Positions 1 to 64,000 of a stretch of 64,000 nucleotides of DNA are shown here, piece after piece. Under the pieces are notes generated by a model that saw only the letters and a program-made list of their open reading frames with translations, searched no databases and was not told the origin of the DNA. This DNA comes from Candidatus Uhrbacteria bacterium (lineage in GTDB: Bacteria > Patescibacteriota > Patescibacteriia > UBA9934): positions 15,581 through 79,580 of the forward strand of contig JABJOE010000005.1 in the NCBI GenBank assembly GCA_018664485.1. The letters are read 5' to 3'. The translations under genes were made by a program, and so were the position numbers. Positions within the stretch are counted from its first letter, which is position 1. Each line of letters starts with the position of its first letter.

Positions 1-40
1 GGGTAAGCGAAACGATTGGGTGGCAAAATACAAGAATATT

Positions 41-116
41 GCCGTTGTAGCTCAGTTGGTAGAGCGCATCCATGGTAAGGATGAGGTCTCGGGTTCAAAT
101 CCCGACAACGGCTCCA
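41..116 (+). tRNA. tRNA-Thr (anticodon GGT)
   Basis: Manual cloverleaf: acceptor GCCGTTG/CAACGGC, D arm GCTC-AGTTGGTA-GAGC, anticodon stem CATCC/GGATG with loop ATGGTAA (U33, GGT, A37), T arm TCGGG-TTCAAAT-CCCGA, CCA encoded. Confidence 0.85.
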
Positions 117-282
117 TAGATTTTTAATACTTGGTCTTTTATCCCGATACTGTGTTGTGACTACGGTCCTCGACGTCGTACAGTGAGTACGACTTACTAC
201 TGTCCTCGTCACGCCTTGTATCAGAATAAAATACCAGCGTCTTAAAAACCGAAATCAGTTACGCAGGAGAAAAACATAAAAT

Positions 283-367
283 GGGTCGGTACCGAAGCGG
301 TCAAACGGGGCAGGCTGTAAACCTGCTGGCTATGCCTTCGCTGGTTCGAGTCCAGCCCGGCCCACCA
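283..367 (+). tRNA. tRNA-Tyr (anticodon GTA), type II with long variable arm
   Basis: Acceptor GGGTCGG/CCGGCCC (one G-U), anticodon stem GCAGG/CCTGC with loop CTGTAAA, long variable arm, T arm GCTGG-TTCGAGT-CCAGC, CCA encoded; 85 nt as is typical for bacterial tRNA-Tyr. Confidence 0.8.
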
Positions 368-660
368 CAAAAATCCTGAACTAGGCTATTTTCAACTCAC
401 GGGTCCCGACAGACTTCCTCAATGTACGTATAAGTACATCTCGTCGTCTACCACCCGTTCATTGAAACTATCACTAGTTCAGGGTTTTTTTTGTTTACTA
501 GATTCTTCTACCTTCCCGCTAAGCTGGACCGCTTGTTCATTGAAGCTATCACAGATTCAGAGTGTTTTTTGTTTAAGATCTTTCAAGATAATAACTTCTA
601 TTCAAGACGTTATTTTTTTATCCCATAGAAACTTGATTTGAGTCGTTTGTTAAGCTATTC

Positions 661-689
661 TTGACAAAAGCGATACTGCGTGGTAATTT
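661..689 (+). promoter_or_regulatory. sigma70-like promoter, TTGACAAAAG extended -35, 17-nt spacer, TAATTT -10
   Basis: TTGACA at 661-666, spacer 17 nt, TAATTT 684-689; same 10-mer TTGACAAAAG recurs at many intergenic sites in the window. Confidence 0.5.
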
Positions 690-843
690 ATTGCGTTCTT
701 TCGGAAGAATTTTGTCTTTAGAACATTTCAGATTGTAAGTCTGTGATGTTTTGGGGATAATCCTCAATGATACTTTCAGGGTTCGTAAATCGAACTACTG
801 ACTCACACGATCATTCTGATCGACACCCACCTACGAGGCCACT

Positions 844-1782
844 ATGGACACTCGCATGATTAACAGTCTGACGTACGACGAAACCAAGTCGCTTGCAGCC
901 TACGACGACGAGAATCCGAATGCGCGGCAGCGCGATCGAAGAGCTCATATCATTAGCATTCGTGCCATGGCACGGAAAGCCCGTAGGAAAAGGGGCTTGA
1001 GGTTACCGGCTGTGCGTCGACTTACTCCTCGACAAGGTCGTGATATGTGGCTCAGCGTTCCGACGCAAGACCATACATCCGATCCAGATCTCTTCGAGCA
1101 TATGGAGGGCAGGGCATACTGTGGACCGCGGATTGCTCACGCAATGAGCTACCAGTACCCAGAATCCGACTTCGACAGAACCAACGGCCTAGTGTCTACT
1201 CGCACACGTTGTGACCACGATGGCGCCGTTCCTGGTCGGCGGATGGCCGATGAGGAGATTGATTATGATAGGCTCTTGCTGGATGCTCAGTCACGTGCTT
1301 GCGTGGCGTTGAACAATGGCGAGTGTGAGTACAACCGGTCTCATGATGTGAGTTTGTATGTCGGCGGTGAGCATGTTCGGGTAACAAGCTGGCGAAGCCG
1401 AGATAACGGCGCACTGAACATCTTTGCATACAGCAAGTGGCTGGATGAGTTGGTGATCGACCGTGTGGCGACTAGAGCAATGGCGGACGATGTATTCGTT
1501 CCGAGGCACGTACTCCTTGCGAGTCATACCAGTTTTCTTGGAGCCACAAATTTCGATACGTGGTGGCTGAGCAGCATGGCAAAAAGGCATGGGTACAAAG
1601 ATCCTGATGGATACGCGGGTCTATATGTTGAAGAGTTAATGCCCGAGGTGATGTACGCACGCCCAGATCCTCGAAATTGGCGAAAGGGCCGTTCGTCCGC
1701 TCGCTTGAAACGAGATGATGAAGTTGAGGGTGACGTGTCTGCGACGCTCACCCAAGAGGCTACCGAGTGTGCTCCTCTGTGA
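844..1782 (+). CDS. hypothetical protein (GC-rich segment, Arg-rich N-terminus)
   Basis: 312-aa ORF in ORF track; markedly higher GC than flanks; no motif recognised; overlapped by several antisense ORFs typical of GC-rich DNA. Confidence 0.45.
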   Translation: MDTRMINSLTYDETKSLAAYDDENPNARQRDRRAHIISIRAMARKARRKRGLRLPAVRRLTPRQGRDMWLSVPTQDHTSDPDLFEHMEGRAYCGPRIAHAMSYQYPESDFDRTNGLVSTRTRCDHDGAVPGRRMADEEIDYDRLLLDAQSRACVALNNGECEYNRSHDVSLYVGGEHVRVTSWRSRDNGALNIFAYSKWLDELVIDRVATRAMADDVFVPRHVLLASHTSFLGATNFDTWWLSSMAKRHGYKDPDGYAGLYVEELMPEVMYARPDPRNWRKGRSSARLKRDDEVEGDVSATLTQEATECAPL

Positions 1783-1892
1783 GCTCGTGAAGCACTACCA
1801 CTCCGCGCGCGTCGTTCCATACTCGGGACGACGCGCTCTGTGCATAGAGCTCGATTATTCGTACTTTGCGCGCAGATTAAGTAAAATAACTG

Positions 1893-1921
1893 TTGACGAA
1901 AGTGACAGCCTGGAGCATACT
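1893..1921 (+). promoter_or_regulatory. promoter TTGACGAAAG-N-CATACT
   Basis: TTGACG 1893-1898, 17-nt spacer, CATACT 1916-1921, ~85 nt upstream of RRM gene. Confidence 0.35.
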
Positions 1922-2008
1922 TTTACTGCTCTCTTGTTAGATGGGAACCTATCGTTGGTTCCTTGTTCAAACCGAGAGAAGTCTTATTCATAGTTCGACA
2001 CTCTTGTT

Positions 2009-2260
2009 ATGAACAACAAGCTATTTGTCGGCAGTTTGCCATGGGCAGTTGATGACCAGTCTTTGAACGACCTCTTCGCTACATACGGAGAAGTTCTCTC
2101 AGCTCGTGTTGTTACTGACCGTGACTCAGGACGTTCACGTGGATTCGGTTTTGTCGAGTTCGCTGATGACGCTTCTGCACAGGCTGCCATTGATGCGATG
2201 GACGGTGCTGACGTCGAAGGACGCAACATCACAGTTTCCGTTGCAAAGCCAAAGGAATAA
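2009..2260 (+). CDS. RRM-type RNA-binding protein (RNP-1 RGFGFVEF, RNP-2 LFVGSL)
   Basis: 83-aa ORF with canonical RNP-2 (LFVGSL) and RNP-1 (RGFGFVEF) motifs of bacterial glycine-poor/RRM RNA-binding proteins. Confidence 0.85.
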   Translation: MNNKLFVGSLPWAVDDQSLNDLFATYGEVLSARVVTDRDSGRSRGFGFVEFADDASAQAAIDAMDGADVEGRNITVSVAKPKE

Positions 2261-2276
2261 ATTTGGTAAACAAAAC

Positions 2277-2299
2277 GAGGCCGCAAGGTCTCTTTTTGT
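2277..2299 (+). terminator. rho-independent terminator GAGGCC-GCAA-GGTCTC + T5
   Basis: 6-bp GC stem with GNRA loop followed by TTTTTGT immediately after RRM gene stop. Confidence 0.7.
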
Positions 2300-2541
2300 A
2301 ATCTAGAATATATTATTGGGCCAGTAATTCACTCCTGCGGTGAATTGCTTAAAACTTCGGCCATGGTATCTTGTTAAGAATTTCCTGGATTGCAGGCGTA
2401 GAGTCCATATTGGCGTTTTGTTTATGGGAGGGAGGGGGTTAGAATGAGGGAATAATAGCTTATTTATAAGTAGTTAACTATTGCCAATAATGGTCAAATC
2501 GGCTACTATCATGTCGCATTGAGTGATGTGTATTATCTTAT

Positions 2542-2632
2542 AGGGGAGTAGCTCAGCTGGTAGTCCAGCCCCTCATGAGAGGCTGGATTCAGTAGAGGTC
2601 TCCACCCAGCCCTTCTAGAAGAGCTGGGTCCA
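2542..2632 (+). pseudogene. truncated 5' copy of tRNA-Trp (acceptor 5' strand, D arm, anticodon stem-loop) with two hairpin insertions; no T arm or 3' acceptor
   Basis: 2542-2563 AGGGGAGTAGCTCAGCTGGTAG matches tRNA-Trp 2901-2922 (21/22); GTAGAGGTCTCCA conserved; insert 1 TCCAGCC-N10-GGCTGGA (2564-2587) in D-loop; insert 2 CCCAGC-N12-GCTGGG (2605-2628) splits anticodon loop with TCCA/TCCAA flanking duplication; nothing downstream can form T arm. Confidence 0.6.
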
Positions 2633-2645
2633 AGACCACGTTTAC

Positions 2646-2894
2646 ATGTTCTATGTCTATTTGTTAAAAAGTGATCGGGGTACAATGTATATAGGGTATA
2701 CATCGGACCTTGTGCGAAGGGTTGCTGAACATAAAAATAGATCAGTATTTTTTACTAAAAGACATAAACGATGGGACCTGGTCTATTACGAGGCTTACCT
2801 CACGAAGGCGGCTGCACAAGATCGGGAAAGAAAGTTGAAACAATATGGATCGGCTTACCATGGCCTGTTAAGGCGAGTAGACGAAAATAGATAG
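2646..2894 (+). CDS. GIY-YIG nuclease family protein (YhbQ/COG2827-like, 82 aa)
   Basis: FYVYLLKS...YIGYTSDLVRRVAEH...LVYYE pattern of stand-alone GIY-YIG domain proteins. Confidence 0.8.
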   Translation: MFYVYLLKSDRGTMYIGYTSDLVRRVAEHKNRSVFFTKRHKRWDLVYYEAYLTKAAAQDRERKLKQYGSAYHGLLRRVDENR

Positions 2895-2900
2895 TATTAT

Positions 2901-2976
2901 AGGGGAGTAGCTCAGTTGGTAGAGTAGAGGTCTCCAAAACCTTTGGTCGCAGGTTCAAGTCCTGTCTCCCCTGCCA
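2901..2976 (+). tRNA. tRNA-Trp (anticodon CCA)
   Basis: Acceptor AGGGGAG/CTCCCCT perfect, D arm GCTC-AGTTGGTA-GAGT, anticodon stem GAGGT/ACCTT loop CTCCAAA (U33, CCA, A37), T arm GCAGG-TTCAAGT-CCTGT, discriminator G, CCA encoded; 76 nt. Confidence 0.8.
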
Positions 2977-2998
2977 CGTCGGTCGCGACCGACGTGGC
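2973..2998. repeat. 26-nt perfect palindrome GCCACGTCGGTCGCGACCGACGTGGC overlapping tRNA-Trp 3' end, flanked by direct repeat CCTGCCACGT
   Basis: Sequence equals its own reverse complement; CCTGCCACGT at 2970-2979 and 2998-3007. Confidence 0.7.
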
Positions 2999-3144
2999 CT
3001 GCCACGTAAAGCACGTAGGTCACACGAAACATCGTTCTTAAACGGTGTGGTATGCCACGCGTTTAGCGTTACGGGTCACAAAGTCGCGCCAACATGACAG
3101 CAAGAGAGCGCCGCAAGGCGTTCTTTTGTTATAATGAGATCATT

Positions 3145-3405
3145 ATGTGGTATTTCTACGTCTTACAATCCCAGAAGGAACCTGATTATTTTTACAAAGG
3201 TTCCACTGGCAATTTAGAGAACAGACTTATAAAACACAATGCTGGTGATGTCATCTCTACGAAGCCGAGGCGGCCCTGGAAGCTTGTTTATTATGAAGCA
3301 TATATTTCTGAAAAGACGGCTCGTCTTCGTGAGAGGTCTGTAAAGAGAAGTGGGTCGATATCCGTGCCATTACTACGTCGTATTAAGGCGAGTCTTGAGG
3401 AATAG
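3145..3405 (+). CDS. GIY-YIG nuclease family protein, second paralog (start taken at MWYFYVLQS)
   Basis: YFYVLQS...YKGSTGNLENRLIKHN...KLVYYEAY; same family as 2646..2894; ORF track ORF 3094..3405 trimmed to internal Met preceding GIY motif. Confidence 0.7.
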   Translation: MWYFYVLQSQKEPDYFYKGSTGNLENRLIKHNAGDVISTKPRRPWKLVYYEAYISEKTARLRERSVKRSGSISVPLLRRIKASLEE

Positions 3406-3422
3406 CAGTTTTTTATTTCACG

Positions 3423-3439
3423 GACAGGACTTGAACCTG
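3423..3439 (-). repeat. inverted 17-nt copy of tRNA-Trp T-arm (CAGGTTCAAGTCCTGTC) without a complete tRNA
   Basis: Reverse complement of 3423-3439 is identical to 2952-2968 of tRNA-Trp; flanks cannot be folded into acceptor/D/anticodon arms. Confidence 0.55.
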
Positions 3440-3510
3440 GGTGTGGTACGAACTTCTCAAGTATCTTGCGTTTTATGGTAAACTTTTATTCTAATTAGAT
3501 ATATGCCCTT

Positions 3511-4266
3511 ATGTTTGGACGAAAAAAGAAGTTACTATCATGTGATGGGTGCGGGTATCCTCTAGAGAGGATGGGGCATGGGGAGAATTGCCCGGTGTTG
3601 CTTCGTGAGGATCCTAACGCTCGAAAACAAACCGTTGATAATTGGATTGATAGTATAAAAAATGGGTATATAGGCCATGTAATACCTAGTGATCGATATG
3701 AGGGCATCATCTCAACAGAAGATATTTTATATAGGGCGGGTGGAAAAATTGAAGTACCATTGGAGGCATTTGAGGAGGCGGCAAGAACAAGTAAGTTGGA
3801 TGACTATATCGCTCAATTGCCTGAAGCGCTAGAAAAGCTGGGTCTTGATGTTGAAGTGTATATGAAGGCCGCAGTTTTAGCTCATCTAGATGTTATTGAA
3901 GAGGGTGAGATTACTGTCATTGTAATGAAAGAGCTGATGAATGCGTATCCAGCAGTGGTTCGGTTTTACGATGAACCGAAAATCCAAAAATACCTAAAAA
4001 ATGACTTGGACTTGGATCTTTTTAAACGGCGTGATCAGCAGCTTACTTCTGAGCATTTAAATAGAATTAGAAATATTTTCGAAACGTTTCCTATAACTTC
4101 AGAGCTACGTGCGGAGGCGGTGAGCGAAGCGATGAATTATCTTAAAGATTTAGGTAGGTATGATGATGGTGAGTATAATGAAGAGAATTGGTTTTTCGCT
4201 AATGTTTCAAAAGAGTCGCTCATGCAGTTGTTAGATGATATTCTAGAGGGTGAGGGCACAGAGTAG
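3511..4266 (+). CDS. hypothetical protein
   Basis: 251-aa ORF, low-GC, N-terminal CxxC-containing region, no recognised family. Confidence 0.5.
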   Translation: MFGRKKKLLSCDGCGYPLERMGHGENCPVLLREDPNARKQTVDNWIDSIKNGYIGHVIPSDRYEGIISTEDILYRAGGKIEVPLEAFEEAARTSKLDDYIAQLPEALEKLGLDVEVYMKAAVLAHLDVIEEGEITVIVMKELMNAYPAVVRFYDEPKIQKYLKNDLDLDLFKRRDQQLTSEHLNRIRNIFETFPITSELRAEAVSEAMNYLKDLGRYDDGEYNEENWFFANVSKESLMQLLDDILEGEGTE

Positions 4267-4305
4267 GATTTGTACGTACGATCCTACTAAAAATGGTTTT
4301 CCGAT

Positions 4306-4337
4306 AATCTTCACGAGGAATCGTGGAGATTTTTTGT
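4306..4337 (+). terminator. rho-independent terminator ATCTTCACG-AGGAAT-CGTGGAGAT + T6 (copy 1 of a 32-nt repeated terminator)
   Basis: 9-bp stem (one G-U) + TTTTTTGTT; near-identical copy at 4897-4928. Confidence 0.7.
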
Positions 4338-4377
4338 TTGTGATTATGCTTTAAATTGTACGTCTTTAGCCCAATAG

Positions 4378-4406
4378 GTTGACAAAAGCCTGTTTTTTTG
4401 CTATAT
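4378..4406 (+). promoter_or_regulatory. promoter TTGACAAAAG-N13-TATATT
   Basis: TTGACA 4378-4383, 17-nt spacer, TATATT 4401-4406; AGGAAA RBS-like before ATG 4445. Confidence 0.55.
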
Positions 4407-4444
4407 TATTTTGTTCTTTCAACCATCAAACCCAAGTAGGAAAC

Positions 4445-4762
4445 ATGGAAACTGTAGCAGTCGTGCATAGTAATGATGTGGGTGTCTTCGTCAGGGATGG
4501 CCTTTACATTTCGAGTGTCGAAGGCCCGCGAGACCAGTCACGCACTGTCACTTTTCCAGATGGTACCCGTACCATGCGTGCTACTACCCATCAGCAAGAA
4601 AATTGTACTCTGTGGGTGACCACAGGTGGTCGGGTGTACTGTCAGGGCTATCGCAGACCCGGCAATCCAACCCGCAGGCTCAGGTCCTACAATCAAGACA
4701 CTCTCCATGATCTGTTCGGTTCCCTCATCCTCCCACGTGATTTCTGGGGGCTCCGTACTTGA
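4445..4762 (+). CDS. hypothetical protein (GC-rich cassette; start at METVAVVH)
   Basis: ORF 4379..4762 trimmed to ATG 4445 downstream of promoter/RBS; by-eye GC clearly above the flanks (not computed); no known motif. Confidence 0.45.
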   Translation: METVAVVHSNDVGVFVRDGLYISSVEGPRDQSRTVTFPDGTRTMRATTHQQENCTLWVTTGGRVYCQGYRRPGNPTRRLRSYNQDTLHDLFGSLILPRDFWGLRT

Positions 4763-4896
4763 TTCGCACTAAGCCGCACCATATAGAGATCGCTTCGGCG
4801 CCTCCTCTCCGGTGCGGTCTTCTATTTGAAATATTTATGGGTAGTGTAAAGTTCGAGCGGTAGTTATAGATTATTCAGATGGCGAGAGCTAAAATC

Positions 4897-4928
4897 ATCT
4901 TCACGAGAAATCGTGGAGATTTTTTGTT
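4897..4928 (+). terminator. rho-independent terminator (copy 2 of repeated terminator)
   Basis: ATCTTCACG-AGAAAT-CGTGGAGAT + TTTTTGTT; one substitution in loop relative to copy 1. Confidence 0.7.
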
Positions 4929-4941
4929 ATACTGCCCAACG

Positions 4942-5632
4942 TATGAAACCTTATCAAGAATACCTAGAAGGGACTGAGGAGATATTGAAAGCTAGTAGAG
5001 CTGAAACAGATAGGTACGAGACTGAGGTGCTTGGACGTAATTTTATAGTTCATCCGAATGTATTCTCGCCAAAGTATTTCAAGGATACGGAGCCGTTTGC
5101 AAAACATCTGCCAATAACAGAAGGACAGACAATGCTTGAGATAGGTCCTGGTACAGGTGCTGTATCTATTACGGCGGTCCATAGGGGCGCAAAGCATGTA
5201 ACAGCAATCGACATCAATTCATCTGCTGTTGCTAACGTGCGAGAGAACATCCAGCTTCACAATATGCAAGACCAGATCGATGTCCGCTTTGGCGATGTAT
5301 ATAGTGCTCTTCAGCCTAATGAAAAGTTCGACGTGATTTTTTGGAATACTCCATTCGGTCTCATCCCAGATAACGCCGAGATTACAGATTTACAGAGGTC
5401 AGTTTATGATCCTGGCTATATGGCTACGGAGCGGTTTATTTTGGACGCAAAGCAGCACCTTAATCCAGGCGGAGTCGTTTATATAGGGTTTAGTTCAACT
5501 TTGGGTAAGTTGGACTTAATTGAGTCCTTTGCGGAAAGGTCAGGCTTTACTTTGAAAAAGATATTTGAAATAGATTCAACGGAGAAGCATCAGGTGAAGT
5601 TTGAGATTTTCAAAGCTGAACTGAGAACATAA
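4942..5632 (+). CDS. class I SAM-dependent methyltransferase (HemK/RsmC-like N-methyltransferase; motif I LEIGPGTG, motif IV NTPF)
   Basis: GxGxG SAM-binding motif and D-V-I-F-W-N-T-P-F (NPPF/NPPY-type) motif; track ORF start 4913 lies inside terminator hairpin so start moved to ATG 4942 (MKPYQEY). Confidence 0.7.
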
Positions 5633-5642
5633 TAATTTAGCT

Positions 5643-6017
5643 ATGAAACTTCAAGGAATAACTGTAAAAGAGATTGAGCTGACACCAGCTATAGAAGAAT
5701 ACGTTCTTAAGCGTGTTGCTAAATTGTCGAAAATTTGTCAAAAAGAGAAATCTGCAACTATACGTGTGGAACTTGGTGAGCGACCCTCGCAGCACAGGGG
5801 TGTTGGAGATAGCTTTTACGCTGAATTGGACGTTACTATCAAGGATCAACATTTTAACGTCAAGAAACATAACCCAAATATATATAGGGCGATCGAGAAG
5901 GCTAGGGTAGATATGCACCAAAAGATAATCAAATGGAAGAAAAAGGATTTGAGCACTCAGCGAAAAAACGGTGCAGAAATTAAGAAATTCCTTAGGTCTG
6001 CTGATTACAATGAATAG
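5643..6017 (+). CDS. hpf: ribosome hibernation promoting factor (HPF/RaiA/YfiA family), copy 1
   Basis: MKLQGITVKEIELTPAIEEYVLKRVAKL... matches short-form HPF N-terminal pattern (I.GKN.E.T.A...YV..K..KL). Confidence 0.6.
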   Translation: MKLQGITVKEIELTPAIEEYVLKRVAKLSKICQKEKSATIRVELGERPSQHRGVGDSFYAELDVTIKDQHFNVKKHNPNIYRAIEKARVDMHQKIIKWKKKDLSTQRKNGAEIKKFLRSADYNE

Positions 6018-6085
6018 ATGAGATCTACTTTGCCGCTCATCGGGTAGCCGGTATACTGTAATCATTAAATAAGTAATCGTATTTT

Positions 6086-6340
6086 ATGAAAGGTTCACCT
6101 TGTAAAGCTTGCGCGATCTGTACGTGGGTTCTTGTAGTGGCTGGAGTTCATCTTGGTCTTATGGGGGTCTTCGAGTGGGATCTGCTCGGGACGGTCGCCG
6201 GAGATTCAGCTTCATTCCTACGCGTTATGTACATCATAATCGGTGTTGCTGCAGTTGGAATTGCTGCAAAGTCCTTGGGAATGTGTAAGAATTGTAAAAT
6301 GGGTTGCGGTGGTGACGCGTGCAAGCACGGAAAGAAGTAG
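6086..6340 (+). CDS. DUF378 (YuzA-like) small membrane protein
   Basis: Two TM helices with LVVAGVHLGLMGVFEWDLLG and IIIGVAAVGIA signature resembling DUF378. Confidence 0.6.
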   Translation: MKGSPCKACAICTWVLVVAGVHLGLMGVFEWDLLGTVAGDSASFLRVMYIIIGVAAVGIAAKSLGMCKNCKMGCGGDACKHGKK

Positions 6341-6365
6341 TTAGATTTCAGAAGTTATAGAAGAT

Positions 6366-6394
6366 CCCGCTTGGAAGAGCGGGGTTTTCTTTTG
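6366..6394 (+). terminator. rho-independent terminator CCCGCT-TGGAAG-AGCGGG + T-run
   Basis: GC hairpin then TTTTCTTTTG after DUF378 gene. Confidence 0.7.
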
Positions 6395-6430
6395 TTAATA
6401 AATAATTAGTTTGTGATACCATGTGTCCAT

Positions 6431-6832
6431 ATGAAAAAGAGTATAGTTTTTATTATTGGAATTTTTGTTGGGGCAGTGTCCGTGTTCCTTTTATTCCAAT
6501 ACATTCAAGTCAATACTCCCTTCATAGTAGGTCCGATTCAATTTACATGTGAATATAGCGGCGGGGTTTTTAAGGGCGATGTTTGCGTCTGTCCAATTGA
6601 AGAACAGTTAGGACAAACGCAAGAGATGATGTACGACGAATCAACTGGGTACTGCCAAACGACATATGGCGGTCCAGGGGGGGATGCAAGTAACGTGCTC
6701 CTTGGTTTTGAATACTTTTTTAGCATCGTTGAATATAATTGTAATGAAAGCGGTGGCATTTCTCATACATATTCAAGGTGTCAGTGCCCAGATGGGTCGG
6801 AGTATGATAAAGATACCGGATATTGTTCCTAG
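6431..6832 (+). CDS. secreted/membrane-anchored Cys-rich hypothetical protein (start at MKKSIVF)
   Basis: N-terminal hydrophobic segment then 12 Cys; no known domain. Confidence 0.5.
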   Translation: MKKSIVFIIGIFVGAVSVFLLFQYIQVNTPFIVGPIQFTCEYSGGVFKGDVCVCPIEEQLGQTQEMMYDESTGYCQTTYGGPGGDASNVLLGFEYFFSIVEYNCNESGGISHTYSRCQCPDGSEYDKDTGYCS

Positions 6833-6856
6833 GATTATATTTTGATCATTGAAAAA

Positions 6857-6886
6857 CCCCGTTCCAAGGAGCGGGGTTTTTCTTTT
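6857..6886 (+). terminator. rho-independent terminator CCCCGTTCC-aa-GGAGCGGGG + T5
   Basis: hairpin plus TTTTTCTTTTG. Confidence 0.7.
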
Positions 6887-6984
6887 GTATTGATTGTTGC
6901 CCTGGTATTAAGAGTTTGATGTATGTAGAGTGAATATATATGAAACGAAGCGTGAATTAACTTATACAAAATAAGGATGGCGAC

Positions 6985-7338
6985 ATGCTGCTTCAGTTGC
7001 GGGATGATAAAGAGGAGATTTGCAATCCGCTTATGTGGAATTTTTTTGGTGGGAAGATTGAGGACGGTGAAAGCGTTTATGACTGTGCAGTACGTGAGTT
7101 GAATGAGGAGCTATGTGTAAGTGTTGATGTTGATCAGTTTGAATTACTGATGACTTCAGGGTTTGAGAGCTCTGGAGAAGTGACTTTATTGAAATTACTT
7201 AAACCGCTGAGCTTGAGAGAAGTTGAATTGAAAGAGGGGTGCGGCTTAGCATTTGTGTCGTCAGCAAGCGCTCTTAAGATGAATATAACGTTAGCAACAC
7301 GGTATTTTATAGAACACATAATTGTGAAAGAACTTTAA
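6985..7338 (+). CDS. NUDIX hydrolase domain protein, N-terminally short (possibly truncated)
   Basis: Nudix box GGKIEDGESVYDCAVRELNEELCV (Gx5Ex7REUxEExGU with C for G); box begins at residue 21, upstream in-frame stop at 6958 prevents extension. Confidence 0.5.
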   Translation: MLLQLRDDKEEICNPLMWNFFGGKIEDGESVYDCAVRELNEELCVSVDVDQFELLMTSGFESSGEVTLLKLLKPLSLREVELKEGCGLAFVSSASALKMNITLATRYFIEHIIVKEL

Positions 7339-7409
7339 AACGAAAACCGCCCATGACAAGCGCCAGGGGCGGTCGTCGGGGGCGGCGAGGGAACTGCGTG
7401 GGGACGGAA

Positions 7410-7670
7410 TCAGGCTCCCAGCTCATCGAGACATTCATCAACGAGGCTCTTGATATCTTTGTCGACATCAGCGAGCTGGCTGAATGGGGCAAGCGCCTTG
7501 CGAACATCTGCCAGTGAGGTGAAGCGGAGGGTCACGAGCGGCCATTTTACCACCACTCCGTGCGTTCCTCTTCCGCCGTCTGTGACACTGACTCGTGCCT
7601 CTATCCGAACATTGGTGGCTACGTATACCCATCCAGTCAATTCTGCATGGGAGGGTTCTTGGTGGGCCAT
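7410..7670 (-). CDS. hypothetical protein (GC-rich island)
   Basis: Track ORF 7410..7739 trimmed to Met (MAHQEP) downstream of minus-strand promoter 7711-7740. Confidence 0.4.
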   Translation of the reverse strand: MAHQEPSHAELTGWVYVATNVRIEARVSVTDGGRGTHGVVVKWPLVTLRFTSLADVRKALAPFSQLADVDKDIKSLVDECLDELGA

Positions 7671-7710
7671 GGGATCTCCGTGGGTGGATTTGCTTACGTG
7701 TTGGTAGGAT

Positions 7711-7740
7711 AATCTATCACAAAAAAGCCCTTTTGTCAAG
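7711..7740 (-). promoter_or_regulatory. promoter TTGACAAAAG-N13-TAGATT (minus strand)
   Basis: complement of 7735-7740 = TTGACA; 17-nt spacer; TAGATT = complement of 7711-7716. Confidence 0.5.
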
Positions 7741-7874
7741 GTATATAGGGTTAATGCGCAATAATAGAGTTATCAAAAACACCACCTTAATAAGGTGGTG
7801 TTTGGCGCTAGAAACACAATGGCGCTGTACAGGGGGAGTTACCCGCTGCACAGCGCCAGAAGCGACCGAGTCGC

Positions 7875-8417
7875 TTACTCGTATACTCGCGTCATGACCA
7901 ATTCCCCTACAATGAGGTGGTCGCCGTAGACCTCATGGTCAAGTACCCAGAGCTCGCCTCTGATCGAGGAGAGGTCCAAGTCGTCGGACGATCCGTCAAA
8001 TCGGAGGTTGAACCGGTGTTTTCCTTTTTGCAAGGTCAAGTCGATCTGTACCTCTACCATCCCGTCGTCTGGGCAGTAGACAGCTCGCTCAATCTCGCGC
8101 AGGCACATCACCGTTTCATCAAGGCCGTACTGAGTACACCCGAGGTCTTCTCCCCGGATCTCTCCCCAGTATTGCACCCAGTCGCCATATGCCCCGGTTT
8201 CGGGACTCGGCTCTGTTGCGTAGCTGAGTTGAAAACCTACACCTTCTTTGGTGCCCTGCCACTGGTCGGTTCTATTGTCTCCAACATTTACCGACGGAAG
8301 ATCGGTTGGCCGTTCTGTACAGTTGTCTGACAATGCCAGCCTATCGGGAGCCTGACAGCCAATGTACAGCCCGGCGGTTAGGGGTACAAGCCCCCTAACC
8401 AACCGGTGGAAATTCAT
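7875..8417 (-). CDS. secreted hypothetical protein (signal peptide, several Cys; GC-rich island)
   Basis: N-terminal hydrophobic leader LVPLTAGLYIGC; no known domain. Confidence 0.5.
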   Translation of the reverse strand: MNFHRLVRGLVPLTAGLYIGCQAPDRLALSDNCTERPTDLPSVNVGDNRTDQWQGTKEGVGFQLSYATEPSPETGAYGDWVQYWGEIRGEDLGCTQYGLDETVMCLREIERAVYCPDDGMVEVQIDLTLQKGKHRFNLRFDGSSDDLDLSSIRGELWVLDHEVYGDHLIVGELVMTRVYE

Positions 8418-8419
8418 CG

Positions 8420-8965
8420 CTACCAGCCACCGCTGCCAGCACCACCTCGGTACGTACCGCTACCCGCGGTACTGCGTTCCGCGACGTCGCAGCTCAACGA
8501 GTAGTTGTCGTAGGTGTAGCCCTCGGGGTCGACTTCTTCTTCCAGGCGGACGCGAATCGTCGCGTCCAGCCTGTCGCCGCTATAGCCGCGGCCAGTACAC
8601 CAGGTTTCGTCTTCATCGTCTGGGTCGCCAGACTCGGGGTACTCATCGAACCAGAGCGCACCGTGCACGGACTCGCTGAAGGTCACGCCATCTGGGACGC
8701 AGATGCCCGCGAACGCGTTGCCGTTGGGCAGGTTCGTGGGGTCATCCGAGTCCTCAAGCCAGTCGAAGAAGATCTCTTCGCCGAGGTTCGTGACGTTCAA
8801 CGTAGAGCTGGTTCCATGGAACAGTACAGGGTCGATGTCCACGACCAAGCGGAGGTGGTACTGACCTTCGCATTGGCGAGGGCTCTTTTCGGTACAATCC
8901 GACATGGTGGTGAGGAGGGCGAAAGAAAGGACAGAGGCGGTACCGTTCATCAGTTTTATCTCCAC
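8420..8965 (-). CDS. secreted hypothetical protein (signal peptide, acidic, Gly/Ser-rich C-terminus; GC-rich island)
   Basis: N-terminal signal-like SVLSFALLTTMSDC; adjacent to 7875..8417 in same orientation. Confidence 0.5.
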   Translation of the reverse strand: MEIKLMNGTASVLSFALLTTMSDCTEKSPRQCEGQYHLRLVVDIDPVLFHGTSSTLNVTNLGEEIFFDWLEDSDDPTNLPNGNAFAGICVPDGVTFSESVHGALWFDEYPESGDPDDEDETWCTGRGYSGDRLDATIRVRLEEEVDPEGYTYDNYSLSCDVAERSTAGSGTYRGGAGSGGW

Positions 8966-9085
8966 TGATGATTTGGATAGTCGGCCGGTATGTCTCCAAT
9001 CCGGAGGCGACTATCAATAACTTAACCACTACTACCTAGGCAAAACGCTTCGGTACACAGGTGGATTAGAACCACAAGCAGTGGG

Positions 9086-9114
9086 AACTTACGCTAATAT
9101 TGGCCTTTTGTCAA
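9086..9114 (-). promoter_or_regulatory. promoter TTGACAAAAG-N13-TAAGTT (minus strand)
   Basis: complement of 9109-9114 = TTGACA, 17-nt spacer. Confidence 0.4.
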
Positions 9115-9259
9115 GGGTACTATGGGTTGCTGCAAGTAAAAGCGCCTCGTGTGTTAAAGGGTTACATTCGTTATAAAGAAAAGGCAGTGATTAGATTCTT
9201 ATTTTTGAAAAACAAGAGCGCACCCGACGAGACGGCAACGCCAGATGGCTCTTGCTGTC

Positions 9260-9640
9260 TCACACAGATGCGCGAGGCGTAAAGATGTATTCGGGTTTTG
9301 GTTCCTCACCGTCTTTACCTTTTTTGCAGATGAGTGAGGCTTGAACATGGAGTTCTTCGCCATCGTCGCGACGAATGAATACGTAGACTGCCTCCTCGTA
9401 GTCGTCGGACGAATGCACTGGCATTTTCGTAGCGTCAGTGATACGGAGTACATCGACCTCTTCGTACTCGCCAGTTTCTTGATTGAAGTAGCGGGCACGG
9501 ACACCTTGGCAGAGCCCATGACGTGCTAAATCCCTTCCTGCTTCCACCACAGGTTCCCACATGGTTATGTAGGGTGGTTTTTCAGGACGCTGCGCCCTTG
9601 GTCTTCTGTCGTTTACGATAGGTGTATTGTGGTCAAGCAT
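9260..9640 (-). CDS. hypothetical protein (GC-rich island)
   Basis: 126-aa ORF; minus-strand TTGACAATAAAG-N-TAGTCT promoter ~40 nt upstream. Confidence 0.45.
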   Translation of the reverse strand: MLDHNTPIVNDRRPRAQRPEKPPYITMWEPVVEAGRDLARHGLCQGVRARYFNQETGEYEEVDVLRITDATKMPVHSSDDYEEAVYVFIRRDDGEELHVQASLICKKGKDGEEPKPEYIFTPRASV

Positions 9641-9750
9641 GCGGCCTCCGGGTTGAAAGATATGCGCGACAGATGAGACTAACGTACAAAGGCTTTATTG
9701 TCAATGCTTGGCCGATAGCCTTTCTAGTTAAATTTCAAGCGCTTAATCTA

Positions 9751-9779
9751 TTGACATTTACCTAATTTTAGTGTAGTTT
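9751..9779 (+). promoter_or_regulatory. promoter TTGACATTTA-N13-TAGTTT; predicted leaderless rlmN mRNA
   Basis: TTGACA 9751-9756, 17-nt spacer, TAGTTT 9774-9779; ATG at 9789 only ~9 nt after -10. Confidence 0.5.
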
Positions 9780-9788
9780 TCTACCGTT

Positions 9789-10829
9789 ATGGCATATATA
9801 AATCGAAAAGAATCCATTACTGCTTTATTCCCGGGTATGCCAAAATATCGGCTTGCCCAGATTGAAGCGGCTCTTTTTGATCCGGCTATTCGGTCATGGA
9901 ATGAAGTAAGCACGCTTCCTGAAAAAATGCGTGCAATATTAAGTGAGAAGGTGCCATTTATATCGGTGTCACTTGGAAAACTTCAGGCAGGTGACGGAGG
10001 CGATACGCATAAGGCCGCTGTGACTGTAGATGGCGATCATAGTATTGAAACTGTCTTGATGAAGAATAAGCGCGGGCAATATACGATTTGTGTTTCCTCA
10101 CAGGTTGGATGTGCAATGAAATGTGGATTTTGTGCGACTGGAAAAATGGGACTTATTCGTAATTTAGACGCTGAGGAGATTATCGATCAGTTCCGATTCT
10201 GGAAGCAATATTTGATGGACAAATTACATCCCGATGCCCGAATCAGTAATATCGTCTACATGGGGATGGGAGAGCCTCTCGCAAACTACCAAAACGTAAA
10301 AGAGAGCTTGAACACAATTTTGCGTCAATCAGATATTGGAAAAACACGCATCACGGTGTCGACGGTTGGGGTGCTTCCTCGGCTTGAGCAGCTGCTTGAA
10401 GATGAGGAGTGGCCGCATGTCAGAATGGCTGTGTCACTTCATAGCGCTGACCGTGCAACACGAAAAGAAATCGTGCCAACTTCATACGATGAATTTCTTC
10501 CAAAGCTCGCTGATTGGTCACGCCGGTACTTGGAGCGGTTTGGTAATCGACGTCATCATCTTACATTTGAGTATGTTTTGCTAAAGGATGTAAATGATAC
10601 TCCGCACCATGCAACGCTCCTTGGAAACTTTGTGAACAGAATTGGAAACGTTCGAGTGAATCTGATCCCATACAACTTTACTGACTGTGGGTTCTCCTGT
10701 TCTACTCCCGAAGCGATCGAAGCTTTCCGTGAAGTGCTAGATAAAAAAGGACTTACATTTACAACACGCAAAACTCAAGGTGAAGACATCGCGGCGGCTT
10801 GCGGTCAGCTAATCCAGAAAAACAAATAG
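9789..10829 (+). CDS. rlmN: 23S rRNA (adenine2503-C2)-methyltransferase RlmN (radical SAM)
   Basis: CAMKCGFCATG radical-SAM CxxxCxxC, GMGEPL, and C-terminal Cys (CGFSCSTP) typical of RlmN/Cfr family. Confidence 0.85.
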   Translation: MAYINRKESITALFPGMPKYRLAQIEAALFDPAIRSWNEVSTLPEKMRAILSEKVPFISVSLGKLQAGDGGDTHKAAVTVDGDHSIETVLMKNKRGQYTICVSSQVGCAMKCGFCATGKMGLIRNLDAEEIIDQFRFWKQYLMDKLHPDARISNIVYMGMGEPLANYQNVKESLNTILRQSDIGKTRITVSTVGVLPRLEQLLEDEEWPHVRMAVSLHSADRATRKEIVPTSYDEFLPKLADWSRRYLERFGNRRHHLTFEYVLLKDVNDTPHHATLLGNFVNRIGNVRVNLIPYNFTDCGFSCSTPEAIEAFREVLDKKGLTFTTRKTQGEDIAAACGQLIQKNK

Positions 10830-10830
10830 T

Positions 10831-11043
10831 ATGGAAGTTGTAGATAGTAATGGGAAGACCTTAAATGATGGTGACTCTGTTCAGCTTATTAAGGATCTTC
10901 GTGTGAAGGGAACGAACACAAACTTGAAAGTTGGAACCGTAATGAAGAAGATTCGTCTTACCGATAATGTTGAGGAAGTAGAGGGTAAGATCGACGGAAC
11001 TAAGATGGTTCTAAAGACTTGTTTTATCAAAAAACGAAAGTAA
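10831..11043 (+). CDS. PhnA C-terminal domain protein (YjdC-like, 70 aa)
   Basis: NGKTLNDGDSVQLIKDLRVKG...KVGTVMKKIRL...KIDG..MVLKT.FIKK closely follows E. coli PhnA C-terminal domain. Confidence 0.7.
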   Translation: MEVVDSNGKTLNDGDSVQLIKDLRVKGTNTNLKVGTVMKKIRLTDNVEEVEGKIDGTKMVLKTCFIKKRK

Positions 11044-11065
11044 ATTAGGGTAGGGGGATTTTAAT

Positions 11066-12322
11066 ATGAAGGAAGAAGAGTACGACGTAATCGTTATTGG
11101 AGGCGGCCCTGCGGGTATGATGGCTGCCGGACGCGCCGGAGAGCTAGGCGCTAAAGTTGTTTTAATTGAGAAGAATGAACGACTTGGAAAGAAGCTGAGC
11201 ATTACTGGTGGTCGACGTTGTAATATCACAAATGCTGAGCCAGACGACAAGATATTTCTAGCCAATTTTCCAGAATCTAAGCAGTTTTTATTTTCACCGT
11301 TTTCTAAGTTTAATGTTGAGAGTACTTTTGAGTTCTTTGAAGGTCGTGGGCTGCCACTTATGGTTGAGGATCGTAAGCGGGCTTTTCCTAAATCAGAAAA
11401 TGCAGAGGATGTATGTGGCGTACTTGAAGATTACGTAGCGGAGAGTGGGAATGTGACCGTTGTGTTGGATACGGCAGTGAAATCTTTTGTTGTGGAGAGT
11501 GAGAAGTTGAGGGGGGTGAGAACATCGGTAGGAACATTTAAGGCGACGAAGATAATCTTAGCAACCGGTGGTATGGCGGCACCTGAAACCGGATCAACTG
11601 GAGAAGGGCTTTCGATGCTTGCGAATATTGGACATACTGTAAAAGATCCGGATCCAAATTTGGCACCACTTCGCACATCATCAAAGTGGGTTCACAAACT
11701 TTCTGGAACAACGGTAAATGATATGACATTGCGGTTTACGCAGAGCGGAAAATCTCAGCATAAAGTTCGCGGTCGACTGTTGTTTACGCACTTTGGAATA
11801 TCTGGACCGATTGTCATAAACTCAGCACATAAAGTTAAAGAGTTGTTAAAGGGAGGGCCTCTGACGGCATCGGTAGATCTATTTCCCGATTATGACATCG
11901 GTAGCTTGAATACATTTTTTATCGAGCTCTTTGAAACGAACAAAAAGAAATTACTCAAGACAGTACTTAAAGATCTACTTCAAAAAAGACTCAGTGAAGC
12001 TATCTTGAAATTCCCAGGACTGAACATTGGAGATACTCCAGCTCACGCCATCACGAAGGATCAGAGAAAGCTGTTGGTTCACGCTCTTAAAGACATGGAC
12101 TTCCCAATTACTGGAACTATGGGATTTGAGTGGTCTATCGTTGCCGACGGTGGAGCTGACCTGTCCGAAGTAGATTTTAAGAGTATGACATCTCGAATTT
12201 ATCCAAATCTATATTTAGTTGGAGATACATTGGACATCAATAGACCATCAGGCGGATTTTCATTACAACTTTGCTGGACCACTGGTTGGATTGCAGGTTC
12301 ACACGCAGCGAGTCAGTCCTGA
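11066..12322 (+). CDS. HI0933/YhiN/BaiN-family FAD-dependent flavoprotein
   Basis: N-terminal DVIVIGGGPAGMMAA dinucleotide fold and TGGRRCNITN signature of HI0933 family. Confidence 0.8.
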   Translation: MKEEEYDVIVIGGGPAGMMAAGRAGELGAKVVLIEKNERLGKKLSITGGRRCNITNAEPDDKIFLANFPESKQFLFSPFSKFNVESTFEFFEGRGLPLMVEDRKRAFPKSENAEDVCGVLEDYVAESGNVTVVLDTAVKSFVVESEKLRGVRTSVGTFKATKIILATGGMAAPETGSTGEGLSMLANIGHTVKDPDPNLAPLRTSSKWVHKLSGTTVNDMTLRFTQSGKSQHKVRGRLLFTHFGISGPIVINSAHKVKELLKGGPLTASVDLFPDYDIGSLNTFFIELFETNKKKLLKTVLKDLLQKRLSEAILKFPGLNIGDTPAHAITKDQRKLLVHALKDMDFPITGTMGFEWSIVADGGADLSEVDFKSMTSRIYPNLYLVGDTLDINRPSGGFSLQLCWTTGWIAGSHAASQS

Positions 12323-12369
12323 ACAATTGCTATAGACGCTCCAGGTGGCCTTGTGTAGGATGAATTGGT

Positions 12370-13482
12370 ATGAATGCAAAAGATCGAATCAGCTCATTAC
12401 TTGAGCAAACAGGAATCGAAGTAAACGGCCCTAATCCATGGGATCCACAGGTTCATGACGAACGTTTCTATAAACGTGTCTTGGCACAGGGCTCAATGGG
12501 GCTCGGAGAGTCTTATATGGACGGCTGGTGGGACTGTGATGCGATTGACGAAATGATCAATCGTATATTGCGGGCAAACCTTCGTGAAAAGCTCGGTTGG
12601 AATGTTCCGATCATGCTCGAAGCGGCACGCGCACATCTGACGAATAAGCAGAAAGGGCGAAAGTCTTTTAAGGTCGGTGAACAACATTATGACGCTGGAA
12701 ACGATTTGTATAAGGCGATGCTCGATGATCGCATGGTCTACACCGGTGCGTATTTCAAAGATACAGACGATCTAAATCAAGCCCAGGAGAACAAGTTAGA
12801 TCTCGTTTGCCGAAAGCTTGGTTTGAAGAAAGGTGATAAAGTTTTAGATATAGGATGTGGTTGGGCTAGCTTTGCTAAATTCGCTGCCGAGAAATACGGG
12901 GCAAATGTAGTTGGTGTTACGGTTTCAAAAGAGCAGGTGGCACTTGGTAATAAATTGTGTGAAGGATTGCCGGTTGAAATCAGGCTGCAAGATTACCGTG
13001 ATGTAAATGAGAAGTTTGATCACGTTATGTCGCTTGGAATGGTTGAGCATGTTGGTGCAAAAAATCTTCGCGAGTATTTCAAGACTGCACATCGCGTGTT
13101 GAAAGATGATGGACTTTTCGTTCTGCAGTCGATTGGTTCGCTTACGTCTGCGCAAACTAACGATCCATGGCTTGAGAAGTATATCTTCCCAAATTCAATG
13201 CTTCCATCTGTAAAGCAGTTTGCGGTTGCATCGGAAGGACTGTTTGTGATGGAGGATTGGCAGAATATGGGTAAACATTATGAGCACACGTTGCTTGCAT
13301 GGCATAAGAATTTTAACGAGCATTGGCACGAGTTTAAAGATCAGTACGATGATCGATTCTTCCGAATGTGGAATTATTACTTGTTGATCTGTGCTGGACT
13401 GTTTAGAGCACGTAAGGGCCAGCTTTGGCAGATTGTGTATTCCAAGAATGGTGTTAAGAACGGATACGAGGCGCCACGGTAG
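12370..13482 (+). CDS. cfa: cyclopropane-fatty-acyl-phospholipid synthase
   Basis: HYDAGNDLY, VLDIGCGWASF SAM motif, C-terminal YEHTLLAWHKNF pattern of Cfa/mycolic acid cyclopropane synthases. Confidence 0.85.
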   Translation: MNAKDRISSLLEQTGIEVNGPNPWDPQVHDERFYKRVLAQGSMGLGESYMDGWWDCDAIDEMINRILRANLREKLGWNVPIMLEAARAHLTNKQKGRKSFKVGEQHYDAGNDLYKAMLDDRMVYTGAYFKDTDDLNQAQENKLDLVCRKLGLKKGDKVLDIGCGWASFAKFAAEKYGANVVGVTVSKEQVALGNKLCEGLPVEIRLQDYRDVNEKFDHVMSLGMVEHVGAKNLREYFKTAHRVLKDDGLFVLQSIGSLTSAQTNDPWLEKYIFPNSMLPSVKQFAVASEGLFVMEDWQNMGKHYEHTLLAWHKNFNEHWHEFKDQYDDRFFRMWNYYLLICAGLFRARKGQLWQIVYSKNGVKNGYEAPR

Positions 13483-13524
13483 AAGTTCTATAGATAACGA
13501 AAATAGTCGCAAAGCCCTCAAGTA

Positions 13525-14979
13525 ATGACTTGTGGGTTTTGTGTTAGAATGCAGCAGTATATGAAAAGATCATCATTTAAAAGAAAAACATCAGGAGCTA
13601 ATAGCGGGCTGAAAAAGAAGTGGCCCAAGAAGATCCCGGTAAAGGGTGTCACAAAGAAGAAAGTTTCTGCTGCTAAGAAAGATACTTCTTTGGATAACAT
13701 TGATATAACGCCAGAGTTCGAAAAGGCGTTCGATGCAATGGAAAAAACGAATGATCATCTCTTTTTAACTGGTCGTGCGGGTACTGGAAAATCCACGCTC
13801 CTAAAATATTTCCGATCAAAGACAAAAAAGAAGCATGTTGTGTTAGCACCCACCGGTGTTGCTGCGTTAAATGTAAAAGGACAGACTATCCATTCTTTCT
13901 TTGGATTTCATCCACGGATTGAGCCGAGTCGTGTGCACAGAGCTGACGCTGAGACGTTAGGGTTCTTTAAAAACATCGAAACTATAATCATCGATGAGAT
14001 TTCGATGGTTCGTGCCGATTTGTTGGATTGTGTCGATAAGGCTTTAAGACTGAACCGTGGGCGTCCTAATGAGGCTTTCGGTGGAGTGCAGATGATTTTT
14101 ATCGGCGACCTATTCCAGTTGCCACCAGTTGTAACACGCGAAGATCAGTACCGATTTGAGACTGAATATGCTTCACCGTATTTCTTTTCGTCATACGCGA
14201 TCATCGGTACGCAGATTCGCATCATCGAATTGCAACACGTACATAGGCAGAAAGAAAAAGCTTTTGTCGACCTGTTAAACGGAGTTCGTCGTGGAACTGT
14301 TGCAAATACCGATATAGAAAAATGGAACAAACGACATGATCCGTTTTTTGATCCGACTGATGAATCTGAATACGTTGTACATCTCACAACTACAAATAAG
14401 ATGGCGAAACAGCGAAATGATTTGGAGCTCAATAAGTTGGGAAGTAAAGAGTGGACTCTCAAAGCTGGGTCGATGGGGAATCTGGGCACTCGAAAGATGC
14501 CGTCAGAACCTACTATCAAAATAAAACAGGGTGCTCGCATTATGCTTACGACGAATGACCCGGCAAAGCGTTGGGTTAACGGAAGTTTGGGAGTTGTAAA
14601 GCGAGTGAAGGCTAGCGGCTTGAGTAAGCTACCGATCCTTGAGGTAGAACTTGAAGATGGTAAAAATGTTGAAGTAACTCAGCACAAGTGGGAGATATTC
14701 GAGTACGAGATGGCTGACGGTGATTTTAACGAGGGTGTCGTTGGGTCATATTCGCAGTATCCGATCGTGCTTGCATGGGCTGTAACGATTCACAAGGCGC
14801 AGGGTAAGACATTCGACAGCGTTTTGATCGATATTGGTTGGGGTGCATTTGCACATGGTCAGATGTATGTTGCACTGAGCCGTTGTACTGAGCTCCGGGG
14901 AATCACACTTCTAAAACCATTTAAGGTAAAGGATGTCATCGTGGACAGAGCAGTGCTGGATTTCATGGATGCGTATTAA
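13525..14979 (+). CDS. PIF1/RecD-like ATP-dependent DNA helicase with Lys-rich N-terminal extension (start uncertain: 13525/13558/13567)
   Basis: Walker A LTGRAGTGKSTLL, motif II IIIDEISMV, C-terminal AWAVTIHKAQGKTFD (SF1B Pif1 signature). Confidence 0.8.
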   Translation: MTCGFCVRMQQYMKRSSFKRKTSGANSGLKKKWPKKIPVKGVTKKKVSAAKKDTSLDNIDITPEFEKAFDAMEKTNDHLFLTGRAGTGKSTLLKYFRSKTKKKHVVLAPTGVAALNVKGQTIHSFFGFHPRIEPSRVHRADAETLGFFKNIETIIIDEISMVRADLLDCVDKALRLNRGRPNEAFGGVQMIFIGDLFQLPPVVTREDQYRFETEYASPYFFSSYAIIGTQIRIIELQHVHRQKEKAFVDLLNGVRRGTVANTDIEKWNKRHDPFFDPTDESEYVVHLTTTNKMAKQRNDLELNKLGSKEWTLKAGSMGNLGTRKMPSEPTIKIKQGARIMLTTNDPAKRWVNGSLGVVKRVKASGLSKLPILEVELEDGKNVEVTQHKWEIFEYEMADGDFNEGVVGSYSQYPIVLAWAVTIHKAQGKTFDSVLIDIGWGAFAHGQMYVALSRCTELRGITLLKPFKVKDVIVDRAVLDFMDAY

Positions 14980-15019
14980 TGAGCTAAGCTGCCGACATAT
15001 AAAATAACGATTACTTATT

Positions 15020-15334
15020 ATGATCATTACAACTGGAGAATCTGTTCCTGGAAAAGAAATCAAAGAAATTCTAGGTATATCTCGTGGGAGCACTGTGCGA
15101 GCGCGAAATATCGGCATGGATGTTTTTGCAGGACTTAAAAATATTGTAGGGGGAGAGATTAAAGAATATACAAAGCTACAGGCCGACTCACGAGAAGAGG
15201 CAATGCAACGGATGCAGCAGGACGCTGAAGGCCTTGGCGCTGATGCTGTTATCAACGTTCGCATGCATACATCGATGATCATGGCTGGAGCATCTGAAAT
15301 TCTAGTTTACGGAACGGCTGTAAAGTTGGGATAG
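15020..15334 (+). CDS. ybjQ: YbjQ/UPF0145 family protein
   Basis: Full-length similarity pattern to UPF0145 (MIITT...GKEI.E.LG.V.G..V.AR.....F.A...I.GGE...Y...........A...M...A...GA.AV..VR). Confidence 0.8.
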   Translation: MIITTGESVPGKEIKEILGISRGSTVRARNIGMDVFAGLKNIVGGEIKEYTKLQADSREEAMQRMQQDAEGLGADAVINVRMHTSMIMAGASEILVYGTAVKLG

Positions 15335-15337
15335 TCT

Positions 15338-15466
15338 ATGGGGCATATGATTTTTTTCGGAATTTGGGTGCTATTTGAGCTTACTTGTCTTGGAATTATC
15401 GTATATTTGATTGTAAAGAGGGTAGAGGAGAAGCAAAAAGAAAATTTCAAGAAACGCGACAATTAA
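15338..15466 (+). CDS. possible 42-aa single-TM small protein (not in ORF track, <60 aa)
   Basis: ATG 15338, MGHMIFFGIWVLFELTCLGIIVYLIVKRVEEKQKENFKKRDN; hydrophobic helix + basic tail; weak RBS. Confidence 0.25.
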   Translation: MGHMIFFGIWVLFELTCLGIIVYLIVKRVEEKQKENFKKRDN

Positions 15467-15506
15467 TAGCTAAATGAAGCCGTCGGCAGTACCGATGGTT
15501 TTGTTA

Positions 15507-15535
15507 TTGACGAAAAGGTGAATTTTAGCTACAAT
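15507..15535 (+). promoter_or_regulatory. promoter TTGACGAAAAGG-N-TACAAT for typA
   Basis: TTGACG 15507-15512, 17-nt spacer, TACAAT 15530-15535. Confidence 0.5.
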
Positions 15536-15567
15536 CCGCGCGTTATTCAAGATTTTTAACGTTACGC

Positions 15568-17370
15568 ATGGATTTTCGAAATATTGCCATTATCGCTCAC
15601 GTTGACCACGGAAAGACAACATTGGTTGATGCCATGCTTAAACAGTCTGGTGCTTTTTCTGATCGTGATGTCATTGAGGAACGAGTGATGGATTCAAACG
15701 ACCAGGAGAAAGAGCGTGGAATTACTATCTACGCAAAAAATACATCGATTCAAATCGGTGAGGTAAAAGTAAACGTTGTTGATACTCCAGGCCACGCAGA
15801 CTTCGGTTCTGAGGTTGAGCGAGTGTTGCGAATGGTTGATTCTGTTTTGTTGCTAGTTGACGCGTATGAAGGTCCGATGCCGCAGACAAAGTTCGTTCTG
15901 CGGAAAGCGTTAGAGCTAGGTCTAAAACCGATCGTTGTAATTAACAAGATCGATAAGCCGTCAGCTCGACCAGACGCTGTGCTCGACATGGTATTCGATC
16001 TCTTTACAGAGCTCGGAGCAAACGAAGAGCAGTTGGATTTCAAATATATTTACACAAACGCAAAGGACGGATTCGCTATCACGGATCCAAAAGATGAAGG
16101 TAAGGACTTGAAGCCATTGTTTGAACTAATTTTGGACGCTGTTCCTGCAGCTGTAAATGACGCATCGCTCCCATCACGTTTCCAGCCAGTCAATCTTACG
16201 TATGATAAGTTCGTTGGACGAATGGCTACTGGACGAGTGCTTGAGGGAACGATGAAGGTTGGGATGCCGGTTACAGTTATCAAACTTGACGGATCACGGG
16301 AGAAAGGAAAGTTGAGTAAGATTTTGACTAGTAATGGTTTGGCAAAGGTAGAAGTTAATGAAGCGTTTGCCGGAGACATCGTGTCTATCGCTGGAATTGC
16401 CGAAATTAACGTTGGTGAAACGGTTGCGGAAGATGTAAAGGCAGAGGCGTTGCCAGCAATCCAGATCGATCGACCAACACTTACAATGGAATTTTTGGTG
16501 AACAACTCACCGTTTGCAGGACAGGATGGAAAGTACGTTACGTCACGACAGATTCGTGAACGGCTTGAACGAGAACTTGAAACGAACGTTGGGCTTGAAG
16601 TACATTTCCCAGATAGTGCTGAGGTATTCCAGGTTAGTGGACGTGGAGAGATGCATCTTGCGGTTCTAATTGAGACTATGCGACGTGAAGGGTTTGAGCT
16701 TCAGGTTTCACAGCCACGTGCCATCATTACTGAAGTAGATGGTGTGAAGAATGAGCCTTACGAGTCTGTAGTTATCGACGTTCCGGATGATTCAGCAGGT
16801 GCTGTGATCGAAGCTCTTGGAAAGCGTAAGGGTGAGATGACAACGATGGCTAGTGAGAATGGTTCTACACGACTGGAGTACTTAATCCCTACACGTGGAC
16901 TGCTCGGATATCGAACTGATTTCATGACGTCTACAAAGGGAGAAGGAACACTTTCACATATTTTCTCACACAATGGTCCGTATAAGGGTGACATTGAGCG
17001 CCGCACTACGGGTTCAATGATTTCTGGATTTAACGGAAAAACACTAGCGTTCTCCTTGAACAACTTGCAGCAGCGCGGAGCATTGTTCATCGGTCCGCAG
17101 GTTGATGTTTACGAAGGAATGGTGATTGGTTCAAGTGCTAAGGACACGATGGTTGTAAACCCGATTAAAGGAAAGCAGCTTACAAACATGCGTTCCAGTG
17201 GAGCTGATGACGCAATCAACCTTACTCCTCCACTTGATATGAACTTGGAGCGAGCACTTGAGTATATCGATTCTGATGAGTATGTAGAGATTACTCCTGA
17301 TAACATTCGTATCCGAAAACGACATTTGACTGAGTCTGCCAGAAAGAAGAACGGTTCAAAGAATAAATAA
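15568..17370 (+). CDS. typA: translational GTPase TypA/BipA
   Basis: [16 protein letters not shown]1, DTPGHADF G3, NKID G4, BipA C-terminal domain; 600 aa. Confidence 0.95.
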
Positions 17371-17460
17371 AAGTAAAGCCGCTCGAAAGGGCGGTTTTAT
17401 GATTTCTAGGCACAGGGCGCGCGCGGGTGTATTATTGTTGTATCTTGATAAGATTATTTT

Positions 17461-18141
17461 ATGGGACTTTTTTCAAAACCGTCTACACCGCCAAAAGACA
17501 ACTCAGCATTTTCTCATCTTAATGCTGGGAGTATCGGAACTGGAAAGAATTTTAGGGAAGGGTCATATTCAAAGGCGCGCGGTGGTTTGAAGGGGCAGTT
17601 GAACAAAATGCGGCGTGCTGGGATGCATAGCTCTACTGCAAACATCTCCAAGAAGAACATGGAGCAGATGCACGACATTGTCGCTAAGCGTTTAAAGAAT
17701 AAGGTTGCGGGCGGCAAGATTAACTATCGTGATAAGCGGGCAATGAAGTCCGAGGCGTATAAGTTGATGAAAGATCCGAATAGTAAGTTTTCAAAAGAAG
17801 ATTTGAAAGATTTTAAAAAGGTTGTAGATAAACTTGGTCAGGGTGATGTCAGAAAAAGAGCTCCACAGGCTGAACTACCACAGAAACAGGCGCCGGCTGC
17901 GGCACAAGCGGCTCCGCGTGCAGCGCTTCAAAAACCGTCAGGTTTAGCAAGCCAAGCAAATATGTCGGCTCCGATGGCCAAGGGGGCGGCACCCGCATTT
18001 GCGGCAATGGGTTCCACGGGAGTAAAGGGATTGAAAAAGATTAAATACGAATCTGTACTTCCAGAAAAACCGGCAAAGATTGAAGAGAATCATTTACATG
18101 TTCCAGAAGCTTCAGAGGCGATTGATATAATGATCGACTAG
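17461..18141 (+). CDS. hypothetical Lys/Ala-rich low-complexity protein
   Basis: 226-aa ORF, basic, PQKQAPAAAQAAP repeats, no known domain. Confidence 0.45.
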   Translation: MGLFSKPSTPPKDNSAFSHLNAGSIGTGKNFREGSYSKARGGLKGQLNKMRRAGMHSSTANISKKNMEQMHDIVAKRLKNKVAGGKINYRDKRAMKSEAYKLMKDPNSKFSKEDLKDFKKVVDKLGQGDVRKRAPQAELPQKQAPAAAQAAPRAALQKPSGLASQANMSAPMAKGAAPAFAAMGSTGVKGLKKIKYESVLPEKPAKIEENHLHVPEASEAIDIMID

Positions 18142-18539
18142 CTGCATTTTTTACATGTACCAAAATAAGTTGTTTGGTGATGTGTGATTTTTGAAAATGA
18201 AGTTTTTGTAAGGATGGATCCGTATTCTTGTCGGTTGCAGTCGATGTCTTCAATAAGTCCGCAAGATTCGCACACAAGATGATGATGATGTGGGCGATCT
18301 GCAATTTCGTAGTCATTGTGGCCATGTCCGAGATCGTGGCCATGAACGATTCCAGATTGAACGAAGTCGTCGATCATTCGGTAGATGGTTGTTGGGTTAG
18401 TGCCCGGAACTGATGACCCAATACTCTGTATTCCAACAGGGTGTTTTTGTTTGTGGAGATACGAAAGAACAGCAACGCGCGCTGGAGTTGCGCGCAAATT
18501 ATGCGTACGGAGAAGAATTTTTATTTCGTTTTGACTCAT
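18138..18539 (-). CDS. Fur-family metalloregulator (Fur/Zur/PerR)
   Basis: N-terminal winged-helix LR.T..R..VL, HHHH...C..CG and C-terminal CxxC. Confidence 0.85.
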   Translation of the reverse strand: MSQNEIKILLRTHNLRATPARVAVLSYLHKQKHPVGIQSIGSSVPGTNPTTIYRMIDDFVQSGIVHGHDLGHGHNDYEIADRPHHHHLVCESCGLIEDIDCNRQEYGSILTKTSFSKITHHQTTYFGTCKKCS

Positions 18540-18890
18540 TTAATCTGAGTATAGCACGGGTTATGTAAGATGACTTCTTTGTTATAAGTTAGGAATTGCG
18601 CAAAACCTGGCTAAGTGATGTTTATGATTTATTGACGTTATTACTGAGGGTTGTGGATTAATTTGATTGTATACCAAGAGTGTCATCCTATGTAGCATAA
18701 ACGGCTGATATTAGCGTAATTTCTGTATATTGTTTATGCGGACTATTCAGTATCGGTTTGACTGATCCAATCTGCTATGTATTTATTTACACACAGGGCT
18801 TTGCCGCATTTGATGGAAAATGCTAAGATTTCCTAGTAATTCTAAACAAAACGTTATTTTAAATAACGTTCTACCGTAACCATTTATTAT

Positions 18891-19181
18891 ATGGACGAGG
18901 CAAAACGACTTACAAAGTCTCAGTTGATGACTGCTATGTCAGAGACTTGGGGAGTATCAAAGAAGGAAGCTATTGAGCAGTACGACCAGTTGGTTGAATT
19001 GATCTACAGCGAAATCCGACGTGCTGGTGAGATCATGCTTCCTGGAATGGGAAAGATGGCTAAGAAGCACCGAAAGGCTCGTATGGGACGAAACCCAGCG
19101 ACTGGTGAGACTATCCAGATCAAGGCAAAGACAGTTTTGAAGTTTAGCGTGAATAAGGCTGCAAAGGACGCTCTTCTATAG
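18891..19181 (+). CDS. hup: HU family DNA-binding protein
   Basis: GRNPATGETIQIKAKTVLKF arm motif, 96 aa. Confidence 0.9.
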   Translation: MDEAKRLTKSQLMTAMSETWGVSKKEAIEQYDQLVELIYSEIRRAGEIMLPGMGKMAKKHRKARMGRNPATGETIQIKAKTVLKFSVNKAAKDALL

Positions 19182-19352
19182 GATTTAGCACGCAACGGAC
19201 AGCTACGTTGTTGTCGGTATCGCTATTTCGTCACCGTACAGAAGGTACGGCTTCTCAATAGCTCAGCCGCCGCCTAGTATCTGGCTCATTGTGAGTAAAG
19301 TCTCCACAATACGAGAAAAGTAGCAAAGACCTCCGGAAGGGGGTCTTTTGCG

Positions 19353-19381
19353 TTGACAAAAGGGTGTTTTTGTGGTAGTAT
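19353..19381 (+). promoter_or_regulatory. promoter TTGACAAAAG-N13-TAGTAT
   Basis: TTGACA 19353-19358, 17-nt spacer, TAGTAT 19376-19381; preceded by hairpin GACCTCC-GGAA-GGGGGTC + TTTT (19329-19349) that may terminate hup. Confidence 0.5.
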
Positions 19382-19428
19382 TTTCCGTCCGATCACTAGC
19401 GTCTTTGCTATATCGACAAAGGAGGCTC

Positions 19429-19881
19429 ATGCCTACTGACGACCTGAAGCCCGGTGGCTGTGACCCAGCCTCGCCTGAGATGCAGGCGGACACGGGGCCC
19501 GTTGTGCCCGTGAAGCTCACGGAGGATGGAGAGCTATCTCCCGTTATCTTCACCAACCACAGTCCTCGTGTGAAGTGCACTGGAGTAGAGCCTGACGGAG
19601 ACTGCGAGGTCATTGACGGCGAAGCCGCCAAGGATCACGAAGTCTGGGATCTGGTTGCTGATGGGACCTGGAGCCCGAATCCTGTCGACCCAAATATCTG
19701 GGATTCGGATGCTACCGACACACCCGGAGGCGAGCCTGCAGTTGAGCAGCTTCGCCGACATGTCGGTACTGAATTTCACCAGATCCCGGAAGTTCCCGCA
19801 GCACCGACGCTCTACGCAGTTACAGACATCGATCACAACGATCCAGACGACCTCATTCAAGAGACTCTTGATCGGCGCTGA
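19429..19881 (+). CDS. acidic hypothetical protein (GC-rich island; strong AAGGAGG RBS)
   Basis: Track ORF 19372 trimmed to Met 19429 preceded by AAAGGAGG; Asp/Pro-rich, no known domain. Confidence 0.5.
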   Translation: MPTDDLKPGGCDPASPEMQADTGPVVPVKLTEDGELSPVIFTNHSPRVKCTGVEPDGDCEVIDGEAAKDHEVWDLVADGTWSPNPVDPNIWDSDATDTPGGEPAVEQLRRHVGTEFHQIPEVPAAPTLYAVTDIDHNDPDDLIQETLDRR

Positions 19882-19989
19882 GCGACCCACCGACCACCCC
19901 GTCGTAGACCCTTGTGCGCATAGCGTATGAGGGTCTTCCGCATTTAGGCTATACCCGTCAGTATTGTTAGGTTTAGCCTCTGTGGTAAT

Positions 19990-21192
19990 ATGCGAACGAT
20001 GAAATTGATCAAAAACCTTTTTACCCTCTTTATCCTGGCGTGCTTAACGTTTGTCGCTTATCAGGCGTGGAGCGAGCGATCGGGAGCTAAGGCAATCGAA
20101 GTCGAATCTGTAGACGACCTGATCGGTGCTATACTCGACATTCGAGCAGAGCAAACGATTGAGGTCGGTGATATAGACTTTGGAGATGATACGCAGCTTA
20201 ATGTGCTGCTTTTAGGTTTGGATGAGCGAAAGGAGGAGACAGAACTTGAGGATGCGCATTGCGATGCGATTCACATGTTTACACTCGACATTAAATATTG
20301 GACGATAATGATCACATCGGTTCCACGTGGTACAGGTGTTTACATCCCTGGAGGTCCATATGCTGAGACGGATTACTATCTAGCAAATGCATGTGCGTTT
20401 GCAGGACTGGATTATGGAGTGGAGCAGATCGAGCAGATCATCGGTGTAAAAGCTGACTACGTCGCGACTGTTGGGTTCTCACAGACATACGGAATTCTAC
20501 GTTTGCTAAATCTTCCAACGAGCGAGAGCTTACAATGGTTACGTCATCGTCAGAGCTATCAGATTGGAGAGCCTCAGCGGGTCGCGAACCAGGCGACATT
20601 TATAAAAGATATTATTGTAAGTCACATTAGTACATTTGAGAGTGATATTACTTTGCCGCTGCAGTACGTATTGTATTCGTTCGTTGATACCGATATGTCG
20701 TTTGCGGTTGCTCACACGTTACTTGAGGGATTTATAAATTCATCAATTGATGAGCGGCCTGATGATATCCAGACTCAATTGCGACCATATTATCCGACTC
20801 AGGAGCTGCATTTTGATTTGGAGAATTATGACGAGCAACTAGCCTCTATCGTTGAATATCTTCGACCTTATTTATCTGATGAAGACTTGTCCGAAATTCC
20901 ACTTGAACAGATCCAAACATATCTAGTCGACTTTATATTCGAGCAGATTGAGCTAGAGGACGATCTGACGGACATTCTAGACAAACAGCTTTGGTTGCAG
21001 GTTGATAGTGATTCGCAACGGGAGGAAGTTCATTACTCGGTGATTGAGCAGTATGCACGCCAAGCGCTCAGTGATGGAGATCAAAATACGGCTGTGAAGA
21101 TTGTGACAGATTATATTTTAGAAAAAGAGCTGTTGGAAATTGGTGATTGGGAAGATAGAGGGCGTGAATTATTGTCGGAGGTTTTGAAATAG
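19990..21192 (+). CDS. LytR-CpsA-Psr (LCP) family protein with C-terminal acidic extension
   Basis: N-terminal TM, NVLLLGLDER...HCDAIHMFTLD...ITSVPRGTGVYIPG LCP core. Confidence 0.75.
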   Translation: MRTMKLIKNLFTLFILACLTFVAYQAWSERSGAKAIEVESVDDLIGAILDIRAEQTIEVGDIDFGDDTQLNVLLLGLDERKEETELEDAHCDAIHMFTLDIKYWTIMITSVPRGTGVYIPGGPYAETDYYLANACAFAGLDYGVEQIEQIIGVKADYVATVGFSQTYGILRLLNLPTSESLQWLRHRQSYQIGEPQRVANQATFIKDIIVSHISTFESDITLPLQYVLYSFVDTDMSFAVAHTLLEGFINSSIDERPDDIQTQLRPYYPTQELHFDLENYDEQLASIVEYLRPYLSDEDLSEIPLEQIQTYLVDFIFEQIELEDDLTDILDKQLWLQVDSDSQREEVHYSVIEQYARQALSDGDQNTAVKIVTDYILEKELLEIGDWEDRGRELLSEVLK

Positions 21193-21194
21193 CG

Positions 21195-21220
21195 ATACGC
21201 AACCGGGTTGCGTATTTTTG
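21195..21220 (+). terminator. terminator: 21-nt perfect palindrome ATACGCAACCGGGTTGCGTAT + T5
   Basis: identical palindrome recurs at 42645-42665. Confidence 0.7.
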
Positions 21221-21271
21221 TTGTGATCAGGCTATGTTTTGTAGTTTTTAGGCGTGGTATACTTCTGTCAT

Positions 21272-22135
21272 ATGAAAGTTTTAAAGGCAAATGGAAAGTG
21301 GGTTGAATTTGATGAGAGTAAAGCTCGCACAAGTATTTTGCGTACCGGTGTAGACGACGCAGAAGCTAGTTCTGTTTTAAAGGTTCTTAAGTCCCGCATG
21401 AAGAGTGGGATGTCGACCAAAGAGGTGTATGCCATTATTCATCAGGAATTAAAAAAGGTAAGCGTTTGTTTCTCTTGCCGCTACAGTCTTCGTGATGCAT
21501 TACAAAAATTGGGGCCAGCAGGATACAAGTTTGAAAAGTATGTTGCATCGATTTTGCGAGCTCATAAATACGACGCTTACGTTCCGGATCAGGATTTGGA
21601 AGGTTCCTGCGTTGATCATGAAGTGGATGTTATTGCAGAAAAAGATGGGAGAAAGATTTTTATTGAAGCAAAATTCCGTAACAACAATCGTAACTACGTG
21701 AATTTAAAAGACACGATGGCTACGTGGTCACGGTTCTTGGATCTCGTCGATGGGGCCGCTGTCGGTAAATGTGTGCACTTTGACGAGTGTTGGATCGTTA
21801 CAAATGCGCGTTTCTCAGATCGTGCTCGCACATTTGGAGTCTGCAAGGGTATCCACATGATAGGTTGGAGCTTTCCACCAGAAAGGTCATTTCAGAAAAT
21901 GGTTGATATTGTATCTCTGTACCCTGTAACCGTTCTAGATTCGATAACACAAAAAGAGCTCGAGGCTCTTTCTCATCAGAGACTGATGCTTTGTAAGGAG
22001 GTTGTAGAAGTTGATTCAGTGGACTTGGCACAAAGGTTAGACGTATCTAATAGTCGTGCCACGGAGTTGATAGGTCAATGTGTTACCGTCATTGAAGGCG
22101 GTAGTAAAAGTAAGAAAAAAAGAACCGGCCGTTAA
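21272..22135 (+). CDS. ATP-cone domain fused to PD-(D/E)xK (Mrr/restriction-endonuclease-like) nuclease domain
   Basis: N-terminal ATP-cone-like MKVLKANGKWVEFDESKARTSILRTG; central DHEVDVIAEK...IFIEAKFR D-(x)n-E-x-K motif. Confidence 0.55.
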   Translation: MKVLKANGKWVEFDESKARTSILRTGVDDAEASSVLKVLKSRMKSGMSTKEVYAIIHQELKKVSVCFSCRYSLRDALQKLGPAGYKFEKYVASILRAHKYDAYVPDQDLEGSCVDHEVDVIAEKDGRKIFIEAKFRNNNRNYVNLKDTMATWSRFLDLVDGAAVGKCVHFDECWIVTNARFSDRARTFGVCKGIHMIGWSFPPERSFQKMVDIVSLYPVTVLDSITQKELEALSHQRLMLCKEVVEVDSVDLAQRLDVSNSRATELIGQCVTVIEGGSKSKKKRTGR

Positions 22136-22149
22136 GGCCGATTTTTTTA
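22125..22149. terminator. bidirectional terminator CGGCC-GTTAA-GGCCG flanked by A7/T7
   Basis: sits between convergent 21272..22135 (+) and rpmB (-). Confidence 0.7.
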
Positions 22150-22374
22150 CTTCATTTCTCGTAGGTCGTATTTCTTTCCTTTGCTCAACCACTTTGCTAG
22201 CGTTCGTAGACCTCGAGTTGAGATTCGTACTCGCTCCATTTTACCGGTTGCGGGGTTAAGAAGATTACGCCATTGCAGATTTGGCATCTGGCGGCGTTTT
22301 GTTTTTGTTTTGGAATGGCTGACGTTATTACCCGTCAACGGCTTTTTTCCTGTAAATTTGCAGACCTTTGCCAT
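22147..22374 (-). CDS. rpmB: 50S ribosomal protein L28
   Basis: MAKVCKFTGKKPLTGNNVSHSKTKTKRRQMPNLQ... L28 signature; track ORF trimmed to MAKVC. Confidence 0.85.
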   Translation of the reverse strand: MAKVCKFTGKKPLTGNNVSHSKTKTKRRQMPNLQWRNLLNPATGKMERVRISTRGLRTLAKWLSKGKKYDLREMK

Positions 22375-22448
22375 ATGAAAATCACTAAATAACGGTGGAA
22401 GTGTAGTGAAAATCGCGAAAAATGTCAAGGTGATAGGGGGGTAACCCC

Positions 22449-23837
22449 TTAAATAACAAGGGGAAGTGGATGGATTGTATTGGGTCGTCCTAATAGAATA
22501 TCGGCAATTCTATAGGTTCCATGCGTAGGAGCCTCTACAAAACCATGCCAGGCCATTCGAGCGAGAGCACCGCTTTCTACCCAGTCAAACAGCCATTCAT
22601 TTGCAAAACGGGGGTCGAGCTGGTCAACGCCACCACCAATTTGCATTAGCCACTGTCTGTTGAAGTCTTCCTGAGATCCTACGGGTGGAGCCATGATAAT
22701 CGGAATCCCAAGGCCTGTGTAGAACGAAATTTCTGACGGTTTAGTCCAGATGATGTCTACTTCGCGTACTAGTTTTTCGAATGCTTTAAAATAAGCTTCT
22801 CGAGAAGGTTCAAGCATTATTTTTACCTGACCTTTCTTAAGCGCTGCGCCAAGTCCCATTTTCTGCAACTCATTTGTGAAGTAGTCGGCAACTTCCTGTC
22901 TGGAACCTGCAACTAGAGTTATAACTATTTTGTTTTGGCGTATTTCTTTTTTTAGACTTTTAACTGCAGCTATTCCAATTTCTCGTTGAGCGCCTGCACC
23001 ACCAACCATAAAAGCGAGTGAGATCGCGCGGGACCTTTTCTTTTTAACTATTGAGCAATAGCTTTTACCAAGATGTGACGAAAGCATTTTTTGTGAGTGA
23101 TCCATAAAGACGCCGTTTGGATCTAAGTGACATATGCGTCTTGCAAGATCTTTTTTGATCGTTGTTGAGTCAGGGCCGCCGATTGCGCTCATTGGGAGCG
23201 GGAATCCTGTAAGTTCTATTCGTTCTTCGGGAACACCGTATAGTTTTAGGCGTTCTTTTACGCGACCGCTTGGTGCGAGGTATTTAATGCGGCTACGCTT
23301 TGGATGCATTGGTGCCCATGTGCGGCTGATGTCTGAATCAGTTGCTAAAACATAAATATCTTCTGGGTAACCATATTCTTCAGCTGCAAAAGCTGGTGTC
23401 ATAAATGTACACAGAAGTGGCTTCGGATTTTTTGATAATTCAGAGACAAGATGACGCATGAAGTTGCGTTTGTGTATCAATGCGTAGAATTGCATGAGTT
23501 GTAGACTTGGTCGTGATAGGTCACGGCGAGGATAGAATGAAGGAATCCGTTGCATCTCATCCATCACATGAAAAACTGCCTGGCCTATGACAGGAACTTT
23601 TTTGAATCTTGAAATTCGTTCGTAGATTTTACGACCACTTTCCCAAAGCTTTCGGTCGGATTCTGGAATGCCGTCGTAATCGTTTGCAATTACGATCTGT
23701 TTTTTTACTGAAAAATCGCGCATCGAAAAAGCAGGTCGCTCATGACCATATCCCATGTTTACAGCAACGATATATGCTAAATCAGAAAACTGTTTTTTTA
23801 GTTCTACTGACGATGATTTCGAAGAGCGTGATGTCAT
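22449..23837 (-). CDS. GT-B fold glycosyltransferase (MGDG-synthase/UgtP/MurG-like, family 28-like)
   Basis: N-terminal GYGHERPA motif reminiscent of MGDG synthase N-domain (NYGNGH), C-terminal GT28-like half; assignment by pattern only. Confidence 0.4.
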   Translation of the reverse strand: MTSRSSKSSSVELKKQFSDLAYIVAVNMGYGHERPAFSMRDFSVKKQIVIANDYDGIPESDRKLWESGRKIYERISRFKKVPVIGQAVFHVMDEMQRIPSFYPRRDLSRPSLQLMQFYALIHKRNFMRHLVSELSKNPKPLLCTFMTPAFAAEEYGYPEDIYVLATDSDISRTWAPMHPKRSRIKYLAPSGRVKERLKLYGVPEERIELTGFPLPMSAIGGPDSTTIKKDLARRICHLDPNGVFMDHSQKMLSSHLGKSYCSIVKKKRSRAISLAFMVGGAGAQREIGIAAVKSLKKEIRQNKIVITLVAGSRQEVADYFTNELQKMGLGAALKKGQVKIMLEPSREAYFKAFEKLVREVDIIWTKPSEISFYTGLGIPIIMAPPVGSQEDFNRQWLMQIGGGVDQLDPRFANEWLFDWVESGALARMAWHGFVEAPTHGTYRIADILLGRPNTIHPLPLVI

Positions 23838-23871
23838 ATCCCCCTGTTTAATAGCTGCATTATATCAGGTC

Positions 23872-23901
23872 TTGACAAAACGTGCATATATTGATTATAT
23901 G
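23872..23901 (+). promoter_or_regulatory. promoter TTGACAAAAC-N-TTATAT
   Basis: TTGACA 23872-23877, 17-nt spacer, TTATAT 23895-23900. Confidence 0.45.
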
Positions 23902-23986
23902 AGAGGCCGTTTAGTGGATTTTTGCAATGCTGCGGAGACCCATCTGAGCCATTAGGCTTAACGGATAGTTCCTTAAACTCCGTTCC

Positions 23987-25000
23987 ATGCGGAGAAAACA
24001 GTCCCGCGTGGACAGTGAGGTTGCTATGAGCTCAAGTGATGGCTCTGAATCTGGTGACAGAGGATCGTGGGTGCCGAAGAGCAAAGGACGCGGCCTGACG
24101 GTCGTTCAGGCAGTCGACGATGCTGGCGATGGGCAGAGCTTTGAACAGCTCAGTCAAGAGATGGGTGATGACGACGATAGTCAGCATCCCGATTCAGGAA
24201 GTGATCCTGCTTCCTGGGCGGATTACGAGCCCAAGTCGCGGTGGAGCACGAAAGCCATCTTCTTCGCTGGCGCGATGTTCCCGATTTTGATCGCGTTGAT
24301 CTGTGCCACCGCCTACTTCGGGCACGGAGAGTACAAGGCCTGGGAGGCAAGGCAGCCGCCAGATCTCTTCGGCCTCAAAAGCCCCGATGCAATCGCCGGT
24401 GACAGCATCGGTTATTCTCAGGTCGTCACCTACGACAACCCTGATGGTAGCGTCGAGTGGACTGATGATCCTGCAGAGGCTCTCGTACCCACCGTGACGC
24501 GCGAAGTCATCGTGGTCCGTGGATCTGAGTTGGTCATCTGCAGTCAAGAGTTGGACGACAATCCCAGCGCTGACGACTGCAAGACCATCCACATGGGCTG
24601 GCATTGGCTCCATACCCTGAAGGATCAGGAAGCCTGGCCTGCGGTCAATCAGTCGGATCTCGCAATCTGCGACGCCGGCAAGTTGATCGGATGGTCAATG
24701 GGTGGTGCTACTGACGGTCTCGCGACAGTCATGACGATCGGTACGGACGGTGTAGCAACGACCGTGATCACTCAAGTGAAGGGTGGCGCATACTATTGTG
24801 TGATGCCGATCGCTGGGAATGACAAGTCTCATCGGTTGGTTGCCCGTTGGTACCCGCCACTTGAGGATCGTCCGACGCCCGAGAAGGTCGTTGGCAAGGA
24901 CGGATCTTCCGTCGATGCTCCTCTCGCATTCACAGAGCACGTGTACGCCGAGGAGTTCGTCCTCAAGATCTATCGTGGCGTGCAGAAGACTGACAAGTGA
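23987..25000 (+). CDS. hypothetical single-TM protein, acidic N-terminus (GC-rich island)
   Basis: TM AIFFAGAMFPILIALICATAYF; no known domain; GC much higher than flanks. Confidence 0.5.
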   Translation: MRRKQSRVDSEVAMSSSDGSESGDRGSWVPKSKGRGLTVVQAVDDAGDGQSFEQLSQEMGDDDDSQHPDSGSDPASWADYEPKSRWSTKAIFFAGAMFPILIALICATAYFGHGEYKAWEARQPPDLFGLKSPDAIAGDSIGYSQVVTYDNPDGSVEWTDDPAEALVPTVTREVIVVRGSELVICSQELDDNPSADDCKTIHMGWHWLHTLKDQEAWPAVNQSDLAICDAGKLIGWSMGGATDGLATVMTIGTDGVATTVITQVKGGAYYCVMPIAGNDKSHRLVARWYPPLEDRPTPEKVVGKDGSSVDAPLAFTEHVYAEEFVLKIYRGVQKTDK

Positions 25001-25179
25001 ACGTCTCCCGTGATAGGGGCCCAATGAGCATATGCTCCGGGTCCCTATCTGTGCGTTTGGATAGTTTTCAAGTAAATATTCGTACTTTTGTTGCTTGAGC
25101 ACAGGCTCAGACTGAACGCTTTACGATATAGACAGTGACATGAGTTCAAAAAAGAATGATGTGATAAGATGTCCTCGCT

Positions 25180-27285
25180 ATGCGAGATTTTGTTTTATCC
25201 CCACAGAGTTCATCCAAGTTAGAGATTGATTATGAGAACGATCTCAATGATCAGCAGTTGGATGTTGTAAAAAATGGAGAAGGAAGAACGCTGGTTTTAG
25301 CCGGTGCCGGTTCTGGAAAAACGCGAACGATTACGTATCGTGTGGCCTGGATGTTAGAGCATGGCGTTGCACCTGAGAATATTCTTCTTTTAACGTTTAC
25401 CAACAAAGCGGCAAAGGAAATGATTAGTCGTTTGAGTGGATTATTGGGTCCTCGAGCACAGGGTGTTTGGGCTGGCACATTTCACTCGGTAGCAAACCGA
25501 TTGTTGCGTCGTTATGCCGACAAGCTTGGCTACGATTCACGATTTTCAATATTGGACCAAGATGATGCTCGCGAACTAGTTCGTTTATGTATCAAAGATC
25601 TGAAGATCGATACAAAAAACCGACGCTTTCCGTCACCGTCTGTTGTGCGTGGAATTATTTCATATCAACAAAACAAACAGGATTCTATAGCTGATGTTTT
25701 AGAAGACAGATACAATAAATTTTCTCCATTGCGTGGTGAGATAGATTCTGTTGCGGATTTATACAGGACATTGAAGATGACTCAGAATGTAATGGATTTC
25801 GATGATCTTCTTTTGAATTTCCGAAAACTTTTATCACAGGATGAAGAAGTTGGTAAGCAGTTGTCGTCGATGTTCCAATATGTTCTTGTAGATGAGTTTC
25901 AAGATACAAATAAAGTTCAATCACAAATTGTCGACTTGATTAGCCAGACACATAAGAATTTATTAGTTGTTGGTGATGATGCTCAGAGTATTTATTCTTT
26001 CCGAGCCGCAGAGATTGAAAACATTCTCGCATTTCCAAAACGTTACCCTGGCGCTAAAACTTTTCGTCTTACAAAAAATTATCGGTCCACGCCAGAGATT
26101 TTGGAAGTTGCAAACCAGGTTATTGCAAGGAACACGAATCAGTTTAAAAAAGAATTAGAAGCAGTTGGGCGGTCTGGTGCGCGTCCGTCACTTGTGCCAG
26201 CTGCAAACACCGGGCAGGAAGCTCAATTTATTGCCGATCAAGTTCTCCAGTTACGTGATCAGGGTGTTGAGTTGCGGGAGATGGCTGTTTTATTCCGCGC
26301 ATCGTTTCATTCGCAAGCTTTGGAGTTTGAGTTGATGAAGCGTGACATTCCGTATGAGTATCGGGGTGGTTTGAAGTTTTTTGAACGTGCGCATATTAAA
26401 GATGCTGTTGCGCATTTGCGGTTGATGAATAATGTTCGCGACATCATGGCTTGGATGCGTGCATTGCGTTTGCATCCTGGTATCGGCTTGGTAACGGCGC
26501 AGAAGATTGCGACATCTGCATCTGCTTGTCAGAATATTGAAGATGTATTGATGTTGCCTTTAAAGACTGGGAAACGCGCTGCTGCTGGTTGGCAAGGTTT
26601 CTTGCGGGTATTGCGTGAAATGTTAGAAGCTGGTGGGACGCCGTCTGAATTTATCCGAGGATTTGCCGGTAGTGAAGATTATCAGGATTATCTAGAGAAT
26701 GAATATCCAAACGCTTCAGAACGTAAAGAAGACTTGGAACAATTTGCAACATTCGCTGAGCAGACGGATGACATTGGTGAGTTTTTGGATTACGTTTCGC
26801 TTACCGCAGAGTATGGTGCAGAGCGGGGTGGAAAAGAAAAGGTCAATGAAGAACGAATGGTTCTTTCAACCGTTCACCAGTCAAAGGGGTTGGAGTGGGA
26901 TGCGGTGTTCGTTATGCATTTAAATGAAGGGTCGTTCCCGCATGGCCGCGCATTTTCAGAGAAAGGTGGTGTGCAAGAAGAGCGTAGGCTGTTTTATGTT
27001 GCTGCAACGCGAGCGCGTAAACATTTGTTTTTGACGTATCCACTTACCGCCGGTTACGACACGCTCGAGATGAAGCAGCCGTCTACATTTTTGGGAGAGA
27101 TTTCAAGTCATGCAACGGAAGAAGTTCGACTTCAGCGGTCAGGTTATCGTAGGCAACCTATGCGCCGTCCGACATCTTCATTTAGCGCATACGATGATGG
27201 GCCGACTATTGTATTAGATAAAGATGGGGAACGTGTATCAAAACCGTCACCAAGTTCTTTTTTGCGCGGAGTTGACGAGTTGTAG
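25180..27285 (+). CDS. uvrD: UvrD/PcrA/Rep-family ATP-dependent DNA helicase
   Basis: LAGAGSGKTRTITYRVAWML Walker A, VDEFQDTN motif II, VVGDDAQSIYSFRAA, QSKGLEWD, YVAATRAR. Confidence 0.9.
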   Translation: MRDFVLSPQSSSKLEIDYENDLNDQQLDVVKNGEGRTLVLAGAGSGKTRTITYRVAWMLEHGVAPENILLLTFTNKAAKEMISRLSGLLGPRAQGVWAGTFHSVANRLLRRYADKLGYDSRFSILDQDDARELVRLCIKDLKIDTKNRRFPSPSVVRGIISYQQNKQDSIADVLEDRYNKFSPLRGEIDSVADLYRTLKMTQNVMDFDDLLLNFRKLLSQDEEVGKQLSSMFQYVLVDEFQDTNKVQSQIVDLISQTHKNLLVVGDDAQSIYSFRAAEIENILAFPKRYPGAKTFRLTKNYRSTPEILEVANQVIARNTNQFKKELEAVGRSGARPSLVPAANTGQEAQFIADQVLQLRDQGVELREMAVLFRASFHSQALEFELMKRDIPYEYRGGLKFFERAHIKDAVAHLRLMNNVRDIMAWMRALRLHPGIGLVTAQKIATSASACQNIEDVLMLPLKTGKRAAAGWQGFLRVLREMLEAGGTPSEFIRGFAGSEDYQDYLENEYPNASERKEDLEQFATFAEQTDDIGEFLDYVSLTAEYGAERGGKEKVNEERMVLSTVHQSKGLEWDAVFVMHLNEGSFPHGRAFSEKGGVQEERRLFYVAATRARKHLFLTYPLTAGYDTLEMKQPSTFLGEISSHATEEVRLQRSGYRRQPMRRPTSSFSAYDDGPTIVLDKDGERVSKPSPSSFLRGVDEL

Positions 27286-27400
27286 TGAGGTTTACTCTTT
27301 GGTTACAGGTTTTAAGTATTAGGTTTTAGTGCAAATACCCAGGTTCTAGTACCTGGCACTATAAAAAAGAAGCAGTCTGCATATTATACGATTACAATTA

Positions 27401-27434
27401 GTAAACATTTGTGGCGATCGCCACAAATGTTTAC
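27401..27434. promoter_or_regulatory. 34-bp perfect palindrome GTAAACATTTGTGGCGATCGCCACAAATGTTTAC (candidate operator) 40 bp upstream of 27476 gene
   Basis: exact reverse-complement symmetry around GATC; no T-run so not a terminator. Confidence 0.5.
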
Positions 27435-27475
27435 TAAGGATGCTATTAAAAGATTCGGGTAGATGATATAAATTT

Positions 27476-28057
27476 ATGAAATATATAAAAAACAGATCAA
27501 ATTTTTCAAAACCAAAACCATCAAAAAAACCGCGAGTGGTTTTATTTGTTGGAATTATTTTAGTAGTTGTAGTTTTTGTTTTTATTTTTTCCGGTGGTGA
27601 TGATGAAGTTGCGCAAGATTTAGTTGTACAAGATGAAAATGTCGCAGAAGAAGTTGAAGATGAGGTTGCGCGTGAAGTAGAAATTGTCGATGCTGCATTG
27701 TGGACGCAAGAAGTTGTACTCGTTGACGTTGAGGGAGCTTCCGGATCTGGTATTGCTCGTCGAGGTGTTTCGGGCGACTTGTTTACTCATGTTGTTGTCG
27801 CAACATTGCCCGCAATTGAAACAGAGTTTTATTTTTATGAAGGATGGTTGGTAAAACCTGGTGTAGTCGAATTCTTCTCAACTGGCGAGATGTTCGCGCG
27901 CGAAGATGGTAAGTGGGGATTGGTATGGGAGGTGAATGTTGACTCGGCTTCCGATGATTTATTTGACTACAGTAAAGTCGTTATAACTCGCGAGCCAAGA
28001 GACGATGACGAAGCGCCGTCACCAGATCATGTTATAGAGGGACAGTTTTCAGAATAG
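27476..28057 (+). CDS. membrane-anchored protein with anti-sigma-K (RskA) C-terminal-like domain
   Basis: N-terminal TM, C-terminal FYFYEGWLVKPG...VVITREP...APSPDHVIEG resembles RskA extracytoplasmic domain pattern. Confidence 0.45.
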   Translation: MKYIKNRSNFSKPKPSKKPRVVLFVGIILVVVVFVFIFSGGDDEVAQDLVVQDENVAEEVEDEVAREVEIVDAALWTQEVVLVDVEGASGSGIARRGVSGDLFTHVVVATLPAIETEFYFYEGWLVKPGVVEFFSTGEMFAREDGKWGLVWEVNVDSASDDLFDYSKVVITREPRDDDEAPSPDHVIEGQFSE

Positions 28058-28239
28058 TTAACCTGTAGAAAATTTCTGACTAGGCGGTAAGATAATTTAA
28101 ATCGTCAGAGACTTAGTAACTTAATGACTTAACGACTAAATCGGTGTTAGCCCTAGCTGTCAGTGGGAAGTTAAGGGCTAGTGGATCTCAGTATAAACGC
28201 CTTGACGTAGGGCGGGATAGCGTTACAATTATGCCTATT

Positions 28240-29523
28240 ATGAATATTTGTGTAATTGGAACAGGATACGTTGGACTGGTTGGCGGGGCGTGTTTGGCCG
28301 ATCGTGGTCATAAAGTCACATGCGTTGATATAGATACTGACAAGATAGCTCGCCTCTTGAAGGGTGAGTTGCCTATTTTTGAGCCAGGACTAGACGAAAT
28401 TGTTGCAAGAAACATGAAAGAAGGTCGGTTAATATGTACTACTTCATATAAGGAGGGCGCAAAGGATGCAGAAATCTTCTTTATTACAGTGGGAACTCCT
28501 CCAAAAGAAAACGGGGAAGCGGATCTTCAGTATGTGTATAAGGTGGCTGAGCAGATTGGTCAGCATATGAATGGATACGCCGTGGTTGTTGGAAAGAGTA
28601 CAGTTCCCGTTGGAACGAATCGGCGCGTAAAGGAGATCATTGCAGAGCAGTACAGCGGAGAGTTTGATATCGCCAGCAATCCAGAATTTTTAAGAGAGGG
28701 GTCGGCAGTTGATGATTTTATGAATCCGGACAGAATTGTTGTTGGAGTTGAAGCGGATCGTGCAAAAAAAGAAATGGAAAAAGTTTATGAAAGTTTTGAA
28801 TGTCCAAAGTTATTTCTAGACATAGAATCTGCCGAGATGGTGAAGTATGCATCCAATGCATTTTTAGCGACAAAGATTTCGTTTATTAACGAGATTGCAA
28901 ATGTGTGTGAGCAAGTTGGTGCGTCAGTTGATAATGTTGCGAAAGGTATGGGACTCGACGCGCGCATTGGTCCGCATTTTCTTCAAGCGGGAATTGGATA
29001 CGGTGGTTCGTGTTTTCCAAAGGATGTTCGCGCACTTGCGCAAACTGCGGGGACTAACGGATATGATTTTAAATTACTACGGAGTGTAATTGATGTAAAT
29101 CAACATCAGCAGTTGCATTTCTTGGAACGCATGCGCAAGCAGCTTGGTGGGTTCGCTTCAAAAACCATTGGAGTTTGGGGGCTGGCATTTAAACCTAATA
29201 CAGATGATATCCGCGAATCTGTAGCGCTTGAGATGATAGAGCAAATTATTAAAGAAGGTGGTTTGGTTCAGGCTTATGACCCAAGGGCGATAGAAAATGT
29301 GAAAAAAGAAGCTCCTCAAGTGACCTGTGTTGATTCGGCGCAGTGTGCAGCTCACGGTGCAGACGCTCTTTTGATTGCAACGCAATGGGATGAGTTCAAT
29401 ATTGTTGATTTATCGCAAGTAAAAGCGAATATGCGAGGGGATATTATTTTTGATGGGCGAAATATGCTCGATCCAGATTTTGTGCGTAAGCAAGGTTTTA
29501 TATATTTCAGTATTGGAAGATAG
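28240..29523 (+). CDS. ugd: UDP-glucose 6-dehydrogenase (UDP-glucose/GDP-mannose dehydrogenase family)
   Basis: MNICVIGTGYVGLVGGACLA NAD fold, GGSCFPKDV catalytic Cys; start set at 28240 (track ORF begins upstream at 28144). Confidence 0.9.
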   Translation: MNICVIGTGYVGLVGGACLADRGHKVTCVDIDTDKIARLLKGELPIFEPGLDEIVARNMKEGRLICTTSYKEGAKDAEIFFITVGTPPKENGEADLQYVYKVAEQIGQHMNGYAVVVGKSTVPVGTNRRVKEIIAEQYSGEFDIASNPEFLREGSAVDDFMNPDRIVVGVEADRAKKEMEKVYESFECPKLFLDIESAEMVKYASNAFLATKISFINEIANVCEQVGASVDNVAKGMGLDARIGPHFLQAGIGYGGSCFPKDVRALAQTAGTNGYDFKLLRSVIDVNQHQQLHFLERMRKQLGGFASKTIGVWGLAFKPNTDDIRESVALEMIEQIIKEGGLVQAYDPRAIENVKKEAPQVTCVDSAQCAAHGADALLIATQWDEFNIVDLSQVKANMRGDIIFDGRNMLDPDFVRKQGFIYFSIGR

Positions 29524-29870
29524 AGATTTTTTTGTTTATTTTGCGTAGTTGTGTGGATAAAAAGTATAGAAGAGCATCGATTTGATATACAATGTAGGCC
29601 ATAAGGGTAGTACGTATTGTTATGTTTATTTTCAATATGTCTATCTATTTACCTACCTATTTGTTTATGTACCGAGTGATACTAACGAAGTCACAAGTTA
29701 CCTCAGTTCTCATTAATTATCAGTCCAGAGCAATCTTGTATAAAACGAAACGTTTTTAAACTCATGATAGGACGACACTAAAGGTACACACACGGTAGAG
29801 GTAAAATACTTTGTAAAATTAATAAGCATGTCTGCGCCACTCGCTGGCAACGGCAGCAGTTCAAAAAAAT

Positions 29871-32800
29871 ATGACTCATAAATTAAAACAAAATTTCTTC
29901 CGTATTCTACCGATTTGGGTAGCGGGATGTTTGATTCTTTCAACGGCACTTATGTTCTGGGGAGGAATTAGTACACAAGACGCGAGTGCCGCAGCCCTCG
30001 GATCACCAAATGTAGAGCCTGCAACATTGGTTGCTGGTGCGACTGGAACAGCAACAATCACATTTACGACAACGACGACTATTCCAGCTGACGGAAAAAT
30101 TAAAGTTACCTTCCCGTCTGGATTTGACGTTACAGGTGCTACTGCTGGAGCGTGTCCTTCTATGGACGGTAACTTCGCTACCGCGATTGACGGTCAAGAG
30201 GTTACTCTTACTCGATCAACTGGAAACCCTGAAACGGCAAATGTAGAGTCGTGTACTATCGATGGAATTGTTAACCCACTCTATGCTGGGTCGACAGGAG
30301 TATACGGAATCGAAACTACTAACGGATCAGATGTGCAGGCTGATGTTGACGCGGCAGTTTCCGCTGACACTATCGTCGCAACTGATGCTGCTGCGACTAT
30401 CGTAGTTGCTGCTCCAACAGTTGGTGCTGCTGGCGACGTAACTGTTACATTGACACCGAACCTTGCAACGGACGCAGATGATACGCTAGACATTACTTTC
30501 CCTGCTTTCATGAATGTATCAAGCGTAGCCTCTGCGGTTACTGGTACTTTGGAAAACGGTGGAGAGATTACTTGTGCAGATGCTGGATCACAGGTCGTTA
30601 CCTGTACAGTTATCTCAGGAACTCCGCTCACAGCGAGTTCTACGATCATCATGACTGGAATTACTTCCTATTATGTAGGATCAACCGACGTGACTCTTCT
30701 GGAAATTGAAGACGAAGGAGTCGCTGCAAACGATATTGCAACAGATACGTCTGTCGCTATGACGGACATCACGGCCGCAGATGCTGCAGCGAGCGTGGCT
30801 CTCGGAGCTGCAACTGTTGGTGCTACTGGCGATGTTACCCTTACATTGACTTCAACTGTTCAGTTGGACGCAGATGACACAATTGACGTTACTTTCCCCG
30901 CGTACATGAATGTATCAAGTGTAGCCTCTGCGGTTACTGGTACATTTGAGAACGGAGGTGAGATTACTTGTGCAGACGCTGGATCACAGGTTGTTACCTG
31001 TACTGTTATCTCAGGAGCTCCACTACTATCAAGTGGAACAATCGTTATGACAGGAATCACTTCCTACTATGTGGGAACTACAGATATTACCTCTCTGGAA
31101 ATTGAAGACGAAGGATCTGCTTCAAACGACATTGCAACAGATACTTCCACAGCTCTTACAGACATTACTGCAGCCGATGCTGCTGCGACTATCGTAGTTG
31201 CCACTCCAACAGTTGGTGGAGTAGGTACAGTAACGGTTACCTTGACTCCAACTGTTCAGTTGGATGCAGATGACACATTGGACATTACTTTCCCTGCTTT
31301 CATCGATGTATCAAGCGTAGCCTCTGCGGTTACCGGTACTTTGGAGAACGGTGGTGAGATTACTTGTGCAGATGCTGGATCACAGGTTGTGACTTGTACA
31401 GTTATCTCAGGATCTCCACTATTATCGAGTGGAACGATCATCATGACTGGAATTTCATCTCTATATATAGGGTCAACGGACGTCACAGTGTTGGAGATTG
31501 AAGATGAAGGAGCTTCCGCAAACGATATTGCGACAGATACTTCCACAGCTCTTACAGACATTACTGCAGCCGATGCTGCTGCGACTATCGTAGTTGCTGC
31601 TCCAACAGTTGGTGGAGTTGGTGACGTAACTGTTACATTGACAACGACTGTTGCGACGGATGCAGACGACACATTGGACATTACTTTCCCAGCTTTCATG
31701 GACATATCAAGCGTAGCCTCTGCGGTTACCGGTACTTTGGAGAACGGAGGTGAGATTACTTGTGTAGATGCTGGATCACAGGTTGTTACTTGTACAGTTA
31801 TCTCAGGATCTCCACTATTATCGAGTGGAACGATCATCATGACAGGAATCACTTCCGACTATGCAGGATCAACTAATGTTACAACTTTTGCAGTTGAAGA
31901 TGAAGGTGTCGGTGCAAACGATATTGCTGCAGACAGTGATGTAGCTTTGACAGATATTACGGCAGCAGACGCTGCTGCAAGTATCGTTGTTGCTACTCCA
32001 ACAGTTGGTGGAGTAGGTACAGTGACTGTTACTTTGACCACTACTGTTGCTACAGACGCGGACGACACATTGGACATTGCTTTCCCAGCTTTCATGGACA
32101 TATCAAGCGTAGCCTCTGCGGTTACTGGTACATTTGAGAACTCTGGAGAGATTACTTGTGCAGATGCTGGATCACAGGTCGTTACCTGTACAGTTATCTC
32201 AGGATCTCCACTACTTACAAGTTCTACGATCATCATGACAGGAATCACTTCCGACTATGTAGGATCAACTAATGTTACAGCTTTCGCAGTTGAAGATGAA
32301 GGTGTCGGTGCAAATGACATTGCTGCAGACAGTGATGTAGCTTTGACAGATATTACTGCAGCAGACGCTGCTGCGACCGTAGTCGTTGCAACTCCAACCG
32401 TTGGTGGTGTAGGTACCGTAACCGTTACCTTGACTACAACTGTTGCATTGGACGCGGATGATACGATCGACATCACATTCCCTAACCAAATGGACGTTGG
32501 AGCAGTTGCATCAGCTGTTACTGGTACTTTGGAGAATGGAGGTGAGATTACTTGTGCAGATTCCGCTCAGGTTGTGACTTGTACTGTTATCTCAGGATCT
32601 CCACTACTAACAAGTGCCACGATCATCATGACGGGAATTACTTCTTACAATGCTGGGTCAACAGACATTACTACCTTCGAAATTGAGGACGAAGGGGTGG
32701 CTGCAAATGACATTGCAACTGATAGTGCTGTAGCATTGACAGACATCACTGCGGCGGCATTGACATCAACAAACGTGCAGCCATCAACGACGATCGTTGG

Positions 32801-33995
32801 TCAAACACAAACAAATACAATTAGTTTTACAACAGTGTCAACTATTGTTGCTACTGGAAAGATTGTTATAACGTATCCGGCAGGATTCGACGTATCTGGA
32901 GCAGTTTCTGGAACATGTAGTTCAATGGATGGTTCATTCGCTACGGCGGTTGCAAGTCAGGTTGTGACAATCACTAGAAGCGGAGGTGGGTCGCAGACGG
33001 GTGCTGCTGAAACATGTACAGTTGCCGGAATCGTTAACCCAACAGTGGCTGGATCGGCAGGTACGTATACGATTACAACGACTACAGCGAGTGACGTTGA
33101 GCTTGATACTGATGCGGCCGTAGCGGCGGACACTTTCCAGGCTGCTTCATCCGGAGGAGGCGGAGGAGGTGGAGGATCTTCATCAAGTAGTTCAGATGAC
33201 GACGAAGATGAAGACGAGGATGCTGTAGAGGTAGAAGAAGGCGATGACTCTACAACGTCTTACGAGGTTGGAACTCCAACAGCATTGAGCGTCGGAGACG
33301 CTGAGCATACAGTTACTGTTATCGAAGCAACAGAAGATGAATGTACTCTAACGGTTGAGTCTGACCCAGTTACAGTCACTGTGCAGACTGGTGAGTCAGA
33401 AGACATCGACACAGATGGAGACGGAATCGATGATCTACGAGTTACATATGACGGATTAGACGACGAAGGAGACGCTGAGCTTACATTCACAGAGCTAGAA
33501 GTTTCTCTGGAGTGCGAGATGCCAAGCGGTGACGACATTACAACCGTAGAAGCTGGAGACTTCATTAAGAGCGATAGTTTCTCAGCAGTTTACTATGTGA
33601 CATCTGACTGTGGACGACGAGTCTTCATGGACGAAAAGACTTACTTCACATGGCAGGATGATTACGACAATCTAGTAGAAGTAACAGATGAAACACTTTC
33701 TGAACTTTCACTTGATGGAGTAATGCTTCCAAAGGCAGGTACTGTTCTTGTAAAGATTCAGTCTGATCCGAAGGTTTATGCCCTAGGAGCTGGATCAACT
33801 TACAGCCCTGACTTGCAGTGGGTAAGTGACGAAGATGTTGCAATTGATCTCTTCGGAGATGATTGGGCAGACTACGTGATCGACATTGAGCCAACATTCT
33901 TCAACAAGTTTGGAGTAGGTGACGACATCGAAAGTGCAGAAGACTTCGATGCAGACATCGACGATATGAAGAAACGAGTTGACCTCGCAAGCTAG
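29871..33995 (+). CDS. giant (1374 aa) Thr/Ala/Val-rich cell-surface repeat protein with N-terminal signal/TM, six ~132-aa tandem repeats, poly-Gly/Ser/Asp/Glu linker and acidic C-terminal domain
   Basis: Repeat unit A(A/T)PTVG..G.VTVTLT....DADDTLDITFPAFM.VSSVASAVTGTLENGGEITCADAGSQVVTCTVISG x6; related N- and C-proximal domains. Confidence 0.8.
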   Translation: MTHKLKQNFFRILPIWVAGCLILSTALMFWGGISTQDASAAALGSPNVEPATLVAGATGTATITFTTTTTIPADGKIKVTFPSGFDVTGATAGACPSMDGNFATAIDGQEVTLTRSTGNPETANVESCTIDGIVNPLYAGSTGVYGIETTNGSDVQADVDAAVSADTIVATDAAATIVVAAPTVGAAGDVTVTLTPNLATDADDTLDITFPAFMNVSSVASAVTGTLENGGEITCADAGSQVVTCTVISGTPLTASSTIIMTGITSYYVGSTDVTLLEIEDEGVAANDIATDTSVAMTDITAADAAASVALGAATVGATGDVTLTLTSTVQLDADDTIDVTFPAYMNVSSVASAVTGTFENGGEITCADAGSQVVTCTVISGAPLLSSGTIVMTGITSYYVGTTDITSLEIEDEGSASNDIATDTSTALTDITAADAAATIVVATPTVGGVGTVTVTLTPTVQLDADDTLDITFPAFIDVSSVASAVTGTLENGGEITCADAGSQVVTCTVISGSPLLSSGTIIMTGISSLYIGSTDVTVLEIEDEGASANDIATDTSTALTDITAADAAATIVVAAPTVGGVGDVTVTLTTTVATDADDTLDITFPAFMDISSVASAVTGTLENGGEITCVDAGSQVVTCTVISGSPLLSSGTIIMTGITSDYAGSTNVTTFAVEDEGVGANDIAADSDVALTDITAADAAASIVVATPTVGGVGTVTVTLTTTVATDADDTLDIAFPAFMDISSVASAVTGTFENSGEITCADAGSQVVTCTVISGSPLLTSSTIIMTGITSDYVGSTNVTAFAVEDEGVGANDIAADSDVALTDITAADAAATVVVATPTVGGVGTVTVTLTTTVALDADDTIDITFPNQMDVGAVASAVTGTLENGGEITCADSAQVVTCTVISGSPLLTSATIIMTGITSYNAGSTDITTFEIEDEGVAANDIATDSAVALTDITAAALTSTNVQPSTTIVGQTQTNTISFTTVSTIVATGKIVITYPAGFDVSGAVSGTCSSMDGSFATAVASQVVTITRSGGGSQTGAAETCTVAGIVNPTVAGSAGTYTITTTTASDVELDTDAAVAADTFQAASSGGGGGGGGSSSSSSDDDEDEDEDAVEVEEGDDSTTSYEVGTPTALSVGDAEHTVTVIEATEDECTLTVESDPVTVTVQTGESEDIDTDGDGIDDLRVTYDGLDDEGDAELTFTELEVSLECEMPSGDDITTVEAGDFIKSDSFSAVYYVTSDCGRRVFMDEKTYFTWQDDYDNLVEVTDETLSELSLDGVMLPKAGTVLVKIQSDPKVYALGAGSTYSPDLQWVSDEDVAIDLFGDDWADYVIDIEPTFFNKFGVGDDIESAEDFDADIDDMKKRVDLAS
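30381..32757 (+). repeat. six tandem ~396-bp coding repeats inside the giant surface protein gene
   Basis: near-identical nucleotide blocks (e.g. gcctctgcggttac[ct]ggtac repeated each ~396 bp). Confidence 0.8.
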
Positions 33996-34005
33996 AATAT
34001 AAAAA

Positions 34006-34038
34006 TCACCTCCGGCGAAAGCTGGGGGTGTTTTTGTT
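34006..34038 (+). terminator. rho-independent terminator CACCTCCGGC-GAAA-GCTGGGGGTG + T5
   Basis: 10-bp stem, GNRA loop, TTTTTGTTTG. Confidence 0.75.
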
Positions 34039-34074
34039 TGCGAAATAGTTTAATTCTCGTGCTATACTGTTTGC

Positions 34075-35199
34075 ATGTTTGAACTGAAAAATACAACAGG
34101 GCGTGCTCGTAGTGGAGTGGTTCGTACCGCACATGGCAGCATGCAGACACCGTTTTTCATGCCTATAGCGACAAAGGGGGCTGTGAAGACTTTGGCGGCG
34201 TCTGAGGTGCAAGATTTGGGTGCACAAATTATTCTATCCAACACATATCATCTTTTATTGCGACCTGGGTCAGATGGTATGAAGAAGTTGGGTGGCCTAC
34301 ATAAGCTGATGCATTGGGATGGGCCGATTTTGACCGACAGTGGTGGCTACCAGGTATTCAGTCTTTCAAAGCTCAACAAAACAACTGAAGACGGTGTTTC
34401 GTTTCAGTCGCATATTGATGGCACAAAAATAACCCTCACACCCGAGGGTTCTATGGCTATGCAGTCGGTAATTGGGGCTGACATTATTATGCAGTTCGAT
34501 GACGTTGCAGCCGGAGACTCCACGCGCAAGCGTTATAAAGAGGCGATGGAGCTTTCACTACGTTGGGCACAGCGATGTAAAGATAGTTACGATGAAAAGC
34601 AGCAGTTGTTTGCAATTGTTCAGGGTGGTACTCACGAAGACCTACGTGAAGAATCAGCGAAAGGACTAATCAAAATTGGTTTTGACGGATATGCAATTGG
34701 TGGACTTTCCGTTGGAGAAAGTCGAGATGATGCTTTTCGTATTGCGAAGAGAGTTTGTGAAATCCTGCCAGCTGACAAACCTCGCTACTTCATGGGTGGT
34801 GGTATGCCCGAGGAGATTGTCTACTACGTAAGTATTGGTGTGGATATGTTTGACTGCGTGTTACCAACGCGCAATGCAAGACATGGAACATTATTTTTGT
34901 GGAAGCAGGATCCGAAAGAGGCGGTACGTGAAGCGTTGATGTTAGCGCAAGATGGAGCTGCAGACACTCGTATTGCAGAGGCTCTTTACCAAAAAATTCA
35001 GATAACACGATCAACTTTCGAGTTTGATCAGTCCCCAATTGATAAGCTTAACGATACGGTTTCGACTTCATCTACATACACCAAAGCGTATCTCAGACAT
35101 CTTCTTAAAACTGACGAGATGCTTGGGTACAGACTTGCCACACAACAAAACCTTGGTTTTTATTTCCGACTAATGAAAGAGCTGCGATCTCTGTTATAA
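34075..35199 (+). CDS. tgt: tRNA-guanine transglycosylase (queuine tRNA-ribosyltransferase) lacking the C-terminal zinc-binding Cys cluster
   Basis: Full-length Tgt similarity (GRARSGVVRTAHGSMQTPFFMPIATKGAVKTL, QGGT, GYAIGGLSVGE); where CxCxxC...H normally sits the sequence reads STSSTYTKAYLRHL. Confidence 0.85.
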   Translation: MFELKNTTGRARSGVVRTAHGSMQTPFFMPIATKGAVKTLAASEVQDLGAQIILSNTYHLLLRPGSDGMKKLGGLHKLMHWDGPILTDSGGYQVFSLSKLNKTTEDGVSFQSHIDGTKITLTPEGSMAMQSVIGADIIMQFDDVAAGDSTRKRYKEAMELSLRWAQRCKDSYDEKQQLFAIVQGGTHEDLREESAKGLIKIGFDGYAIGGLSVGESRDDAFRIAKRVCEILPADKPRYFMGGGMPEEIVYYVSIGVDMFDCVLPTRNARHGTLFLWKQDPKEAVREALMLAQDGAADTRIAEALYQKIQITRSTFEFDQSPIDKLNDTVSTSSTYTKAYLRHLLKTDEMLGYRLATQQNLGFYFRLMKELRSLL

Positions 35200-35206
35200 T
35201 AGATTC

Positions 35207-35578
35207 ATGTCTACCTTTGTTTTAGGTCTACGATATTTTTTCATTGATTTAGTTGGCGGTGTTATTCGCTGGCCTGTTTGGTGGTATACCAAGGGGCTGG
35301 CTTTTATGGTGCAAATGGCTATCGGTACTTTGAGTGGGTACTCGCGAACGCTTGCTATTCGAGTGTGGGTGAAGAATATCTTTGTGCCGATGTTTGGAAT
35401 GTATGATTGGCAGAGTAGGATCATTAGTTTCTTCATGCGTGTTGCGCAAATTATCGGACGTTCCATCGCAATGTTGGTTATGTTTATTTTGGCAATCGTA
35501 GCGCTTGCATTATATGTTGTAATTTTGCCAATTACGGTTGGGCTGGTTGTTTATAATTTTACCGGTGCGTTAATTTAG
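35207..35578 (+). CDS. hypothetical multi-TM membrane protein
   Basis: 123-aa hydrophobic ORF. Confidence 0.5.
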   Translation: MSTFVLGLRYFFIDLVGGVIRWPVWWYTKGLAFMVQMAIGTLSGYSRTLAIRVWVKNIFVPMFGMYDWQSRIISFFMRVAQIIGRSIAMLVMFILAIVALALYVVILPITVGLVVYNFTGALI

Positions 35579-35599
35579 GGTGCGCCAAATATTTCTTAA

Positions 35600-38284
35600 A
35601 TGTCTAACTTGATAGGACAACTCGACGCAATACCTCCACAGAATGCTTCGGTTATTGAACCGGAGTCTCAGGATGGATACGCGGGGCTTGTGATAGAAGG
35701 GAAGTTTTGGCATTGGGATGAACCGATGTCTGAACCTGCCATTGCACTTCGTAAAATTCGCGATAAGGTTCAAAAGGCTATCAATGTTGCTGTAGCGGCG
35801 TTGGCTCTGGGGGCTGTGGCTTTGTTTGCGCTGATCCTCACATTTACAGAAGATAAAGCAGAAGCTATCACTCTTGAATATTGGGTTTCGCCTAATTTTG
35901 CATCGTTTGCGGTGTGGTCGGTTTTACTTTGTGTTCTTTTCCTTTTTTACCGTGTACAAGACAAGAAGTTGCGCGTGAAAACTATTCCAGAGCACAAAAA
36001 AGGGCCGGTATCGGAAGTACAGATGATTCCATCACTAGATGGCGTTGGTAAGAAGGAGAATATCGCAAACGTATTAACGGCAGACGCACGTGTATCGTTA
36101 GAAGAGGCGTATCAGCTTGCAAGGCAAAGTGGTCAAGCAGAGGTCGAAGCTATCCATATTTACTTAGGTTTACTTTCGAGCCCACCGGTGAGTCTGCTCT
36201 TTATGCGTCTGGGTGTGACGTTTGAGCAAATGAAAGGTGCATTGCGCCGTCGTTTAGCAACATTGCCAAAGGGTGATGCGAATTTCGGTTTGCCAGCACA
36301 TACTGTGGTCACAGAGGCTTTGCGTAATGCAGTTGAGCACGAGCGACCTCAGCTAAGTGCGATTGAACTATTTATTGAGTCATATAATGCTGATGAGTTT
36401 TTGCAGGAACTGATGTTCTCACTCGAGGTAGAAAAGCAGGAGTTGGAGAACGCTGTTATGTGGATTCGTATTAACGAGCAGTTGCAAGAGCGATACAAAG
36501 CATTCCGAGAAGCTGCGTCTTTCAAGCCGTCAAAGAACATGAACCGTTCTTATACCGCTGTAGCTACTCCGTTTTTAGATAAAGTTTCAAAAGATCTAAC
36601 TCGATCTGCCGTAATGGGTCGTTTGCCGATGTTGATTGGACGTGACCGGGAGATAACTGGAATCATGCGCGCAATTGAGGGTGGAAATAAGAGCGTTGTG
36701 CTTGTCGGGCCCCACGGTGTTGGAAAAGATGCCGTTGTTGCCGGAATTGCACAGCTGATGGTTGAGGAAAAAGTTCCAAAGATTCTGCAAGATAAGCGAT
36801 TAGTCAGTTTGTCGATCCCGCACATTGTAAGCGCGCAGGGTGGTGCAGGTGCTGAGGAGCGATTGCTATTTGCATTGCAAGAAATTGGCCGATCAGGAAA
36901 TATCGTTACAGTAATTGAAAACATCGATCAGATTGTTGGTTCGTCAGGTGGTGTGGATCTTTCATCTGTTCTGTCTTCGGAATTGGAGAAGGGTTATACA
37001 TTCGTTATTGGAACGTCGACTCCTCAAGGGTATACAGGTCTGATTGAGAAATCTATTTTAGGACAGCGTTTGGAAAAGATTATTATTGATGAACCTGAAC
37101 GCAATGATGCGATCATGGTTTTGGAGTCCAAGATTGGCGGCGTTGAGAATAAAAATAAAGTTGTTTTCACATATCCGTCAGTCGCGGCGTTGATTGATCT
37201 TTCAACTCGCTACATGCATGAGAGCTATTTGCCGGAGAAAGCGATTACTTTAGCGCAGGAGGTTGCAAACTCAGTTGCGAGGCGTGGAAAGGAATGGGCT
37301 CGTGTGATGCCGGAAGATGTAGCAGCTATTATTTCTGAAAAAACAAAGATTCCTATCACGCAGGTTGGGAAAGAAGAGGGTCAGAAGCTTTTGAACTTGG
37401 AAGACCGGATGCATGAGCGGATTATCGGTCAGGATGAGGCTGTGAAGGCCGTAGCGTCAGCCCTACGACGTGCGCGTGTTGAATTGCGCTCGAAGGATCG
37501 TCCTATTGCAAACTTCCTATTCCTTGGACCTACTGGTGTGGGTAAGACGGAGCTCGCAAAGACGACTGCGGAAGTGTATTTCGGGTCAGACACGAATATG
37601 CTTCGCTTTGATATGTCTGAGTACCAAGACAAGACGTCAATTGCCAGATTGATTGGTGCCGCAGGTGAGAGTGGACTTCTAACAGAAGCTGTTAGGCAGA
37701 ATCCGTTTGCTCTCCTATTGCTCGATGAGTTGGAAAAAGCTCATCCAGACATTCTAAACTTGTTCTTGCAGGTTATGGATGATGGTCGATTGACAGATGG
37801 CTCAGGGCGTACGATTGATTTTACAAATGTAATTTTGATTTCTACGTCTAATGCTGGAACACAATACATTCAAGATGCTGTGACGGAAGGTGTTGATGTA
37901 GTTGAGATGCGTGAGCATTTGATGAATAACGAATTGAAAAAGGTATATCGTCCTGAGTTCCTCAACCGTTTTGATGGTGTGATGGTCTTCAAGCCGTTGT
38001 CACAAGAAGATGTGGTTGCTATCGCATACTTGATGATCGATAAAGTTGGTAAGCGTTTGGAGGCTAAGGGAATTTCATTCCGTGCTTCAGATGAGGCGGT
38101 GCACGAGCTTGCTGTGAAGGGTTATGATCCTAAATTTGGTGCGCGTCCTTTGCGTCGTGTAATTCAAGACACGGTTGATAATTCTATTGCTGAGTTCTTG
38201 CTTCAAGGAAAGGTTGGTCGCCGCGATACTCTTGTACTCGCACCCGGTGGTGAGATTCAGGTTGAAAAAGCCGCCGAACTTTAG
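35600..38284 (+). CDS. membrane-anchored ClpC/ClpB-like AAA+ ATPase with degenerate D1 (GPHGVGKD, VIENID) and intact D2
   Basis: Two N-terminal TM helices, Clp_N-like repeat, D1 Walker A K-D instead of K-T/S and Walker B E-N instead of D-E; D2 LFLGPTGVGKTELAKT, LLLLDELEKAH, sensor-2 GARPLRR. Confidence 0.75.
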   Translation: MSNLIGQLDAIPPQNASVIEPESQDGYAGLVIEGKFWHWDEPMSEPAIALRKIRDKVQKAINVAVAALALGAVALFALILTFTEDKAEAITLEYWVSPNFASFAVWSVLLCVLFLFYRVQDKKLRVKTIPEHKKGPVSEVQMIPSLDGVGKKENIANVLTADARVSLEEAYQLARQSGQAEVEAIHIYLGLLSSPPVSLLFMRLGVTFEQMKGALRRRLATLPKGDANFGLPAHTVVTEALRNAVEHERPQLSAIELFIESYNADEFLQELMFSLEVEKQELENAVMWIRINEQLQERYKAFREAASFKPSKNMNRSYTAVATPFLDKVSKDLTRSAVMGRLPMLIGRDREITGIMRAIEGGNKSVVLVGPHGVGKDAVVAGIAQLMVEEKVPKILQDKRLVSLSIPHIVSAQGGAGAEERLLFALQEIGRSGNIVTVIENIDQIVGSSGGVDLSSVLSSELEKGYTFVIGTSTPQGYTGLIEKSILGQRLEKIIIDEPERNDAIMVLESKIGGVENKNKVVFTYPSVAALIDLSTRYMHESYLPEKAITLAQEVANSVARRGKEWARVMPEDVAAIISEKTKIPITQVGKEEGQKLLNLEDRMHERIIGQDEAVKAVASALRRARVELRSKDRPIANFLFLGPTGVGKTELAKTTAEVYFGSDTNMLRFDMSEYQDKTSIARLIGAAGESGLLTEAVRQNPFALLLLDELEKAHPDILNLFLQVMDDGRLTDGSGRTIDFTNVILISTSNAGTQYIQDAVTEGVDVVEMREHLMNNELKKVYRPEFLNRFDGVMVFKPLSQEDVVAIAYLMIDKVGKRLEAKGISFRASDEAVHELAVKGYDPKFGARPLRRVIQDTVDNSIAEFLLQGKVGRRDTLVLAPGGEIQVEKAAEL

Positions 38285-38360
38285 ATTTTACGAGATGCGC
38301 AGAACCCGCTTACCTCGAGGGGCAAGCGGGTTTCGGTTATCCGGATGTCGGCGCCGGATA

Positions 38361-38984
38361 TTAGGGTCTCGGTACTCTCATCGGAGAGGGCACCGGAATA
38401 TTAGATGTGACGAGGCAGAACTTTATATGGTCTGCGGCGCTCATGAGGATCATCATGTACAGGTCATGCCATGGATGATTGCGGTCCAAGATCAGAGCAG
38501 GAAAGAGCTTGTACAGATCCATGTCAGCATCTTTCCCGTGCTCAACGGTGTGAGCTATGATTACGGGTTTTACTGTCGGGTTGAAGGTGTCGACGTGTAT
38601 TAACCGCATGAGCATGTCGATGAGCTTCTTGTGTACGCTCTTCAGCCTTCCCCCGAGTGTACCAATCAAGGCTCTGAGCGTGTCCTGATCTCCACCTCGG
38701 GCAACGGTGAGTCCTGACTCGTCGATACTGAGGGTGTATTCTCCGGGCTTGAGTTTCGCATGTGGCAGAAGCGAATCTCTTGTAAAGTCGTGTAGGAACA
38801 TACTCTCCTCGCTGCACCCAGGAGCATTCATTTTCAGTTCTGCGGACTCATCGTCGCTGATTGTCACGGTGAGCGTGAGCACTACATGCTTCTCACTAGC
38901 TAGACCGTAGGCACGGCGCTCATTGTCATCCATGTACCGAAGGATACTCATCGGCAGATCTACGAAGGGGAAGAGGTTGGGCAT
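38361..38984 (-). CDS. hypothetical protein, paralog of 39181..39924 (GC-rich island)
   Basis: shares KPGEYTL/TPGTYTL and NHPWHDL/KDPWHEL blocks with neighbour. Confidence 0.5.
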   Translation of the reverse strand: MPNLFPFVDLPMSILRYMDDNERRAYGLASEKHVVLTLTVTISDDESAELKMNAPGCSEESMFLHDFTRDSLLPHAKLKPGEYTLSIDESGLTVARGGDQDTLRALIGTLGGRLKSVHKKLIDMLMRLIHVDTFNPTVKPVIIAHTVEHGKDADMDLYKLFPALILDRNHPWHDLYMMILMSAADHIKFCLVTSNIPVPSPMRVPRP

Positions 38985-39084
38985 GATTTCTCCAGATGGA
39001 TTGTGGAAAGGACGAACGTAAATTAACGTACAGAGCAGTTATTATCAAAGCTTAGCGGATAAAATAGATTTTTAAAATAGCGAA

Positions 39085-39111
39085 CCCCCTGAACGCAAGA
39101 CGTTCAGGGGG
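39085..39111 (-). terminator. terminator CCCCCTGAACG-CAAGA-CGTTCAGGGGG (perfect 11-bp stem) with T-rich tail on minus strand
   Basis: downstream of 39181..39924 on minus strand. Confidence 0.65.
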
Positions 39112-39180
39112 CGAGGCTGTGTTGACTCTACATTCGTAGAGTTGGCTACGTGCCAGCTCTTCTGAGCTCAGAGATCTAGG

Positions 39181-39924
39181 TCACTCGGTCGGTGTAAGCT
39201 CATCGCGGATCGCCGCGATGCGCGCGTCCATCGAAGCGAGGGTGCTGCCGATGACGGTGTCGCGGTGGGTGCTCAAAGCCTGTTGAGCCGCAGCGGTCAT
39301 GAGGGCCTTCTCCAACTCGTGCCAGGGATCTTTGTGGCTGCTCACCGTGTAGATGGCCAGTGGGCCCGACGAGCTCGGTACATCTCCCGAAATTCGGATG
39401 TCCAGGCCCATGTCGCGACTCGAGAGCTCGCGGATCATGTCAATCGCGATTCGACAGGGGCAAGCGGCATTGGGCTCTGGGATGGAGATGTCGGTACCGG
39501 AGGTCGCCATGCGGAGCACATGCTTCGCCAGGAGAACAATCATTGCCTCCTCGACGGATTCCCAGTGGATCATGGCGCCGAGCATGCCCTCGAGGTCGGT
39601 GAGGGGGGCATGGAGATCACGACGGACCGCTTGAAAGAGGCGCTCGGCCGTACGATCATCGGGACCCGACCTCTCGGTGCTCTCAAAGGTCTGGAATTGT
39701 AGGGTGTATGTTCCGGGTGTCAGGTCCTCCAGGTCGTTGATACTTCCCACAAGGGTTTCACGCCACATGTCACCGAGTCTGCCGGTGGGGTTGGGGCTCA
39801 TGGTGAGGGACGGGTCACCCTCGCCGATCTCGACGGCAAGCGTCATGACGGGCTCTTCGGGGTTGGTGAATCCGATATCTACAGTGAGTGGTCCGGGGGT
39901 AAGGGCAGCAAGAATGTGCTTCAC
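39181..39924 (-). CDS. hypothetical protein, paralog of 38361..38984 (GC-rich island)
   Basis: 247-aa ORF; promoter TTGACAAAAA ~45 nt upstream. Confidence 0.5.
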   Translation of the reverse strand: MKHILAALTPGPLTVDIGFTNPEEPVMTLAVEIGEGDPSLTMSPNPTGRLGDMWRETLVGSINDLEDLTPGTYTLQFQTFESTERSGPDDRTAERLFQAVRRDLHAPLTDLEGMLGAMIHWESVEEAMIVLLAKHVLRMATSGTDISIPEPNAACPCRIAIDMIRELSSRDMGLDIRISGDVPSSSGPLAIYTVSSHKDPWHELEKALMTAAAQQALSTHRDTVIGSTLASMDARIAAIRDELTPTE

Positions 39925-39968
39925 GGTGATCCAGGGTGTTTGTTGTTATGTTCGCGAGGAACGACGAA

Positions 39969-39997
39969 ATCCTATAGTAAAATAAGGTTTTTGTCAA
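39969..39997 (-). promoter_or_regulatory. promoter TTGACAAAAA-N13-TAGGAT (minus strand)
   Basis: complement of 39992-39997 = TTGACA; 17-nt spacer; TAGGAT = complement of 39969-39974. Confidence 0.5.
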
Positions 39998-40028
39998 TAC
40001 TCTTCAGCTGGGCTAAACTGTATCTATT

Positions 40029-41054
40029 ATGGCTATCTGGTGGATCTATCCAATTATCGCAAGTTTTCTCTTATCTCTTCTACTGAGCGACGTTGGTCGT
40101 AGTTTTGGGCGAAGGTTAGGTTTTTTGGATCGACCTGCAAAACCCCGCAAGCAACATAAGGGAGGGATTTCAACATTAGGTGGCGTCGCTGTCTTCATAG
40201 CTTTTTCAATTGTCGTCCTTGCTGTGCTATTGATGACCGATCATTTTACATTAGGTGAGATATCTCATAACCATTTCATTGGATTTCTCATCGGAGGTTT
40301 TGTGTTGATTGTCGGCGGTTTAGTTGATGACAGATATGATCTTGCACCGAAGTATTCCATTTTGTTTCCAGTAGCCGCGGCGCTCTTAGCTGCAGGTTTT
40401 GGTATAGGAGTGTCTAAGATTACAAATCCTCTCGGTGGTTTTTTTGAGATTAGTGAATTGTTATCATTTATTGTTACCTTTTTATGGTTACTTGGTGTGA
40501 TGTATACAACTAAGCTCCTCGACGGCCTAGACGGTCTTGCAGGAGGCGTGAGTGCCATTGGAATGCTTATTGTAGCTTCGCTTGCTCTGAGCGTTGCGTT
40601 CTATCAGCCTGACGTTGCATTGCTCGCACTTATCGGCTGCGCGGCACTAGTAGGATTTCTTGTATGGAATACTCATCCGGCTTCATTATTCCTGGGTGAA
40701 GGGGGAAGCACACTGGTTGGATACATGCTCGCAGTTATGGCTGTGATAGCAGGGTCTAAGATAGCGACAACATTACTAGTCGTTGCAATCCCACTTTTTG
40801 ATATTATATTCGTTGTTTGGGATCGAAAGATGGCGGGCCACTCGGTAACAAAAGGAGATCGTCGTCATCTGCATCAACGTCTTCGTGATAGCGGTTGGTC
40901 AATTCAGAAAGTAGTTTGGTTTTATTATATTGTCGCTTTAGCTTTCGGGCTTACTACGCTTATCTTTGAAAGTTGGCAGAAGTTAGTTGCTCTCGTGGTG
41001 TTGTTCGCGATAACTTTCATTGTCATCCGTGCCGTTTCAATTAAGAAAGTATGA
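40029..41054 (+). CDS. polyprenyl-phosphate N-acetylhexosamine-1-phosphate transferase (WecA/TagO/MraY family, GT4)
   Basis: LVDDRYDL (DDxxD), FLGEGGSTLVGYML, 10-11 TM helices. Confidence 0.8.
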   Translation: MAIWWIYPIIASFLLSLLLSDVGRSFGRRLGFLDRPAKPRKQHKGGISTLGGVAVFIAFSIVVLAVLLMTDHFTLGEISHNHFIGFLIGGFVLIVGGLVDDRYDLAPKYSILFPVAAALLAAGFGIGVSKITNPLGGFFEISELLSFIVTFLWLLGVMYTTKLLDGLDGLAGGVSAIGMLIVASLALSVAFYQPDVALLALIGCAALVGFLVWNTHPASLFLGEGGSTLVGYMLAVMAVIAGSKIATTLLVVAIPLFDIIFVVWDRKMAGHSVTKGDRRHLHQRLRDSGWSIQKVVWFYYIVALAFGLTTLIFESWQKLVALVVLFAITFIVIRAVSIKKV

Positions 41055-41563
41055 CTCGCCCAATCGATTCTGTTTTAGCTCTCGGTGACCTCATAGTAAA
41101 TTTCATTGTGCTAGCTGCCTATTATGTGGGAGTGATTTTTGGATCAGTTGCTTCGATTGCTCCGAGTATCGTTGCAGATGACTTTAACTTTGATACTATT
41201 GCGGTTAAGGATGCCTCGCTCAATGTATGGATCGCAAAAAGTGATACAGAGCAGAGAAACGGACTTTCTTTTTTTGAAATGCATCAGTTGGAATCTCGAA
41301 ACATTGATGGAATGCTATTTGTATACGAAGATAGTTCTGTAGCAAATTTTTGGATGCGCGGGATGCAATTTGATTTAGATTTTGTTTGGATTAAAAGTGG
41401 GGAAGTCGTAAAGATTGATGAGAATATTTTATCTCCCGCAAATAACAATGGTGATACGATGACAATTTCGTCGGATCCGTATGAGGTAGGTGCTGTTTTA
41501 GAGTTGCCAGCAGGGCAGGTAGATACTTTAGATATCAAAGTCGGAGATAGCGTTGAATTTTAA
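41051..41563 (+). CDS. DUF192 (COG1430) domain protein
   Basis: WIAKSDTEQRNGL...GMLFVY...FWMRGMQFDLDFVWI...VLELPAG pattern. Confidence 0.7.
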   Translation: MTRPIDSVLALGDLIVNFIVLAAYYVGVIFGSVASIAPSIVADDFNFDTIAVKDASLNVWIAKSDTEQRNGLSFFEMHQLESRNIDGMLFVYEDSSVANFWMRGMQFDLDFVWIKSGEVVKIDENILSPANNNGDTMTISSDPYEVGAVLELPAGQVDTLDIKVGDSVEF

Positions 41564-41620
41564 TAGATGCACGAAAACCCCAGGCACGAATACCATGGGG
41601 CCGAGACGGAGGGCTTCATT

Positions 41621-42022
41621 CTACAGGTATGAGCCTGAGAGTATGCCGAGAAAATAGAATGCGATCATACTGAGAAGTATCGCGCCAAGTACATGGCCAT
41701 GGAGATACATTCTCATGAATTTTCCAAACTGATTATTCCTGAGCCGATGGAAGTGCGTTTGCCAGTCGCTGTTGTAGCGATGGAATTCGTAGACATCGTC
41801 CGAGATCTTGAGTTGGCTCGTAGGGTCTTGATCCGGGAATTCAAGCATATAGTGGTTGAAGAGTTCACAAAATTCCTCACTCTCGTATGCTGAGTCGAGA
41901 ATGTACCAGGTGAGCATTCTCCTAAGCACCCACTCTCGATACGTGGTAAGTGGGTGGAGGGCTACGTTTGCGATGGTCATCAAGATGCCACGATGCTCTT
42001 CGGCGCCATTACCGGGATTCAT
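41621..42022 (-). CDS. hypothetical protein with C-terminal TM
   Basis: 133-aa ORF, no recognised motif. Confidence 0.4.
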   Translation of the reverse strand: MNPGNGAEEHRGILMTIANVALHPLTTYREWVLRRMLTWYILDSAYESEEFCELFNHYMLEFPDQDPTSQLKISDDVYEFHRYNSDWQTHFHRLRNNQFGKFMRMYLHGHVLGAILLSMIAFYFLGILSGSYL

Positions 42023-42240
42023 AATCTACCAACTTATGGGAACGTGGTGAATGTACAGATTGCGGACGAGGTGTCCGACGCAGAAGTTTGCCATTTCTTA
42101 GTGTTATTGTCAATATATAGGGCTATTGCTTGACGAGAAGGGGGTTATTTGCTATTCTTTTGCCGTTAAATAAGGAACGCCTGCTAAGGTTATAAATCGT
42201 CATAGACGTGCCAATTGCAGCGATAATCCCACACTTGCGT

Positions 42241-42549
42241 ATGTTTGCAGTAATCAAAACTGGAGGAAAGCAGTATCTTGTAGAGGAAGGGCAAGAGTTG
42301 CGAATTGAGAAGCTAGAGTTGGAAGATGGTGCAAAGGTTGAGTTCGATGCCTTGCTCGTATCTGATGACGAAGGAAAAGATACTAAAGTTGGTGCGCCAA
42401 CTACTGGTATAAAGGTAGTAGCTTCTGTTGTTGAAACTCGAAAGGATAAGAAGGTTTCAGTGATCAAGTACAAGCCGAAGACTCGTTACCGACGTAACGT
42501 TGGTCACCGTCAGATCCTGACAAAGATCAAAATTGAGAAGATCGGATAG
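42241..42549 (+). CDS. rplU: 50S ribosomal protein L21
   Basis: MFAVIKTGGKQYLVEEGQELRIEKL L21 N-terminal signature; track ORF trimmed to MFAVIK. Confidence 0.9.
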   Translation: MFAVIKTGGKQYLVEEGQELRIEKLELEDGAKVEFDALLVSDDEGKDTKVGAPTTGIKVVASVVETRKDKKVSVIKYKPKTRYRRNVGHRQILTKIKIEKIG

Positions 42550-42555
42550 AAAAAA

Positions 42556-42578
42556 GAGGCCTTCGGGTCTCTTTTTGA
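42556..42578 (+). terminator. terminator GAGGCC-TTCG-GGTCTC + T5
   Basis: same stem as terminator at 2277; tetraloop UUCG. Confidence 0.75.
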
Positions 42579-42644
42579 TTATCCGATCTTTGGTGTCGGG
42601 GTGGAGGGTATTATATTTTAATTTTCATACATTAGGCGCTAAAA

Positions 42645-42665
42645 ATACGCAACCGGGTTGCGTAT
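42645..42665. repeat. second copy of 21-nt palindrome ATACGCAACCGGGTTGCGTAT (A5 upstream, so terminator-like on minus strand)
   Basis: identical to 21195-21215. Confidence 0.6.
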
Positions 42666-42762
42666 AGTAAAGGTGGGTAGTATTGACCGTTTGGTCATTT
42701 TTTGATAAAACGCGCTAGCACTTAGGAGGTGGCATATTAACAGAGTAAACGATCGGACGACC

Positions 42763-43650
42763 GTGAAGGTCCTTCGATATCTCATCGCTTCAATCTTGAC
42801 CGGTTTGGTCATAACAACTTGCGGAGTACTCATCCTCGGATCGGTTTGGAAAGCCTGGTACGTCTATCTGGTTCTTTTTCTCCTGCCCGGCATGCCGAAT
42901 CCGGCGAATCTCATGGCTTGGCCATGGAGCGCTGGAATCACGCATTCGATGCGGTGGCTGTTGAAGATCAATCTCGTGGTCAAGAACCATACGGATCTCC
43001 CACGCGGACGACCAGTAGTCCTGATCTGCAATCATCCGCCAGCGGCGTTCTTCCCGATCCTCGTGTGGGCGTCGATGACGAACCTTCGCTTGCTCCCGGT
43101 AGTTGTGAGCAAGGCGAGTAATCTGTGGAACGCGCTTCTGGCGATAGTGATTTTTCCGTCACTCGTGATGAAGGCTCTGATGGTGACGACGCGTGGCAAT
43201 GGGTGGGGTGCGTGGCTTGTCGAGAAACTCTCGCGGCTGATGGTGACTCGCTGGTCTATGCTGATTATCTTTGCCGACGCTCATCGTCCTGAGTCGAAAA
43301 AGGCTCTTGCCGACTACGAGCGCATGGTGGAGGTTGTGCCCAGTATTCAGTATCAAGATAGACTCGGCGCGTATCACTATGCGGGTGTGTATTCTGCACT
43401 GAAGGCACTTGGGCTCAATGCTTCGGTAGTCGCGGCTACAATGTCGTTCCCTCGTGGAGCTACTGGTTGGAAAGCTCCGTGGCGTGTGTACGGTGAAACG
43501 ATCGCCATTCGTATACGCGACGTGACACACATCTTTCAGTCAGCGATGCTTGAGGAGGTGGGTGAGGGTGGGCGACCTACAAAGTTCATCGAAGCTATCA
43601 ATGATCTCGCATGTGATGAGGACTCTTGGATCATCACTCGAAATCGCTAG
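42763..43650 (+). CDS. hypothetical membrane protein, weak acyltransferase-like (NHPP block but no HX4D) (GC-rich island)
   Basis: N-terminal TM helices, CNHPPAAFFP reminiscent of PlsC motif I without the Asp; uncertain. Confidence 0.3.
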   Translation: MKVLRYLIASILTGLVITTCGVLILGSVWKAWYVYLVLFLLPGMPNPANLMAWPWSAGITHSMRWLLKINLVVKNHTDLPRGRPVVLICNHPPAAFFPILVWASMTNLRLLPVVVSKASNLWNALLAIVIFPSLVMKALMVTTRGNGWGAWLVEKLSRLMVTRWSMLIIFADAHRPESKKALADYERMVEVVPSIQYQDRLGAYHYAGVYSALKALGLNASVVAATMSFPRGATGWKAPWRVYGETIAIRIRDVTHIFQSAMLEEVGEGGRPTKFIEAINDLACDEDSWIITRNR

Positions 43651-43719
43651 AGTGCCATATGTCGGCAAAACGACTTACGACCGCCCATCTCCGGGCGGTC
43701 GTTGTGCATCTGCGTGGAT

Positions 43720-44367
43720 TTATTTGCTGTAAAGCCTTTCAAATATTTTGCTTGCTGGCGTATTTACTAAATCAGCTGCCGTTTCTTTTGTTAGCTCTTT
43801 GTAGCGTTTTATTATTTTAAAACCAAGGCTGTATCCAGTCCACTTTTTTATACCAAGATCGTCTGATCCATAAAACCATGCAGCATGATTGTAATCTTGA
43901 TGAAACTCTTTTTTTGCCATTTTTTCTGTTGTGACAAGTTCTTCAGTGGTTAGATTTGTTGCCCAGGGCTCAGCTTCGCCACCCGTTACTTCAAGTTGAA
44001 AATGGTCGGCGAGACCTTCTGTGACCAATGCTTCAAATAACGTTTCACCGTATCCGGGGCTCTGCCATCTCAAACAGTGGTGACCTTCATGAAGAATTGT
44101 TTTCCGAATTCCTTCTGAAAGGGCGTGTTCTAATTTGTCTGAATTAACATCCAGGTAAAGGTAGATTGTATTCTCGCTCGAGCTATATCCTCCGGATCCA
44201 ACTTCTGGAATAACACTCGGTGGATTGTTTTCAACGATTACATCAATATTATCAATTGTAAGGTGTTCATTGAATAAAATGAATGCATTATCAATTTCTG
44301 ATTTTATACGATCTAAGTATTTATCGAAGTGCCCAGCACTGTTGAGTATATGGGTTTTTATTGCCAT
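43720..44367 (-). CDS. putative zinc metallopeptidase (HExxH: LHEGHH), DUF2268-like
   Basis: single HEGHH motif, ~215 aa. Confidence 0.45.
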   Translation of the reverse strand: MAIKTHILNSAGHFDKYLDRIKSEIDNAFILFNEHLTIDNIDVIVENNPPSVIPEVGSGGYSSSENTIYLYLDVNSDKLEHALSEGIRKTILHEGHHCLRWQSPGYGETLFEALVTEGLADHFQLEVTGGEAEPWATNLTTEELVTTEKMAKKEFHQDYNHAAWFYGSDDLGIKKWTGYSLGFKIIKRYKELTKETAADLVNTPASKIFERLYSK

Positions 44368-44383
44368 AATTTCAGTTTATTAC

Positions 44384-44983
44384 TTACACATCCCTCCGCC
44401 CTGTAAGGGCATCACTCAACGTTACTTCATCTGCATATTCTAAATCGGCTCCGAGTGGGAGTCCACGGGCAAGGCGGGTTACTCGTCGCTCTGCTGACTT
44501 TAACTGGCGGGAGAGATACATCATTGTTGTCTCTCCATGAACATCCGGTGAAAAGGCTAGGATTAGTTCTTTAATCGCTGGCTCATCGCGTAAACGATCA
44601 AGTAGTTTATCAAAATTGAGTGTCTCAGGCGTTTGTCCTTCAATAGGGTTCAACGTACCACCAAGTACAAAGTAGCGGCCTTTGAAAGCTCCAGTCGCTT
44701 CAATGGTAGAAATGTCACGAGACTCTGATACAACGCATAACATCGTATCTGTTCGTGATTTGTCGCGGCATAGGGTGCATGTAGGTTCTTCTGAATATGC
44801 AAAACATCGCCCGCATCGACTAATCTGTGCTAGACCCAAAACAGCCTGCGCCAACTGTTCCCGTTGATGCGATGACATACGCAGCAAGGCAAAGGTATAG
44901 CGAAGGGCTGTCTTTGGTCCGACGCCCGGAAAAGAAGTGAGTGCGGCGACGGCACGGTGAATTGGTGCTGGAAACTTTCTCAC
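44384..44983 (-). CDS. recR: recombination protein RecR
   Basis: HhH (SFPGVGPKTALR), C4 zinc finger CGRCFAYSEEPTCTLC, Toprim. Confidence 0.95.
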   Translation of the reverse strand: MRKFPAPIHRAVAALTSFPGVGPKTALRYTFALLRMSSHQREQLAQAVLGLAQISRCGRCFAYSEEPTCTLCRDKSRTDTMLCVVSESRDISTIEATGAFKGRYFVLGGTLNPIEGQTPETLNFDKLLDRLRDEPAIKELILAFSPDVHGETTMMYLSRQLKSAERRVTRLARGLPLGADLEYADEVTLSDALTGRRDV

Positions 44984-45018
44984 GGAACTATAACGTTATT
45001 GTAATTTGGTTCTTATTC

Positions 45019-45312
45019 CTACCCCATCATGTCTTTAAAAGCATCGAGGCCTCCCATGTCTTTCATCTTTGCCGCCATTTCACGCTGAAGCTTCTTACTT
45101 GCATCGTTGAGAGCATCTTTCACGGCGCTGGCGATCTTTTCATTACTCATCTCACCTTCGATCTTTACACCTTGGCACTGCTGGTTTCCGTCAATTGTCA
45201 CCATGACATCTCCGCCAGCTGCCTTACCAACAACCATAACTTCGGCAAGAGCCGCTTGCATGATTTTGGCCTGAGAGCGCATGTCTTTGATTTGTTTGAT
45301 TTTGTTAAACAT
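45019..45312 (-). CDS. ybaB: nucleoid-associated protein YbaB/EbfC
   Basis: MGGLDAFKDMMG reversed context: N-term MFNKIKQIKDMRSQAKIMQ..., typical YbaB 97 aa. Confidence 0.9.
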   Translation of the reverse strand: MFNKIKQIKDMRSQAKIMQAALAEVMVVGKAAGGDVMVTIDGNQQCQGVKIEGEMSNEKIASAVKDALNDASKKLQREMAAKMKDMGGLDAFKDMMG

Positions 45313-45338
45313 ATGGAAGTCGTTAAGTTTTTAAGTCG

Positions 45339-45719
45339 CTAAGTCTTTGAGGCTGAAATTCGTTTGATATGTATATTTATACCAGCAGCCAAGCCCTCAT
45401 ACCGTGATGTTAATTGGGCGTAGTGGGAAGTATCTAGAAAATTAAGATCTTTTGCAAGCTCTAATTGTGATAATAGCTCTTGTATCGAGCCTCGAGAGAA
45501 GATGAAGAAGCGGATTCGTTCTTTTGTTGATTGGCGTCCCATACCTTCTGCAATGTTGGACCCTACCGATACTGATGCACGACGCATTTGAGATATCAAG
45601 CCAAAACGTTCAACTTGTGGAAAATCGGATGTTACTTGATATGTCTTGATGCACAGCTTGTGCGCTTCTTGCCAAGTGCGTAAATCGCGGAATGAACGGA
45701 TTGTCATGTTATCTGACAC
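45339..45719 (-). CDS. four-helix-bundle protein (TIGR02436; 23S rRNA intervening-sequence protein family)
   Basis: FRDLRTWQEAHKL...FP..ERFGLISQMRRASVSVGSNIAEG...ELLSQL signature. Confidence 0.8.
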   Translation of the reverse strand: MSDNMTIRSFRDLRTWQEAHKLCIKTYQVTSDFPQVERFGLISQMRRASVSVGSNIAEGMGRQSTKERIRFFIFSRGSIQELLSQLELAKDLNFLDTSHYAQLTSRYEGLAAGINIHIKRISASKT

Positions 45720-45761
45720 TTAACGACTTAACTACTCAATTACTAAGCGACTTTTGTAATT

Positions 45762-47228
45762 TTATCCTTTCGGTGGGATTCCAGGAGGCAATCCTACATT
45801 CGGGTTTGGACCTTTAGACGGAGCACCAACTGGAACTGGGTTTGGAGCAGGCGCACTGTGATTCTCCATATTTTTGAAACTTGCACGAGTCTTATCGAAA
45901 AACAAGCGAACAATCCCGGTTGGACCGTTACGATGTTTAGCGATATGAAGCTCAGCAAGGTTCTTTTCTTCAGGCGTTAACTCATCTGGCTGATAGTTTC
46001 TGTCTGCCGCCTTACGATACAGGAAAAGCACAACATCCGCATCCTGCTCAATTGACCCAGACTCACGAAGATGAGATAGCTTAGGAATTGCCGGTTTAAT
46101 GGACTCAACAGCACGAGAGAGCTGTGCAAGCGCCAGTACTGGTACTTCGAGCTCACGACCGATCTGTTTAAGGCCTCGAGAGATCTCAGCAACTTCGTTT
46201 ACACGGTTTTCACTATTTCGTGAGCGACCTTCCATGAGCTGTAGATAATCGATAACAATTAGCGACAGTCCATGCTCTGCTTTAAGTCGTCGAGCCTTAG
46301 CGCGAAGCGACATGATGTTTGCAACCGGAGTGTCGTCAATGTAAATAGGAGCCTCTGAGAGTGATGCCAGAGCCTCTCCAATGCGAGGGAAATCATCATC
46401 ACGATCTGAAAGACGACCAGTACGGAGTTTCCAAAGGTCAACGTTAGCCTCGGCACATATCAAACGATCCACAAGCTGCTCCTTTGCCATCTCGAGCGAG
46501 AAGAAACCGACTGGAGCATTCTGTCTAACTGAAACATTTCGAATAATATCAAGGGCCAAACTAGTTTTTCCAACGGAAGGACGCGCAGCGAGAATAATAA
46601 GGTCTGCTTTTTGGAAGCCGGCGAGTAGATTGTCGAGTCCTTTGAATCCAGTTGCAATTCCACGAAGCTTTCCGCGTTCACGGTGAAGCTCGTCAATACG
46701 ATCAAACGCTCCGGTCAAAACTGAGCGGATGGCAACGAACGTTTTCTGAATGAAACCTGACGACACATCAAAAAGTTTCTGCTCTGCGCTGTCGATGACC
46801 AAGTCAATGTCTTCATTTTCGTCGTATCCGAGTTCTGTAATTTCACTCGCAGCTTTCAACAGTTTTCGAAGTGTAGATTTTTTCTGAATGATTTGCGCGT
46901 AGTTTTTAATGTTTGCAGAAGTGGTTACGGTGTTTGCCAATTCCACAAGTTGCGCCCGTCCACCAACTCGAACAAGTTGCTTCTTTTCTTCAAGTCGGTT
47001 ACCTACAGTTAGAAGATCAATCGGCTGATGACGCTCAAAGAGGTCCAGCATGATATCAAAAACGATGCGATGAGATTCCTTGTAGAAATCTTCAGCATGC
47101 ACAACGTCGAGCACTTTCATCAACGATTCTTGATCAACAAGAATAGCGCCAAGGAGCGACTCTTCCGCTTCAAGATTGTGTGGGGGGATTTTTACAGCCA
47201 TAAATATATCTATCTTTGTCTGTGACAT
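45762..47228 (-). CDS. dnaB: replicative DNA helicase DnaB with Pro-rich C-terminal tail
   Basis: PHNLEAEESLLGAIL N-domain, Walker A ILAARPSVGKTSLAL, IVIDYLQLM, RecA-like core; extra ~35 aa PAPNPVPVGAPSKGPNPNVGLPPGIPPKG. Confidence 0.95.
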   Translation of the reverse strand: MSQTKIDIFMAVKIPPHNLEAEESLLGAILVDQESLMKVLDVVHAEDFYKESHRIVFDIMLDLFERHQPIDLLTVGNRLEEKKQLVRVGGRAQLVELANTVTTSANIKNYAQIIQKKSTLRKLLKAASEITELGYDENEDIDLVIDSAEQKLFDVSSGFIQKTFVAIRSVLTGAFDRIDELHRERGKLRGIATGFKGLDNLLAGFQKADLIILAARPSVGKTSLALDIIRNVSVRQNAPVGFFSLEMAKEQLVDRLICAEANVDLWKLRTGRLSDRDDDFPRIGEALASLSEAPIYIDDTPVANIMSLRAKARRLKAEHGLSLIVIDYLQLMEGRSRNSENRVNEVAEISRGLKQIGRELEVPVLALAQLSRAVESIKPAIPKLSHLRESGSIEQDADVVLFLYRKAADRNYQPDELTPEEKNLAELHIAKHRNGPTGIVRLFFDKTRASFKNMENHSAPAPNPVPVGAPSKGPNPNVGLPPGIPPKG

Positions 47229-47307
47229 CTTGACTCAAAAGGTCGTTGCCGGCAAGTGTGTAGACTGGGGATCAACGGTGGACGTTCGTGTTATACTTCT
47301 TGCATAT

Positions 47308-48444
47308 ATGAGGAAACGTACGCAAGCATTCGTCAGAAGCACCCAGGCATTGATCGGATCCGTTATAGGGGTCGGAATTTTTGGTATTCCTTATGTTTTT
47401 GCTCAAGCCGGGGTAGGGATCGGTTTGATTTACTTGATTGTGCTAGGTGGTGTGAACTTGCTGATGCTCCTTGCATACGTAGATATTGTAGTAAACACAA
47501 ACGGTCATCATCGATTAGTCGGAAATGTAAAGGAATATCTGGGAGATCATTGGGGGTGGTTGATGACGATAGCGCTCTTTTTCAGCTCATGGGGAGCGAT
47601 GGTTGCGTACATTATCTTGGGTGGGGAGTTCCTTCATTCGATTATCTATCCATTAACTGGAGGTACAGTTTTCCAGTTTCAAATTTTGTTTGCTGTAGTT
47701 TTTGGCTTTTTGTTGATCGGTGGCTTGAGTATGATTTCCCGCTTGGAAGTCGTATTTGTGTTCGCACTGCTCATCATGTTGGTACTCATTATGGTAGGCG
47801 CTTTGCCGCATGCTGATGTTTCCAATTTGTTGGAGTGGAATACAGAGAGTGCATTCTTGCCGTTTGGAATTGTTCTGTTCGCGTTTGGAGGGTTGGCAGT
47901 GCTACCTGAAATGAAAGACATACTTGGAAAGAATAAAAGTTTACTTAGACCATCTGTTGTTCTTGGGTTTGCGACGATCGCTCTTATGTATGCACTCTTT
48001 GCAACGATAGTAGTGTCTGTTACAGGTGCCGCTACAACACAGGAGGCAATTCTAGGTTTGGGAGAGGTGATTGGTGATTGGGCTGTCACACTTGGTTCAT
48101 TAATTGGGTTTGTAGCTGTAGGAACAAGCTTCTTGATTTTGGGTGTTCAGATCATGAATAGTTTTATGTATGACTATAAACGTCGATACATGCTGTCATG
48201 GGCTTTTGCCGGTGGTGTGCCGGTCGTCGTGTTCTTGCTGGGTGCACGGGACTTTATTGATGTTATCGGATTTACCGGTGGAGTGCTCGCGTCACTCGTT
48301 GGGCTGATTACGATCCGAATGTATTTAAAAGCGAAAGTTCATGCATGCACCCCAAAACGTTGTTTGGCTATTCCTAGCTGGGCAATGTATTTGGCGAGTT
48401 TGATTTTGTTTGCCGGGATGATCGCTACGATCGTCGGGCTTTAG
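47308..48444 (+). CDS. amino acid transporter (Trp/Tyr permease / AAAP-like), 11 TM
   Basis: GSVIGVGIFGIPYVFAQAG N-terminal motif of aromatic amino acid permease family; start at ATG 47308. Confidence 0.65.
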   Translation: MRKRTQAFVRSTQALIGSVIGVGIFGIPYVFAQAGVGIGLIYLIVLGGVNLLMLLAYVDIVVNTNGHHRLVGNVKEYLGDHWGWLMTIALFFSSWGAMVAYIILGGEFLHSIIYPLTGGTVFQFQILFAVVFGFLLIGGLSMISRLEVVFVFALLIMLVLIMVGALPHADVSNLLEWNTESAFLPFGIVLFAFGGLAVLPEMKDILGKNKSLLRPSVVLGFATIALMYALFATIVVSVTGAATTQEAILGLGEVIGDWAVTLGSLIGFVAVGTSFLILGVQIMNSFMYDYKRRYMLSWAFAGGVPVVVFLLGARDFIDVIGFTGGVLASLVGLITIRMYLKAKVHACTPKRCLAIPSWAMYLASLILFAGMIATIVGL

Positions 48445-48534
48445 AGGATGATTTTAATGGCTGAATATAAATATACTACGCTTACTATTTTGGCCTGAAA
48501 TAAGGCTTTTTTTGTTTATTCTAGTCACTTGCTA

Positions 48535-48563
48535 TTGACAAAAGTGCTAATATAGGCTATAGT
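48535..48563 (+). promoter_or_regulatory. strong promoter TTGACAAAAG-N13-TATAGT driving a GC-rich non-coding unit
   Basis: TTGACA 48535-48540, 17-nt spacer, TATAGT 48558-48563. Confidence 0.6.
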
Positions 48564-48569
48564 CTTTTT

Positions 48570-49143
48570 ATCAGAATCAGAAAAGAGACATAAACTTCTA
48601 GGACACTGGTTGCGAATCAATACATGGTTCTCGAGCATCGTTCTAGAAGAAGGAGTCTGGCAACATATAAGGTTTGCCACCTATACACCCCAACTGTGGC
48701 TGTGCCAGATGGAGCACACGCTAAACCTGCTGACCTGTTTAAGCTGTCCGCTGTACGACCCCGAGGTCGTCGACTGTAAGATACGATCCCTTCGGGATTC
48801 GTAAGTAGGATGCGCCCCTTGGGAGCGCAAAAGCAGAGTAAGCTCGCTAGTCAATATTGATAAGTATCCGGGTGAGCGGAGTTATCATGGACTGGTAGAT
48901 GCACCCTGAAGAAGGGTTTCTCACCACACGCGGGCCACTTGCCCAATCTGTTGACGAATACGACGAAAATTAGCCTTGGCGATGGCTCTGTTCTTAAGTG
49001 AGCGGGGTCATCGCCCCACGTCTCCTTGTGGGGACGTTCACGTAGTATGCGGCGCCTTCTCATTTGGGGGCGTCGCGTTTATTTTTGTACGGTAATATGT
49101 AGCTACGATCATCGGGCTTTAAAAATCGCGAGTAAACAAAAAA
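48570..49143 (+). ncRNA. candidate ~580-nt structured non-coding RNA (class unidentified)
   Basis: GC-rich segment with multiple GC hairpins (e.g. GATCCC-TTC-GGGATT, CCCCAC-N8-GTGGGG), bounded by consensus promoter and bidirectional terminator; longest ORFs only 64/70 aa with implausible sequence despite high GC. Confidence 0.3.
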
Positions 49144-49166
49144 AAGTCATTTCTGACTTCTTTTTT
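49144..49166. terminator. bidirectional terminator AAGTCA-TTTC-TGACTT flanked by A8 and T6
   Basis: between + ncRNA candidate and convergent folD (-). Confidence 0.55.
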
Positions 49167-49174
49167 ATATAAAA

Positions 49175-50011
49175 CTATATTTTGTTTTTCTGCATTCCGT
49201 ATGCCCGCACAACGTTCATGAGTAGGTACGCCACTGTAAGCGGCCCAACTCCTCCGGGAACAGGTGTGACAAACGCTGCTTTCTCGCGCGCAGGTCGATC
49301 GACGTCACCAACAGTTTTATCACCAACTTTATTTGTTCCAACGTCAATTATGATTGCACCGTCTTTGATCATGTCTTTCTTTATAAACCCAGCACGACCA
49401 ACAGCGATGACTATGATATCAGACACGCGTGTCTTTGCTGCAAGTGCGCCAGACTCAGGCGAGAAAAACTGTGCGTCAATATCTTGTTCTGCAAGTAATG
49501 CCATTAGCGGTTCGACAAACACTTCGTTGTTTGCAATGACAGTTGCCGTCTTCTGCTTAAGCGGCTGGTTACTTGCTTGAATCAATCGCATGATACTGAG
49601 AGCCACAGGAGGGAAGAGTGACGGTTCACCTTGCGAACGAAGCTCACGGTTGTGTGGGTGGAAGCCGTCTATATCTTTTGTAGGGTCAATTGCTGCGATC
49701 ACTGCATCTTCATCTTGCGTTGGAAGCGGAAGCTGTACAAGGATTCCGTGTATGTCATCTCGCACGTTGAGCGCTTCCACAATCGCGACAAGCTCCTTAG
49801 TACTCGTACCAGCAGGAGGCGTAATTTTTTCAAAGTAAATCCCAGCTTCTTTTGAAGCTTCTTCTTTGAGCCGAACATATAGGTGCGACGCTGCATCATC
49901 TCCTACCAAAATAGCTGCCATCCCAGGCGGGTGGTCGAGTTTTGCTATTCGCTTTTTCGCCTTCTCACGAATAGACGCTGCAAGTTGTTTTCCTTTGAGC
50001 AATTCAGCCAT
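49175..50011 (-). CDS. folD: bifunctional methylenetetrahydrofolate dehydrogenase/cyclohydrolase FolD
   Basis: ILVGDDAASHLYVRLK, GILVQLPLP, GRAGFIKKDMIKDGAIIIDVG. Confidence 0.95.
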   Translation of the reverse strand: MAELLKGKQLAASIREKAKKRIAKLDHPPGMAAILVGDDAASHLYVRLKEEASKEAGIYFEKITPPAGTSTKELVAIVEALNVRDDIHGILVQLPLPTQDEDAVIAAIDPTKDIDGFHPHNRELRSQGEPSLFPPVALSIMRLIQASNQPLKQKTATVIANNEVFVEPLMALLAEQDIDAQFFSPESGALAAKTRVSDIIVIAVGRAGFIKKDMIKDGAIIIDVGTNKVGDKTVGDVDRPAREKAAFVTPVPGGVGPLTVAYLLMNVVRAYGMQKNKI

Positions 50012-50031
50012 ATCGCGGGAAGAATAGCCGT

Positions 50032-51309
50032 TTATTGCTGTGTTGTCAATGGAAACTGGTCCGCGAGCTCTTCTACTTCGCGTCGTATTGAAGTTAGTTC
50101 ATCTGGTTTATCTTTGTTTGTGATAGCGCGATCAATCCAGCCTGCAATGAGTTTCATGTCATCTTCTTTCATACCGCGAGTCGTAAGTGCCGGTGTTCCC
50201 ATACGTACTCCTGATGGATCAAAAGGTCTACGTGGATCATGTGGAACTGTATTTTTGTTTACAGTAATACCAACGGCACCTAGCGCATCTTCTGCCTGCT
50301 TACCTGTCACTTCTTTATTTGTAAGATCCAGAAGTAGTAGATGAGTTTTAGTTCCTCCGGTTACAAGATCAAAACCTTTTTCAAGTAAATGATCTGCAAG
50401 TACTCCGGCATTTTTCACAACTTGCTGTGCGTAAGTTTTAAACTCTGGCTGCATCGCTTCCTTTAGTGCTACGGCGATAGCGGCTGTTTGGTGATTGTGT
50501 GGACCACCCTGAAGACCAGGGATAATTGCCCGATCAATAAGGGTTGGAATATTCTCGGCGGTTCTCTCTACCTTTTTAAGAGGAGTTGATGGATTTCCGT
50601 TTGCAAGAATCATCGCACCACGAGGCCCGCGAAGAGTTTTATGTGTAGTAGTTGTAACGACGTCAGCGATTCCAACTGGGTTTGGATGCTCTCCACCTGC
50701 AACTAGCCCCGCAACGTGGCTCATGTCTGCAAGTAAGAACGCTCCAACTTCGTCGGCAATCTCTCGGTACGCGGCCCAATCATATTGCTGTGCATATGCA
50801 GATCCACCGGTAACAATAAGCTTTGGACGATGTTCAAGAGCTAGCTCACGCATTTGATCCAAGTCGATAAAACCATCTTTACGACATCCGTACTGAACAC
50901 TGTTGTAGTAGGTTCCAGAAAAGTTTACTTTCAAACCATGCGTCATGTGACCTCCATGGAAAAGTTTCAGTCCCATCATTGTGTCTCCCGGCTCAAGAAG
51001 TGCGAAGTACACGGCGATGTTTGCAGGGCATCCTGAATGAGGTTGGACGTTAGCGTGACTTGCACCGAAAAGTTTCTTTGCGCGATCGCGCGCAATATTC
51101 TCAACAGCATCAACGTTGTCGCATCCGCCGTAGTAGCGCATTCCCGGATATCCTTCTGAGTACTTGTCTGTAAGCCGGCTTCCAAGAGCTTCAAGTACTG
51201 CCTGTGAAGTATGGTTTTCAGACGGGATCATTTCCAGTCCTTCTTTTTGTCGTGCTACTTCTTTGGCTACGAGGTCTGCGATTTCTGGATCGTATGATTG
51301 TAATGACAT
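50032..51309 (-). CDS. glyA: serine hydroxymethyltransferase
   Basis: LEMIPSENHTS, PLP site VTTTTHKTLRGPRG. Confidence 0.95.
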   Translation of the reverse strand: MSLQSYDPEIADLVAKEVARQKEGLEMIPSENHTSQAVLEALGSRLTDKYSEGYPGMRYYGGCDNVDAVENIARDRAKKLFGASHANVQPHSGCPANIAVYFALLEPGDTMMGLKLFHGGHMTHGLKVNFSGTYYNSVQYGCRKDGFIDLDQMRELALEHRPKLIVTGGSAYAQQYDWAAYREIADEVGAFLLADMSHVAGLVAGGEHPNPVGIADVVTTTTHKTLRGPRGAMILANGNPSTPLKKVERTAENIPTLIDRAIIPGLQGGPHNHQTAAIAVALKEAMQPEFKTYAQQVVKNAGVLADHLLEKGFDLVTGGTKTHLLLLDLTNKEVTGKQAEDALGAVGITVNKNTVPHDPRRPFDPSGVRMGTPALTTRGMKEDDMKLIAGWIDRAITNKDKPDELTSIRREVEELADQFPLTTQQ

Positions 51310-51494
51310 AAATTTTTGCTAAAAATGAAAAACAGAGAGCTCATCCTCAGTCCTTGCGAACGAAAAATGAAAAGTTCCAGTTCCCGCTAATTTGTTGGAT
51401 CTCTTAGCATACGAATATAGTAGCGCATTACCTCCGATTCAAACAGTGTATAAATAATGACCGATCTGTTAAAAAATGGTACATTTTCGTCAAT

Positions 51495-52817
51495 ATGATG
51501 CAATCAAAGAACGTACATATCGTGGGAATTGGGGGTATTGGAACCTCTGCTGTGGCAAAGTTGTTTTTGTCGCGTGGGGCGTCTGTTTCAGGGTCCGATA
51601 TGCATGAAAGCGAGCTGATCACTGACCTTCGTGGCCGCGGCGTTGATGTTCTCATAGGGCATTACCCGGCAAATATTCCAGAGGGTTGTGATTTAGTTGT
51701 GTACACTCGTGCTGTCGTTGAGGCGAACGTTGAGCGGCAGGCGGCCGTAGAGCGCGGAATCAAACAACTATCGTACCCAGAATTTCTCGGAATACTCGCT
51801 AAAGATTACAAAACGATTGCGGTGAGCGGAACGAACGGTAAAAGTACAACAACGGCGATGATTGCAGCGACGTTGATCGAAGCTGGTTATGATCCGACTG
51901 TCATCGTTGGAACAAAAGTTCCGGGTTGGTCTGATGGTAACTTACGAGTTGGGAAGGGTGAGTGGTTGGTGCTCGAGGCATGTGAGTACATGGCGAGCAT
52001 GCTCGAAATTCATCCGAACACGGCGGTCATTACAAATATTCAAGAAGATCATTTAGACTTTTATAAAGACATCGATCATATTCGTGAGACTTTTCAGAAG
52101 TGGATTGATTGCCGCGAAACTTGTGCGCAGGTTGTGATAAACCGTGATGATGCTGAGTCTCAAAAGTTAAAGTCAAAGTATGTTTCTTCATTCGGAGTTG
52201 ATGGGCGGAAAGTAGGTGATAAAAAACAGACCTTCGATGTAGTTGGCGTTGAGGTTGAGCTTGCGATTCCGGGTGAGTTCAATGCACAGAATGCTGCTGC
52301 CGCTTTGACGGCCGCGCATATCGTTGGGGTGCCAGACGAAGCTGCAGTGAAAGCGCTCGGGGAATTCAAAGGAACGTGGCGTCGATTTGAACATGTTGGA
52401 ATGTGGAAAGAGGCGGATATATTTTCTGACTATGCTCATCATCCGTCAGGTGTAGCTGGATCTATTGAGGCGTTTCGCGAGTTCTATCCTGATCGAAGAC
52501 TGATCGTAGTATTCCAACCTCATCAGCATTCTCGTACTCATGAAATGTTTGATAAATTTGTTGAGTCATTTGATGGGGCTGATATTTTGGTACTGTCTGA
52601 GATTTACGAAGTTACCGGCCGAACAGAAGAAAAGTTTGAATCTTCAAAGGATTTGGCTGACCAGGTGCGTAACCGTGGGCGCAACGGTAAGGTTTTGTAT
52701 GCAAAAGATTTGGGAGAGGCGGAAGATCATCTCCGTTACGCTGTGCAGAAAGATGACGTAATAGTTTGCATGGGAGCAGGTTCGATTGATTCAATAGCTC
52801 GTAAGATCGCAGAATAG
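51495..52817 (+). CDS. murC: UDP-N-acetylmuramate--L-alanine ligase MurC
   Basis: VHIVGIGGIGTSAVA, GTNGKSTTTAMIA P-loop, Mur ligase middle/C domains. Confidence 0.9.
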   Translation: MMQSKNVHIVGIGGIGTSAVAKLFLSRGASVSGSDMHESELITDLRGRGVDVLIGHYPANIPEGCDLVVYTRAVVEANVERQAAVERGIKQLSYPEFLGILAKDYKTIAVSGTNGKSTTTAMIAATLIEAGYDPTVIVGTKVPGWSDGNLRVGKGEWLVLEACEYMASMLEIHPNTAVITNIQEDHLDFYKDIDHIRETFQKWIDCRETCAQVVINRDDAESQKLKSKYVSSFGVDGRKVGDKKQTFDVVGVEVELAIPGEFNAQNAAAALTAAHIVGVPDEAAVKALGEFKGTWRRFEHVGMWKEADIFSDYAHHPSGVAGSIEAFREFYPDRRLIVVFQPHQHSRTHEMFDKFVESFDGADILVLSEIYEVTGRTEEKFESSKDLADQVRNRGRNGKVLYAKDLGEAEDHLRYAVQKDDVIVCMGAGSIDSIARKIAE

Positions 52818-52818
52818 T

Positions 52819-53202
52819 ATGAAAAGGAATCGAGGATGGGAACTTCTCTATAAGAGTGAACGTTACGGAATGTGGTTTGCTTTTTTCGCTACTGGTGCTC
52901 TTATATTCAGCACTATGTTTGTATACAGCGAAGTACTTGTTAATATTTTGCCTGATTGGTTCCATGAACCATTTATGAGGGATAAACGGGGGAATGATGT
53001 TGATCTGATTTCTATCATTGCTTTGTTAGTAGTTATCCCTGCTTATATTTCGGTTCAAAAGATCAGAGACAAGAAAGTAGAGGGAAAAAACAAAAGTGGA
53101 AAAACCATTGACGGTGATGGCTACACGATTGCTGCATTAAGTTTATCAGCCCTGTATCTATTCATTTATTTAATCTGGTACGTTATAGAACTCTATGGAT
53201 AG
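52819..53202 (+). CDS. hypothetical 3-TM membrane protein inserted between murC and downstream gene
   Basis: start overlaps murC stop (TAGTATG); flanked by duplicated murC 3' end. Confidence 0.5.
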   Translation: MKRNRGWELLYKSERYGMWFAFFATGALIFSTMFVYSEVLVNILPDWFHEPFMRDKRGNDVDLISIIALLVVIPAYISVQKIRDKKVEGKNKSGKTIDGDGYTIAALSLSALYLFIYLIWYVIELYG

Positions 53203-53311
53203 TATTGGCAAACAATTAAAAACGAACTTTCGAGCTCGACTACTTGAAGGCGATATTATTGTTTGTATGTGTGCTGGATCAATTGATTCACTAGCACGAA
53301 AGTTAGTATGA
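53195..53311 (+). pseudogene. relic duplicate of murC 3' end (encodes MDSIGKQLKTNFRARLLEGDIIVCMCAGSIDSLARKLV, cf. MurC ...LRYAVQKDDVIVCMGAGSIDSIARKIAE)
   Basis: ~65-nt imperfect direct repeat of 52750-52822 including the stop/start junction TAGTATGAAAA. Confidence 0.6.
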
Positions 53312-54336
53312 AAAATCCAGAGAGTGAAAAAGCTGGAATGTGTAGTCATGGTAACTTTTCGGATAGCTGTGTTAAGTGTCGAGAAGTGATTATAGAAAAG
53401 CATGATCAGTTGGATAATGAGGGTGTTTACGTAATTCACGGTCAAGAATCTGGCGCTGTAGCATTCGGTTCTATCCATACAAATAACCCTGAAAGCATCA
53501 CTATCGCAAAGCTTAAAGACTCATTAAATGAATATGAGCAGTCTGTAGAGCGTGCTGAGATTTCGTTGATGGTTGAAGGGATGCACGGGCAGGAAGGTCA
53601 GCTAGACGTTGAAAAGCTTATGGAGGGAGTGTCAACGCTTGGAGAATCCGTTAAGCGGCATGGCGAATCTGGCGTTTTATTCTGGTACGCAAAACAGGCG
53701 CTAGATAAAGGTGAGACTGTCAAAATTACATCTCCAGAAAGACCTGAAGATGATATCGTAACCGTGTTACATAAAGAGGGTTTTGCCGCTGAGGATATTG
53801 CTACGTATCTTTCGCTTCGTGCGCTTACAAGTAGCGTGGGGAGAGGGGTTAAAAGAGATGAACCAATGGCTTTGTTAAAACAGAAATTTGCTCGTGAGGC
53901 TTATCATATTGATCAACTGACTGGAGCTGGATGGATTGAGGATGTGCGTACGGAGGCGGAGCTTAAGGAGATGGTTGATAAAGATCCAGGTGCTCTTAGC
54001 GCTTATGTAGAGTTGGTGGGTGCCCAGTTTTTAAGCAGGTTAAATGCGCGGGTGATGGAATTGGGGTCTAAAATGGGTATTTCTACGACTGTTGAATCTC
54101 TTTTTTCGGGAGATTTGCAAAACGTTTCCATTGATGATGTAAATGAATTGTCTGATCCGTTAGATTTTTCTGGGCGTGATACGCCGGTAAATAAAGTTTC
54201 TGGTCGATGGAATGCGTTGCGTGACGAATATCTATTATCTTCGATACAGGAATCTATTGCGCAAGGAGAGAAGCCATTTGTAGTTTTTGGAGCCTCACAT
54301 GTAATTGTTCTTGAAGATTCGCTAAAGGGATTATGA
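53308..54336 (+). CDS. hypothetical protein (between murC and murB)
   Basis: 342-aa ORF, N-terminal CxxC...CxxC, no known domain. Confidence 0.5.
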   Translation: MKNPESEKAGMCSHGNFSDSCVKCREVIIEKHDQLDNEGVYVIHGQESGAVAFGSIHTNNPESITIAKLKDSLNEYEQSVERAEISLMVEGMHGQEGQLDVEKLMEGVSTLGESVKRHGESGVLFWYAKQALDKGETVKITSPERPEDDIVTVLHKEGFAAEDIATYLSLRALTSSVGRGVKRDEPMALLKQKFAREAYHIDQLTGAGWIEDVRTEAELKEMVDKDPGALSAYVELVGAQFLSRLNARVMELGSKMGISTTVESLFSGDLQNVSIDDVNELSDPLDFSGRDTPVNKVSGRWNALRDEYLLSSIQESIAQGEKPFVVFGASHVIVLEDSLKGL

Positions 54337-55286
54337 ATAAACTAAAAGAAATTTTTGGTGATAGGTTCTTGACCGATGAGCCGCTTGCGAAACATTTGAA
54401 TTTCAGGATCGGTGGACCTACAAAATATTTCGTTGAAGTAAAAACGATTGAAGAATTGCAACACGCACTTGCGGCCGCAAAGGAAAACAGCGTTGAGACG
54501 TTTGTGTTGGGAGGAGGGTCAAATACCCTTGCGAGCGATGCTGGGTTCGATGGTTTGGTTATTAAACTCGCCTTGCGTGCTCATCAGATTGACGGCACAA
54601 CGGTTGTTGCCGAAGCCGGGATGATATCAGCGGCTTTGGCGCGTGTAACTGCTTCTGCGGGTCTTTCGGGATTTGCTTGGGCTATCTCACTTCCAGGAAC
54701 TATCGGTGGAGCTGTCCGTGGTAACGCCGGATGTTTTGGGGGCGAGATGAAAGACACAGTAGTGAAGGTAGAAGTATTGCGAAATGGAAAAATAGTTGAA
54801 CTCTATGCTGCTGACTTAGAGTTTGGTTATAGGGATTCTAAAGTGAAACATAACGACGATATTGTTTTGCGCGTTTGGCTTGAGCTCGCGCAAGGAGATT
54901 CAGAGGTGTTGTTGCAGCAATTAAAAGATACGGTTGAGGCTCGTAAGGAAACTCAGCCGTTACATGCTGGATCAGCAGGATGCATTTTTAAAAACTTTGA
55001 GTTTAGCGACGTCTCTGAAATTGAAAAGCTAGTGAGTGCTACGGATGTTCCAGAGCCGATGATTACAGGTAAACGTATTTCTGCTGGTTGGATTATCGAT
55101 CAGGCCGATTTGAAGGGTACTCGAATTGGAGACTCTGCAATCAGCGACGAGCACGGTAATTTTCTCATCAACCATGGAAAAGCAACGGCAGATGAGATCG
55201 TACAACTCATTGCTCTCGTGAAAACACGTGTGCGCACTCAGTTTGGTATTCAGCTGCAAGAAGAGGTTCAGTATTTAGGATTTTAG
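54333..55286 (+). CDS. murB: UDP-N-acetylenolpyruvoylglucosamine reductase MurB
   Basis: FAD-binding LNFRIGGPTKYFVEV, VLGGGSNTL, C-terminal GSAGCIFKNF. Confidence 0.9.
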   Translation: MNKLKEIFGDRFLTDEPLAKHLNFRIGGPTKYFVEVKTIEELQHALAAAKENSVETFVLGGGSNTLASDAGFDGLVIKLALRAHQIDGTTVVAEAGMISAALARVTASAGLSGFAWAISLPGTIGGAVRGNAGCFGGEMKDTVVKVEVLRNGKIVELYAADLEFGYRDSKVKHNDDIVLRVWLELAQGDSEVLLQQLKDTVEARKETQPLHAGSAGCIFKNFEFSDVSEIEKLVSATDVPEPMITGKRISAGWIIDQADLKGTRIGDSAISDEHGNFLINHGKATADEIVQLIALVKTRVRTQFGIQLQEEVQYLGF

Positions 55287-55336
55287 CAATCGGCTAAACA
55301 TGATAAACTATAGGTAGAAACTAACCATTTTTACCT

Positions 55337-55642
55337 ATGCGCCTTACAGAAATCAAGGGACTTAACATGGACCTTACTGATGCGATAAAGGATCATGTAG
55401 AAAAACGTTTGGAAGGTTTAGAGCGGTTGTGCGAGGATCTTCAGCCATGCGATGTTGCCGCTGTAGTTGGAAAGACTACAAAGGGTCAGCAGAAGGGGTT
55501 GATCTTTAAAGCGGAATTTAATCTCAATATTCCGGGTACATTATTGCGCGTTGAGACGGTTAAGGAAGATTTGTATGAAGCGATTGACGTTGCTTTGAAA
55601 GATTTAAAACGACAGCTGGTTGCGTATAAAGAGAAGCGTTAA
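55337..55642 (+). CDS. hpf: ribosome hibernation promoting factor (HPF/RaiA family), copy 2
   Basis: MDLTDAIKDHVEKRLEGLERL... beta-alpha-beta-beta-beta-alpha HPF pattern; paralog of 5643..6017. Confidence 0.6.
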   Translation: MRLTEIKGLNMDLTDAIKDHVEKRLEGLERLCEDLQPCDVAAVVGKTTKGQQKGLIFKAEFNLNIPGTLLRVETVKEDLYEAIDVALKDLKRQLVAYKEKR

Positions 55643-55678
55643 TGTTAGTAGGTTTTGCTATAAGAATTTAAATGCAAT

Positions 55679-55706
55679 GAATCCCGAACTAGGTTCGGGA
55701 TTCTTT
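55679..55706. terminator. terminator: perfect 11-bp hairpin GAATCCCGAAC-TAG-GTTCGGGATTC + TTTC
   Basis: between hpf copy 2 (+) and convergent small gene 55728..55874 (-). Confidence 0.65.
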
Positions 55707-55727
55707 CGTGCAAGACGAGGAGTTGTC

Positions 55728-55874
55728 TTACTCGTAGGTGTTTGCGGCCATTGCCTCGGTGATCACTGTCGCGACCACGTCGGCGCTCCCCAGGTTGTGA
55801 GTGTTGGCCTTCGCCATCAGAATGGCGATGACTACAATCAGGGCCACGATGACGTGGTGTGGGCGGATTTCCAT
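55728..55874 (-). CDS. small (48 aa) single-TM protein
   Basis: minus-strand ATG 55874 preceded by GGAGGT RBS and (CAA)10 leader; MEIRPHHVIVALIVVIAILMAKANTHNLGSADVVATVITEAMAANTYE; not in ORF track (<60 aa). Confidence 0.45.
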   Translation of the reverse strand: MEIRPHHVIVALIVVIAILMAKANTHNLGSADVVATVITEAMAANTYE

Positions 55875-55888
55875 TTTCCGTTACCTCC

Positions 55889-55922
<34 letters not shown>

Positions 55923-55926
55923 GGGG

Positions 55927-56103
55927 TCAGTCGATGTAGATGATCTCGCACGTGTCAGGTGGGGTCACCTTGCAGGTGGCTTCCGACCCTTTCTCGGCGA
56001 TGATCACAAGATTGCTTACTTCTCGCTCAGCAACATATCCGTGTACGAACATGCGACCGAAGAATGCGGCGAGCACCATTGCTGCAACCGTAAGGTGGCG
56101 CAT
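55927..56103 (-). CDS. small (58 aa) signal/TM peptide (MRHLTVAAMVLAAFFG...)
   Basis: GGAG RBS 5 nt upstream of ATG 56103; R1 repeat 35 nt upstream. Confidence 0.45.
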   Translation of the reverse strand: MRHLTVAAMVLAAFFGRMFVHGYVAEREVSNLVIIAEKGSEATCKVTPPDTCEIIYID

Positions 56104-56137
56104 TAAGTCTCCGGGGAATCGATGCATGTTGCATCTA

Positions 56138-56185
56138 GGTTCACGAAATGCAGGAACGTGTCGTGCACTTTGTGAACCCTTGGAG
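56138..56185. repeat. R1 repeat copy a (48 nt, internal inverted repeat GGTTCAC...GTGAACC)
   Basis: identical to 56958-57005. Confidence 0.85.
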
Positions 56186-56214
56186 GCTATCGGCGGTATA
56201 TCTTCAAATCTTTT

Positions 56215-56256
56215 GCCTCAGAGATCACGACGTAGTCATGGTCTCAATTGGCGGCC
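56215..56256. repeat. R2 repeat copy a (42 nt hairpin element GCCTCAGAGATCACGAC-GTAG-TCATGGTCTC-AATTGGCGGCC)
   Basis: four copies with compensatory substitutions in the stem. Confidence 0.8.
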
Positions 56257-56298
56257 ACAGAAAGATTCCTGGGCCTAGGGGAGATGACGGTTGCCATC

Positions 56299-56505
56299 TC
56301 AGAAGATGAAGTAGTGCCGGTTGGTGATGTCTTCACCGTTTTCTGCGATGTCGGGGGTGGGCAGGGCCTCGATCGAGTCGAGTGCCTCGACCAGAGCAGG
56401 GCTCAAGTCGGGGGACATCACAGCCTTGAGGGCAGCGTTGTCGTCGGTGGTGGTTGAGGTTCCGGTGCTCAGAGCGAGCAGAACGGCAAGGATGGTGTTG
56501 GACAT
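56299..56505 (-). CDS. small (68 aa) secreted acidic peptide (MSNTILAVLLALSTG...)
   Basis: signal-peptide-like N-terminus; track ORF trimmed to internal Met. Confidence 0.4.
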   Translation of the reverse strand: MSNTILAVLLALSTGTSTTTDDNAALKAVMSPDLSPALVEALDSIEALPTPDIAENGEDITNRHYFIF

Positions 56506-56584
56506 ATTGTCCTCCGTTGTGGGGTGGGTGGGTGTCACCAAGCATGTAATGACACTTACTCAACTCACAACTTTTATTTGCATC

Positions 56585-56626
56585 GCCTTGGAGGTCACCA
56601 GCTAGTGATGATCTCAGTTGGCGGCC
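56585..56626. repeat. R2 repeat copy b (diverged)
   Basis: GCCTTGGAGGTCACCAG-CTAG-TGATGATCTC-AGTTGGCGGCC. Confidence 0.7.
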
Positions 56627-56681
56627 TAGAGAGATGATTCTAGGACCACGGTTGAAGAGTGAAGGAAGGTTGGTTGGTAGT

Positions 56682-56927
56682 TCAGGCAGGTGTTCCTTGG
56701 TACATCGTCCCGAAGGCCAGGAGGAGCAAGAACATCTTGGCCAGAACCATCATGCTGCCGCCCCAGATTGCGGTCGCTCCACGATCGTAGTGGGGCATAC
56801 GACGCATCCGAATCATCAGGATGGCGGCGATGGTCAGCGATGCGGCGAAGCCGACGCTGGAAGTAGTGATGCCTGCATCGGTGCAGAGCATGGCGAGAAA
56901 TTCAGCTTTGAGTTGGGTCGGGGTCAT
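56682..56927 (-). CDS. small (81 aa) two-TM membrane protein (MTPTQLKAEFLAML...)
   Basis: GGAG RBS 6 nt upstream of ATG 56927; R1 copy b 30 nt upstream. Confidence 0.45.
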   Translation of the reverse strand: MTPTQLKAEFLAMLCTDAGITTSSVGFAASLTIAAILMIRMRRMPHYDRGATAIWGGSMMVLAKMFLLLLAFGTMYQGTPA

Positions 56928-56957
56928 GGTGGCTCCAGTGTGATGCATATGCATCGA

Positions 56958-57005
56958 GGGTTCACGAAATGCAGGAACGTGTCGTGCACTTTGTGAACCC
57001 TTGGA
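56958..57005. repeat. R1 repeat copy b
   Basis: 48/48 identical to copy a. Confidence 0.85.
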
Positions 57006-57020
57006 GCTCGTATTACGTAT

Positions 57021-57064
57021 TGCCTCAGAGATCACCACAAGCATGTGATGGTCTCAATTGGCTG
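57021..57064. repeat. R2 repeat copy c
   Basis: GCCTCAGAGATCACCAC-AAGCA-TGTGATGGTCTC-AATTGGCTGG; G-C to C-G covariation at stem position 9. Confidence 0.75.
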
Positions 57065-57101
57065 GTAGTTGGACAAGAAATGTCCGCGTACCAAGTGCTG
57101 T

Positions 57102-57281
57102 TTAGCCTGTGATCATCATGAGGAAGAACAGACCGCCGAGCATCGTGCCCCCGATCAGGAAAAGTACCGTGATTAGTGCTTTCGCTAAATCTTCGTCCTT
57201 TCGTGTTTTTTCTTCTTGTGATCTGATTCTGATCTCGTTGGCTCGTTTCTGCTCATAACTTGGCTGGCGTCGTTTTCTCAT
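57102..57281 (-). CDS. small (59 aa) tail-anchored membrane protein (basic N-terminus, C-terminal TM)
   Basis: MRKRRQPSYEQKRANEIRIRSQEEKTRKDEDLAKALITVLFLIGGTMLGGLFFLMMITG; not in ORF track (<60 aa). Confidence 0.4.
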   Translation of the reverse strand: MRKRRQPSYEQKRANEIRIRSQEEKTRKDEDLAKALITVLFLIGGTMLGGLFFLMMITG

Positions 57282-57327
57282 TGCTTCTACCTATTCGGGT
57301 TACTGCCCGATATGTGGAGGCGTATTT

Positions 57328-57369
57328 GCCTCAGAGATCACGACATAGTCATGGCCTCAATTGGCAGCC
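57328..57369. repeat. R2 repeat copy d
   Basis: GCCTCAGAGATCACGAC-ATAG-TCATGGCCTC-AATTGGCAGCC. Confidence 0.75.
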
Positions 57370-57424
57370 GCGGAACAGTGAAGTTCCGCGGCAGTCAGCT
57401 ACGTAGTAACGCAGGTGATGGGCC

Positions 57425-57628
57425 TCAGAGGGAGGCGAGGACATCAGGATTGATGTCGTTGGTCCGGGGCGTGATGCCCATGACCGGGATGGTCGCGCCG
57501 CCGTTGGGCTGGAGCGAGTCCATGGTGTCGCTGAGCTTCACCATGGACTCGTGCATTTCGTAGCACGGAATGGCGAACCCGCCGATGGTGAGTGCGAAAG
57601 CGAGGCCGAGGTGAATGATTCGAGTCAT
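57425..57628 (-). CDS. small (67 aa) secreted/lipoprotein-like peptide (MTRIIHLGLAFALTIGGFAIPC...)
   Basis: GGAGA RBS 6 nt upstream of ATG 57628; track ORF trimmed. Confidence 0.45.
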   Translation of the reverse strand: MTRIIHLGLAFALTIGGFAIPCYEMHESMVKLSDTMDSLQPNGGATIPVMGITPRTNDINPDVLASL

Positions 57629-57677
57629 GATGGATCTCCGAGTTGTAGTGCACTGAGTTGTGCTTGATCCTGACCTA

Positions 57678-57706
57678 ATAGTAGCACGTTTTAGCACTTT
57701 TGTCAA
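57678..57706 (-). promoter_or_regulatory. promoter TTGACAAAAG-N13-TACTAT (minus strand) heading the small-peptide array
   Basis: complement of 57701-57706 = TTGACA; 17-nt spacer; TACTAT = complement of 57678-57683. Confidence 0.5.
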
Positions 57707-57968
57707 GTTACTCTGGACAGAAAAGAGAGAGAAAACCTTATAAAACAAGCATAAAACAGTCTTTTTGTTTTGTATCTTTGAACTAAAATTCAATAACTTT
57801 TTAGCCTAATAAAGACAAAGTTGTACGCCTTGTCATTTTCGACATTTTCAGGCACAATAGCGACGTTATACCCAACGGAATGGCCTTTAACATGTACTTT
57901 CTAAAAGTGCCTTAAGGTCTACGGGATAAAAACTCATATACAGATTTTGGATAACTCTATTTAAAGTT

Positions 57969-60776
<2,808 letters not shown>

Positions 60777-60777
60777 T

Positions 60778-61119
60778 GTGAAAGATCTTGCGCCAGATAT
60801 TTACCGTCAAAGATTAGTAGTCGAAGGCTATCCGAAGAATCCGATTACTGCGGAGCAGATTAAGGACTATCTGTCGAAGCTTTCGGGTGAGCTTAAAATG
60901 GTGACACTTTTGGAGCCGATTGCTCATTTATCACCTAAGTTCGGATGGGCTGGTTGGATTCACTGGGAGACGTCTGGTGCACATTTTTATGCATGGGATA
61001 GGCCACGTGTATTTTTTAGTGTAGATATTTATACTTGCCTAAAGTTTTCAAACGAGGACGCGGTAAGATTTACAAAAGAATATTTTGATGCGACTGAAGT
61101 AGTTTGGAAAGAAGTGTAA
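60778..61119 (+). CDS. S-adenosylmethionine decarboxylase-like (SpeH/class 1b AdoMetDC family) protein, GTG start assumed
   Basis: SPKFGWAGWIHWETSGAHFYAWDRPRVFFSVDIYTC parallels [23 protein letters not shown]...VDVFTC of bacterial AdoMetDC; track ORF 60529..61119 overlaps secA so start moved to GTG 60778. Confidence 0.45.
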   Translation: MKDLAPDIYRQRLVVEGYPKNPITAEQIKDYLSKLSGELKMVTLLEPIAHLSPKFGWAGWIHWETSGAHFYAWDRPRVFFSVDIYTCLKFSNEDAVRFTKEYFDATEVVWKEV

Positions 61120-61172
61120 TTTTGTATAAATACAGAACTCCGGCCGTGGCAATGCCAAGACCGGAGTAAGAG

Positions 61173-61291
61173 AGGGGATGAAGGGTGTCGAACCCCCGAC
61201 CTACCGTTAGCGTTTGCGTGTTGGCGCAAACGAGGCCTACCAGGACCGTAGGTCCGGGCCACGGTCGCTCTCCCAACTGAGCTACATCCCC
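61173..61291 (-). tRNA. oversized (119 nt) tRNA-like gene: canonical acceptor (GGGGATG/CATCCCC), D arm and T arm but ~68-nt anticodon/variable region with extra 8-bp hairpin (possible intron-containing or atypical tRNA)
   Basis: minus strand GGGGATG-TA-GCTC-AGTTGGGA-GAGC-G-ACCGT...ACGGT-AGGTC-GGGGG-TTCGACA-CCCTT-CATCCCC-T; no U33-containing 7-nt anticodon loop can be placed without removing ~45 nt; no CCA encoded. Confidence 0.45.
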
Positions 61292-61324
61292 TAAGGTCGC
61301 TACAGTAAAGGAAACTACTGATAT

Positions 61325-61918
61325 ATGTCAATTGATGTGAAAATAATCGACTGGACAACTGTACTTGCTGACTGGAAAGATTCCGAAGAAGAAATTTGGC
61401 GATCTCATTACACTGAGCGTGGATATGACAGTTGGTGGCAATGGCGTAAGACTTATAGCGCCGAATTTGATTTACCGGCACGCAGATGGACGGAGGAGAT
61501 AGTTGAAGATCCTCATGACGTAATTCCTGCCATAAAAATCGGTGGGTATCGTGGTTGGAAGATATATCGACCGGCAGGACTTGAGATTGCAACGTTCGCT
61601 GACATTGCACGCCATATTGTGGCAGGTGAGTTGTCTATACTCGGTGAGCTACGTATTGATGTGCGTACAAATGAAAAGGTTAAAAACCGTGCAGGAAATT
61701 TGCATGATACAACGTTACTCGTATTGCGTTCCGGAGACTTCACAGTGCTACTAGACGGTACGCATCGTGCTGCGGCAATCGCCGTTGAAGCTATTGACGA
61801 TATAAAATCTTCTTTAAAAGTCACTTTACGAGTTTGCCATTTTGATGACAGCGAGAGGTCATTGCTTGAGAAGTTTGCAAAAGATCGAAGATACGTAGTT
61901 AAAAAGAAAAATGACTAA
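61325..61918 (+). CDS. hypothetical protein with possible ParB/sulfiredoxin-like DGTHR motif
   Basis: TVLLDGTHRAAAIAVEA resembles ParB N-terminal DGxHR; otherwise unassigned. Confidence 0.35.
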   Translation: MSIDVKIIDWTTVLADWKDSEEEIWRSHYTERGYDSWWQWRKTYSAEFDLPARRWTEEIVEDPHDVIPAIKIGGYRGWKIYRPAGLEIATFADIARHIVAGELSILGELRIDVRTNEKVKNRAGNLHDTTLLVLRSGDFTVLLDGTHRAAAIAVEAIDDIKSSLKVTLRVCHFDDSERSLLEKFAKDRRYVVKKKND

Positions 61919-62552
61919 CAAGATTCCTGTTTTGTATTCTTTCCGCCGATGCCCGTATGCGATGCGTGCTCGTTTAGCTATCGCATCGAGCGGAAATAAA
62001 GTCGAGCTGCGAGAAGTTGTTCTTCGAGATAAGCCAGAGTCTATGTTGCAGTGTTCACCAAAGGGAACTGTGCCGGTCCTTGTCTTACCTGACGGATCAG
62101 TAATTGAGGAAAGCTTGGATATTATGCTGTGGGCGCTACGTCAAAGCGATCCGGATCAACTATTACTGGGAGGATCTGCCCCCTGTGGACAACTTTTTAT
62201 CGATCAGAACGATGGGGAATTCAAGGCAAATTTAGATAAGTATAAATACGCTCAGCGTCATCCGGAACCGGCTGAGTTTTACAGGGCAGAGGGCGCGAAG
62301 TTTTTAAAAGATTTAGACGATCGACTTTCCGATACTCCATATCTTTGCGGTGACAGACCGATGTTTACCGACTACGCAATTTTTCCATTCGTTCGCCAGT
62401 TCGCACATGTCGATCGAGATTGGTTCGATAATACTGATTACAAAAACCTCCAGACTTGGCTGAAGGGTTTGTTGGATGATAATTTGTTTGAAACGATCAT
62501 GGTGAAACATGGTCAGTGGCGTGAAGGTGACGCGCCTATACTTTTTCCTTAA
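61911..62552 (+). CDS. glutathione S-transferase family protein
   Basis: N-terminal thioredoxin-like PVLYSFRRCPYAMRARLAI..., VPVLV.PDG, C-terminal GST alpha-helical domain. Confidence 0.65.
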   Translation: MTNKIPVLYSFRRCPYAMRARLAIASSGNKVELREVVLRDKPESMLQCSPKGTVPVLVLPDGSVIEESLDIMLWALRQSDPDQLLLGGSAPCGQLFIDQNDGEFKANLDKYKYAQRHPEPAEFYRAEGAKFLKDLDDRLSDTPYLCGDRPMFTDYAIFPFVRQFAHVDRDWFDNTDYKNLQTWLKGLLDDNLFETIMVKHGQWREGDAPILFP

Positions 62553-63522
62553 TTGATTTCTTCCGCAATTTGATCTGCTCTTCTACGGGCAGGTTTTTAA
62601 TATCCAGGCAACGCTGTGAACAACAATCGTCTAATTTCTCACCACAGTCTTCGCATTGCACTATCAATTCATGGCAAGCATCGTTTGCACAATCTTTCGT
62701 AGTATTCGATGGCGCTTTACACGTGTAGCATGATCCTAAAATGTCATTGGTAATCACTTCCGGCTTACGACCATCAAACACGAAGTTTGCACCTTTGTAC
62801 TTTGATTTTAGTCCTTCTCGATCAATCTGATGTTTGTAGTCGATAATCCCTCCATGCAACTGATTCACATCTTTGAAACCATGATGCTTCAAATACGCTG
62901 AAGTTTTTTCACAACGAATTCCACCAGTACAGTATAGAAGAACCTTTTCATCTTCTTTACCCTGGAGTGTGTCGAGTACTTCCGGTAGCTCATCTTTAAA
63001 GGTTTGTGCTCTTGGGAGAATGGCTCCGTCAAAATGTCCGATGTCAGACTCGTATGCATTCCGCATGTCGACAACTACAGCTCCACCGTCAATCGCTTCA
63101 TTAAATGCAGAGGCGGTAAGATGCTCACCAACGTTTTCAACATCGTATGAATCTTTTGGAAGACCATCTGCCAGAATATACTTACGTGCTTTGATGGCTA
63201 ACTTCCAAAATGAAATCCCATCTTCACTCACTCCAATTTTAAATGGTACGCCGGTAAACTCCGGAATACTATCGACATGCGCTCGGAATGCTTCAAGATT
63301 ATGATTTGGTACATTGAGCTGCGCGTTTATTCCTTCTTGTGATACGTAGATTCGTCCAAGTACACCAAGCTCCGTCCATTCAATCCATAGCTTATCTCGC
63401 AAGCTATCGACGTTATCTAGTCGTACGTAACGGTAGAATGAGATCGATGTTCTTGAAAAGTCCTCGGCTTCAACTAGCGCGAGGGCGTCCTTCTTATTAA
63501 GTTTGTTGGCCAATTTCTTCAT
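62536..63522 (-). CDS. trhO: rhodanese-domain tRNA uridine(34) hydroxylase TrhO (YceA/UPF0176) with C-terminal Cys-rich tail
   Basis: LLYCTGGIRCEKTSAYL rhodanese active-site loop; UPF0176 N-domain; ATG 63522 chosen (track start 63552 is a non-ATG codon). Confidence 0.75.
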   Translation of the reverse strand: MKKLANKLNKKDALALVEAEDFSRTSISFYRYVRLDNVDSLRDKLWIEWTELGVLGRIYVSQEGINAQLNVPNHNLEAFRAHVDSIPEFTGVPFKIGVSEDGISFWKLAIKARKYILADGLPKDSYDVENVGEHLTASAFNEAIDGGAVVVDMRNAYESDIGHFDGAILPRAQTFKDELPEVLDTLQGKEDEKVLLYCTGGIRCEKTSAYLKHHGFKDVNQLHGGIIDYKHQIDREGLKSKYKGANFVFDGRKPEVITNDILGSCYTCKAPSNTTKDCANDACHELIVQCEDCGEKLDDCCSQRCLDIKNLPVEEQIKLRKKSIKEKV

Positions 63523-63570
63523 AATGGGTAGAATAATACGTATAAATATCAAAAAGTCAATGATACGAAT

Positions 63571-64000
63571 ATGAAGTCTGTTTTATTTGATTTTGATGGC
63601 GTGATTGTTGATTCTTTTGAGTTGTCCTATCGATGTGTAGGAATAGTTAATCCGAATCCGCCAACCAAGGAAGAATATAGGCGTTACTTTGATGGAAATA
63701 TTTTTAAATCAACAGAAGTAAATCGGCAAAAAAAGAAGTTTGAAGTCAGTGAAGATGATCCATTTAATGTAGAGTATGTTCTTGGTTTGTTGGAGCTTGA
63801 TCCAGTGGATGGAATGAGTGAGGTGCTTAGAACGCTGAATGTAGATTATCGTTCGGCTATTATCTCATCCTCTATCAATAATCCAATCAAAAAATATTTA
63901 AATAAGTTTCAACTTGATGGAATTTTCGAAGAGATATACGGCGCTGAGTTTTCTTTAAGTAAAGAGGTGAAAATTAAAGTAGCACTTGAAAAGTTTCAGA
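63571..64000 (+). CDS. HAD-superfamily hydrolase (partial, runs off window end)
   Basis: motif I LFDFDGVIVDS. Confidence 0.7.
   Translation, partial: MKSVLFDFDGVIVDSFELSYRCVGIVNPNPPTKEEYRRYFDGNIFKSTEVNRQKKKFEVSEDDPFNVEYVLGLLELDPVDGMSEVLRTLNVDYRSAIISSSINNPIKKYLNKFQLDGIFEEIYGAEFSLSKEVKIKVALEKFQ

Follow-up and report, generated by a model that had tools for sequence, protein, structure and literature searches.

Across the Uhrbacteria clade, regression of ORFan GC content on that of the core genes gives a slope of 0.74: ORFans exceed the core in GC where the genome is GC-poor and fall below it where the genome is GC-rich. Slots that are shared among lineages are often filled with unrelated cargo. 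Here, we analysed a 64,000-nt stretch of DNA (hereafter the window) from a metagenome-assembled genome (MAG) of Candidatus Uhrbacteria, a small-genome candidate-phylum bacterium, and compared it with its relatives. The window carries about a dozen short GC-rich units, which look foreign in composition. We lean towards the view that these islands are exchangeable cassettes of accessory genes, drawn from a gene pool at the level of Uhrbacteria with a GC content above that of the host; this would be a moderately unusual form of otherwise ordinary horizontal gene transfer.

Whole-window GC is 45.5%, and the profile is not uniform. The nine GC-rich segments listed in the first-pass annotation (10.8 kb together) have 54.2% GC versus 43.8% for the remainder; with z-scores computed against backbone windows of equal size, they lie at 700-1800 (52.3% GC, z 4.2), 4440-4860 (52.5%, z 2.7), 7340-9660 (54.2%, z 7.0), 19200-19940 (55.6%, z 4.9), 23950-25040 (56.8%, z 6.5), 38300-39960 (55.5%, z 6.9), 42700-43700 (53.5%, z 4.6), 48570-49110 (50.5%, z 2.3) and 55700-57650 (54.0%, z 6.4), and seven of them are GC-richer than every equal-size backbone window. 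GC3 of island ORFs is 0.49-0.84, as compared with 0.30-0.45 in the backbone, and the mosaic that had been judged by eye is thus real. The first GC block extends further, to about 2257, and includes a conserved RRM RNA-binding gene, and a tenth small unit absent from the earlier list is present on the minus strand at 41621-42022 (GC3 0.60).

Each island is a stand-alone transcription unit at a boundary between conserved housekeeping operons. A sigma-70 promoter is followed by a short leader, then by one to six small ORFs (once a structured RNA), and last by a GC-rich hairpin terminator. Six island units lie on each strand, whereas the backbone genes are distributed 25 to 9. The usual island promoter is TTGACAAAAG-N13-TAnnnT, and the motif TTGACRAAAG-N13-TAnnnT occurs 10 times in the window versus 0.26 expected. 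It is directed into seven of the nine islands, for which the earlier statement that each island is driven by a consensus promoter holds, but not into island 5, which has a degenerate copy, or island 7, which has only TTGACC-N17-TAAAAC. It also drives the RRM and typA genes, and in relatives the extended motif is found in front of rlmN (L091 and L092) and of rplU (L031 and L032), confirming the promoter as a host or clade type. Strong hairpins lie 3' of most units, as had been proposed, and very stable hairpins stand at the end of, or within, many transcripts. The host-type promoter had also been taken to indicate long-resident cassettes; this is not supported, since a clade-wide consensus is no proof of long residence, and relatives show turnover in the slots. 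As the promoter is common to Uhrbacteria, cassettes from relatives would bring it along.

Island 1 (661-1892, plus strand), just downstream of tRNA-Thr (41-116) and tRNA-Tyr (283-367), has a promoter at 661-689 (TTGACAAAAG-N13-TAATTT) and an ORF at 844-1782 for a 312-aa protein with a basic N-terminus and without a signal peptide, of which P0010 is the sole homologue cluster. The homologue in L084 is found in the same order of tRNA cluster, promoter, ORF and RRM gene, and has 66.6% GC and a GC3 of 0.90 in a backbone of about 50%. The RRM unit that follows (1893-2300, plus strand; promoter 1893-1921, ORF 2009-2260, terminator 2277-2292) is not an ORFan, and is identical to its L084 orthologue at 92% (protein), 90% (nucleotide) and 80% (third codon positions). 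Island 2 (4304-4928, plus strand; promoter 4379-4407, ORF 4445-4762 of 105 aa, own hairpin at about 4773-4818) has a direct repeat of 32-35 nt at its two ends (4304-4338 and 4894-4928), with a score of 29 where the null 95th percentile is 11; the repeated sequence is the hairpin that terminates the upstream gene. In L087 and L088, the island 2 homologue P0018 has other neighbours (63.5% GC versus about 53%).

Island 3 comprises three minus-strand units. The first, 3a (7346-7739; promoter 7739-7711, ORF 7410-7673 of 87 aa, terminator hairpin at about 7346-7386), has homologues in P0012 and P0017, and the copy in L086 has 53.5% GC with flanks of 38-39% and the same promoter motif. The second, 3b/c (7778-9114; promoter 9114-9086), encodes tandem lipoprotein-like ORFs at 8420-8965 (181 aa) and 7875-8417 (180 aa, with the lipobox LYIGC), followed by two hairpins at about 7820-7858 and 7778-7803. 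This pair is kept together in L083 (P0015 plus P0009; 32% and 44% identity) at 56-61% GC versus about 49%, and occupies another slot there, with homologues of window genes 11066 and 13525 on either side. The third, 3d (9213-9704; promoter 9704-9676, a TTGACAATAAAG variant; ORF 9260-9640 of 126 aa, hairpin at about 9213-9254), belongs to an aligned family of P0011, P0013 and P0014; the AF2 model of its protein is a small beta-barrel (pLDDT 68) with no significant PDB match, and its L085 homologue is roughly backbone-like in composition.

Island 4 (19353-19989, plus strand; promoter 19353-19381, ORF 19429-19881) is placed between HU and a LytR-family gene, and its acidic 150-aa protein found no homologue besides itself among 1.84 billion representatives. 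Island 5 (23872-25049, plus strand) starts with the degenerate promoter at 23872 (TTGACAAAAC), followed by an ORF at 24026-25000 and a hairpin at about 25012-25049; its protein of 324 aa (337 aa if started at 23987) is acidic at the N-terminus, has one transmembrane helix and a C-terminal domain, and found only itself in 5.8 billion proteins. Island 6 (38303-39997, minus strand; promoter 39997-39969) is inserted between clpB and wecA, normally 17-60 bp apart, and carries the tandem paralogues that had been noted, at 39181-39924 (247 aa, self match only) and 38361-38984 (207 aa), with hairpins at about 39085-39111 and 38303-38332; the paralogy is real but weak (25% identity over 126 aa, E=1.5e-4). 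The extra small unit (41621-42113, minus strand) has a weaker promoter at about 42113, and its 133-aa protein has a C-terminal transmembrane helix.

Island 7 (42645-43702, plus strand) includes a perfect 21-nt palindrome (42645-42665), the promoter elements TTGACC at 42683 and TAAAAC at 42706, an ORF at 42763-43650 for a 295-aa polytopic membrane protein, and a hairpin at about 43677-43702. Island 8 (48424-49121, plus strand; promoter 48535-48563, terminator at about 49042-49082), the weakest of the nine, is flanked by a 20-nt direct repeat, GCTACGATC(G/A)TCGGGCTTTA, at 48424-48443 and 49102-49121, the left copy being the 3' end of a permease gene. Its predicted transcript (48570-49092) holds no convincing ORF, the JGI assembly calls no gene there, and the fold z-score is -4.75 against shuffled sequence; the element resembles a structured RNA some 520 nt long, and no Rfam family matches it. 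Island 9 (55673-57706, minus strand; promoter 57706-57678, terminator at about 55673-55712) encodes six tiny ORFs in one operon (57425-57628, 57102-57281, 56682-56926, 56299-56505, 55927-56127 and 55729-55875). Between the first five ORFs lie four copies of a hairpin element some 45 nt long. The island also contains a perfect repeat of 48 nt (56138-56185 and 56959-57006) as well as a (CAA)11 tract, and has no Rfam match.

The island proteins have no significant match in Pfam, NCBIfam, PHROG or IMG/VR, consistent with their earlier description as hypothetical only; matches are sub-threshold, e.g. that of the island 7 protein to Acyltransferase (E=0.005). Each protein has zero to three homologue clusters among the 1.84 billion representatives. 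Judged from translations, the products range from lipoproteins and membrane proteins, both single-pass and polytopic, to tiny membrane peptides and small soluble proteins, and the label of mostly secreted, lipoprotein-like or membrane, when assessed by eye, fits roughly half of them but not the rest. No recombinase gene was found within the window.

In relatives, most of the corresponding slots are empty or differently filled. The clpB and wecA genes are adjoining in most of 80 relatives; the closest, L004, has an unrelated 465-bp gap there in place of island 6, and L006 a different GC-rich gene (a 246-aa, pentapeptide-repeat-like ORF) with the same promoter geometry. Island 4 is missing in L087, L032 and L035, where HU and LytR adjoin at 87-223 bp, and no homologues of the island 3 proteins were found in the RlmN relatives L091 and L092. 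Upstream of uvrD, where island 5 lies here, L032 and L035 have unrelated GC-rich segments; L004 has a different GC-rich 132-aa ORF in the island 8 slot, and an unrelated 141-aa membrane ORF (GC3 0.85) in the duf192/rplU slot of the extra unit; and in L019 and L021 other cargo lies behind the same minus-strand promoter upstream of secA, the island 9 slot. The unrelated cargo in these shared slots of L004, L032, L035, L019 and L021 is GC-rich in most cases. Syntenic homologues in other genomes are confined to islands 1 and 7, the latter being patchy (only L004, 49-50% identity, and L016, 27%, both in the same slot), and the lipoprotein pair in L083 and the island 2 family in L087 occupy other slots than here. 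Flanking repeats were seen in two of the about 12 units here and in none of 13 cassettes examined in relatives.

The compositional contrast is not restricted to overall GC. Third-position C is 0.30-0.40 in island genes versus 0.15-0.20 in same-strand backbone genes, and NNC codons of four-fold families are 3-5 times more common in islands (GGC 0.33 vs 0.09, ACC 0.40 vs 0.10, CCC 0.33 vs 0.06), a preference not found in HU, rplU, ybaB or RRM. Relative synonymous codon usage (RSCU) of the islands is anticorrelated with that of the host backbone (r=-0.13), as compared with r=0.65-0.71 for the backbones of GC-rich Uhrbacteria. GC1 and GC2 are likewise raised, and island UTRs and spacers have 45-55% GC versus 38.6% in backbone intergenic DNA. 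In dinucleotide signature, islands and backbone are 84 apart (null 30 +/- 10), and the two halves of the island set only 42. The first-pass annotation had offered either a different origin or strong selection on composition; the codon usage, the dinucleotide distance and the GC-rich non-coding parts best support a different origin, whereas expression-linked codon selection fails and other selection is possible, island 7 being GC-rich in three genomes.

Unit anatomy, foreign composition, scarcity of homologues, slot turnover and flanking repeats are all observed here; we infer the donor pool, integration route and function of the cassettes as follows. Entry would be by horizontal exchange within an Uhrbacteria-level accessory pool, richer in GC, and above all in third-position C, than the 44% GC host, with cassettes bringing a promoter that the host would already recognise. 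In a compact, operon-dense genome few intergenic slots would tolerate insertion, and the same slots would therefore be refilled with different cargo across lineages. At least two units (islands 2 and 8) may have entered via a circular or short-homology intermediate, duplicating 20-35 nt of the target, a terminator hairpin for island 2 and a gene's 3' end for island 8. The products most likely serve cell-surface, host-interaction or other niche-specific functions, and probably turn over quickly. Against the cassettes, no donor genome was found that combines a close match to an island family with native composition (L085 comes nearest, for island 3d), and none of the sampled Uhrbacteria loci is nearer to the islands in dinucleotide signature than the host is. 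The scarcity of flanking repeats and the lack of a recombinase gene in the window also count against them.

Two further observations, the synteny of the far GC-richer island 1 in the window and L084, and the GC excess over the local backbone of island-family members in seven of eight other contexts, where a pure pool-versus-host model predicts more exceptions, speak against the cassettes and for a second explanation, which we regard as possible but unlikely, namely that the islands are resident lineage-specific genes. Their high GC, especially third-position C, would be actively kept in place by GC-biased gene conversion at recombination-prone accessory loci or by mRNA selection (for stability, structure, nuclease avoidance or deliberately non-optimal codons), and the contrast would be a property of the gene class, not the trace of a source. 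Island 7 is GC-rich in one slot of the window, L004 and L016 (GC3 excess +0.20, +0.14 and +0.08, respectively; four-fold-site GC 0.61 and 0.66 vs backbone 0.31-0.36 and 0.43-0.55), despite four-fold sites that are nearly saturated between the window and L004 (identity 0.31-0.37, chance 0.25-0.27), and plain acquisition with amelioration should therefore have wiped out the contrast. The islands also share one signature among themselves, GC climbs within about 100 nt of the promoter and takes in UTRs and spacers, and many transcripts have very stable hairpins, all of which fits resident genes. However, most islands are missing or replaced in relatives' syntenic slots, two are marked as insertions by flanking direct repeats, and inserts in high-GC relatives are GC-poorer than the backbone. 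The equally fast-evolving duf192 (42% identity to L004) has backbone composition, and rapid evolution alone therefore does not yield the GC bias; nor does the promoter track it, as typA and the relatives' rlmN and rplU have the motif with no GC rise downstream, and island 7 is GC-rich without the extended promoter.

That the cassettes are instead young or de novo genes, partly non-coding RNAs, with some of the "proteins" perhaps not real, appears improbable. GC-rich DNA is poor in stop codons and long ORFs therefore arise easily; the islands hold such ORFs in several frames and on both strands, islands 4, 5 and 6a/b are without any homologue, and island 8, lacking a convincing ORF, folds far better than shuffled sequence. 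Yet ORFs of 300-337 aa are unexpected by chance (an estimated 4e-6 or so for each start at 57% GC), coding periodicity is seen in the annotated frames, with GC2 lowest of the three positions and GC3 mostly well above it, seven island proteins share conserved residue patterns with their homologues, and a de novo origin leaves the source of GC-rich raw DNA in a 44% GC genome unexplained.

Expression-linked codon bias, by which strong promoters would mark highly expressed native genes with optimal codons, is very improbable and effectively refuted. Near-consensus promoters are present, and islands and highly expressed genes both favor C in two-fold pyrimidine-ending codons (TAC, ATC, less clearly CAC), but HU, rplU, ybaB, RRM, L28 and hpf favor T- or A-ending four-fold codons where islands favor C-ending ones (GGC 0.06, ACC 0.03 and CTC 0.10 in highly expressed genes); GC1, GC2 and the non-coding parts are raised too, and typA has the promoter with a backbone-like composition. 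Finally, although the source is a MAG, the mosaic is not an artefact of assembly or binning, i.e. of chimeric joins with reads of a GC-richer organism, an idea with next to no probability. It is refuted by four contigs, assembled independently from other samples with other assemblers, that are 100% identical over the island/backbone junctions, and by the same island context on a 986-kb JGI contig; the island boundaries also match promoters and terminators.

CPR bacteria combine tiny genomes with dependence on host cells and encode many proteins without an assigned function, and to our knowledge the ways in which they gain and renew host-facing genes are poorly understood. The GC-rich unit mosaic of the 64-kb Uhrbacteria window is a real feature of this DNA. 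The window averages 45.5% GC, and the nine GC-rich segments picked out by eye in the first-pass annotation (islands 1 to 9, left to right) stood up to computation, with 54.2% GC against 43.8% in the remainder. Seven of the nine exceeded all backbone windows of the same size, the weakest contrasts being those of island 2 (z = 2.7) and island 8 (z = 2.3), and one further unit (41621-42022, minus strand, GC3 0.60) had been overlooked. Short promoter-bearing ORFan units make up ~17% of the window. GC3 is 0.49-0.84 in island ORFs and 0.30-0.45 in backbone genes, and GC1 and GC2 are higher in island ORFs too. The GC3 excess is mostly third-position C (C3), which doubles from 0.15 to 0.30 in plus-strand genes and from 0.20 to 0.40 in minus-strand genes, the accompanying increase in G3 being only 0.05-0.07. 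Within four-fold families the use of NNC codons is 3-5 times that of the backbone (e.g. GGC 0.33 vs 0.09, ACC 0.40 vs 0.10, CCC 0.33 vs 0.06, and CTC 0.41 vs 0.12). The effect is regional and extends beyond codons, as island leaders and intercistronic spacers have 45-55% GC, compared to 38.6% in backbone intergenic DNA. The GC-normalised dinucleotide signature also separates islands from backbone (delta* x1000 of 84; null 30 +/- 10, maximum 76), and since two halves of the island set are only 42 apart, the islands form one compositional regime. Relative synonymous usage (RSCU) in the islands is slightly anticorrelated with that of the host backbone (r = -0.13) and correlates with that of GC-rich Uhrbacteria backbones (r = 0.65-0.71 for loci L050, L013, L029, L036 and L017). 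The deviant base composition and codon usage expected of genomic islands are therefore both present.

The islands lie between conserved housekeeping operons, and each is made up of at least one stand-alone transcription unit. The surrounding backbone encodes tRNAs, RlmN, an HI0933-like flavoprotein, a CMAS-type methyltransferase, a PIF1-like helicase, TypA, Fur, HU, a LytR-family protein, UvrD, UDP-glucose dehydrogenase, TGT, a ClpB-like protein, a WecA/MraY-like transferase, L21, RecR, YbaB, DnaB, FolD, SHMT, MurC, MurB, HPF and SecA. Each unit has its own promoter, with a predicted motif represented by TTGACAAAAG, and the consensus TTGACRAAAG-N13-TAnnnT occurs 10 times in the window, where 0.26 copies are expected. 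Eight copies sit at island edges and point inward (661+, 4379+, 7739-, 9114-, 19353+, 39997-, 48535+ and 57706-), and the remaining two lie upstream of the RRM and typA genes, which they would drive. At island 5 the motif is degenerate (23872), unit 3d of island 3 has TTGACAATAAAG at 9704, and island 7 has TTGACC-N17-TAAAAC only. The increase in GC begins no more than ~100 nt downstream of the -35 box, and most units end in GC-rich, very stable hairpins (-18 to -30 kcal/mol). Island units are split 6/6 between the strands, compared to 25 plus- and 9 minus-strand backbone genes, in a window where the plus strand has an excess of G over nearly its whole length. The cargo is varied. The product of island 1 is a basic protein of 312 aa, and those of islands 2, 3a, 3d and 4 are small and soluble (87-150 aa). 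Two lipoprotein-like proteins are encoded in tandem by island 3b/c. Islands 5 and 7 each encode a membrane protein, single-pass in the former and polytopic, with an acyltransferase match below threshold, in the latter. Island 9 has six ORFs of 48-80 aa, mostly with a hydrophobic segment, and island 8 has no convincing ORF and a predicted transcript of ~520 nt. Island 6 holds the tandem paralogue pair claimed in the first-pass annotation, a weak one (25% identity over 126 aa, E=1.5e-4), and the accompanying claim that the cargo is hypothetical throughout agrees with the lack of any significant Pfam, NCBIfam or PHROG family among the ORFs tested. Judged by protein features, about half of the island products are lipoproteins, membrane or secreted proteins.

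The sporadic distribution expected of genomic islands was also found, islands 3, 4, 6 and 8 being absent or replaced in relatives and islands 1 and 7 being patchy. Dozens of Uhrbacteria share the order tgt - g35207 - clpB - wecA - duf192 - rplU ... recR - ybaB - dnaB - permease - folD, in which 17-60 bp usually separate clpB from wecA; in the window this space is taken by the 1.7-kb island 6. The corresponding gap in the closest relative (L004, ClpB 83% identical) is an unrelated 465 bp, and L004 also carries unrelated GC-rich ORFs in the duf192/rplU and post-permease slots. Another relative, L006, has a different minus-strand gene between clpB and wecA, with 60% GC vs 44% for its two neighbors, which encodes a 246-aa protein that is pentapeptide-repeat-like by eye and which has the same promoter as island 6 and the same 32-bp distance to wecA. 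HU and LytR genes are adjacent in L087, L032 and L035, and island 4 is therefore missing from these loci. The island 5 slot, upstream of uvrD, is occupied by unrelated GC-rich segments in L032 and L035, and the island 9 slot, upstream of secA, by other cargo behind a minus-strand promoter copy in L019 and L021. No homologues of island 3 proteins were found around rlmN in L091 and L092 (RlmN 77-78% identical). Island 7 is present only in the window, L004 and L016, and rplU/recR lacks it in L006, L008, L010, L011 and L025. Fast divergence of orthologues was rejected as the origin of the non-homologous L004 slots; at 83% ClpB identity, same-slot proteins of L004 and the window are of unequal length and, judged by eye, do not share a predicted membrane topology. 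In the clpB/wecA slot, at 39969-40029, the reverse complement of TTGACAAAAA supplies the -35 box TTGTCA of the divergent wecA promoter (TTGTCA-N17-TAAACT), so that the predicted promoters of island 6 and wecA stand back to back with a single -35 region common to both. This 32-bp promoter-pair geometry recurs at L006 13521-13581, and the minus-strand cargo differs between the two genomes.

Homologues of the island proteins are few. The first one searched gave a single match, 'hypothetical protein HON52_01730 [Candidatus Uhrbacteria bacterium]', and relatives retrieved via the ClpB-like gene were nearly all Uhrbacteria or Patescibacteria MAGs. In an exhaustive phmmer search of seven concatenated island proteins against 1.84 billion cluster representatives, proteins of islands 1, 2, 3a, 3b, 3c and 3d each matched 1-3 clusters besides self, at 30-48% identity, and the island 4 protein matched zero non-self clusters; among 5.8 billion proteins, islands 5 and 6b gave self matches only. 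The predicted structure of the island 3d family is a small beta-barrel (pLDDT 68) whose PDB matches reach E=0.09 at best, and that of island 3b was unusable (pLDDT 44). Locus L084 has the same tRNA-cluster/promoter/island 1/RRM layout as the window, and its island 1 homologue has 66.6% GC and a GC3 of 0.90 in a backbone of ~50% GC. The lipoprotein pair of island 3b/c is kept together in L083 in another slot, where homologues of genes 11066 and 13525 of the window flank it, with 56-61% GC vs ~49%. An island 3a homologue (L086) with 53.5% GC lies behind the same promoter between flanks of 38-39%; island 2 homologues (L087, L088) have 63.5% vs ~53% in a different context; and the island 3d homologue (L085), on a GC-richer contig, is roughly backbone-like in composition.

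We lean slightly towards the most economical reading of these observations, that the units are flexible-genome cassettes exchanged among Uhrbacteria. Arriving cassettes would be expressed at once because they carry the clade-consensus promoter, and insertion into a genome this compact and dense in operons would be tolerated at operon boundaries alone, so that the same slots would be filled again and again. The donors seem to belong to the same candidate phylum. GC ranges from 38 to 65% in the clade, and across all loci the GC of homologue-less ORFs regresses on core GC with a slope of 0.74, crossing near 51%, so that homologue-less genes look GC-rich in low-GC hosts such as this one and GC-poor in high-GC ones. 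The first-pass annotation had taken the host-type promoter as a sign of long residence, which does not follow, as the motif is not exclusive to islands and is also found before rlmN (L091, L092) and rplU (L031, L032); over 20 sites in relatives it is weakly associated with downstream GC (p ~0.05). Possible surface or host-interaction roles of the island products, as suggested by their protein features, would fit a CPR lineage that is episymbiotic. One set of observations sits less easily with exchange. Four-fold sites are nearly saturated between the window and L004 (identity 0.31-0.37, chance 0.25-0.27), and the four-fold GC of island 7 is still 0.61 and 0.66 in the two, vs 0.31-0.36 and 0.43-0.55 in their backbones, which implies either that the slots are repeatedly overwritten from GC-richer donors or that a gene-specific force keeps GC high. 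Biased gene conversion at accessory loci that undergo recombination, or selection on mRNA, could supply such a force, which is favored, besides island 7, by island 1, which is syntenic and GC-rich in two genomes, and by island-family members being above the local backbone in GC in 7/8 other contexts. Rapid evolution alone is not the cause of the bias, since duf192 is equally divergent (42% identity) and has backbone composition. Because the dinucleotide signature of the islands matched no backbone among the sampled Uhrbacteria, and no donor with a close copy at its native composition came to light, our preference for exchange remains slight, and a maintained bias we regard as unlikely.

The remaining explanations fare worse. 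A clade-wide rule that inserts are GC-rich fails, since the difference averages zero over 73 syntenic gaps and inserts in high-GC genomes are GC-poor. Translational selection is not the cause, because highly expressed genes of the window (HU, L21, L28, YbaB, RRM, HPF) favor T- and A-ending codons in four-fold families, opposite to the islands, and expression-linked codon bias was rejected accordingly. Phage origin or a prophage remnant was dismissed, with one sub-threshold PHROG match (E=0.0037) and no relatives in IMG/VR for the two families searched; so was a MITE, IS or REP-type element, as all-against-all blastn of the islands found only the ~30-40-nt promoter in common. An assembly artefact is excluded by a 986-kb JGI contig with the same gene order and by four contigs, derived from other samples, that match the window at 100% identity through island/backbone junctions; known RNA genes are excluded by Rfam, which at gathering score gave three tRNAs only.

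The known systems closest to the units in behavior are genomic islets, small islands of the flexible genome of bacteria that were acquired horizontally. The units share with these a deviant composition, a patchy distribution or absence in relatives, limited permissive or hot-spot sites, occasional flanking direct repeats, and cargo of unassigned, often surface-related function. They differ in being GC-richer than the host, very small (0.4-2.3 kb) and free of mobility genes, and in that each has a promoter identical to the consensus of the recipient clade. Tests for classical genomic islands fail on size, typically > ~10 kb, and on mobility genes. None of the latter was found: the island ORFs tested, a set without the small ORFs of islands 8 and 9, lacked any Pfam, NCBIfam or PHROG match, and a subset of 20 backbone ORFs lacked a recombinase domain. 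Under the usual rule, reportedly from Daubin, Lawrence and Ochman, both ORFans and acquired genes have a higher AT content than core genes, and the polarity seen here, with foreign-looking genes GC-richer than the core, is the reverse of that common bacterial pattern. Integron gene cassettes are likewise small (0.5-1 kb), mostly single-ORF and ORFan-rich, and island 9 resembles them as an array of tiny ORFs with a repeated imperfect hairpin as spacer. An integron cassette array was nevertheless rejected, as the window has no IntI, attI or Pc (integrase domains were sought in the scanned ORFs), no attC R/L-box sites were seen in it, inspection of the island 9 hairpin repeats revealed no attC core, and the units are dispersed in both orientations, each with its own promoter and terminator. 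A gene set conspicuously GC-richer than the lower-GC genome of a host-dependent bacterium is known from the lgr (large GC-rich) genes of Protochlamydia amoebophila, which are 5-kb leucine-rich-repeat paralogues (PMC2216083), whereas the genes here are small and unrelated except for one weak tandem pair. A full-text literature search did not find the pattern described for CPR bacteria.

Two islands bear possible insertion scars. The 32-35-nt terminator hairpin of the gene upstream occurs on both sides of island 2 (one mismatch), and the final 20 nt of the permease gene on both sides of island 8 (one mismatch and a different stop codon), with repeat scores of 29 and 17 against a null 95th percentile of 11. 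Because island 8 duplicates the end of the permease gene including its stop codon, that gene is intact. In these respects both islands resemble integrative elements that target gene 3' ends and restore them, such as islands targeting tRNA genes or other gene ends, from which the inserts seen here differ in being only ~590 and ~680 bp long and in having no integrase. The repeats hint at a circular intermediate, and single-crossover recombination at short homology could equally explain them. Flanking repeats are not a general cassette feature, being found at 2 of the 9 island intervals scanned and at 0/13 cassettes in relatives. Island 1 adjoins tRNA-Thr and tRNA-Tyr, and all islands but 1, 2 and 8 have neither tRNAs nor direct repeats. 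A broader scheme, valid Uhrbacteria-wide and perhaps in wider CPR, would join three features: small promoter-ORF-terminator units moving among a restricted number of slots at operon boundaries; their integration via 20-35-nt identities, at the 3' ends of genes or at terminator hairpins, without a recombinase in cis; and a C3-rich, GC-rich composition actively maintained by continual gene flow or biased conversion at any host GC. Taken jointly we consider these improbable; if true, they would describe an accessory compartment marked by composition, with a polarity opposite to the AT-rich foreign DNA of most bacteria.

The main value of the units, which are compositionally distinct, GC-richer than their host and swapped at the same few slots between related genomes, is as a handle on the CPR flexible genome, together with the question of why this compartment is GC-rich. 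If the pattern is genome-wide, third-position C would be a simple computational means of telling core and flexible genes apart in MAGs of Uhrbacteria, sorting by C3 would nominate candidate surface and host-interaction genes, and gene flow from GC-richer relatives would have to be weighed against a maintained gene-specific bias.

Two islands hold RNA-level features. The ~520-nt predicted transcript of island 8 (48570-49092, plus strand) has a promoter, a terminator and several stable hairpins (fold z=-4.75), matches no Rfam family, has no gene call in the JGI assembly, and is a candidate novel structured RNA. Against Rfam covariance models, islands 8 and 9 gave a best E=0.03, far under gathering score, and relaxed thresholds were unconvincing. 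The first five ORFs of the six-ORF island 9 operon (55673-57706, minus strand) are separated by four imperfect copies of a ~45-nt hairpin, GCCAAyTGAGryCATsAC-loop-GTsGTGAyCTCyrAGGC, with a compensatory G/C swap in copy 2. This element, which could be an RNA-processing, protein-binding or recombination site, has no Rfam match and no copy among the fetched loci, and its 14 single matches to viral sequences are in line with the estimated chance level. Island 9 also contains a perfect 48-nt repeat (56138-56185 and 56959-57006) and, directly 5' of the RBS of its last small ORF, a (CAA)11 microsatellite (55895-55930, minus strand) that could be an unstructured translational leader or a phase-variable tract.

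Several other features were observed. In L084, the GC-rich region is larger (6467-9395) and contains the gene of a 755-aa protein (GC3 0.92), in which a MopE-like copper-binding domain is present, and an 81-aa ORF behind a further TTGACAAAAA promoter, across the tRNA cluster; a lower-GC serine-recombinase mobile element lies a few kb downstream. The RRM genes of the window (2009-2260) and L084 (11471-11722) are 90% identical in nucleotides and 80% at third codon positions, and the sole other backbone protein common to the two loci has ~58% identity; this RRM similarity implies either strong nucleotide-level constraint or recent exchange of that gene. A perfect 21-nt palindrome, ATACGCAACCGGGTTGCGTAT, occurs twice with dissimilar flanks, directly after the LytR-family gene (21195-21215) and just upstream of the island 7 promoter (42645-42665), and may be a shared operator or terminator module. 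A 1374-aa protein of backbone composition (29871-33995, plus strand), which had no significant Pfam match, contains six tandem 396-nt (132-aa) repeats of 62-92% identity and is probably a large repetitive surface protein. Two small GIY-YIG nuclease-domain-like ORFs (82 and 103 aa; 2646-2894 and 3094-3405) flank tRNA-Trp (2901-2976), and at 2548-2565 there is an 18-nt fragment similar to the tRNA-Thr and tRNA-Trp genes at their 5' end, possibly left behind by a tRNA-associated rearrangement. Finally, a 48-nt tandem duplication (450-497 and 528-575, 81% identical, each copy ending in a T-run) is located downstream of tRNA-Tyr, just upstream of the island 1 promoter.

Follow-up and report, generated by a model that had tools for sequence, protein, structure and literature searches.

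How does a single tRNA-Trp gene come to stand among two small nuclease genes, a truncated copy of itself, three palindromes and an inverted fragment of its own T arm? This arrangement is found in a member of the Uhrbacteria (CPR), in the 64-kb stretch of DNA analysed here (the window). All of the features that an initial annotation had claimed for the locus were borne out, with coordinates that were exact or off by a few bases, and they were compared with those of about 60 related loci. The functional tRNA-Trp (CCA) is intact and occupies positions 2901–2976 of the forward strand, as ARAGORN and Rfam RF00005 (68.7 bits, full model) agree. On the same strand lie two open reading frames, GIY1 (2646–2894; 82 aa) and GIY2 (3145–3405; 86 aa), both of which match the GIY-YIG domain PF01541 and which are the only GIY-YIG genes in the 64-kb window. 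The window contains no rRNA gene. Its palindromes of class A or class B type, as defined below, number three in 64 kb and none lies outside the locus, so that there is no sign of palindrome proliferation within the window. Their concentration at this one locus exceeds what chance would produce.

The partial 5’ copy of tRNA-Trp upstream of GIY1 is composed of two stretches of tRNA sequence and two class A palindromes. Nucleotides 1–22 of the tRNA, i.e., the acceptor 5’ strand, the D stem, and the D loop as far as GGTAG, are present at 2542–2563 of the forward strand, and 25/26 positions are identical between 2538–2563 and 2897–2922 of the intact gene. Nucleotides 23–36 (AGTAGAGGTCTCCA), which include the 5’ strand of the anticodon stem and the loop through the CCA anticodon, follow at 2591–2604 (forward strand) and are identical to 2923–2936 at 14/14 positions. 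The D loop is interrupted by the 24-nt palindrome hp1 (2564–2587; TCCAGCCCCTCA/TGAGAGGCTGGA; inverted repeat I6), which is 92% complementary with one mismatch and has a predicted DNA hairpin energy of -6.5 kcal/mol (z -2.7). Together with the TTC at 2588–2590 it forms an insert of 27 nt; a clean duplication is absent at this site, and the same GGTAG-hairpin junction occurs in three other loci (L052, L104, L056). The GTAG that precedes hp1 is merely tRNA D-loop sequence. The second 24-nt palindrome, hp2 (2605–2628; CCCAGCCCTTCT/AGAAGAGCTGGG; inverted repeat I4), lies in the anticodon loop, also has one mismatch, and is flanked on both sides by the duplicated TCCA (2601–2604 and 2629–2632). The initial annotation had described this duplication as TCCA/TCCAA; a duplication is indeed present, with TCCA on either side, and the proposal that the hairpins have truly been inserted, each insertion leaving a target-site duplication in miniature where one is seen, stands. 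An equivalent junction, CTCCA-hairpin-TCCAAAACC, was found in L001, L002 (twice), L004, and L024, while arms similar to those of hp2 terminate the full-length units L014 and L017 described below.

The second TCCA and the adjoining AGACC (2629–2637, forward strand) are what is left of the anticodon arm on its 3’ side. When read directly from the sequence, this remnant is TCCAAGACC in the pseudo-copy compared with TCCAAAACC in the intact gene, and the similarity to tRNA stops at 2637, 8 nt upstream of the start codon of GIY1. Neither an ARAGORN call nor an Rfam match at E≤10 was obtained for 2542–2645, and the truncated copy thus lacks a complete second tRNA fold. A covariance-model search for group I introns returned no match at E≤10 in positions 1–6000. 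Downstream of GIY2, an exact copy of 17 nt of the tRNA-Trp T arm is present in inverted orientation, as had been reported (3423–3439, reverse strand; inverted repeat I2, 100%). This fragment is isolated, its flanks share no similarity with tRNA, and its fold is ordinary (z -0.8); a counterpart of 11 nt is present in L001.

The 3’ end of the intact tRNA-Trp carries the class B palindrome. It had been described as a perfect palindrome of 26 nt at 2973–2998; the perfection holds, and the structure is better read as a 24-nt palindrome (CCACGTCGGTCG/CGACCGACGTGG; 2974–2997) between the discriminator G73 and CCA, accompanied by a 4-nt duplication, CCTG (2970–2973 and 2998–3001). The DNA hairpin has an energy of -11.6 kcal/mol (z -3.7). 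The direct repeat CCTGCCACGT, which had also been noticed, flanks the palindrome at 2970 and 2998 (direct repeat D11, spacing 28), and its second copy (2998–3007, forward strand), comprising the tRNA 3’ end and the first trailer bases, is the original tRNA/trailer junction displaced by the class B insert. Class B palindrome and right flank start with the same 6 nt. A search for the empty site that employed the downstream 251-aa ORF, itself an orphan, led to strains with the allele CCCCTG^CCACGTAAAG. The window and L155 carry the 28-nt insert, whereas L157, L158, and L159, which are otherwise 100% identical, lack it; this indel is the sole difference among six assemblies of this organism. The polymorphism could also have arisen if slippage between the 10-nt repeats removed the insert precisely, and related species already carry the class B palindrome at the same tRNA-Trp site. 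No further copy of the 3’ palindrome was detected in 64 kb at ≤3 mismatches (0 expected), nor was a donor copy found in the window or in 159 loci. Among class B palindromes, both members of 3/11 pairs have changed, paired cells make up 99% of the total, and wobble intermediates are missing. Judged from these pairs, the palindromy of class B is maintained and its changes are compensatory; the absence of G-T intermediates is consistent with both DNA strands having to fold. An origin of the palindromes as P-nucleotides or fold-backs was considered on account of the 6 nt that class B shares with its right flank and was rejected, since the class A hairpins show no sharing of this kind and the palindrome is conserved in sequence between species.

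Both proteins are single-domain enzymes in which the catalytic domain spans the whole protein (82 and 86 aa) and no extra domain is present. The matches to PF01541 have E values of 1.4e-13 (51.3 bits) for GIY1 and 1.6e-12 (48.0 bits) for GIY2, both well above the cut-off of 22.6 bits, and the two sequences share 41% identity. In an alignment of 31 sequences that includes both, Y5, G17, R25, H29, E49, R60, and E61 are invariant and Y3 and Y15 nearly so; by analogy with other GIY-YIG enzymes, these would be catalytic-type residues. The AlphaFold model of GIY1 (pLDDT 85.8) has the order E-E-H-E-H-H and a GIY-YIG fold, in which helices pack against a three-stranded sheet, with UPF0213 (1zg2), Slx1 (7cq3; TM 0.68), and the N-terminal domain of UvrC (1yd5) as the top Foldseek matches. 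The clade profile matches UPF0213 1zg2 with an E value of 9e-13 and retrieves 6,650 clusters at 50% identity (E≤1e-10), while GIY2 alone matches solved structures of the UPF0213/Slx1 type weakly (E value 0.01–0.03). NCBIfam has no family for GIY1 or GIY2, and for P0001, a GIY1 homologue at 99% identity, look-up found no record. The start of GIY2 was placed at 3145 and not at the 3094 of the longer ORF because its homologues begin with MWYFY. More than 120 such homologues, at 60–78% identity, are spread across CPR classes. GIY2 therefore looks vertically conserved, and the strength of this conservation suggests a host function and not a purely selfish one. In a neighbour-joining tree without support values, GIY2 forms one group, while the tRNA-Trp-linked GIY1 genes are not obviously one group.

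Members of the GIY2 clade lie downstream of a tRNA with a class B palindrome (CCACGTCG..CGACGTGG) at its 3’ end in 9/9 loci. In these loci the insert separates the discriminator base from CCA, and the accompanying target duplication of 4–5 nt follows the host tRNA: CCTG in tRNA-Trp, CTCCG in tRNA-Ser, and CCCG in tRNA-Asp. In L170 the gene is enclosed, in the order palindrome-GIY2-palindrome. Class A hairpins or arms, for their part, accompany genes of the GIY1 type, and the two pairings stand next to each other in L160 as they do in the window. To judge from sequence, every clade of nucleases is paired with a palindrome class of its own, a correspondence that the initial annotation had missed. 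Between the tRNA and GIY2, a terminator-like GNRA hairpin with a T run (AGAGCGCCGCAAGGCGTTCTTTT; 3105–3127, forward strand) is followed by TATAAT; it was read from the sequence and was not called by the consensus scan. A block consisting of ACATGACAGCAA, hairpin, and TTTTGTTATA is kept in L160.

The relatives of GIY1 place the locus in a wider family. Genome loci were sampled for proteins that contain RERKLKQY (alignment A2, which is narrower; alignment A1 was too diverse). About 22 of the GIY ORFs are bounded by perfect inverted arms, forming units of 251–320 bp. The arms are GC-rich, 9–21 nt long, and begin with CCCAGC, CCCCGC, or TCCAGC. According to Rfam, full-length units are located inside 23S rRNA (9 loci), 16S rRNA (3), and RNase P RNA (3); several sites are occupied within these genes, and one relative lies in a protein-coding operon. 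The first 10 nt of the unit arms equal solo palindromes (CCCAGCCCTT and CCCCGCCCTT), and in their letters the 24-nt palindromes match unit arms with the gene missing, a likeness that the initial annotation had not noticed either. No clear target duplication was seen at the full-length units. No inverted arms surround GIY1 or GIY2 in the window, or the GIY ORFs at other tRNA loci. There, the ORFs adjoin complete palindromes instead of arms, an arrangement that is not readily derived from the full-length unit by simple steps.

In 5/25 genome loci of the GIY1 alignment, the gene ends 16–53 nt upstream of a tRNA-Trp on the same strand. Eight further tRNA-Trp loci came from a hairpin-anchored metagenome scan and one from the look-up of GIY2, and in all of these an intact tRNA-Trp stands beside partial copies that carry hairpins. 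The search of relatives that had been recommended thus yielded both recurrence at tRNA-Trp and strain-level presence or absence of a palindrome, and the suggestion that GIY-YIG cassettes have colonised a tRNA gene repeatedly is upheld by an architecture common to the tRNA-Trp loci of at least 12 independent lineages. Of 82 solo hairpins, 6 are flanked by an exact 4-nt repeat, compared with 0.3 expected. Within 722 kb of hairpin-anchored loci, 8/10 GIY genes lie within ~200 nt of a hairpin. For most hairpins of the metagenome scan the surroundings contain no GIY gene, and many of these hairpins resemble terminators consisting of an A-tract, a hairpin, and a T-tract. When viral contigs were scanned for GGTCTCCA-N24-TCCAARACC as a negative control, only chance, non-palindromic matches without a tRNA or GIY gene were obtained; the class B palindrome is absent from the viral contigs, which contain two weak partial relatives of GIY1 only. 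This near-absence indicates that the GIY-YIG/hairpin family is not phage-borne.

Taking the locus and its relatives together, we propose that it is probably, if by no means certainly, the tRNA-Trp form of widespread minimal selfish cassettes, each made up of a GIY-YIG gene (~80–90 aa) and a cognate GC-rich palindromic hairpin. The observed anatomy, recurrence across lineages, pairing of palindrome class with nuclease clade, target duplications, and polymorphism are its starting points, to which nuclease specificity and nuclease-driven mobility would be added by analogy. In most GIY1 relatives, the ORF occupies the loop of a long hairpin and the whole unit resides inside a stable-RNA gene, where the extension of a helix may be tolerable or be trimmed off. 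A tRNA would not tolerate such an insert, and at tRNA-Trp the cassette may therefore persist between duplicated tRNA segments, with selection preserving one tRNA copy while the remaining copies bear hairpins and decay. Palindromes of 24 nt that lack the gene would insert at tRNA loops or at the 3’ end, with a target duplication of 4–5 bp. According to this proposal, the window would hold two diverged systems, GIY1 with class A, whose palindromes interrupt the truncated copy at its D loop and its anticodon loop, and GIY2 with class B, whose palindrome sits exactly between discriminator and CCA of the intact tRNA and is still gained or lost among strains. As with the Ssn nucleases discussed below, each protein might recognise its own hairpin in single-stranded DNA and nick a few bases 5’ of it; since the palindrome is perfect, nicking would be expected on both strands, at the palindrome edges. 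Such nicks would promote insertion and excision of hairpins as well as local recombination, which in turn could give rise to duplications of tRNA segments and to deletions between hairpins.

Other explanations merit consideration. Nothing at the locus need be mobile if UPF0213-like genes are simply co-transcribed with tRNAs, the hairpins act in RNA as terminators or as processing or stabilising elements, and the tRNA copies are decaying tandem duplications. The conservation of the GIY2 clade and its synteny with tRNAs across CPR classes would agree with this, as would the terminator-like position of many such hairpins between A and T tracts; compensatory changes suit a structural role, and slippage can produce a 28-nt indel. 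However, the target duplications track the host tRNA sequence, 4-nt repeats are enriched at solo hairpins, and the same arms bound ORF units of ~300 bp in the rRNA and RNase P RNA genes of distant phyla. Moreover, tRNA copies are interrupted by hairpins in their D, anticodon, and T loops and lose their function; apart from this, the pseudo-copies do not differ from the intact gene, so that the lesion is the hairpin and not drift. The missing G-T intermediates, too, fit a need for folding of both DNA strands. We therefore regard a wholly non-mobile origin as unlikely. Classical homing, which the initial annotation had offered, would have free-standing GIY-YIG endonucleases of the Seg type cleave tRNA-Trp genes that are still naive and propagate through double-strand-break repair, leaving the repeats as scars. 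The genes do adjoin or separate tRNA-Trp sequence in many unrelated lineages, a related Uhrbacteria genome (L163) lacks GIY1, and T4 SegB is active in a tRNA gene cluster. Furthermore, the partial copies in L024 and L001 differ from their own intact tRNA and resemble the tRNA-Trp of other taxa, which points to horizontal transfer. Against this, the proteins are bare catalytic domains of 82–86 aa without a DNA-binding module, their close relatives are spread over numerous positions of 23S rRNA, 16S rRNA, and RNase P RNA and do not share one target, GIY2 looks vertically conserved, and the intact tRNA beside the gene would be a target as well, while break repair from a homologous donor makes neither target duplications nor palindromes. 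Homing of this kind is improbable here.

The remaining two accounts concern the tRNA fragments. Partial tRNA duplications around inserted DNA are typical of integrase-type islands, for which tRNA 3’ ends are common integration sites, and the fragments might thus be attachment-site scars of an island or prophage that used tRNA-Trp. Yet an integrase or any other island gene is absent, the inserted DNA measures only 250–360 bp, the duplicated part is the 5’ portion with its loop hairpins and not the 3’ core, and the family is essentially missing from viral contigs, all of which makes an island very improbable. A split, permuted, or intron-containing tRNA-Trp, in which the truncated copy and a distant 3’ piece are joined as RNA or the hairpins are introns, can be given hardly any credence, although the 5’ copy ends in the anticodon arm, the usual position of splits and introns, and palindromes that follow a 5’ half and precede a 3’ half, as they do in L002, could pair in trans. 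The split or processed tRNA that had been suggested has no complementary half: the copy is devoid of T arm and 3’ acceptor strand, the inverted fragment is just 17 nt long and has no acceptor strand, and neither 2542–2645 nor the minus strand at 3423 yields a tRNA or intron model (ARAGORN; Rfam E≤10), group I included. In addition, an intact tRNA-Trp is present within the same locus, and bacteria are not known to possess the archaeal splicing endonuclease.

The selfish cassette of nuclease and cognate hairpin thus remains our preferred reading, and it can be extended, if only speculatively and with considerable doubt, to an autonomous transposable element that relies on its nuclease alone. The hairpin and GIY-YIG pair would move without transposase or integrase, the protein cutting both strands at the edges of its own extruded palindrome. 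Folded stable-RNA genes would then receive the palindrome, either bare or with the ORF in its loop, at single-stranded loops or ends, and 4–5 bp would be duplicated in the process. If this were true, the 24-nt palindromes would be among the smallest mobile DNA units known, and the segregating insertion would be the first direct handle on the spread of hairpin repeats of the Ssn type. Single-domain GIY-YIG proteins constitute a very large family whose function first became known from the Ssn work of 2025. The locus and its relatives join three hitherto separate subjects, i.e., Ssn-like nuclease/hairpin pairs, GIY-YIG inserts of CPR rRNA genes, and odd tRNA fragments. They also offer testable junctions, namely a 24-nt palindrome with a defined target duplication and natural populations with both alleles, and the predicted cut lies between G73 and C74 of the tRNA gene. 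For annotation, this means that where tRNA fragments or palindromes turn up close to tRNA, rRNA, or RNase P RNA genes of CPR, they are likely to be footprints of this family and not assembly errors or split genes.

A literature search for GIY-YIG enzymes together with tRNA-Trp, COG2827/YhbQ, or palindromes of Patescibacteria found nothing relevant. Among known systems, UPF0213/YhbQ and Slx1 provide the best sequence and fold matches among solved structures, but no linkage of these proteins to hairpin repeats or to stable-RNA genes is known. I-TevI and the Seg proteins of T4 have in common with GIY1 and GIY2 the GIY-YIG catalytic domain, a selfish character, and an association with conserved genes; they differ in that the present proteins have no DNA-binding domain, occupy many sites, and are accompanied by palindromes and target duplications and not by clean homing junctions. 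Compared with miniature inverted-repeat elements, the 24-nt palindromes have arms that match full-length units and target duplications (TCCA at hp2, CCTG at class B); as to polymorphism and dispersal, one copy is polymorphic, for which a slippage deletion is possible, and there are three copies in 64 kb. The REP/RAYT system (REPtron) and IS200/IS605 likewise combine short extragenic palindromes with one dedicated enzyme gene that they flank, recognition of the hairpin in ssDNA, and miniature non-autonomous derivatives. Their enzyme, however, is an HUH tyrosine transposase (HUH Y1), whereas a GIY-YIG nuclease is found here, and IS200/IS605 makes no target duplications.

A closer likeness exists to inserts of CPR rRNA genes. 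Inserts other than introns in these genes have been reported to encode GIY-YIG ORFs (Tsurumaki et al. 2024, PMC11270868). The relatives of GIY1 in 16S and 23S rRNA are such inserts, akin to the intervening sequences processed by RNase III: they are not group I or group II introns, they are located at the tops or bases of stem-loops, and their sites are scattered. In contrast, the copies in the window lie at a tRNA gene, and a position internal to rRNA applies to 12 homologous loci. That report mentions neither bounding arms, solo palindromes, nor tRNA sites (the terms ‘inverted repeat’, ‘palindrom’, ‘hairpin’, and ‘tRNA’ are absent from it).

The Ssn enzymes are single-domain GIY-YIG nucleases of ssDNA. 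The hairpin repeats to which they bind lie on the flanks of the genes that encode them, and cleavage takes place immediately 5’ of these repeats; SsnA cuts ~3 nt 5’ of a CGTC tag, and an IS-like origin was suspected by the authors (Chenal et al. 2025, PMC11893778). GIY1 and GIY2 are likewise single-domain proteins, of 82 and 86 aa compared with about 90–100 aa, and GC-rich hairpin repeats adjoin their genes, sometimes on both sides (L170), with hairpin variants specific to each clade. Class B contains the tetranucleotide CGTC, and L167 has CGTCATTC, as in NTS. Because the CGTC of class B is preceded by exactly 3 nt (CCA), a cut like that of SsnA would hit the palindrome edge, which is the insertion junction. 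The SRM motif HGTCWYN(0-2)YYVSBRHN(0-5)WNVSBRGN(0-2)RNCYNB had 0 matches in the window and 20 GIY loci. Moreover, the Ssn hairpins are oriented and imperfect, whereas those described here are perfect 24-nt palindromes or split arms that enclose an ORF; they lie in or at stable-RNA genes, while neither tRNA nor Patescibacteria are mentioned in PMC11893778; their copy number is very low, compared with hundreds of copies in Neisseria; and they display target duplications and indel polymorphism. In toto, the Ssn nuclease/hairpin-repeat system, which the initial annotation did not mention, is the nearest known analogue of the tRNA-Trp locus, and GIY1 and GIY2 might belong to the same family (cd10448).

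The tRNA-Trp locus of the window is the tRNA-gene form of a family of hairpin-linked GIY-YIG cassettes which colonise stable-RNA genes, and it carries two diverged GIY-YIG systems, each with its own palindrome. All of the features listed for this locus in the initial annotation were located. ARAGORN and Rfam call a single tRNA-Trp(CCA) there, at 2901-2976. The ORFs at 2646-2894 (GIY1) and 3145-3405 (GIY2), the only GIY-YIG genes in the 64-kb window, both match the GIY-YIG domain and encode proteins with 41% identity. A repeat finder returned an upstream partial copy matching the intact tRNA-Trp over 26 nt (25/26) and 14 nt (14/14) and interrupted by two palindromes (2564-2587 and 2605-2628; class A), an exact 17-nt T arm of tRNA-Trp in inverted orientation (3423-3439), a perfect palindrome at 2973-2998 (class B, positioned between the discriminator base and CCA), and the direct repeat CCTGCCACGT with a spacing of 28. 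No further GC-rich palindromes of either class were found elsewhere in the 64-kb window. A perfect 40-nt palindrome, AT-rich except for its GC core (TTAGTAAACATTTGTGGCGATCGCCACAAATGTTTACTAA), is present at 27398-27437, between the ORFs 25180-27285 and 27476-28057, and has no sequence kinship to class A or B. Of the neighbouring ORFs, that at 844-1782 (312 aa) has no Pfam match, and that at 3511-4266 (251 aa), which adjoins the locus, has no Pfam domain and, in a search of 5.8 billion proteins, no homologue beyond its own organism. The names attached to proteins 99-100% identical to those encoded here assign that organism to Candidatus Uhrbacteria. The GC skew stays positive over positions 1-64000, with a steadily climbing cumulative value, and the long ORFs lie mostly on the plus strand, consistent with a single replichore.

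The GIY-YIG signature residues are kept across the clade alignment, and AlphaFold yields a confident single-domain model. Among solved structures, the best matches are two UPF0213 proteins (BH0048 and EF2693), Slx1, and the N-terminal domain of UvrC. NCBIfam has no model for GIY1 or GIY2; the clade profile matches 6,650 representative clusters (E<=1e-10).

Three more GIY1 homologues that were looked up have the ORF inside GC-rich inverted arms, and a systematic scan identified about 22 GIY ORFs enclosed by perfect inverted arms of 9-21 nt. These units are 251-320 bp long, with the outer ends CCCAGC, CCCCGC or TCCAGC, and were placed by Rfam within genes for 23S rRNA (L005, L006, L007 (twice), L010, L012, L013, L019, L020, and L023), 16S rRNA (L008, L014, and L174) and RNase P RNA (L003, L022, and L173). 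When GIY1 and its close homologues were aligned and searched in one genome per species, 25 loci were obtained, 18 of which are hosted by or adjoin stable-RNA genes. Since the first 10 nt of the unit arms are those of the solo palindromes (CCCAGCCCTT, CCCCGCCCTT), the 24-nt palindromes represent arms from which the gene is missing. An intermediate form occurs in L160, a locus from another Uhrbacteria species, where an arm-bounded insert of 109 nt without an ORF (CCCAGCCGGTGGTC..GACCACCAGCTGGG; 1929-2037) lies in a pseudo-tRNA with a TGA duplication. At the tRNA loci the inverted-arm scan found no arms enclosing the GIY ORFs; there, the ORF is located next to the hairpin instead of within it.

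Several of the retrieved loci have further peculiarities. In L173, the P3 stem-loop of the RNase P RNA (1270-1310) has the cassette-arm sequence (CCCCCACCACTTTTC..GAAAAGTGGTGGGGG), and an ORF-bearing unit with identical arms occupies a different helix of the same RNA; a solo element may have replaced the native P3 helix. In L005, a tRNA-Asp call at 4695-4770 (ARAGORN; Rfam 54.8 bits) falls inside the 23S rRNA match at 2604-6243, and an rRNA insertion seems to harbour this tRNA-like sequence. L107 has a more distant GIY-YIG gene (P0104-like, of proteobacterial type) between 23-nt direct repeats GCTTCGATGAACTCAGCATGACA at 2947-2970 and 3372-3395, with a class A-like hairpin and a T run upstream of the gene.

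The arrangement seen in the window recurs at other tRNA genes. In five of the 25 genome loci (L001, L002, L004, L015, and L024) a tRNA-Trp on the same strand begins 16-53 nt after the end of the GIY gene, and extra tRNA-Trp fragments are present. These fragments break after CTCCA of the anticodon loop, continue into a 24-nt GC-rich palindrome and resume at TCCAAAACC, the same junction as that at window positions 2601-2637. In L015, the upstream copy is reduced to 11 nt and fused to a truncated GIY gene. The fragments in L024 and L001 diverge from the intact tRNA of their own locus, and that of L024 is similar to the tRNA of L002; therefore, some of the DNA at these two loci is of outside origin. 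An independent sample, obtained by searching metagenomes with YCCMGCCNNTCGCGANNGGCKGGR, gave at least 120 loci. Among the matches listed, most have no nearby GIY gene or tRNA and many hairpins look like terminators, at least eight are tRNA-Trp/GIY loci (L042, L052, L104, L106, L109, L137, L139, and a relative of L106), and eight of ten GIY genes, in 722 kb of hairpin-anchored loci, lie within about 200 nt of a hairpin. At the metagenome tRNA-Trp/GIY loci the hairpins connect tRNA loops (GGTAG|hairpin|TCCAAAACC and CTCCAA|hairpin|CGATTCC), a pattern that recombination among hairpins of the D, anticodon and T loops, with loss of the intervening sequence, would produce; the window retains an undeleted pair, one in the D loop and one in the anticodon loop. 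L109 and L106 represent alternative states of one lineage, the former with the disrupted copy upstream and the intact copy downstream, the latter with the reverse order and a GIY remnant. Moreover, on the minus strand of L056 (3250-3800) an intact tRNA-Ile(TAT) lies between two pseudo-copies interrupted many times by GC-rich hairpins, which occupy the D loop and the stretch separating it from the anticodon loop, with no GIY gene nearby. Thus, hairpin-disrupted copies are not confined to tRNA-Trp.

Over 120 homologues of GIY2, with 60-78% identity, occur across the CPR, among them proteins of Uhrbacteria, Peribacteria and Gracilibacteria. In all nine lineages studied (the window, L160, L163, L165, L167, L169, L170, and L171, plus duplicates) a tRNA precedes the gene at a distance of 13-170 nt (tRNA-Trp in four lineages, tRNA-Ser in three and tRNA-Asp in one), the class B consensus CCACG[T/G]C[G/A]NTCG|CGAN[C/T]G[A/C]CGTGG directly follows the discriminator base, and the palindrome is followed by a repeat of the last 4-5 nt of the host tRNA plus CCA. 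Differences across species are symmetric, with both sides altered in 3/11 pairs, 99% of cells pairing and no wobble intermediates among the palindromes compared. The palindrome and trailer recur within some loci, after a second tRNA-Ser in L169 and in three copies in L160, and L170 has another palindrome downstream of GIY2, giving the order palindrome-gene-palindrome. Besides its 109-nt insert, L160 has two further copies in which a degenerate 3' end of the tRNA leads into a class B palindrome and its trailer (3131-3192 and 3993-4053) and one more palindrome at about 4176; in L165 (Peribacteraceae), the class B right arm and tRNA 3' end (CGACGTGGCCTGCCACCCTCCTTGG) form three tandem repeats after tRNA-Trp (2358-2440). 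The architecture of L160 is window-like, with both GIY1 and a disrupted 5' copy of the tRNA; its GIY2 is 77% identical to that of the window, its GIY1 only 56%. L163 has GIY2 and lacks GIY1.

The initial annotation read this locus as scars of mobile insertion or homing, or possibly as a split or processed tRNA. Neither ARAGORN nor Rfam, even at E<=10, detected anything tRNA-like, either at 2542-2645 or around 3423 on the minus strand; a split tRNA is not supported, nor is classical homing. The reading as insertion scars is supported by the recurrence in other lineages, by 4-nt duplications and by an indel among assemblies. Exact 4-nt flanking direct repeats (TTGA, TCAA, TCCA, TTCC) bound 6/82 solo hairpins among the matches listed, versus 0.3 expected, and the signal vanishes when the hairpin boundaries are shifted. 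With the 251-aa orphan ORF downstream of the locus as query, five additional assemblies of this organism were retrieved, which over about 2 kb are 100% identical to the window apart from one 28-nt indel. The palindrome-bearing allele (window and L155) reads CCTG|CCACGTCGGTCGCGACCGACGTGG|CCTG, and the empty-site allele (L157, L158, and L159) reads CCCCTG^CCACGT. L155, L157, L158 and L159 derive from the samples ERZ27250217, 3300004276, 3300022912 and SRR7617949, respectively. The polymorphic segment is made up of a 24-nt palindrome centred on TCG|CGA and a 4-nt duplication, the format also of the anticodon-loop insert. It may represent a gain of the palindrome or its exact loss via the 10-nt repeats, and loss is at least as likely because related species have the palindrome at that site. 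Solo hairpins of class A bearing TTGA/TCAA duplications abut -35-like TTGACA boxes (L040 796, L086 566, L065 545, L090 229), which suggests a target preference or a promoter effect.

We propose that the GIY nucleases would recognise their own palindromes in single-stranded DNA, and could drive palindrome insertion, excision and local duplications. Tsurumaki et al. (2024, PMC11270868) reported non-intron inserts carrying GIY-YIG ORFs from CPR rRNA genes and judged them not to spread by homing; that text contains none of the terms 'inverted repeat', 'palindrom', 'hairpin' and 'tRNA'. The Ssn proteins (about 94 aa, single-domain GIY-YIG, cd10448) bind to hairpin repeats that flank the genes encoding them, cleave ssDNA exclusively, a few nucleotides to the 5' side of the hairpin, and have a modulating effect on natural transformation; their gene architecture was described as IS-like, the origin of the repeats being left open (Chenal et al. 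2025, PMC11893778). Neither tRNA nor Patescibacteria is mentioned there, and the published SRM motif has no match in the class A or B hairpins. CGTC-tagged REPs without a dedicated transposase were reported in 2013 (PMC3733652), and CGTC is also contained in the class B palindrome. As read from PMC11893778, cleavage by SsnA takes place about 3 nt 5' of the CGTC tag; by analogy, an equivalent cut in class B would fall at the edge of the palindrome on each strand, i.e., at the observed insertion junction.

Follow-up and report, generated by a model that had tools for sequence, protein, structure and literature searches.

Genes and features at the locus

An intact open reading frame on the forward strand of the window (the whole stretch of 64,000 nt that was analyzed) runs from an ATG to a TAG codon and encodes an 894-amino-acid protein with the build of a class I Hsp100: a Clp_N-like domain, a first AAA+ module (D1), a second AAA+ module (D2), and a D2-small domain (Table 1). 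It is preceded by tm123, a gene for a small, all-helical membrane protein, whose stop codon lies 21 nt ahead of the start of the Clp-like gene. The next gene upstream, tgt, ends 7 nt ahead of the tm123 start and is probably cotranscribed with tm123; a terminator-like hairpin (positions 34007 to 34030) lies upstream of tgt. This gene is not a universal neighbor, being missing from two related loci (L042 and L045) and from a subclade. Downstream, two inserted open reading frames separate the Clp-like gene from genes for a WecA/TagO-like transferase (GT4) and a DUF192 protein.

Table 1. Positions of genes, domains, and motifs in the window
Feature	Position	Strand	Basis
tgt (queuine tRNA-ribosyltransferase)	34075..35199	+	Pfam TGT, E 6.6e-134
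tm123, 123-aa all-helical small membrane protein	35207..35578	+	ORF, alignment, AF2
Membrane-anchored class I Hsp100/Clp-like AAA+ protein, 894 aa	35600..38284	+	ORF, Pfam, NCBIfam, AF2, Foldseek
N-terminal cytoplasmic β-hairpin motif GLVIEGKFWHWD	35684..35719	+	Relatives' alignments, AF2
Predicted transmembrane helix 1, residues 61-83	35780..35848	+	Hydropathy, AF2, conservation
Predicted transmembrane helix 2, residues 100-117	35897..35950	+	Hydropathy, AF2, charge balance
Clp_N-like N-domain, residues about 160-307, eight helices	36077..36520	+	Subthreshold Pfam Clp_N, AF2
D1 AAA+ module, degenerate (putative pseudo-ATPase)	36632..37297	+	ClpC D1 alignment, AAA_lid_9, family statistics
D1 Walker A GPHGVGKD, residues 370-377	36707..36730	+	ClpC alignment
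D1 pore-loop position, SAQGGAGAEER for canonical ..AGxKYRGEFEER	36830..36862	+	ClpC alignment
D1 Walker B VTVIENID (VIENID, residues 438-443)	36905..36928	+	ClpC alignment
D2 AAA+ module, catalytic site intact	37397..37990	+	Pfam AAA_2, E 1.5e-52
D2 Walker A GPTGVGKT, residues 643-650	37526..37549	+	Motif position, family statistics
D2 pore-loop remnant GAAGESGLLTE	37655..37687	+	HMMER alignment to ClpC, family table
D2 Walker B LLLLDELEKAH (DELEKAH, residues 709-715)	37712..37744	+	Motif position, family statistics
Position of the ClpP-docking (I/L/V)-G-(F/L) loop of ClpA/C/E/X; short, tripeptide absent	37859..37900	+	S. aureus ClpC alignment
ClpB_D2-small domain, including sensor-2 GAR (residues 847-849) at 38138-38146	37997..38230	+	Pfam, E 1.6e-22
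WecA/TagO-like polyprenyl-phosphate GlcNAc-1-P transferase (Glycos_transf_4, GT4)	40029..41054	+	Pfam PF00953
DUF192 gene, overlapping the GT4 stop codon	41051..41563	+	Pfam PF02643; same conserved gene string, synteny

The HMM searches proposed in an earlier note on this DNA placed AAA_lid_9 at residues 502 to 566, AAA_2 at residues 634 to 792, and ClpB_D2-small at residues 800 to 877, with a single Clp_N repeat at residues 170 to 216 falling below the cutoff (19.7 versus 20.7 bits). PF02861 is precomputed for most homologs, and the N-domain of the AlphaFold 2 (AF2) model has eight helices, as in Clp_N. The NCBIfam ClpA model (TIGR02639) covers residues 163 to 872 end to end with about 473 bits against a cutoff of 993, and the ClpB model (TIGR03346) matches in two separate stretches with a total of 530 bits against 1232; every NCBIfam equivalog cutoff is missed, with scores of half or less. 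The AF2 model (pLDDT 82) matched ClpC, ClpC1, and ClpB in Foldseek with E values of 1e-55 to 1e-42 and TM-scores of 0.75 to 0.84 over D1-D2. The tandem modules, a classic-clade D1 and an AAA_2-type D2, and the C-terminal D2-small domain are recovered by Pfam, NCBIfam, and Foldseek. The best PDB sequence matches are ClpC proteins, and the protein and its homologs are publicly annotated as ClpC or ClpA. The window and the 46 scanned loci, which are small genome portions, contain no further Clp-type gene. PADLOC returned no full-length defense-model match, only partial ones at the level of D2 (PDC-M37B and DolB), and membership in an anti-phage defense system was rejected on these partial matches and a context of housekeeping synteny.

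The family, whose size and spread the earlier note had missed, extends across the Patescibacteria (candidate phyla radiation [CPR]) in at least 176 clusters at 50% identity. Conservation was assessed in 188 relatives, 116 close and 72 distant, the latter counted as clusters. Full-text literature searches turned up neither an account of a membrane-anchored Hsp100 nor one of this family; in the TM7x paper, the clp genes are those of the host and not of the member of the Patescibacteria.

Membrane anchoring and the paired gene tm123

Two transmembrane helices ahead of the Clp_N-like domain, as claimed in the earlier note, are supported by hydropathy, structure prediction, and conservation. Kyte-Doolittle analysis gives hydrophobic segments at about residues 61 to 83 and 100 to 117 (hydropathy up to 2.65), and AlphaFold models helices at residues 45 to 82 and 100 to 125 with a pLDDT near 90. 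All 116 close relatives have a hydrophobic stretch where helix 1 lies, and such a stretch occurs among residues 1 to 220 in 71 of the 72 distant clusters. An N-in/C-in topology agrees with the distribution of net charge, which is +1 ahead of the hairpin, −3 in its loop, and +4 beyond it; the short acidic loop (residues 84 to 99), with a conserved (Y/F)WxxP motif, is predicted to face outside. Judged from the sequences, then, the protein is tethered to the membrane by a conserved N-terminal two-helix hairpin. A signal peptide was rejected, as the helices begin about 60 residues from the N terminus, and so was a wrong start codon, since the residues before the helices are conserved in relatives and the start is tightly coupled to the upstream stop; both of the artifacts that the note had raised against its own reading therefore fell away.

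The residues preceding the hairpin include a β-hairpin motif with the family consensus GxPGVLxxGxFWxW, formed in the AF2 model by strands at residues 27 to 32 and 35 to 38. In distant relatives this motif is itself preceded by a zinc finger of two CxxCxGxG motifs (49 of 72 clusters), for which the best Pfam match is DnaJ_CXXCXGXG (E values of 4e-5 to 3e-3, below threshold), followed by Anti-TRAP and BSD2_CRD. All four cysteines are absent from the window protein and its whole clade, in which the zinc finger has been lost.

Inspection of the neighborhood, a check suggested in the earlier note, revealed a partner gene that the note had not mentioned. The protein encoded by tm123 has three invariant motifs (PxWWYTKG, KNIFVPM(F/Y)G, and DWQSRIISF) and a hydrophobic hairpin at its C-terminal end, and its AF2 model (pLDDT 88) consists of helices at residues 3 to 48, 51 to 63, and 68 to 122. 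It belongs to no Pfam, NCBIfam, or PADLOC family, and its model has no fold match in the PDB; the 73 homologs found are all hypothetical proteins and all from Patescibacteria. Almost all related loci that include upstream DNA have the gene immediately 5′ of the Clp-like gene, the exceptions being two loci with gaps of 659 and 1250 nt and a single clade without tm123 (P0200), in which D2 is degenerate as well. When the search was reversed and started from tm123, all 75 metagenome loci that could be tested had the Clp-like gene downstream. In distant members with otherwise unrelated neighborhoods, tm123 is still found 1 to 3 nt upstream. The pairing is near-universal, in effect obligate, and translationally coupled.

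The two AAA+ modules and their pore loops

The degenerate D1 motifs described in the earlier note, GPHGVGKD and VIENID, were confirmed. The Walker A motif keeps its lysine, with aspartate in place of the Mg-binding Thr/Ser; among the 116 close relatives, 107 have K and 8 have R at the lysine position, and the next position varies freely (G, D, A, E, Q, K, N, S, and others). The Walker B motif has E-N instead of D-E, with loss of the catalytic glutamate. EN (79) and ED (18) are found at this position among the 116 close relatives, and D-E occurs in none of them and in none of the 72 distant relatives (0/188). In the clade of the window protein, D1 has lost the catalytic glutamate, the Mg-binding threonine, and the arginine finger. 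Alignment to ClpC and the 188 relatives argue that the substitutions are real and conserved; orthologs with a canonical D1, which the note had named as grounds for abandoning its view, were sought without success, and a sequencing error in D1 was rejected on the same counts. That the odd D1 stems from a wrong start, a frameshift, gene decay, or misassembly has a negligible probability; no evidence in its favor was found, and the conservation data refute it. The open reading frame is intact, 293 homologs share its length and its substitutions, the N-terminal region ahead of the helices is conserved, D2 is strictly conserved, and the AF2 model is confident.

The canonical D2 motifs listed in the note (GPTGVGKT, DELEKAH, and the GAR of sensor 2) were all located. 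The Walker A K/T, the Walker B DE, sensor-1 N751, arginine finger R790, and sensor-2 R849 are each present in 116/116 close relatives, and the same residues are kept by 70 to 72 of the 72 distant relatives (97 to 100%). By these motifs, a complete catalytic site is present in D2 alone.

Residue-by-residue HMMER alignment to S. aureus ClpC placed a seven-residue gap opposite the “QRFAGFG” of the ClpP-docking loop and revealed no M-domain segment, in agreement with the note on both counts. The docking segment is uniformly short across the 188 relatives. Since the ClpP loop is missing, the database label “ClpC/ClpA ATP-binding subunit of Clp protease” is misleading, and the best reading of the alignments is that the protein is not coupled to ClpP. 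A role as the ATPase partner of that protease, as a ClpA/ClpC/ClpE-type unfoldase, is very improbable: the ClpC proteins among the best PDB matches and the zinc finger of distant members, which recalls ClpE and ClpX, would favor it, but the docking loop is deleted, and the finger belongs to the DnaJ type (CxxCxGxG), not to that of ClpX, and is missing from the window protein.

Both pore loops depart from the Hsp100 pattern. In D1, KYR is replaced by GGA, and an aromatic residue (Y, F, or W) is found in 0/116 close relatives. In D2, the ClpC segment opposite the remnant is GAPPGYVGHDDGGQLTE, and six residues, including the tyrosine of GYVG, are deleted; relative to the ClpC pore loop GAPPGYVGHDDGG, “PGYV” and the following “HD” are missing and “GAAGESG” remains. 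No aromatic residue occupies this position in 115 of 117 close relatives, and the remnant has the conserved pattern G-x-G-(E/Q)-x-G-L-(L/M)-T-E. A canonical APPG(Y/F) loop is retained by a minority of distant clusters and by one close relative (P0039), which suggests that threading was probably ancestral.

Canonical Hsp100 threading needs aromatic pore loops, and substitution of the pore-loop tyrosine abolishes substrate translocation. It is unlikely, from the loop sequences, that the protein acts as a canonical threading unfoldase in the clade of the window; threading in some form may persist with nonaromatic loops. The protein could then be a protease-free extractase or unfoldase of membrane proteins, like FtsH or Msp1, that would use such loops to draw clients from the membrane into the D1 and D2 channel, with tm123 as adaptor or substrate receptor. 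The strict conservation of the D2 catalytic site, the APPGY/APPGF loops of some family members, and the conservation of the remnant loop itself are consistent with such activity, as is a D1 entry face turned toward the membrane, as with the N-terminal transmembrane anchors of FtsH (PMC9775585). We nevertheless consider this reading doubtful, as both loops are rich in Gly, Ser, and Glu, 115/117 close relatives have no aromatic or bulky residue in them, and the D2 loop has been shortened by six residues.

A further possibility is that the protein is the general cytosolic ClpB/ClpC-type chaperone (disaggregase) of this lineage, merely tethered, and that the neighboring gene is incidental. The public annotation and the lack of a second Clp-type gene in the window and in the 46 loci (small parts of genomes) are compatible with this. 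However, the M-domain for DnaK coupling and the pore-loop tyrosines are absent, all NCBIfam equivalog cutoffs are missed by a factor of at least 2, and tm123 stays paired and translationally coupled even where other neighbors differ, unlike an incidental neighbor, all of which makes a general chaperone improbable. The earlier note had proposed a membrane-tethered, single-active-ring disaggregase or unfoldase; the tether and the D2-only catalytic site stand, but with both aromatic pore loops absent the functional label is not supported as it was worded.

Proposed function and comparison with known systems

Hsp100/Clp proteins are textbook soluble threading machines. The family described here appears to be membrane-integral and to have kept only the D2 motor, with its ATPase site intact and both gripping loops dismantled in most lineages. 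We propose, with a probability slightly below one-half (about 0.45), that the Clp-like protein and tm123 form a Patescibacteria-specific, membrane-bound AAA+ complex of two components, which acts as a Torsin-like remodeler and not by threading. The Clp-like protein would be hexameric, with its D1/N-domain face toward the membrane, D1 serving as a nonhydrolyzing, structural assembly ring and D2 as the sole motor. The tm123 protein would be docked by the transmembrane hairpin, the FWxW β-hairpin, or both. With the gripping loops gone, D2 ATP hydrolysis most likely powers remodeling rather than processive polypeptide threading, and it would drive a conformational or remodeling cycle on a membrane-embedded partner or client, comparable to that of Torsin with its membrane cofactors. 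The family would thereby offer a natural experiment on what the Hsp100 mechanism can do without, and it points to an uncharacterized, probably important membrane or envelope process in the mostly uncultured Patescibacteria.

The nature of that process may be indicated by the downstream genes. The GT4 gene, which scores 101 bits with the NCBIfam wecA model and 61 bits with mraY (both below cutoff), directly follows the Clp-like gene in most relatives; the two adjoin in 27/39 genome loci and 21/31 metagenome loci, often with overlapping stop and start codons. That the operon so often includes a WecA/TagO-like enzyme suggests, as the field of action, the biogenesis of envelope glycopolymers or the maintenance of membrane proteins. 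The Clp-like protein and GT4 are fused in frame, and with a coherent topology, in a single case (P0227), which carries little weight because the 120 best GT4 homologs include no fusion. The adjacency of GT4 and DUF192 sits in a longer conserved housekeeping block (mraZ-rsmH...rplU-recR-dnaB) and is missing in some clades; with only a singleton fusion, the envelope link may be mere synteny. A more specific version of our proposal, that this two-subunit machine has abandoned threading altogether, that D2 gates or remodels a membrane process, perhaps the initiation of envelope glycopolymers by the WecA/TagO-like enzyme, and that the pair is a bacterial counterpart of Torsin and its cofactors, is unlikely on present evidence. 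If true, it would make the protein the first membrane-integral Hsp100 and a lineage-defining part of CPR cell-envelope biology.

Among known systems, ClpC, ClpA, and ClpB share the domain order (an N-domain that in the Clp-like protein is a putative Clp_N, then D1, D2, and D2-small) and, according to Foldseek (E down to 6e-55), the fold of the Clp-like protein, and its D2 is about 40% identical to theirs, with all catalytic motifs. It resembles ClpA in having no M-domain and ClpB in having no ClpP loop. It differs from all three in its predicted N-terminal membrane hairpin and small membrane partner gene, in the absence of the catalytic glutamate, Mg-binding threonine, and arginine finger from D1, and in having no pore-loop tyrosine in either ring.

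SMAX1/D53-type Clp-like proteins of plants are likewise Hsp100 derived and double-module, and their ATPase and pore motifs have degenerated; they are not known to act as unfoldases any longer. A SMAX1 chain (9kkx) is a weak PDB match (E 1.4e-9). In contrast to the family described here, they are soluble eukaryotic nuclear regulators with an EAR motif, no membrane anchor, and a D2 that is not strictly conserved. The two CxxCxGxG motifs with which distant family members begin recall the cysteine-rich zinc center of DnaJ, Anti-TRAP, and BSD2, but these members have one zinc center only, with scores below the Pfam threshold.

FtsH provides a precedent for the anchor: a pair of transmembrane segments at its N terminus precedes an AAA+ ring in the cytoplasm, the entry face of which is toward the membrane (PMC9775585). 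Its one AAA module is of the classic clade, has an aromatic pore loop, and is fused to a zinc protease, whereas the Clp-like protein has two modules of the Hsp100 type and neither a protease domain nor an aromatic loop.

Torsins are membrane-associated relatives of Clp/Hsp100 proteins; they have no aromatic pore loops and require membrane cofactors (PMC5425593). Torsin with LAP1/LULL1, in the eukaryotic endoplasmic reticulum and nuclear envelope, thus resembles the Clp-like protein and tm123 in being membrane associated, in having no aromatic pore loop, and in having a membrane partner of its own, and the resemblance is one of functional analogy in these features only. Torsins are related to the D2 module of Clp/Hsp100 proteins and associate with the membrane by means of a hydrophobic segment at the N terminus. 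Each has only one AAA+ module, with an arginine finger supplied by the cofactor, whereas the Clp-like protein has two modules and its D2 keeps an arginine finger of its own (R790, 116/116 close relatives); unlike in Torsin, the partner would therefore not be needed to complete the active site. The partners also differ, the Torsin cofactor having a degenerate AAA+ fold and tm123 being a helical protein of 123 amino acids.

Domain architecture, membrane anchor and family of the Clp-like protein

The Clp-like gene is an intact ORF whose product contains AAA_2 (residues 634-792, E 1.5e-52), ClpB_D2-small (residues 800-877), AAA_lid_9 (residues 502-566) and, just below the Pfam threshold, a Clp_N repeat (residues 170-216). 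The NCBIfam ClpA model covers residues 163-872 in a single stretch with 473 bits, compared to a cutoff of 993, and the protein lies far under the cutoffs of the ClpB, ClpK, ClpG and ClpV models. The closest solved structures by sequence are ClpC of S. aureus and B. subtilis and ClpB of E. coli. An AlphaFold model (mean pLDDT of 82, 50 homologs as input) matches ClpC, ClpC1 and ClpB chains in Foldseek (E 1e-55 to 1e-42), with TM-scores of 0.75-0.84 across the two AAA+ modules, D1 and D2. Domain matches, low equivalog scores and superposition of the modeled fold together indicate a genuine yet divergent class-I Hsp100.

Several lines of evidence support the two N-terminal transmembrane helices proposed in the earlier note. 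First, two segments (about residues 57-85 and 95-121) exceed 1.6 on the Kyte-Doolittle scale. Second, the AlphaFold model contains helices at residues 45-82 and 100-125 with pLDDT near 90. Third, hydrophobic segments occur at the equivalent site in all 116 close relatives (52-83% identity) and in 71 of 72 distant clusters. A signal peptide or a wrongly assigned start is ruled out, since the location of the segments is conserved, the ∼60 residues that precede them are conserved and include a β-hairpin motif (GxPGVLxxGxFWxW), and the start codon lies 21 nt downstream of the stop codon of tm123, the small membrane protein gene immediately upstream. Net charge is +1 N-terminal to the hairpin, −3 in its 15-residue loop and +4 C-terminal to it, which fits a predicted N-in/C-in hairpin with a short acidic loop outside.

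In 49 of the 72 distant clusters the protein opens with two CxxCxGxG motifs N-terminal to the membrane hairpin (e.g., within the first 40 residues of P0217, P0252, P0258 and P0327). The top Pfam match of this region, below threshold, is the DnaJ cysteine-rich zinc center; Anti-TRAP and BSD2 rank next. In the clade of the window protein the cysteines have been lost, but the β-hairpin after them is kept.

A search of 5.8 billion proteins gave 293 relatives, and all named ones are annotated as ClpC, ClpA or “AAA family ATPase” of Patescibacteria or Candidatus Uhrbacteria. When the N-terminal 315 residues (anchor and N-domain) were used as the only query against 1.84 billion cluster representatives, 176 clusters were found at E ≤1e-3, mostly of 870-940 aa, which makes the anchored architecture the defining trait of a broad family. 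Full-text literature searching turned up no account of either a membrane-integral Hsp100 or this family, which we rate as a widespread, uncharacterized and misannotated Hsp100 subfamily with a dedicated partner.

ATPase modules and pore loops

Both modules were read from residue-level alignment to ClpC and from statistics over the 116 close and 72 distant relatives. The D1 Walker A motif is GPHGVGKD; its lysine is conserved in 107 of the 116 close relatives and replaced by R in 8, and the Mg-binding Thr position is unconstrained in the family. The D1 Walker B motif is VIENID, and D-E is found in none of the close or distant relatives, among which EN and ED predominate. The sensor-1 Thr is retained. 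The Arg-finger pair ERR is replaced by GQR in the window protein and mostly by (Q/P)K in close relatives, and the pore loop KYRGEFEER is replaced by GGAGAEER, with no aromatic residue at this position in any close relative. D1 is thus predicted from its residues to be incapable of ATP hydrolysis by the normal route. An artifact of start codon or assembly is excluded by the intact ORF, the conserved N terminus and the presence of the D1 changes across relatives.

D2 has a complete catalytic set (Walker A K/T, Walker B DE, sensor-1 Asn, Arg finger R790 and sensor-2 GAR), present in 116/116 close and 70-72 of 72 distant relatives, which indicates a complete active site. The earlier reading of a degenerate D1 beside a single canonical module, D2, is upheld by these counts. 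The D2 pore loop went unremarked there: GAPPGYVGHDDGGQLTE of ClpC is aligned with GAAGESGLLTE, a six-residue deletion in which the GYVG tyrosine is lost, and 115 of 117 close relatives have no aromatic residue at this site. An APPG(Y/F) loop is kept by a minority of distant clusters and by one close relative, P0039 (59% identity, 930 aa), the sole close relative with a canonical ClpB-like D2 pore loop, SPPGYVGYEEGGQLTE, in a clade where this loop is deleted in the other members. This loop could be either a retained ancestral state or the result of a recombination event.

The loop that docks ClpP is deleted, with a gap of 7 residues facing QRFAGFG of ClpC, and no M-domain is evident from the ClpC alignment or NCBIfam models, as had also been proposed. 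A ClpP-coupled role is unlikely given the missing loop, and a plain cytosolic disaggregase is likewise unlikely, as the M-domain is absent and the ClpB equivalog score is not reached. The architecture is therefore that of an anchored class-I Hsp100 without ClpP loop, M-domain or aromatic pore loops.

The tm123 partner and gene neighborhood

tm123 has no family in Pfam, NCBIfam or PADLOC, and all of its 73 homologs are hypothetical proteins of Patescibacteria. Its motifs PxWWYTKG, KNIFVPM(F/Y)G and DWQSRIISF are strikingly conserved, and its confident AF2 model (pLDDT 88) is all-helical, with no structural relative in the PDB. The metagenome contig Ga0233437_1082034 (1.7 kb) encodes tm123 residues 62-123 with 100% identity (L060 1..186) and probably stems from the organism of the window or one nearly identical to it.

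Thirty-nine genome loci were gathered via family-specific D1 patterns. tm123 is directly upstream of the Clp-like gene at all of those having upstream DNA (with insertions at two), usually with a gap of −26 to +3 nt. Even in distant members with wholly different neighbors (DsbA, T4SS pilins), a small gene homologous to tm123 precedes the Clp-like gene by 1-3 nt. In one such clade, T4SS_pilin (TrbC/VirB2-like) genes and a DsbA-like gene (L042 8823..9601 and L045 8162..8542) stand in place of tgt, the gene upstream of tm123 in the window, and GT4, a WecA/TagO-like Glycos_transf_4 gene. In the reverse test, metagenome contigs were searched with the tm123 protein, and a recognizable Clp-like gene was just downstream at 69 of 80 loci; at five the downstream DNA was too short for a decision, and on inspection the six seeming exceptions encode the N-terminal hallmarks of the family right after tm123. 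The only clade without upstream tm123 is that of P0200 (L043 5001..7694), in which D2 is also degenerate (GPNGVGKT, DDFEKA, GALP) and which may be a fully inactivated offshoot. With the exception of this clade, tm123 and the Clp-like gene are an obligate two-gene module.

GT4 and then DUF192 follow the Clp-like gene at 27 of 39 genome and 21 of 31 metagenome loci, often with overlapping stop and start codons. One MAG has an in-frame Clp-like-GT4 fusion (P0227, 1231 aa; L046 4240..7935, contig CAYXZR010000015.1) that omits exactly the first TM helix of GT4, so that a consistent topology is preserved; it is the only such case in the sequences examined, with no further fusion among the best 120 GT4 homologs. 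In the window, the string is broken by two opposite-strand ORFs in a GC-rich patch (0.54, compared to about 0.44-0.46). They are absent from all related loci, have no Pfam, NCBIfam or PADLOC family, resemble weak paralogs (pairwise E 6e-4; PGxYTL and PWH(D/E)L motifs in common) and are probably a small acquired island.

At L040, L043 and L044, mraZ, rsmH and a small gene of FtsL size come just before the module, which places it at the head of a division/cell-wall-type cluster. The window has a different upstream block, with uvrD, a gene for UDP-glucose dehydrogenase and that of a large repeat protein. The possible link of the module to the cell envelope comes from gene order, itself inside a broader conserved synteny. 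The 1374-aa repeat protein, presumably an S-layer-like or other surface protein, gave no significant Pfam match. Its repeats (∼130 aa each) have a high content of T, A, V and D, and a poly-Gly/Ser/Asp/Glu linker and a distinct domain at the C terminus are also present. Elsewhere in the window, the ORFs of a second GC-rich patch (0.52) have no resemblance to the other window ORFs compared, and a 293-aa protein has an unusual combination of ATP-cone, Mrr_cat restriction-endonuclease-like and AF1548-like C-terminal domains.

Features of the window
Feature	Position	Strand	Description
ORFs of GC-rich patch	7875..9640	-	three ORFs, 180, 181 and 126 aa
ATP-cone/Mrr_cat protein	21254..22135	+	
Repeat protein	29871..33995	+	1374 aa; N-terminal hydrophobic segment, ~7 tandem repeats, C-terminal domain
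Terminator-like hairpin, strong	34007-34030		after repeat protein gene
tm123	35207..35578	+	123 aa; immediately upstream of Clp-like gene
Clp-like ORF	35600 (ATG)..38284 (TAG)	+	894 aa
Inserted ORF	38361..38984	-	207 aa; between Clp-like gene and GT4
Terminator-like hairpin, strong	39112-39084	-	between the two inserted ORFs
Inserted ORF	39181..39924	-	247 aa; between Clp-like gene and GT4

Proposed mechanism and comparison with known systems

From established AAA+ knowledge, the Clp-like protein would act as a hexamer, with D1 facing the membrane because the N-domain and D1 come after the anchor in the chain. Inactive rings in NSF, p97 and ClpA act in assembly, and D1 may, in parallel, be an assembly ring, with D2 as the motor. 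We favor an ATP-driven conformational or remodeling role over polypeptide threading, because the gripping loops are degraded (both are short and Gly/Ser/Glu-rich) while the ATPase site is invariant; such Torsin-like action could be exerted on the tm123 partner or a membrane client. As the chief alternative, the protein would be an extractase that grips weakly and has FtsH-like or Msp1-like geometry, a role that the APPGY loops retained by some family members would suit; the composition of the pore loops argues against it, as characterized Hsp100 proteins need pore-loop tyrosines for translocation.

The remodeling role can be set against known systems. The Clp-like protein shares fold and domain order with class-I Hsp100 proteins. 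In contrast, it has neither a second active ring nor the pore-loop tyrosines of canonical Hsp100 function, and it differs from ClpB in M-domain and equivalog score and from ClpA/C/E in ClpP loop and equivalog score. Torsins, themselves related to Clp/Hsp100 proteins, associate with membranes, act together with membrane cofactors and have no aromatic pore loops (PMC5425593). The Clp-like protein is similar to Torsin in these features and differs from it with respect to Torsin's Arg-finger dependence.
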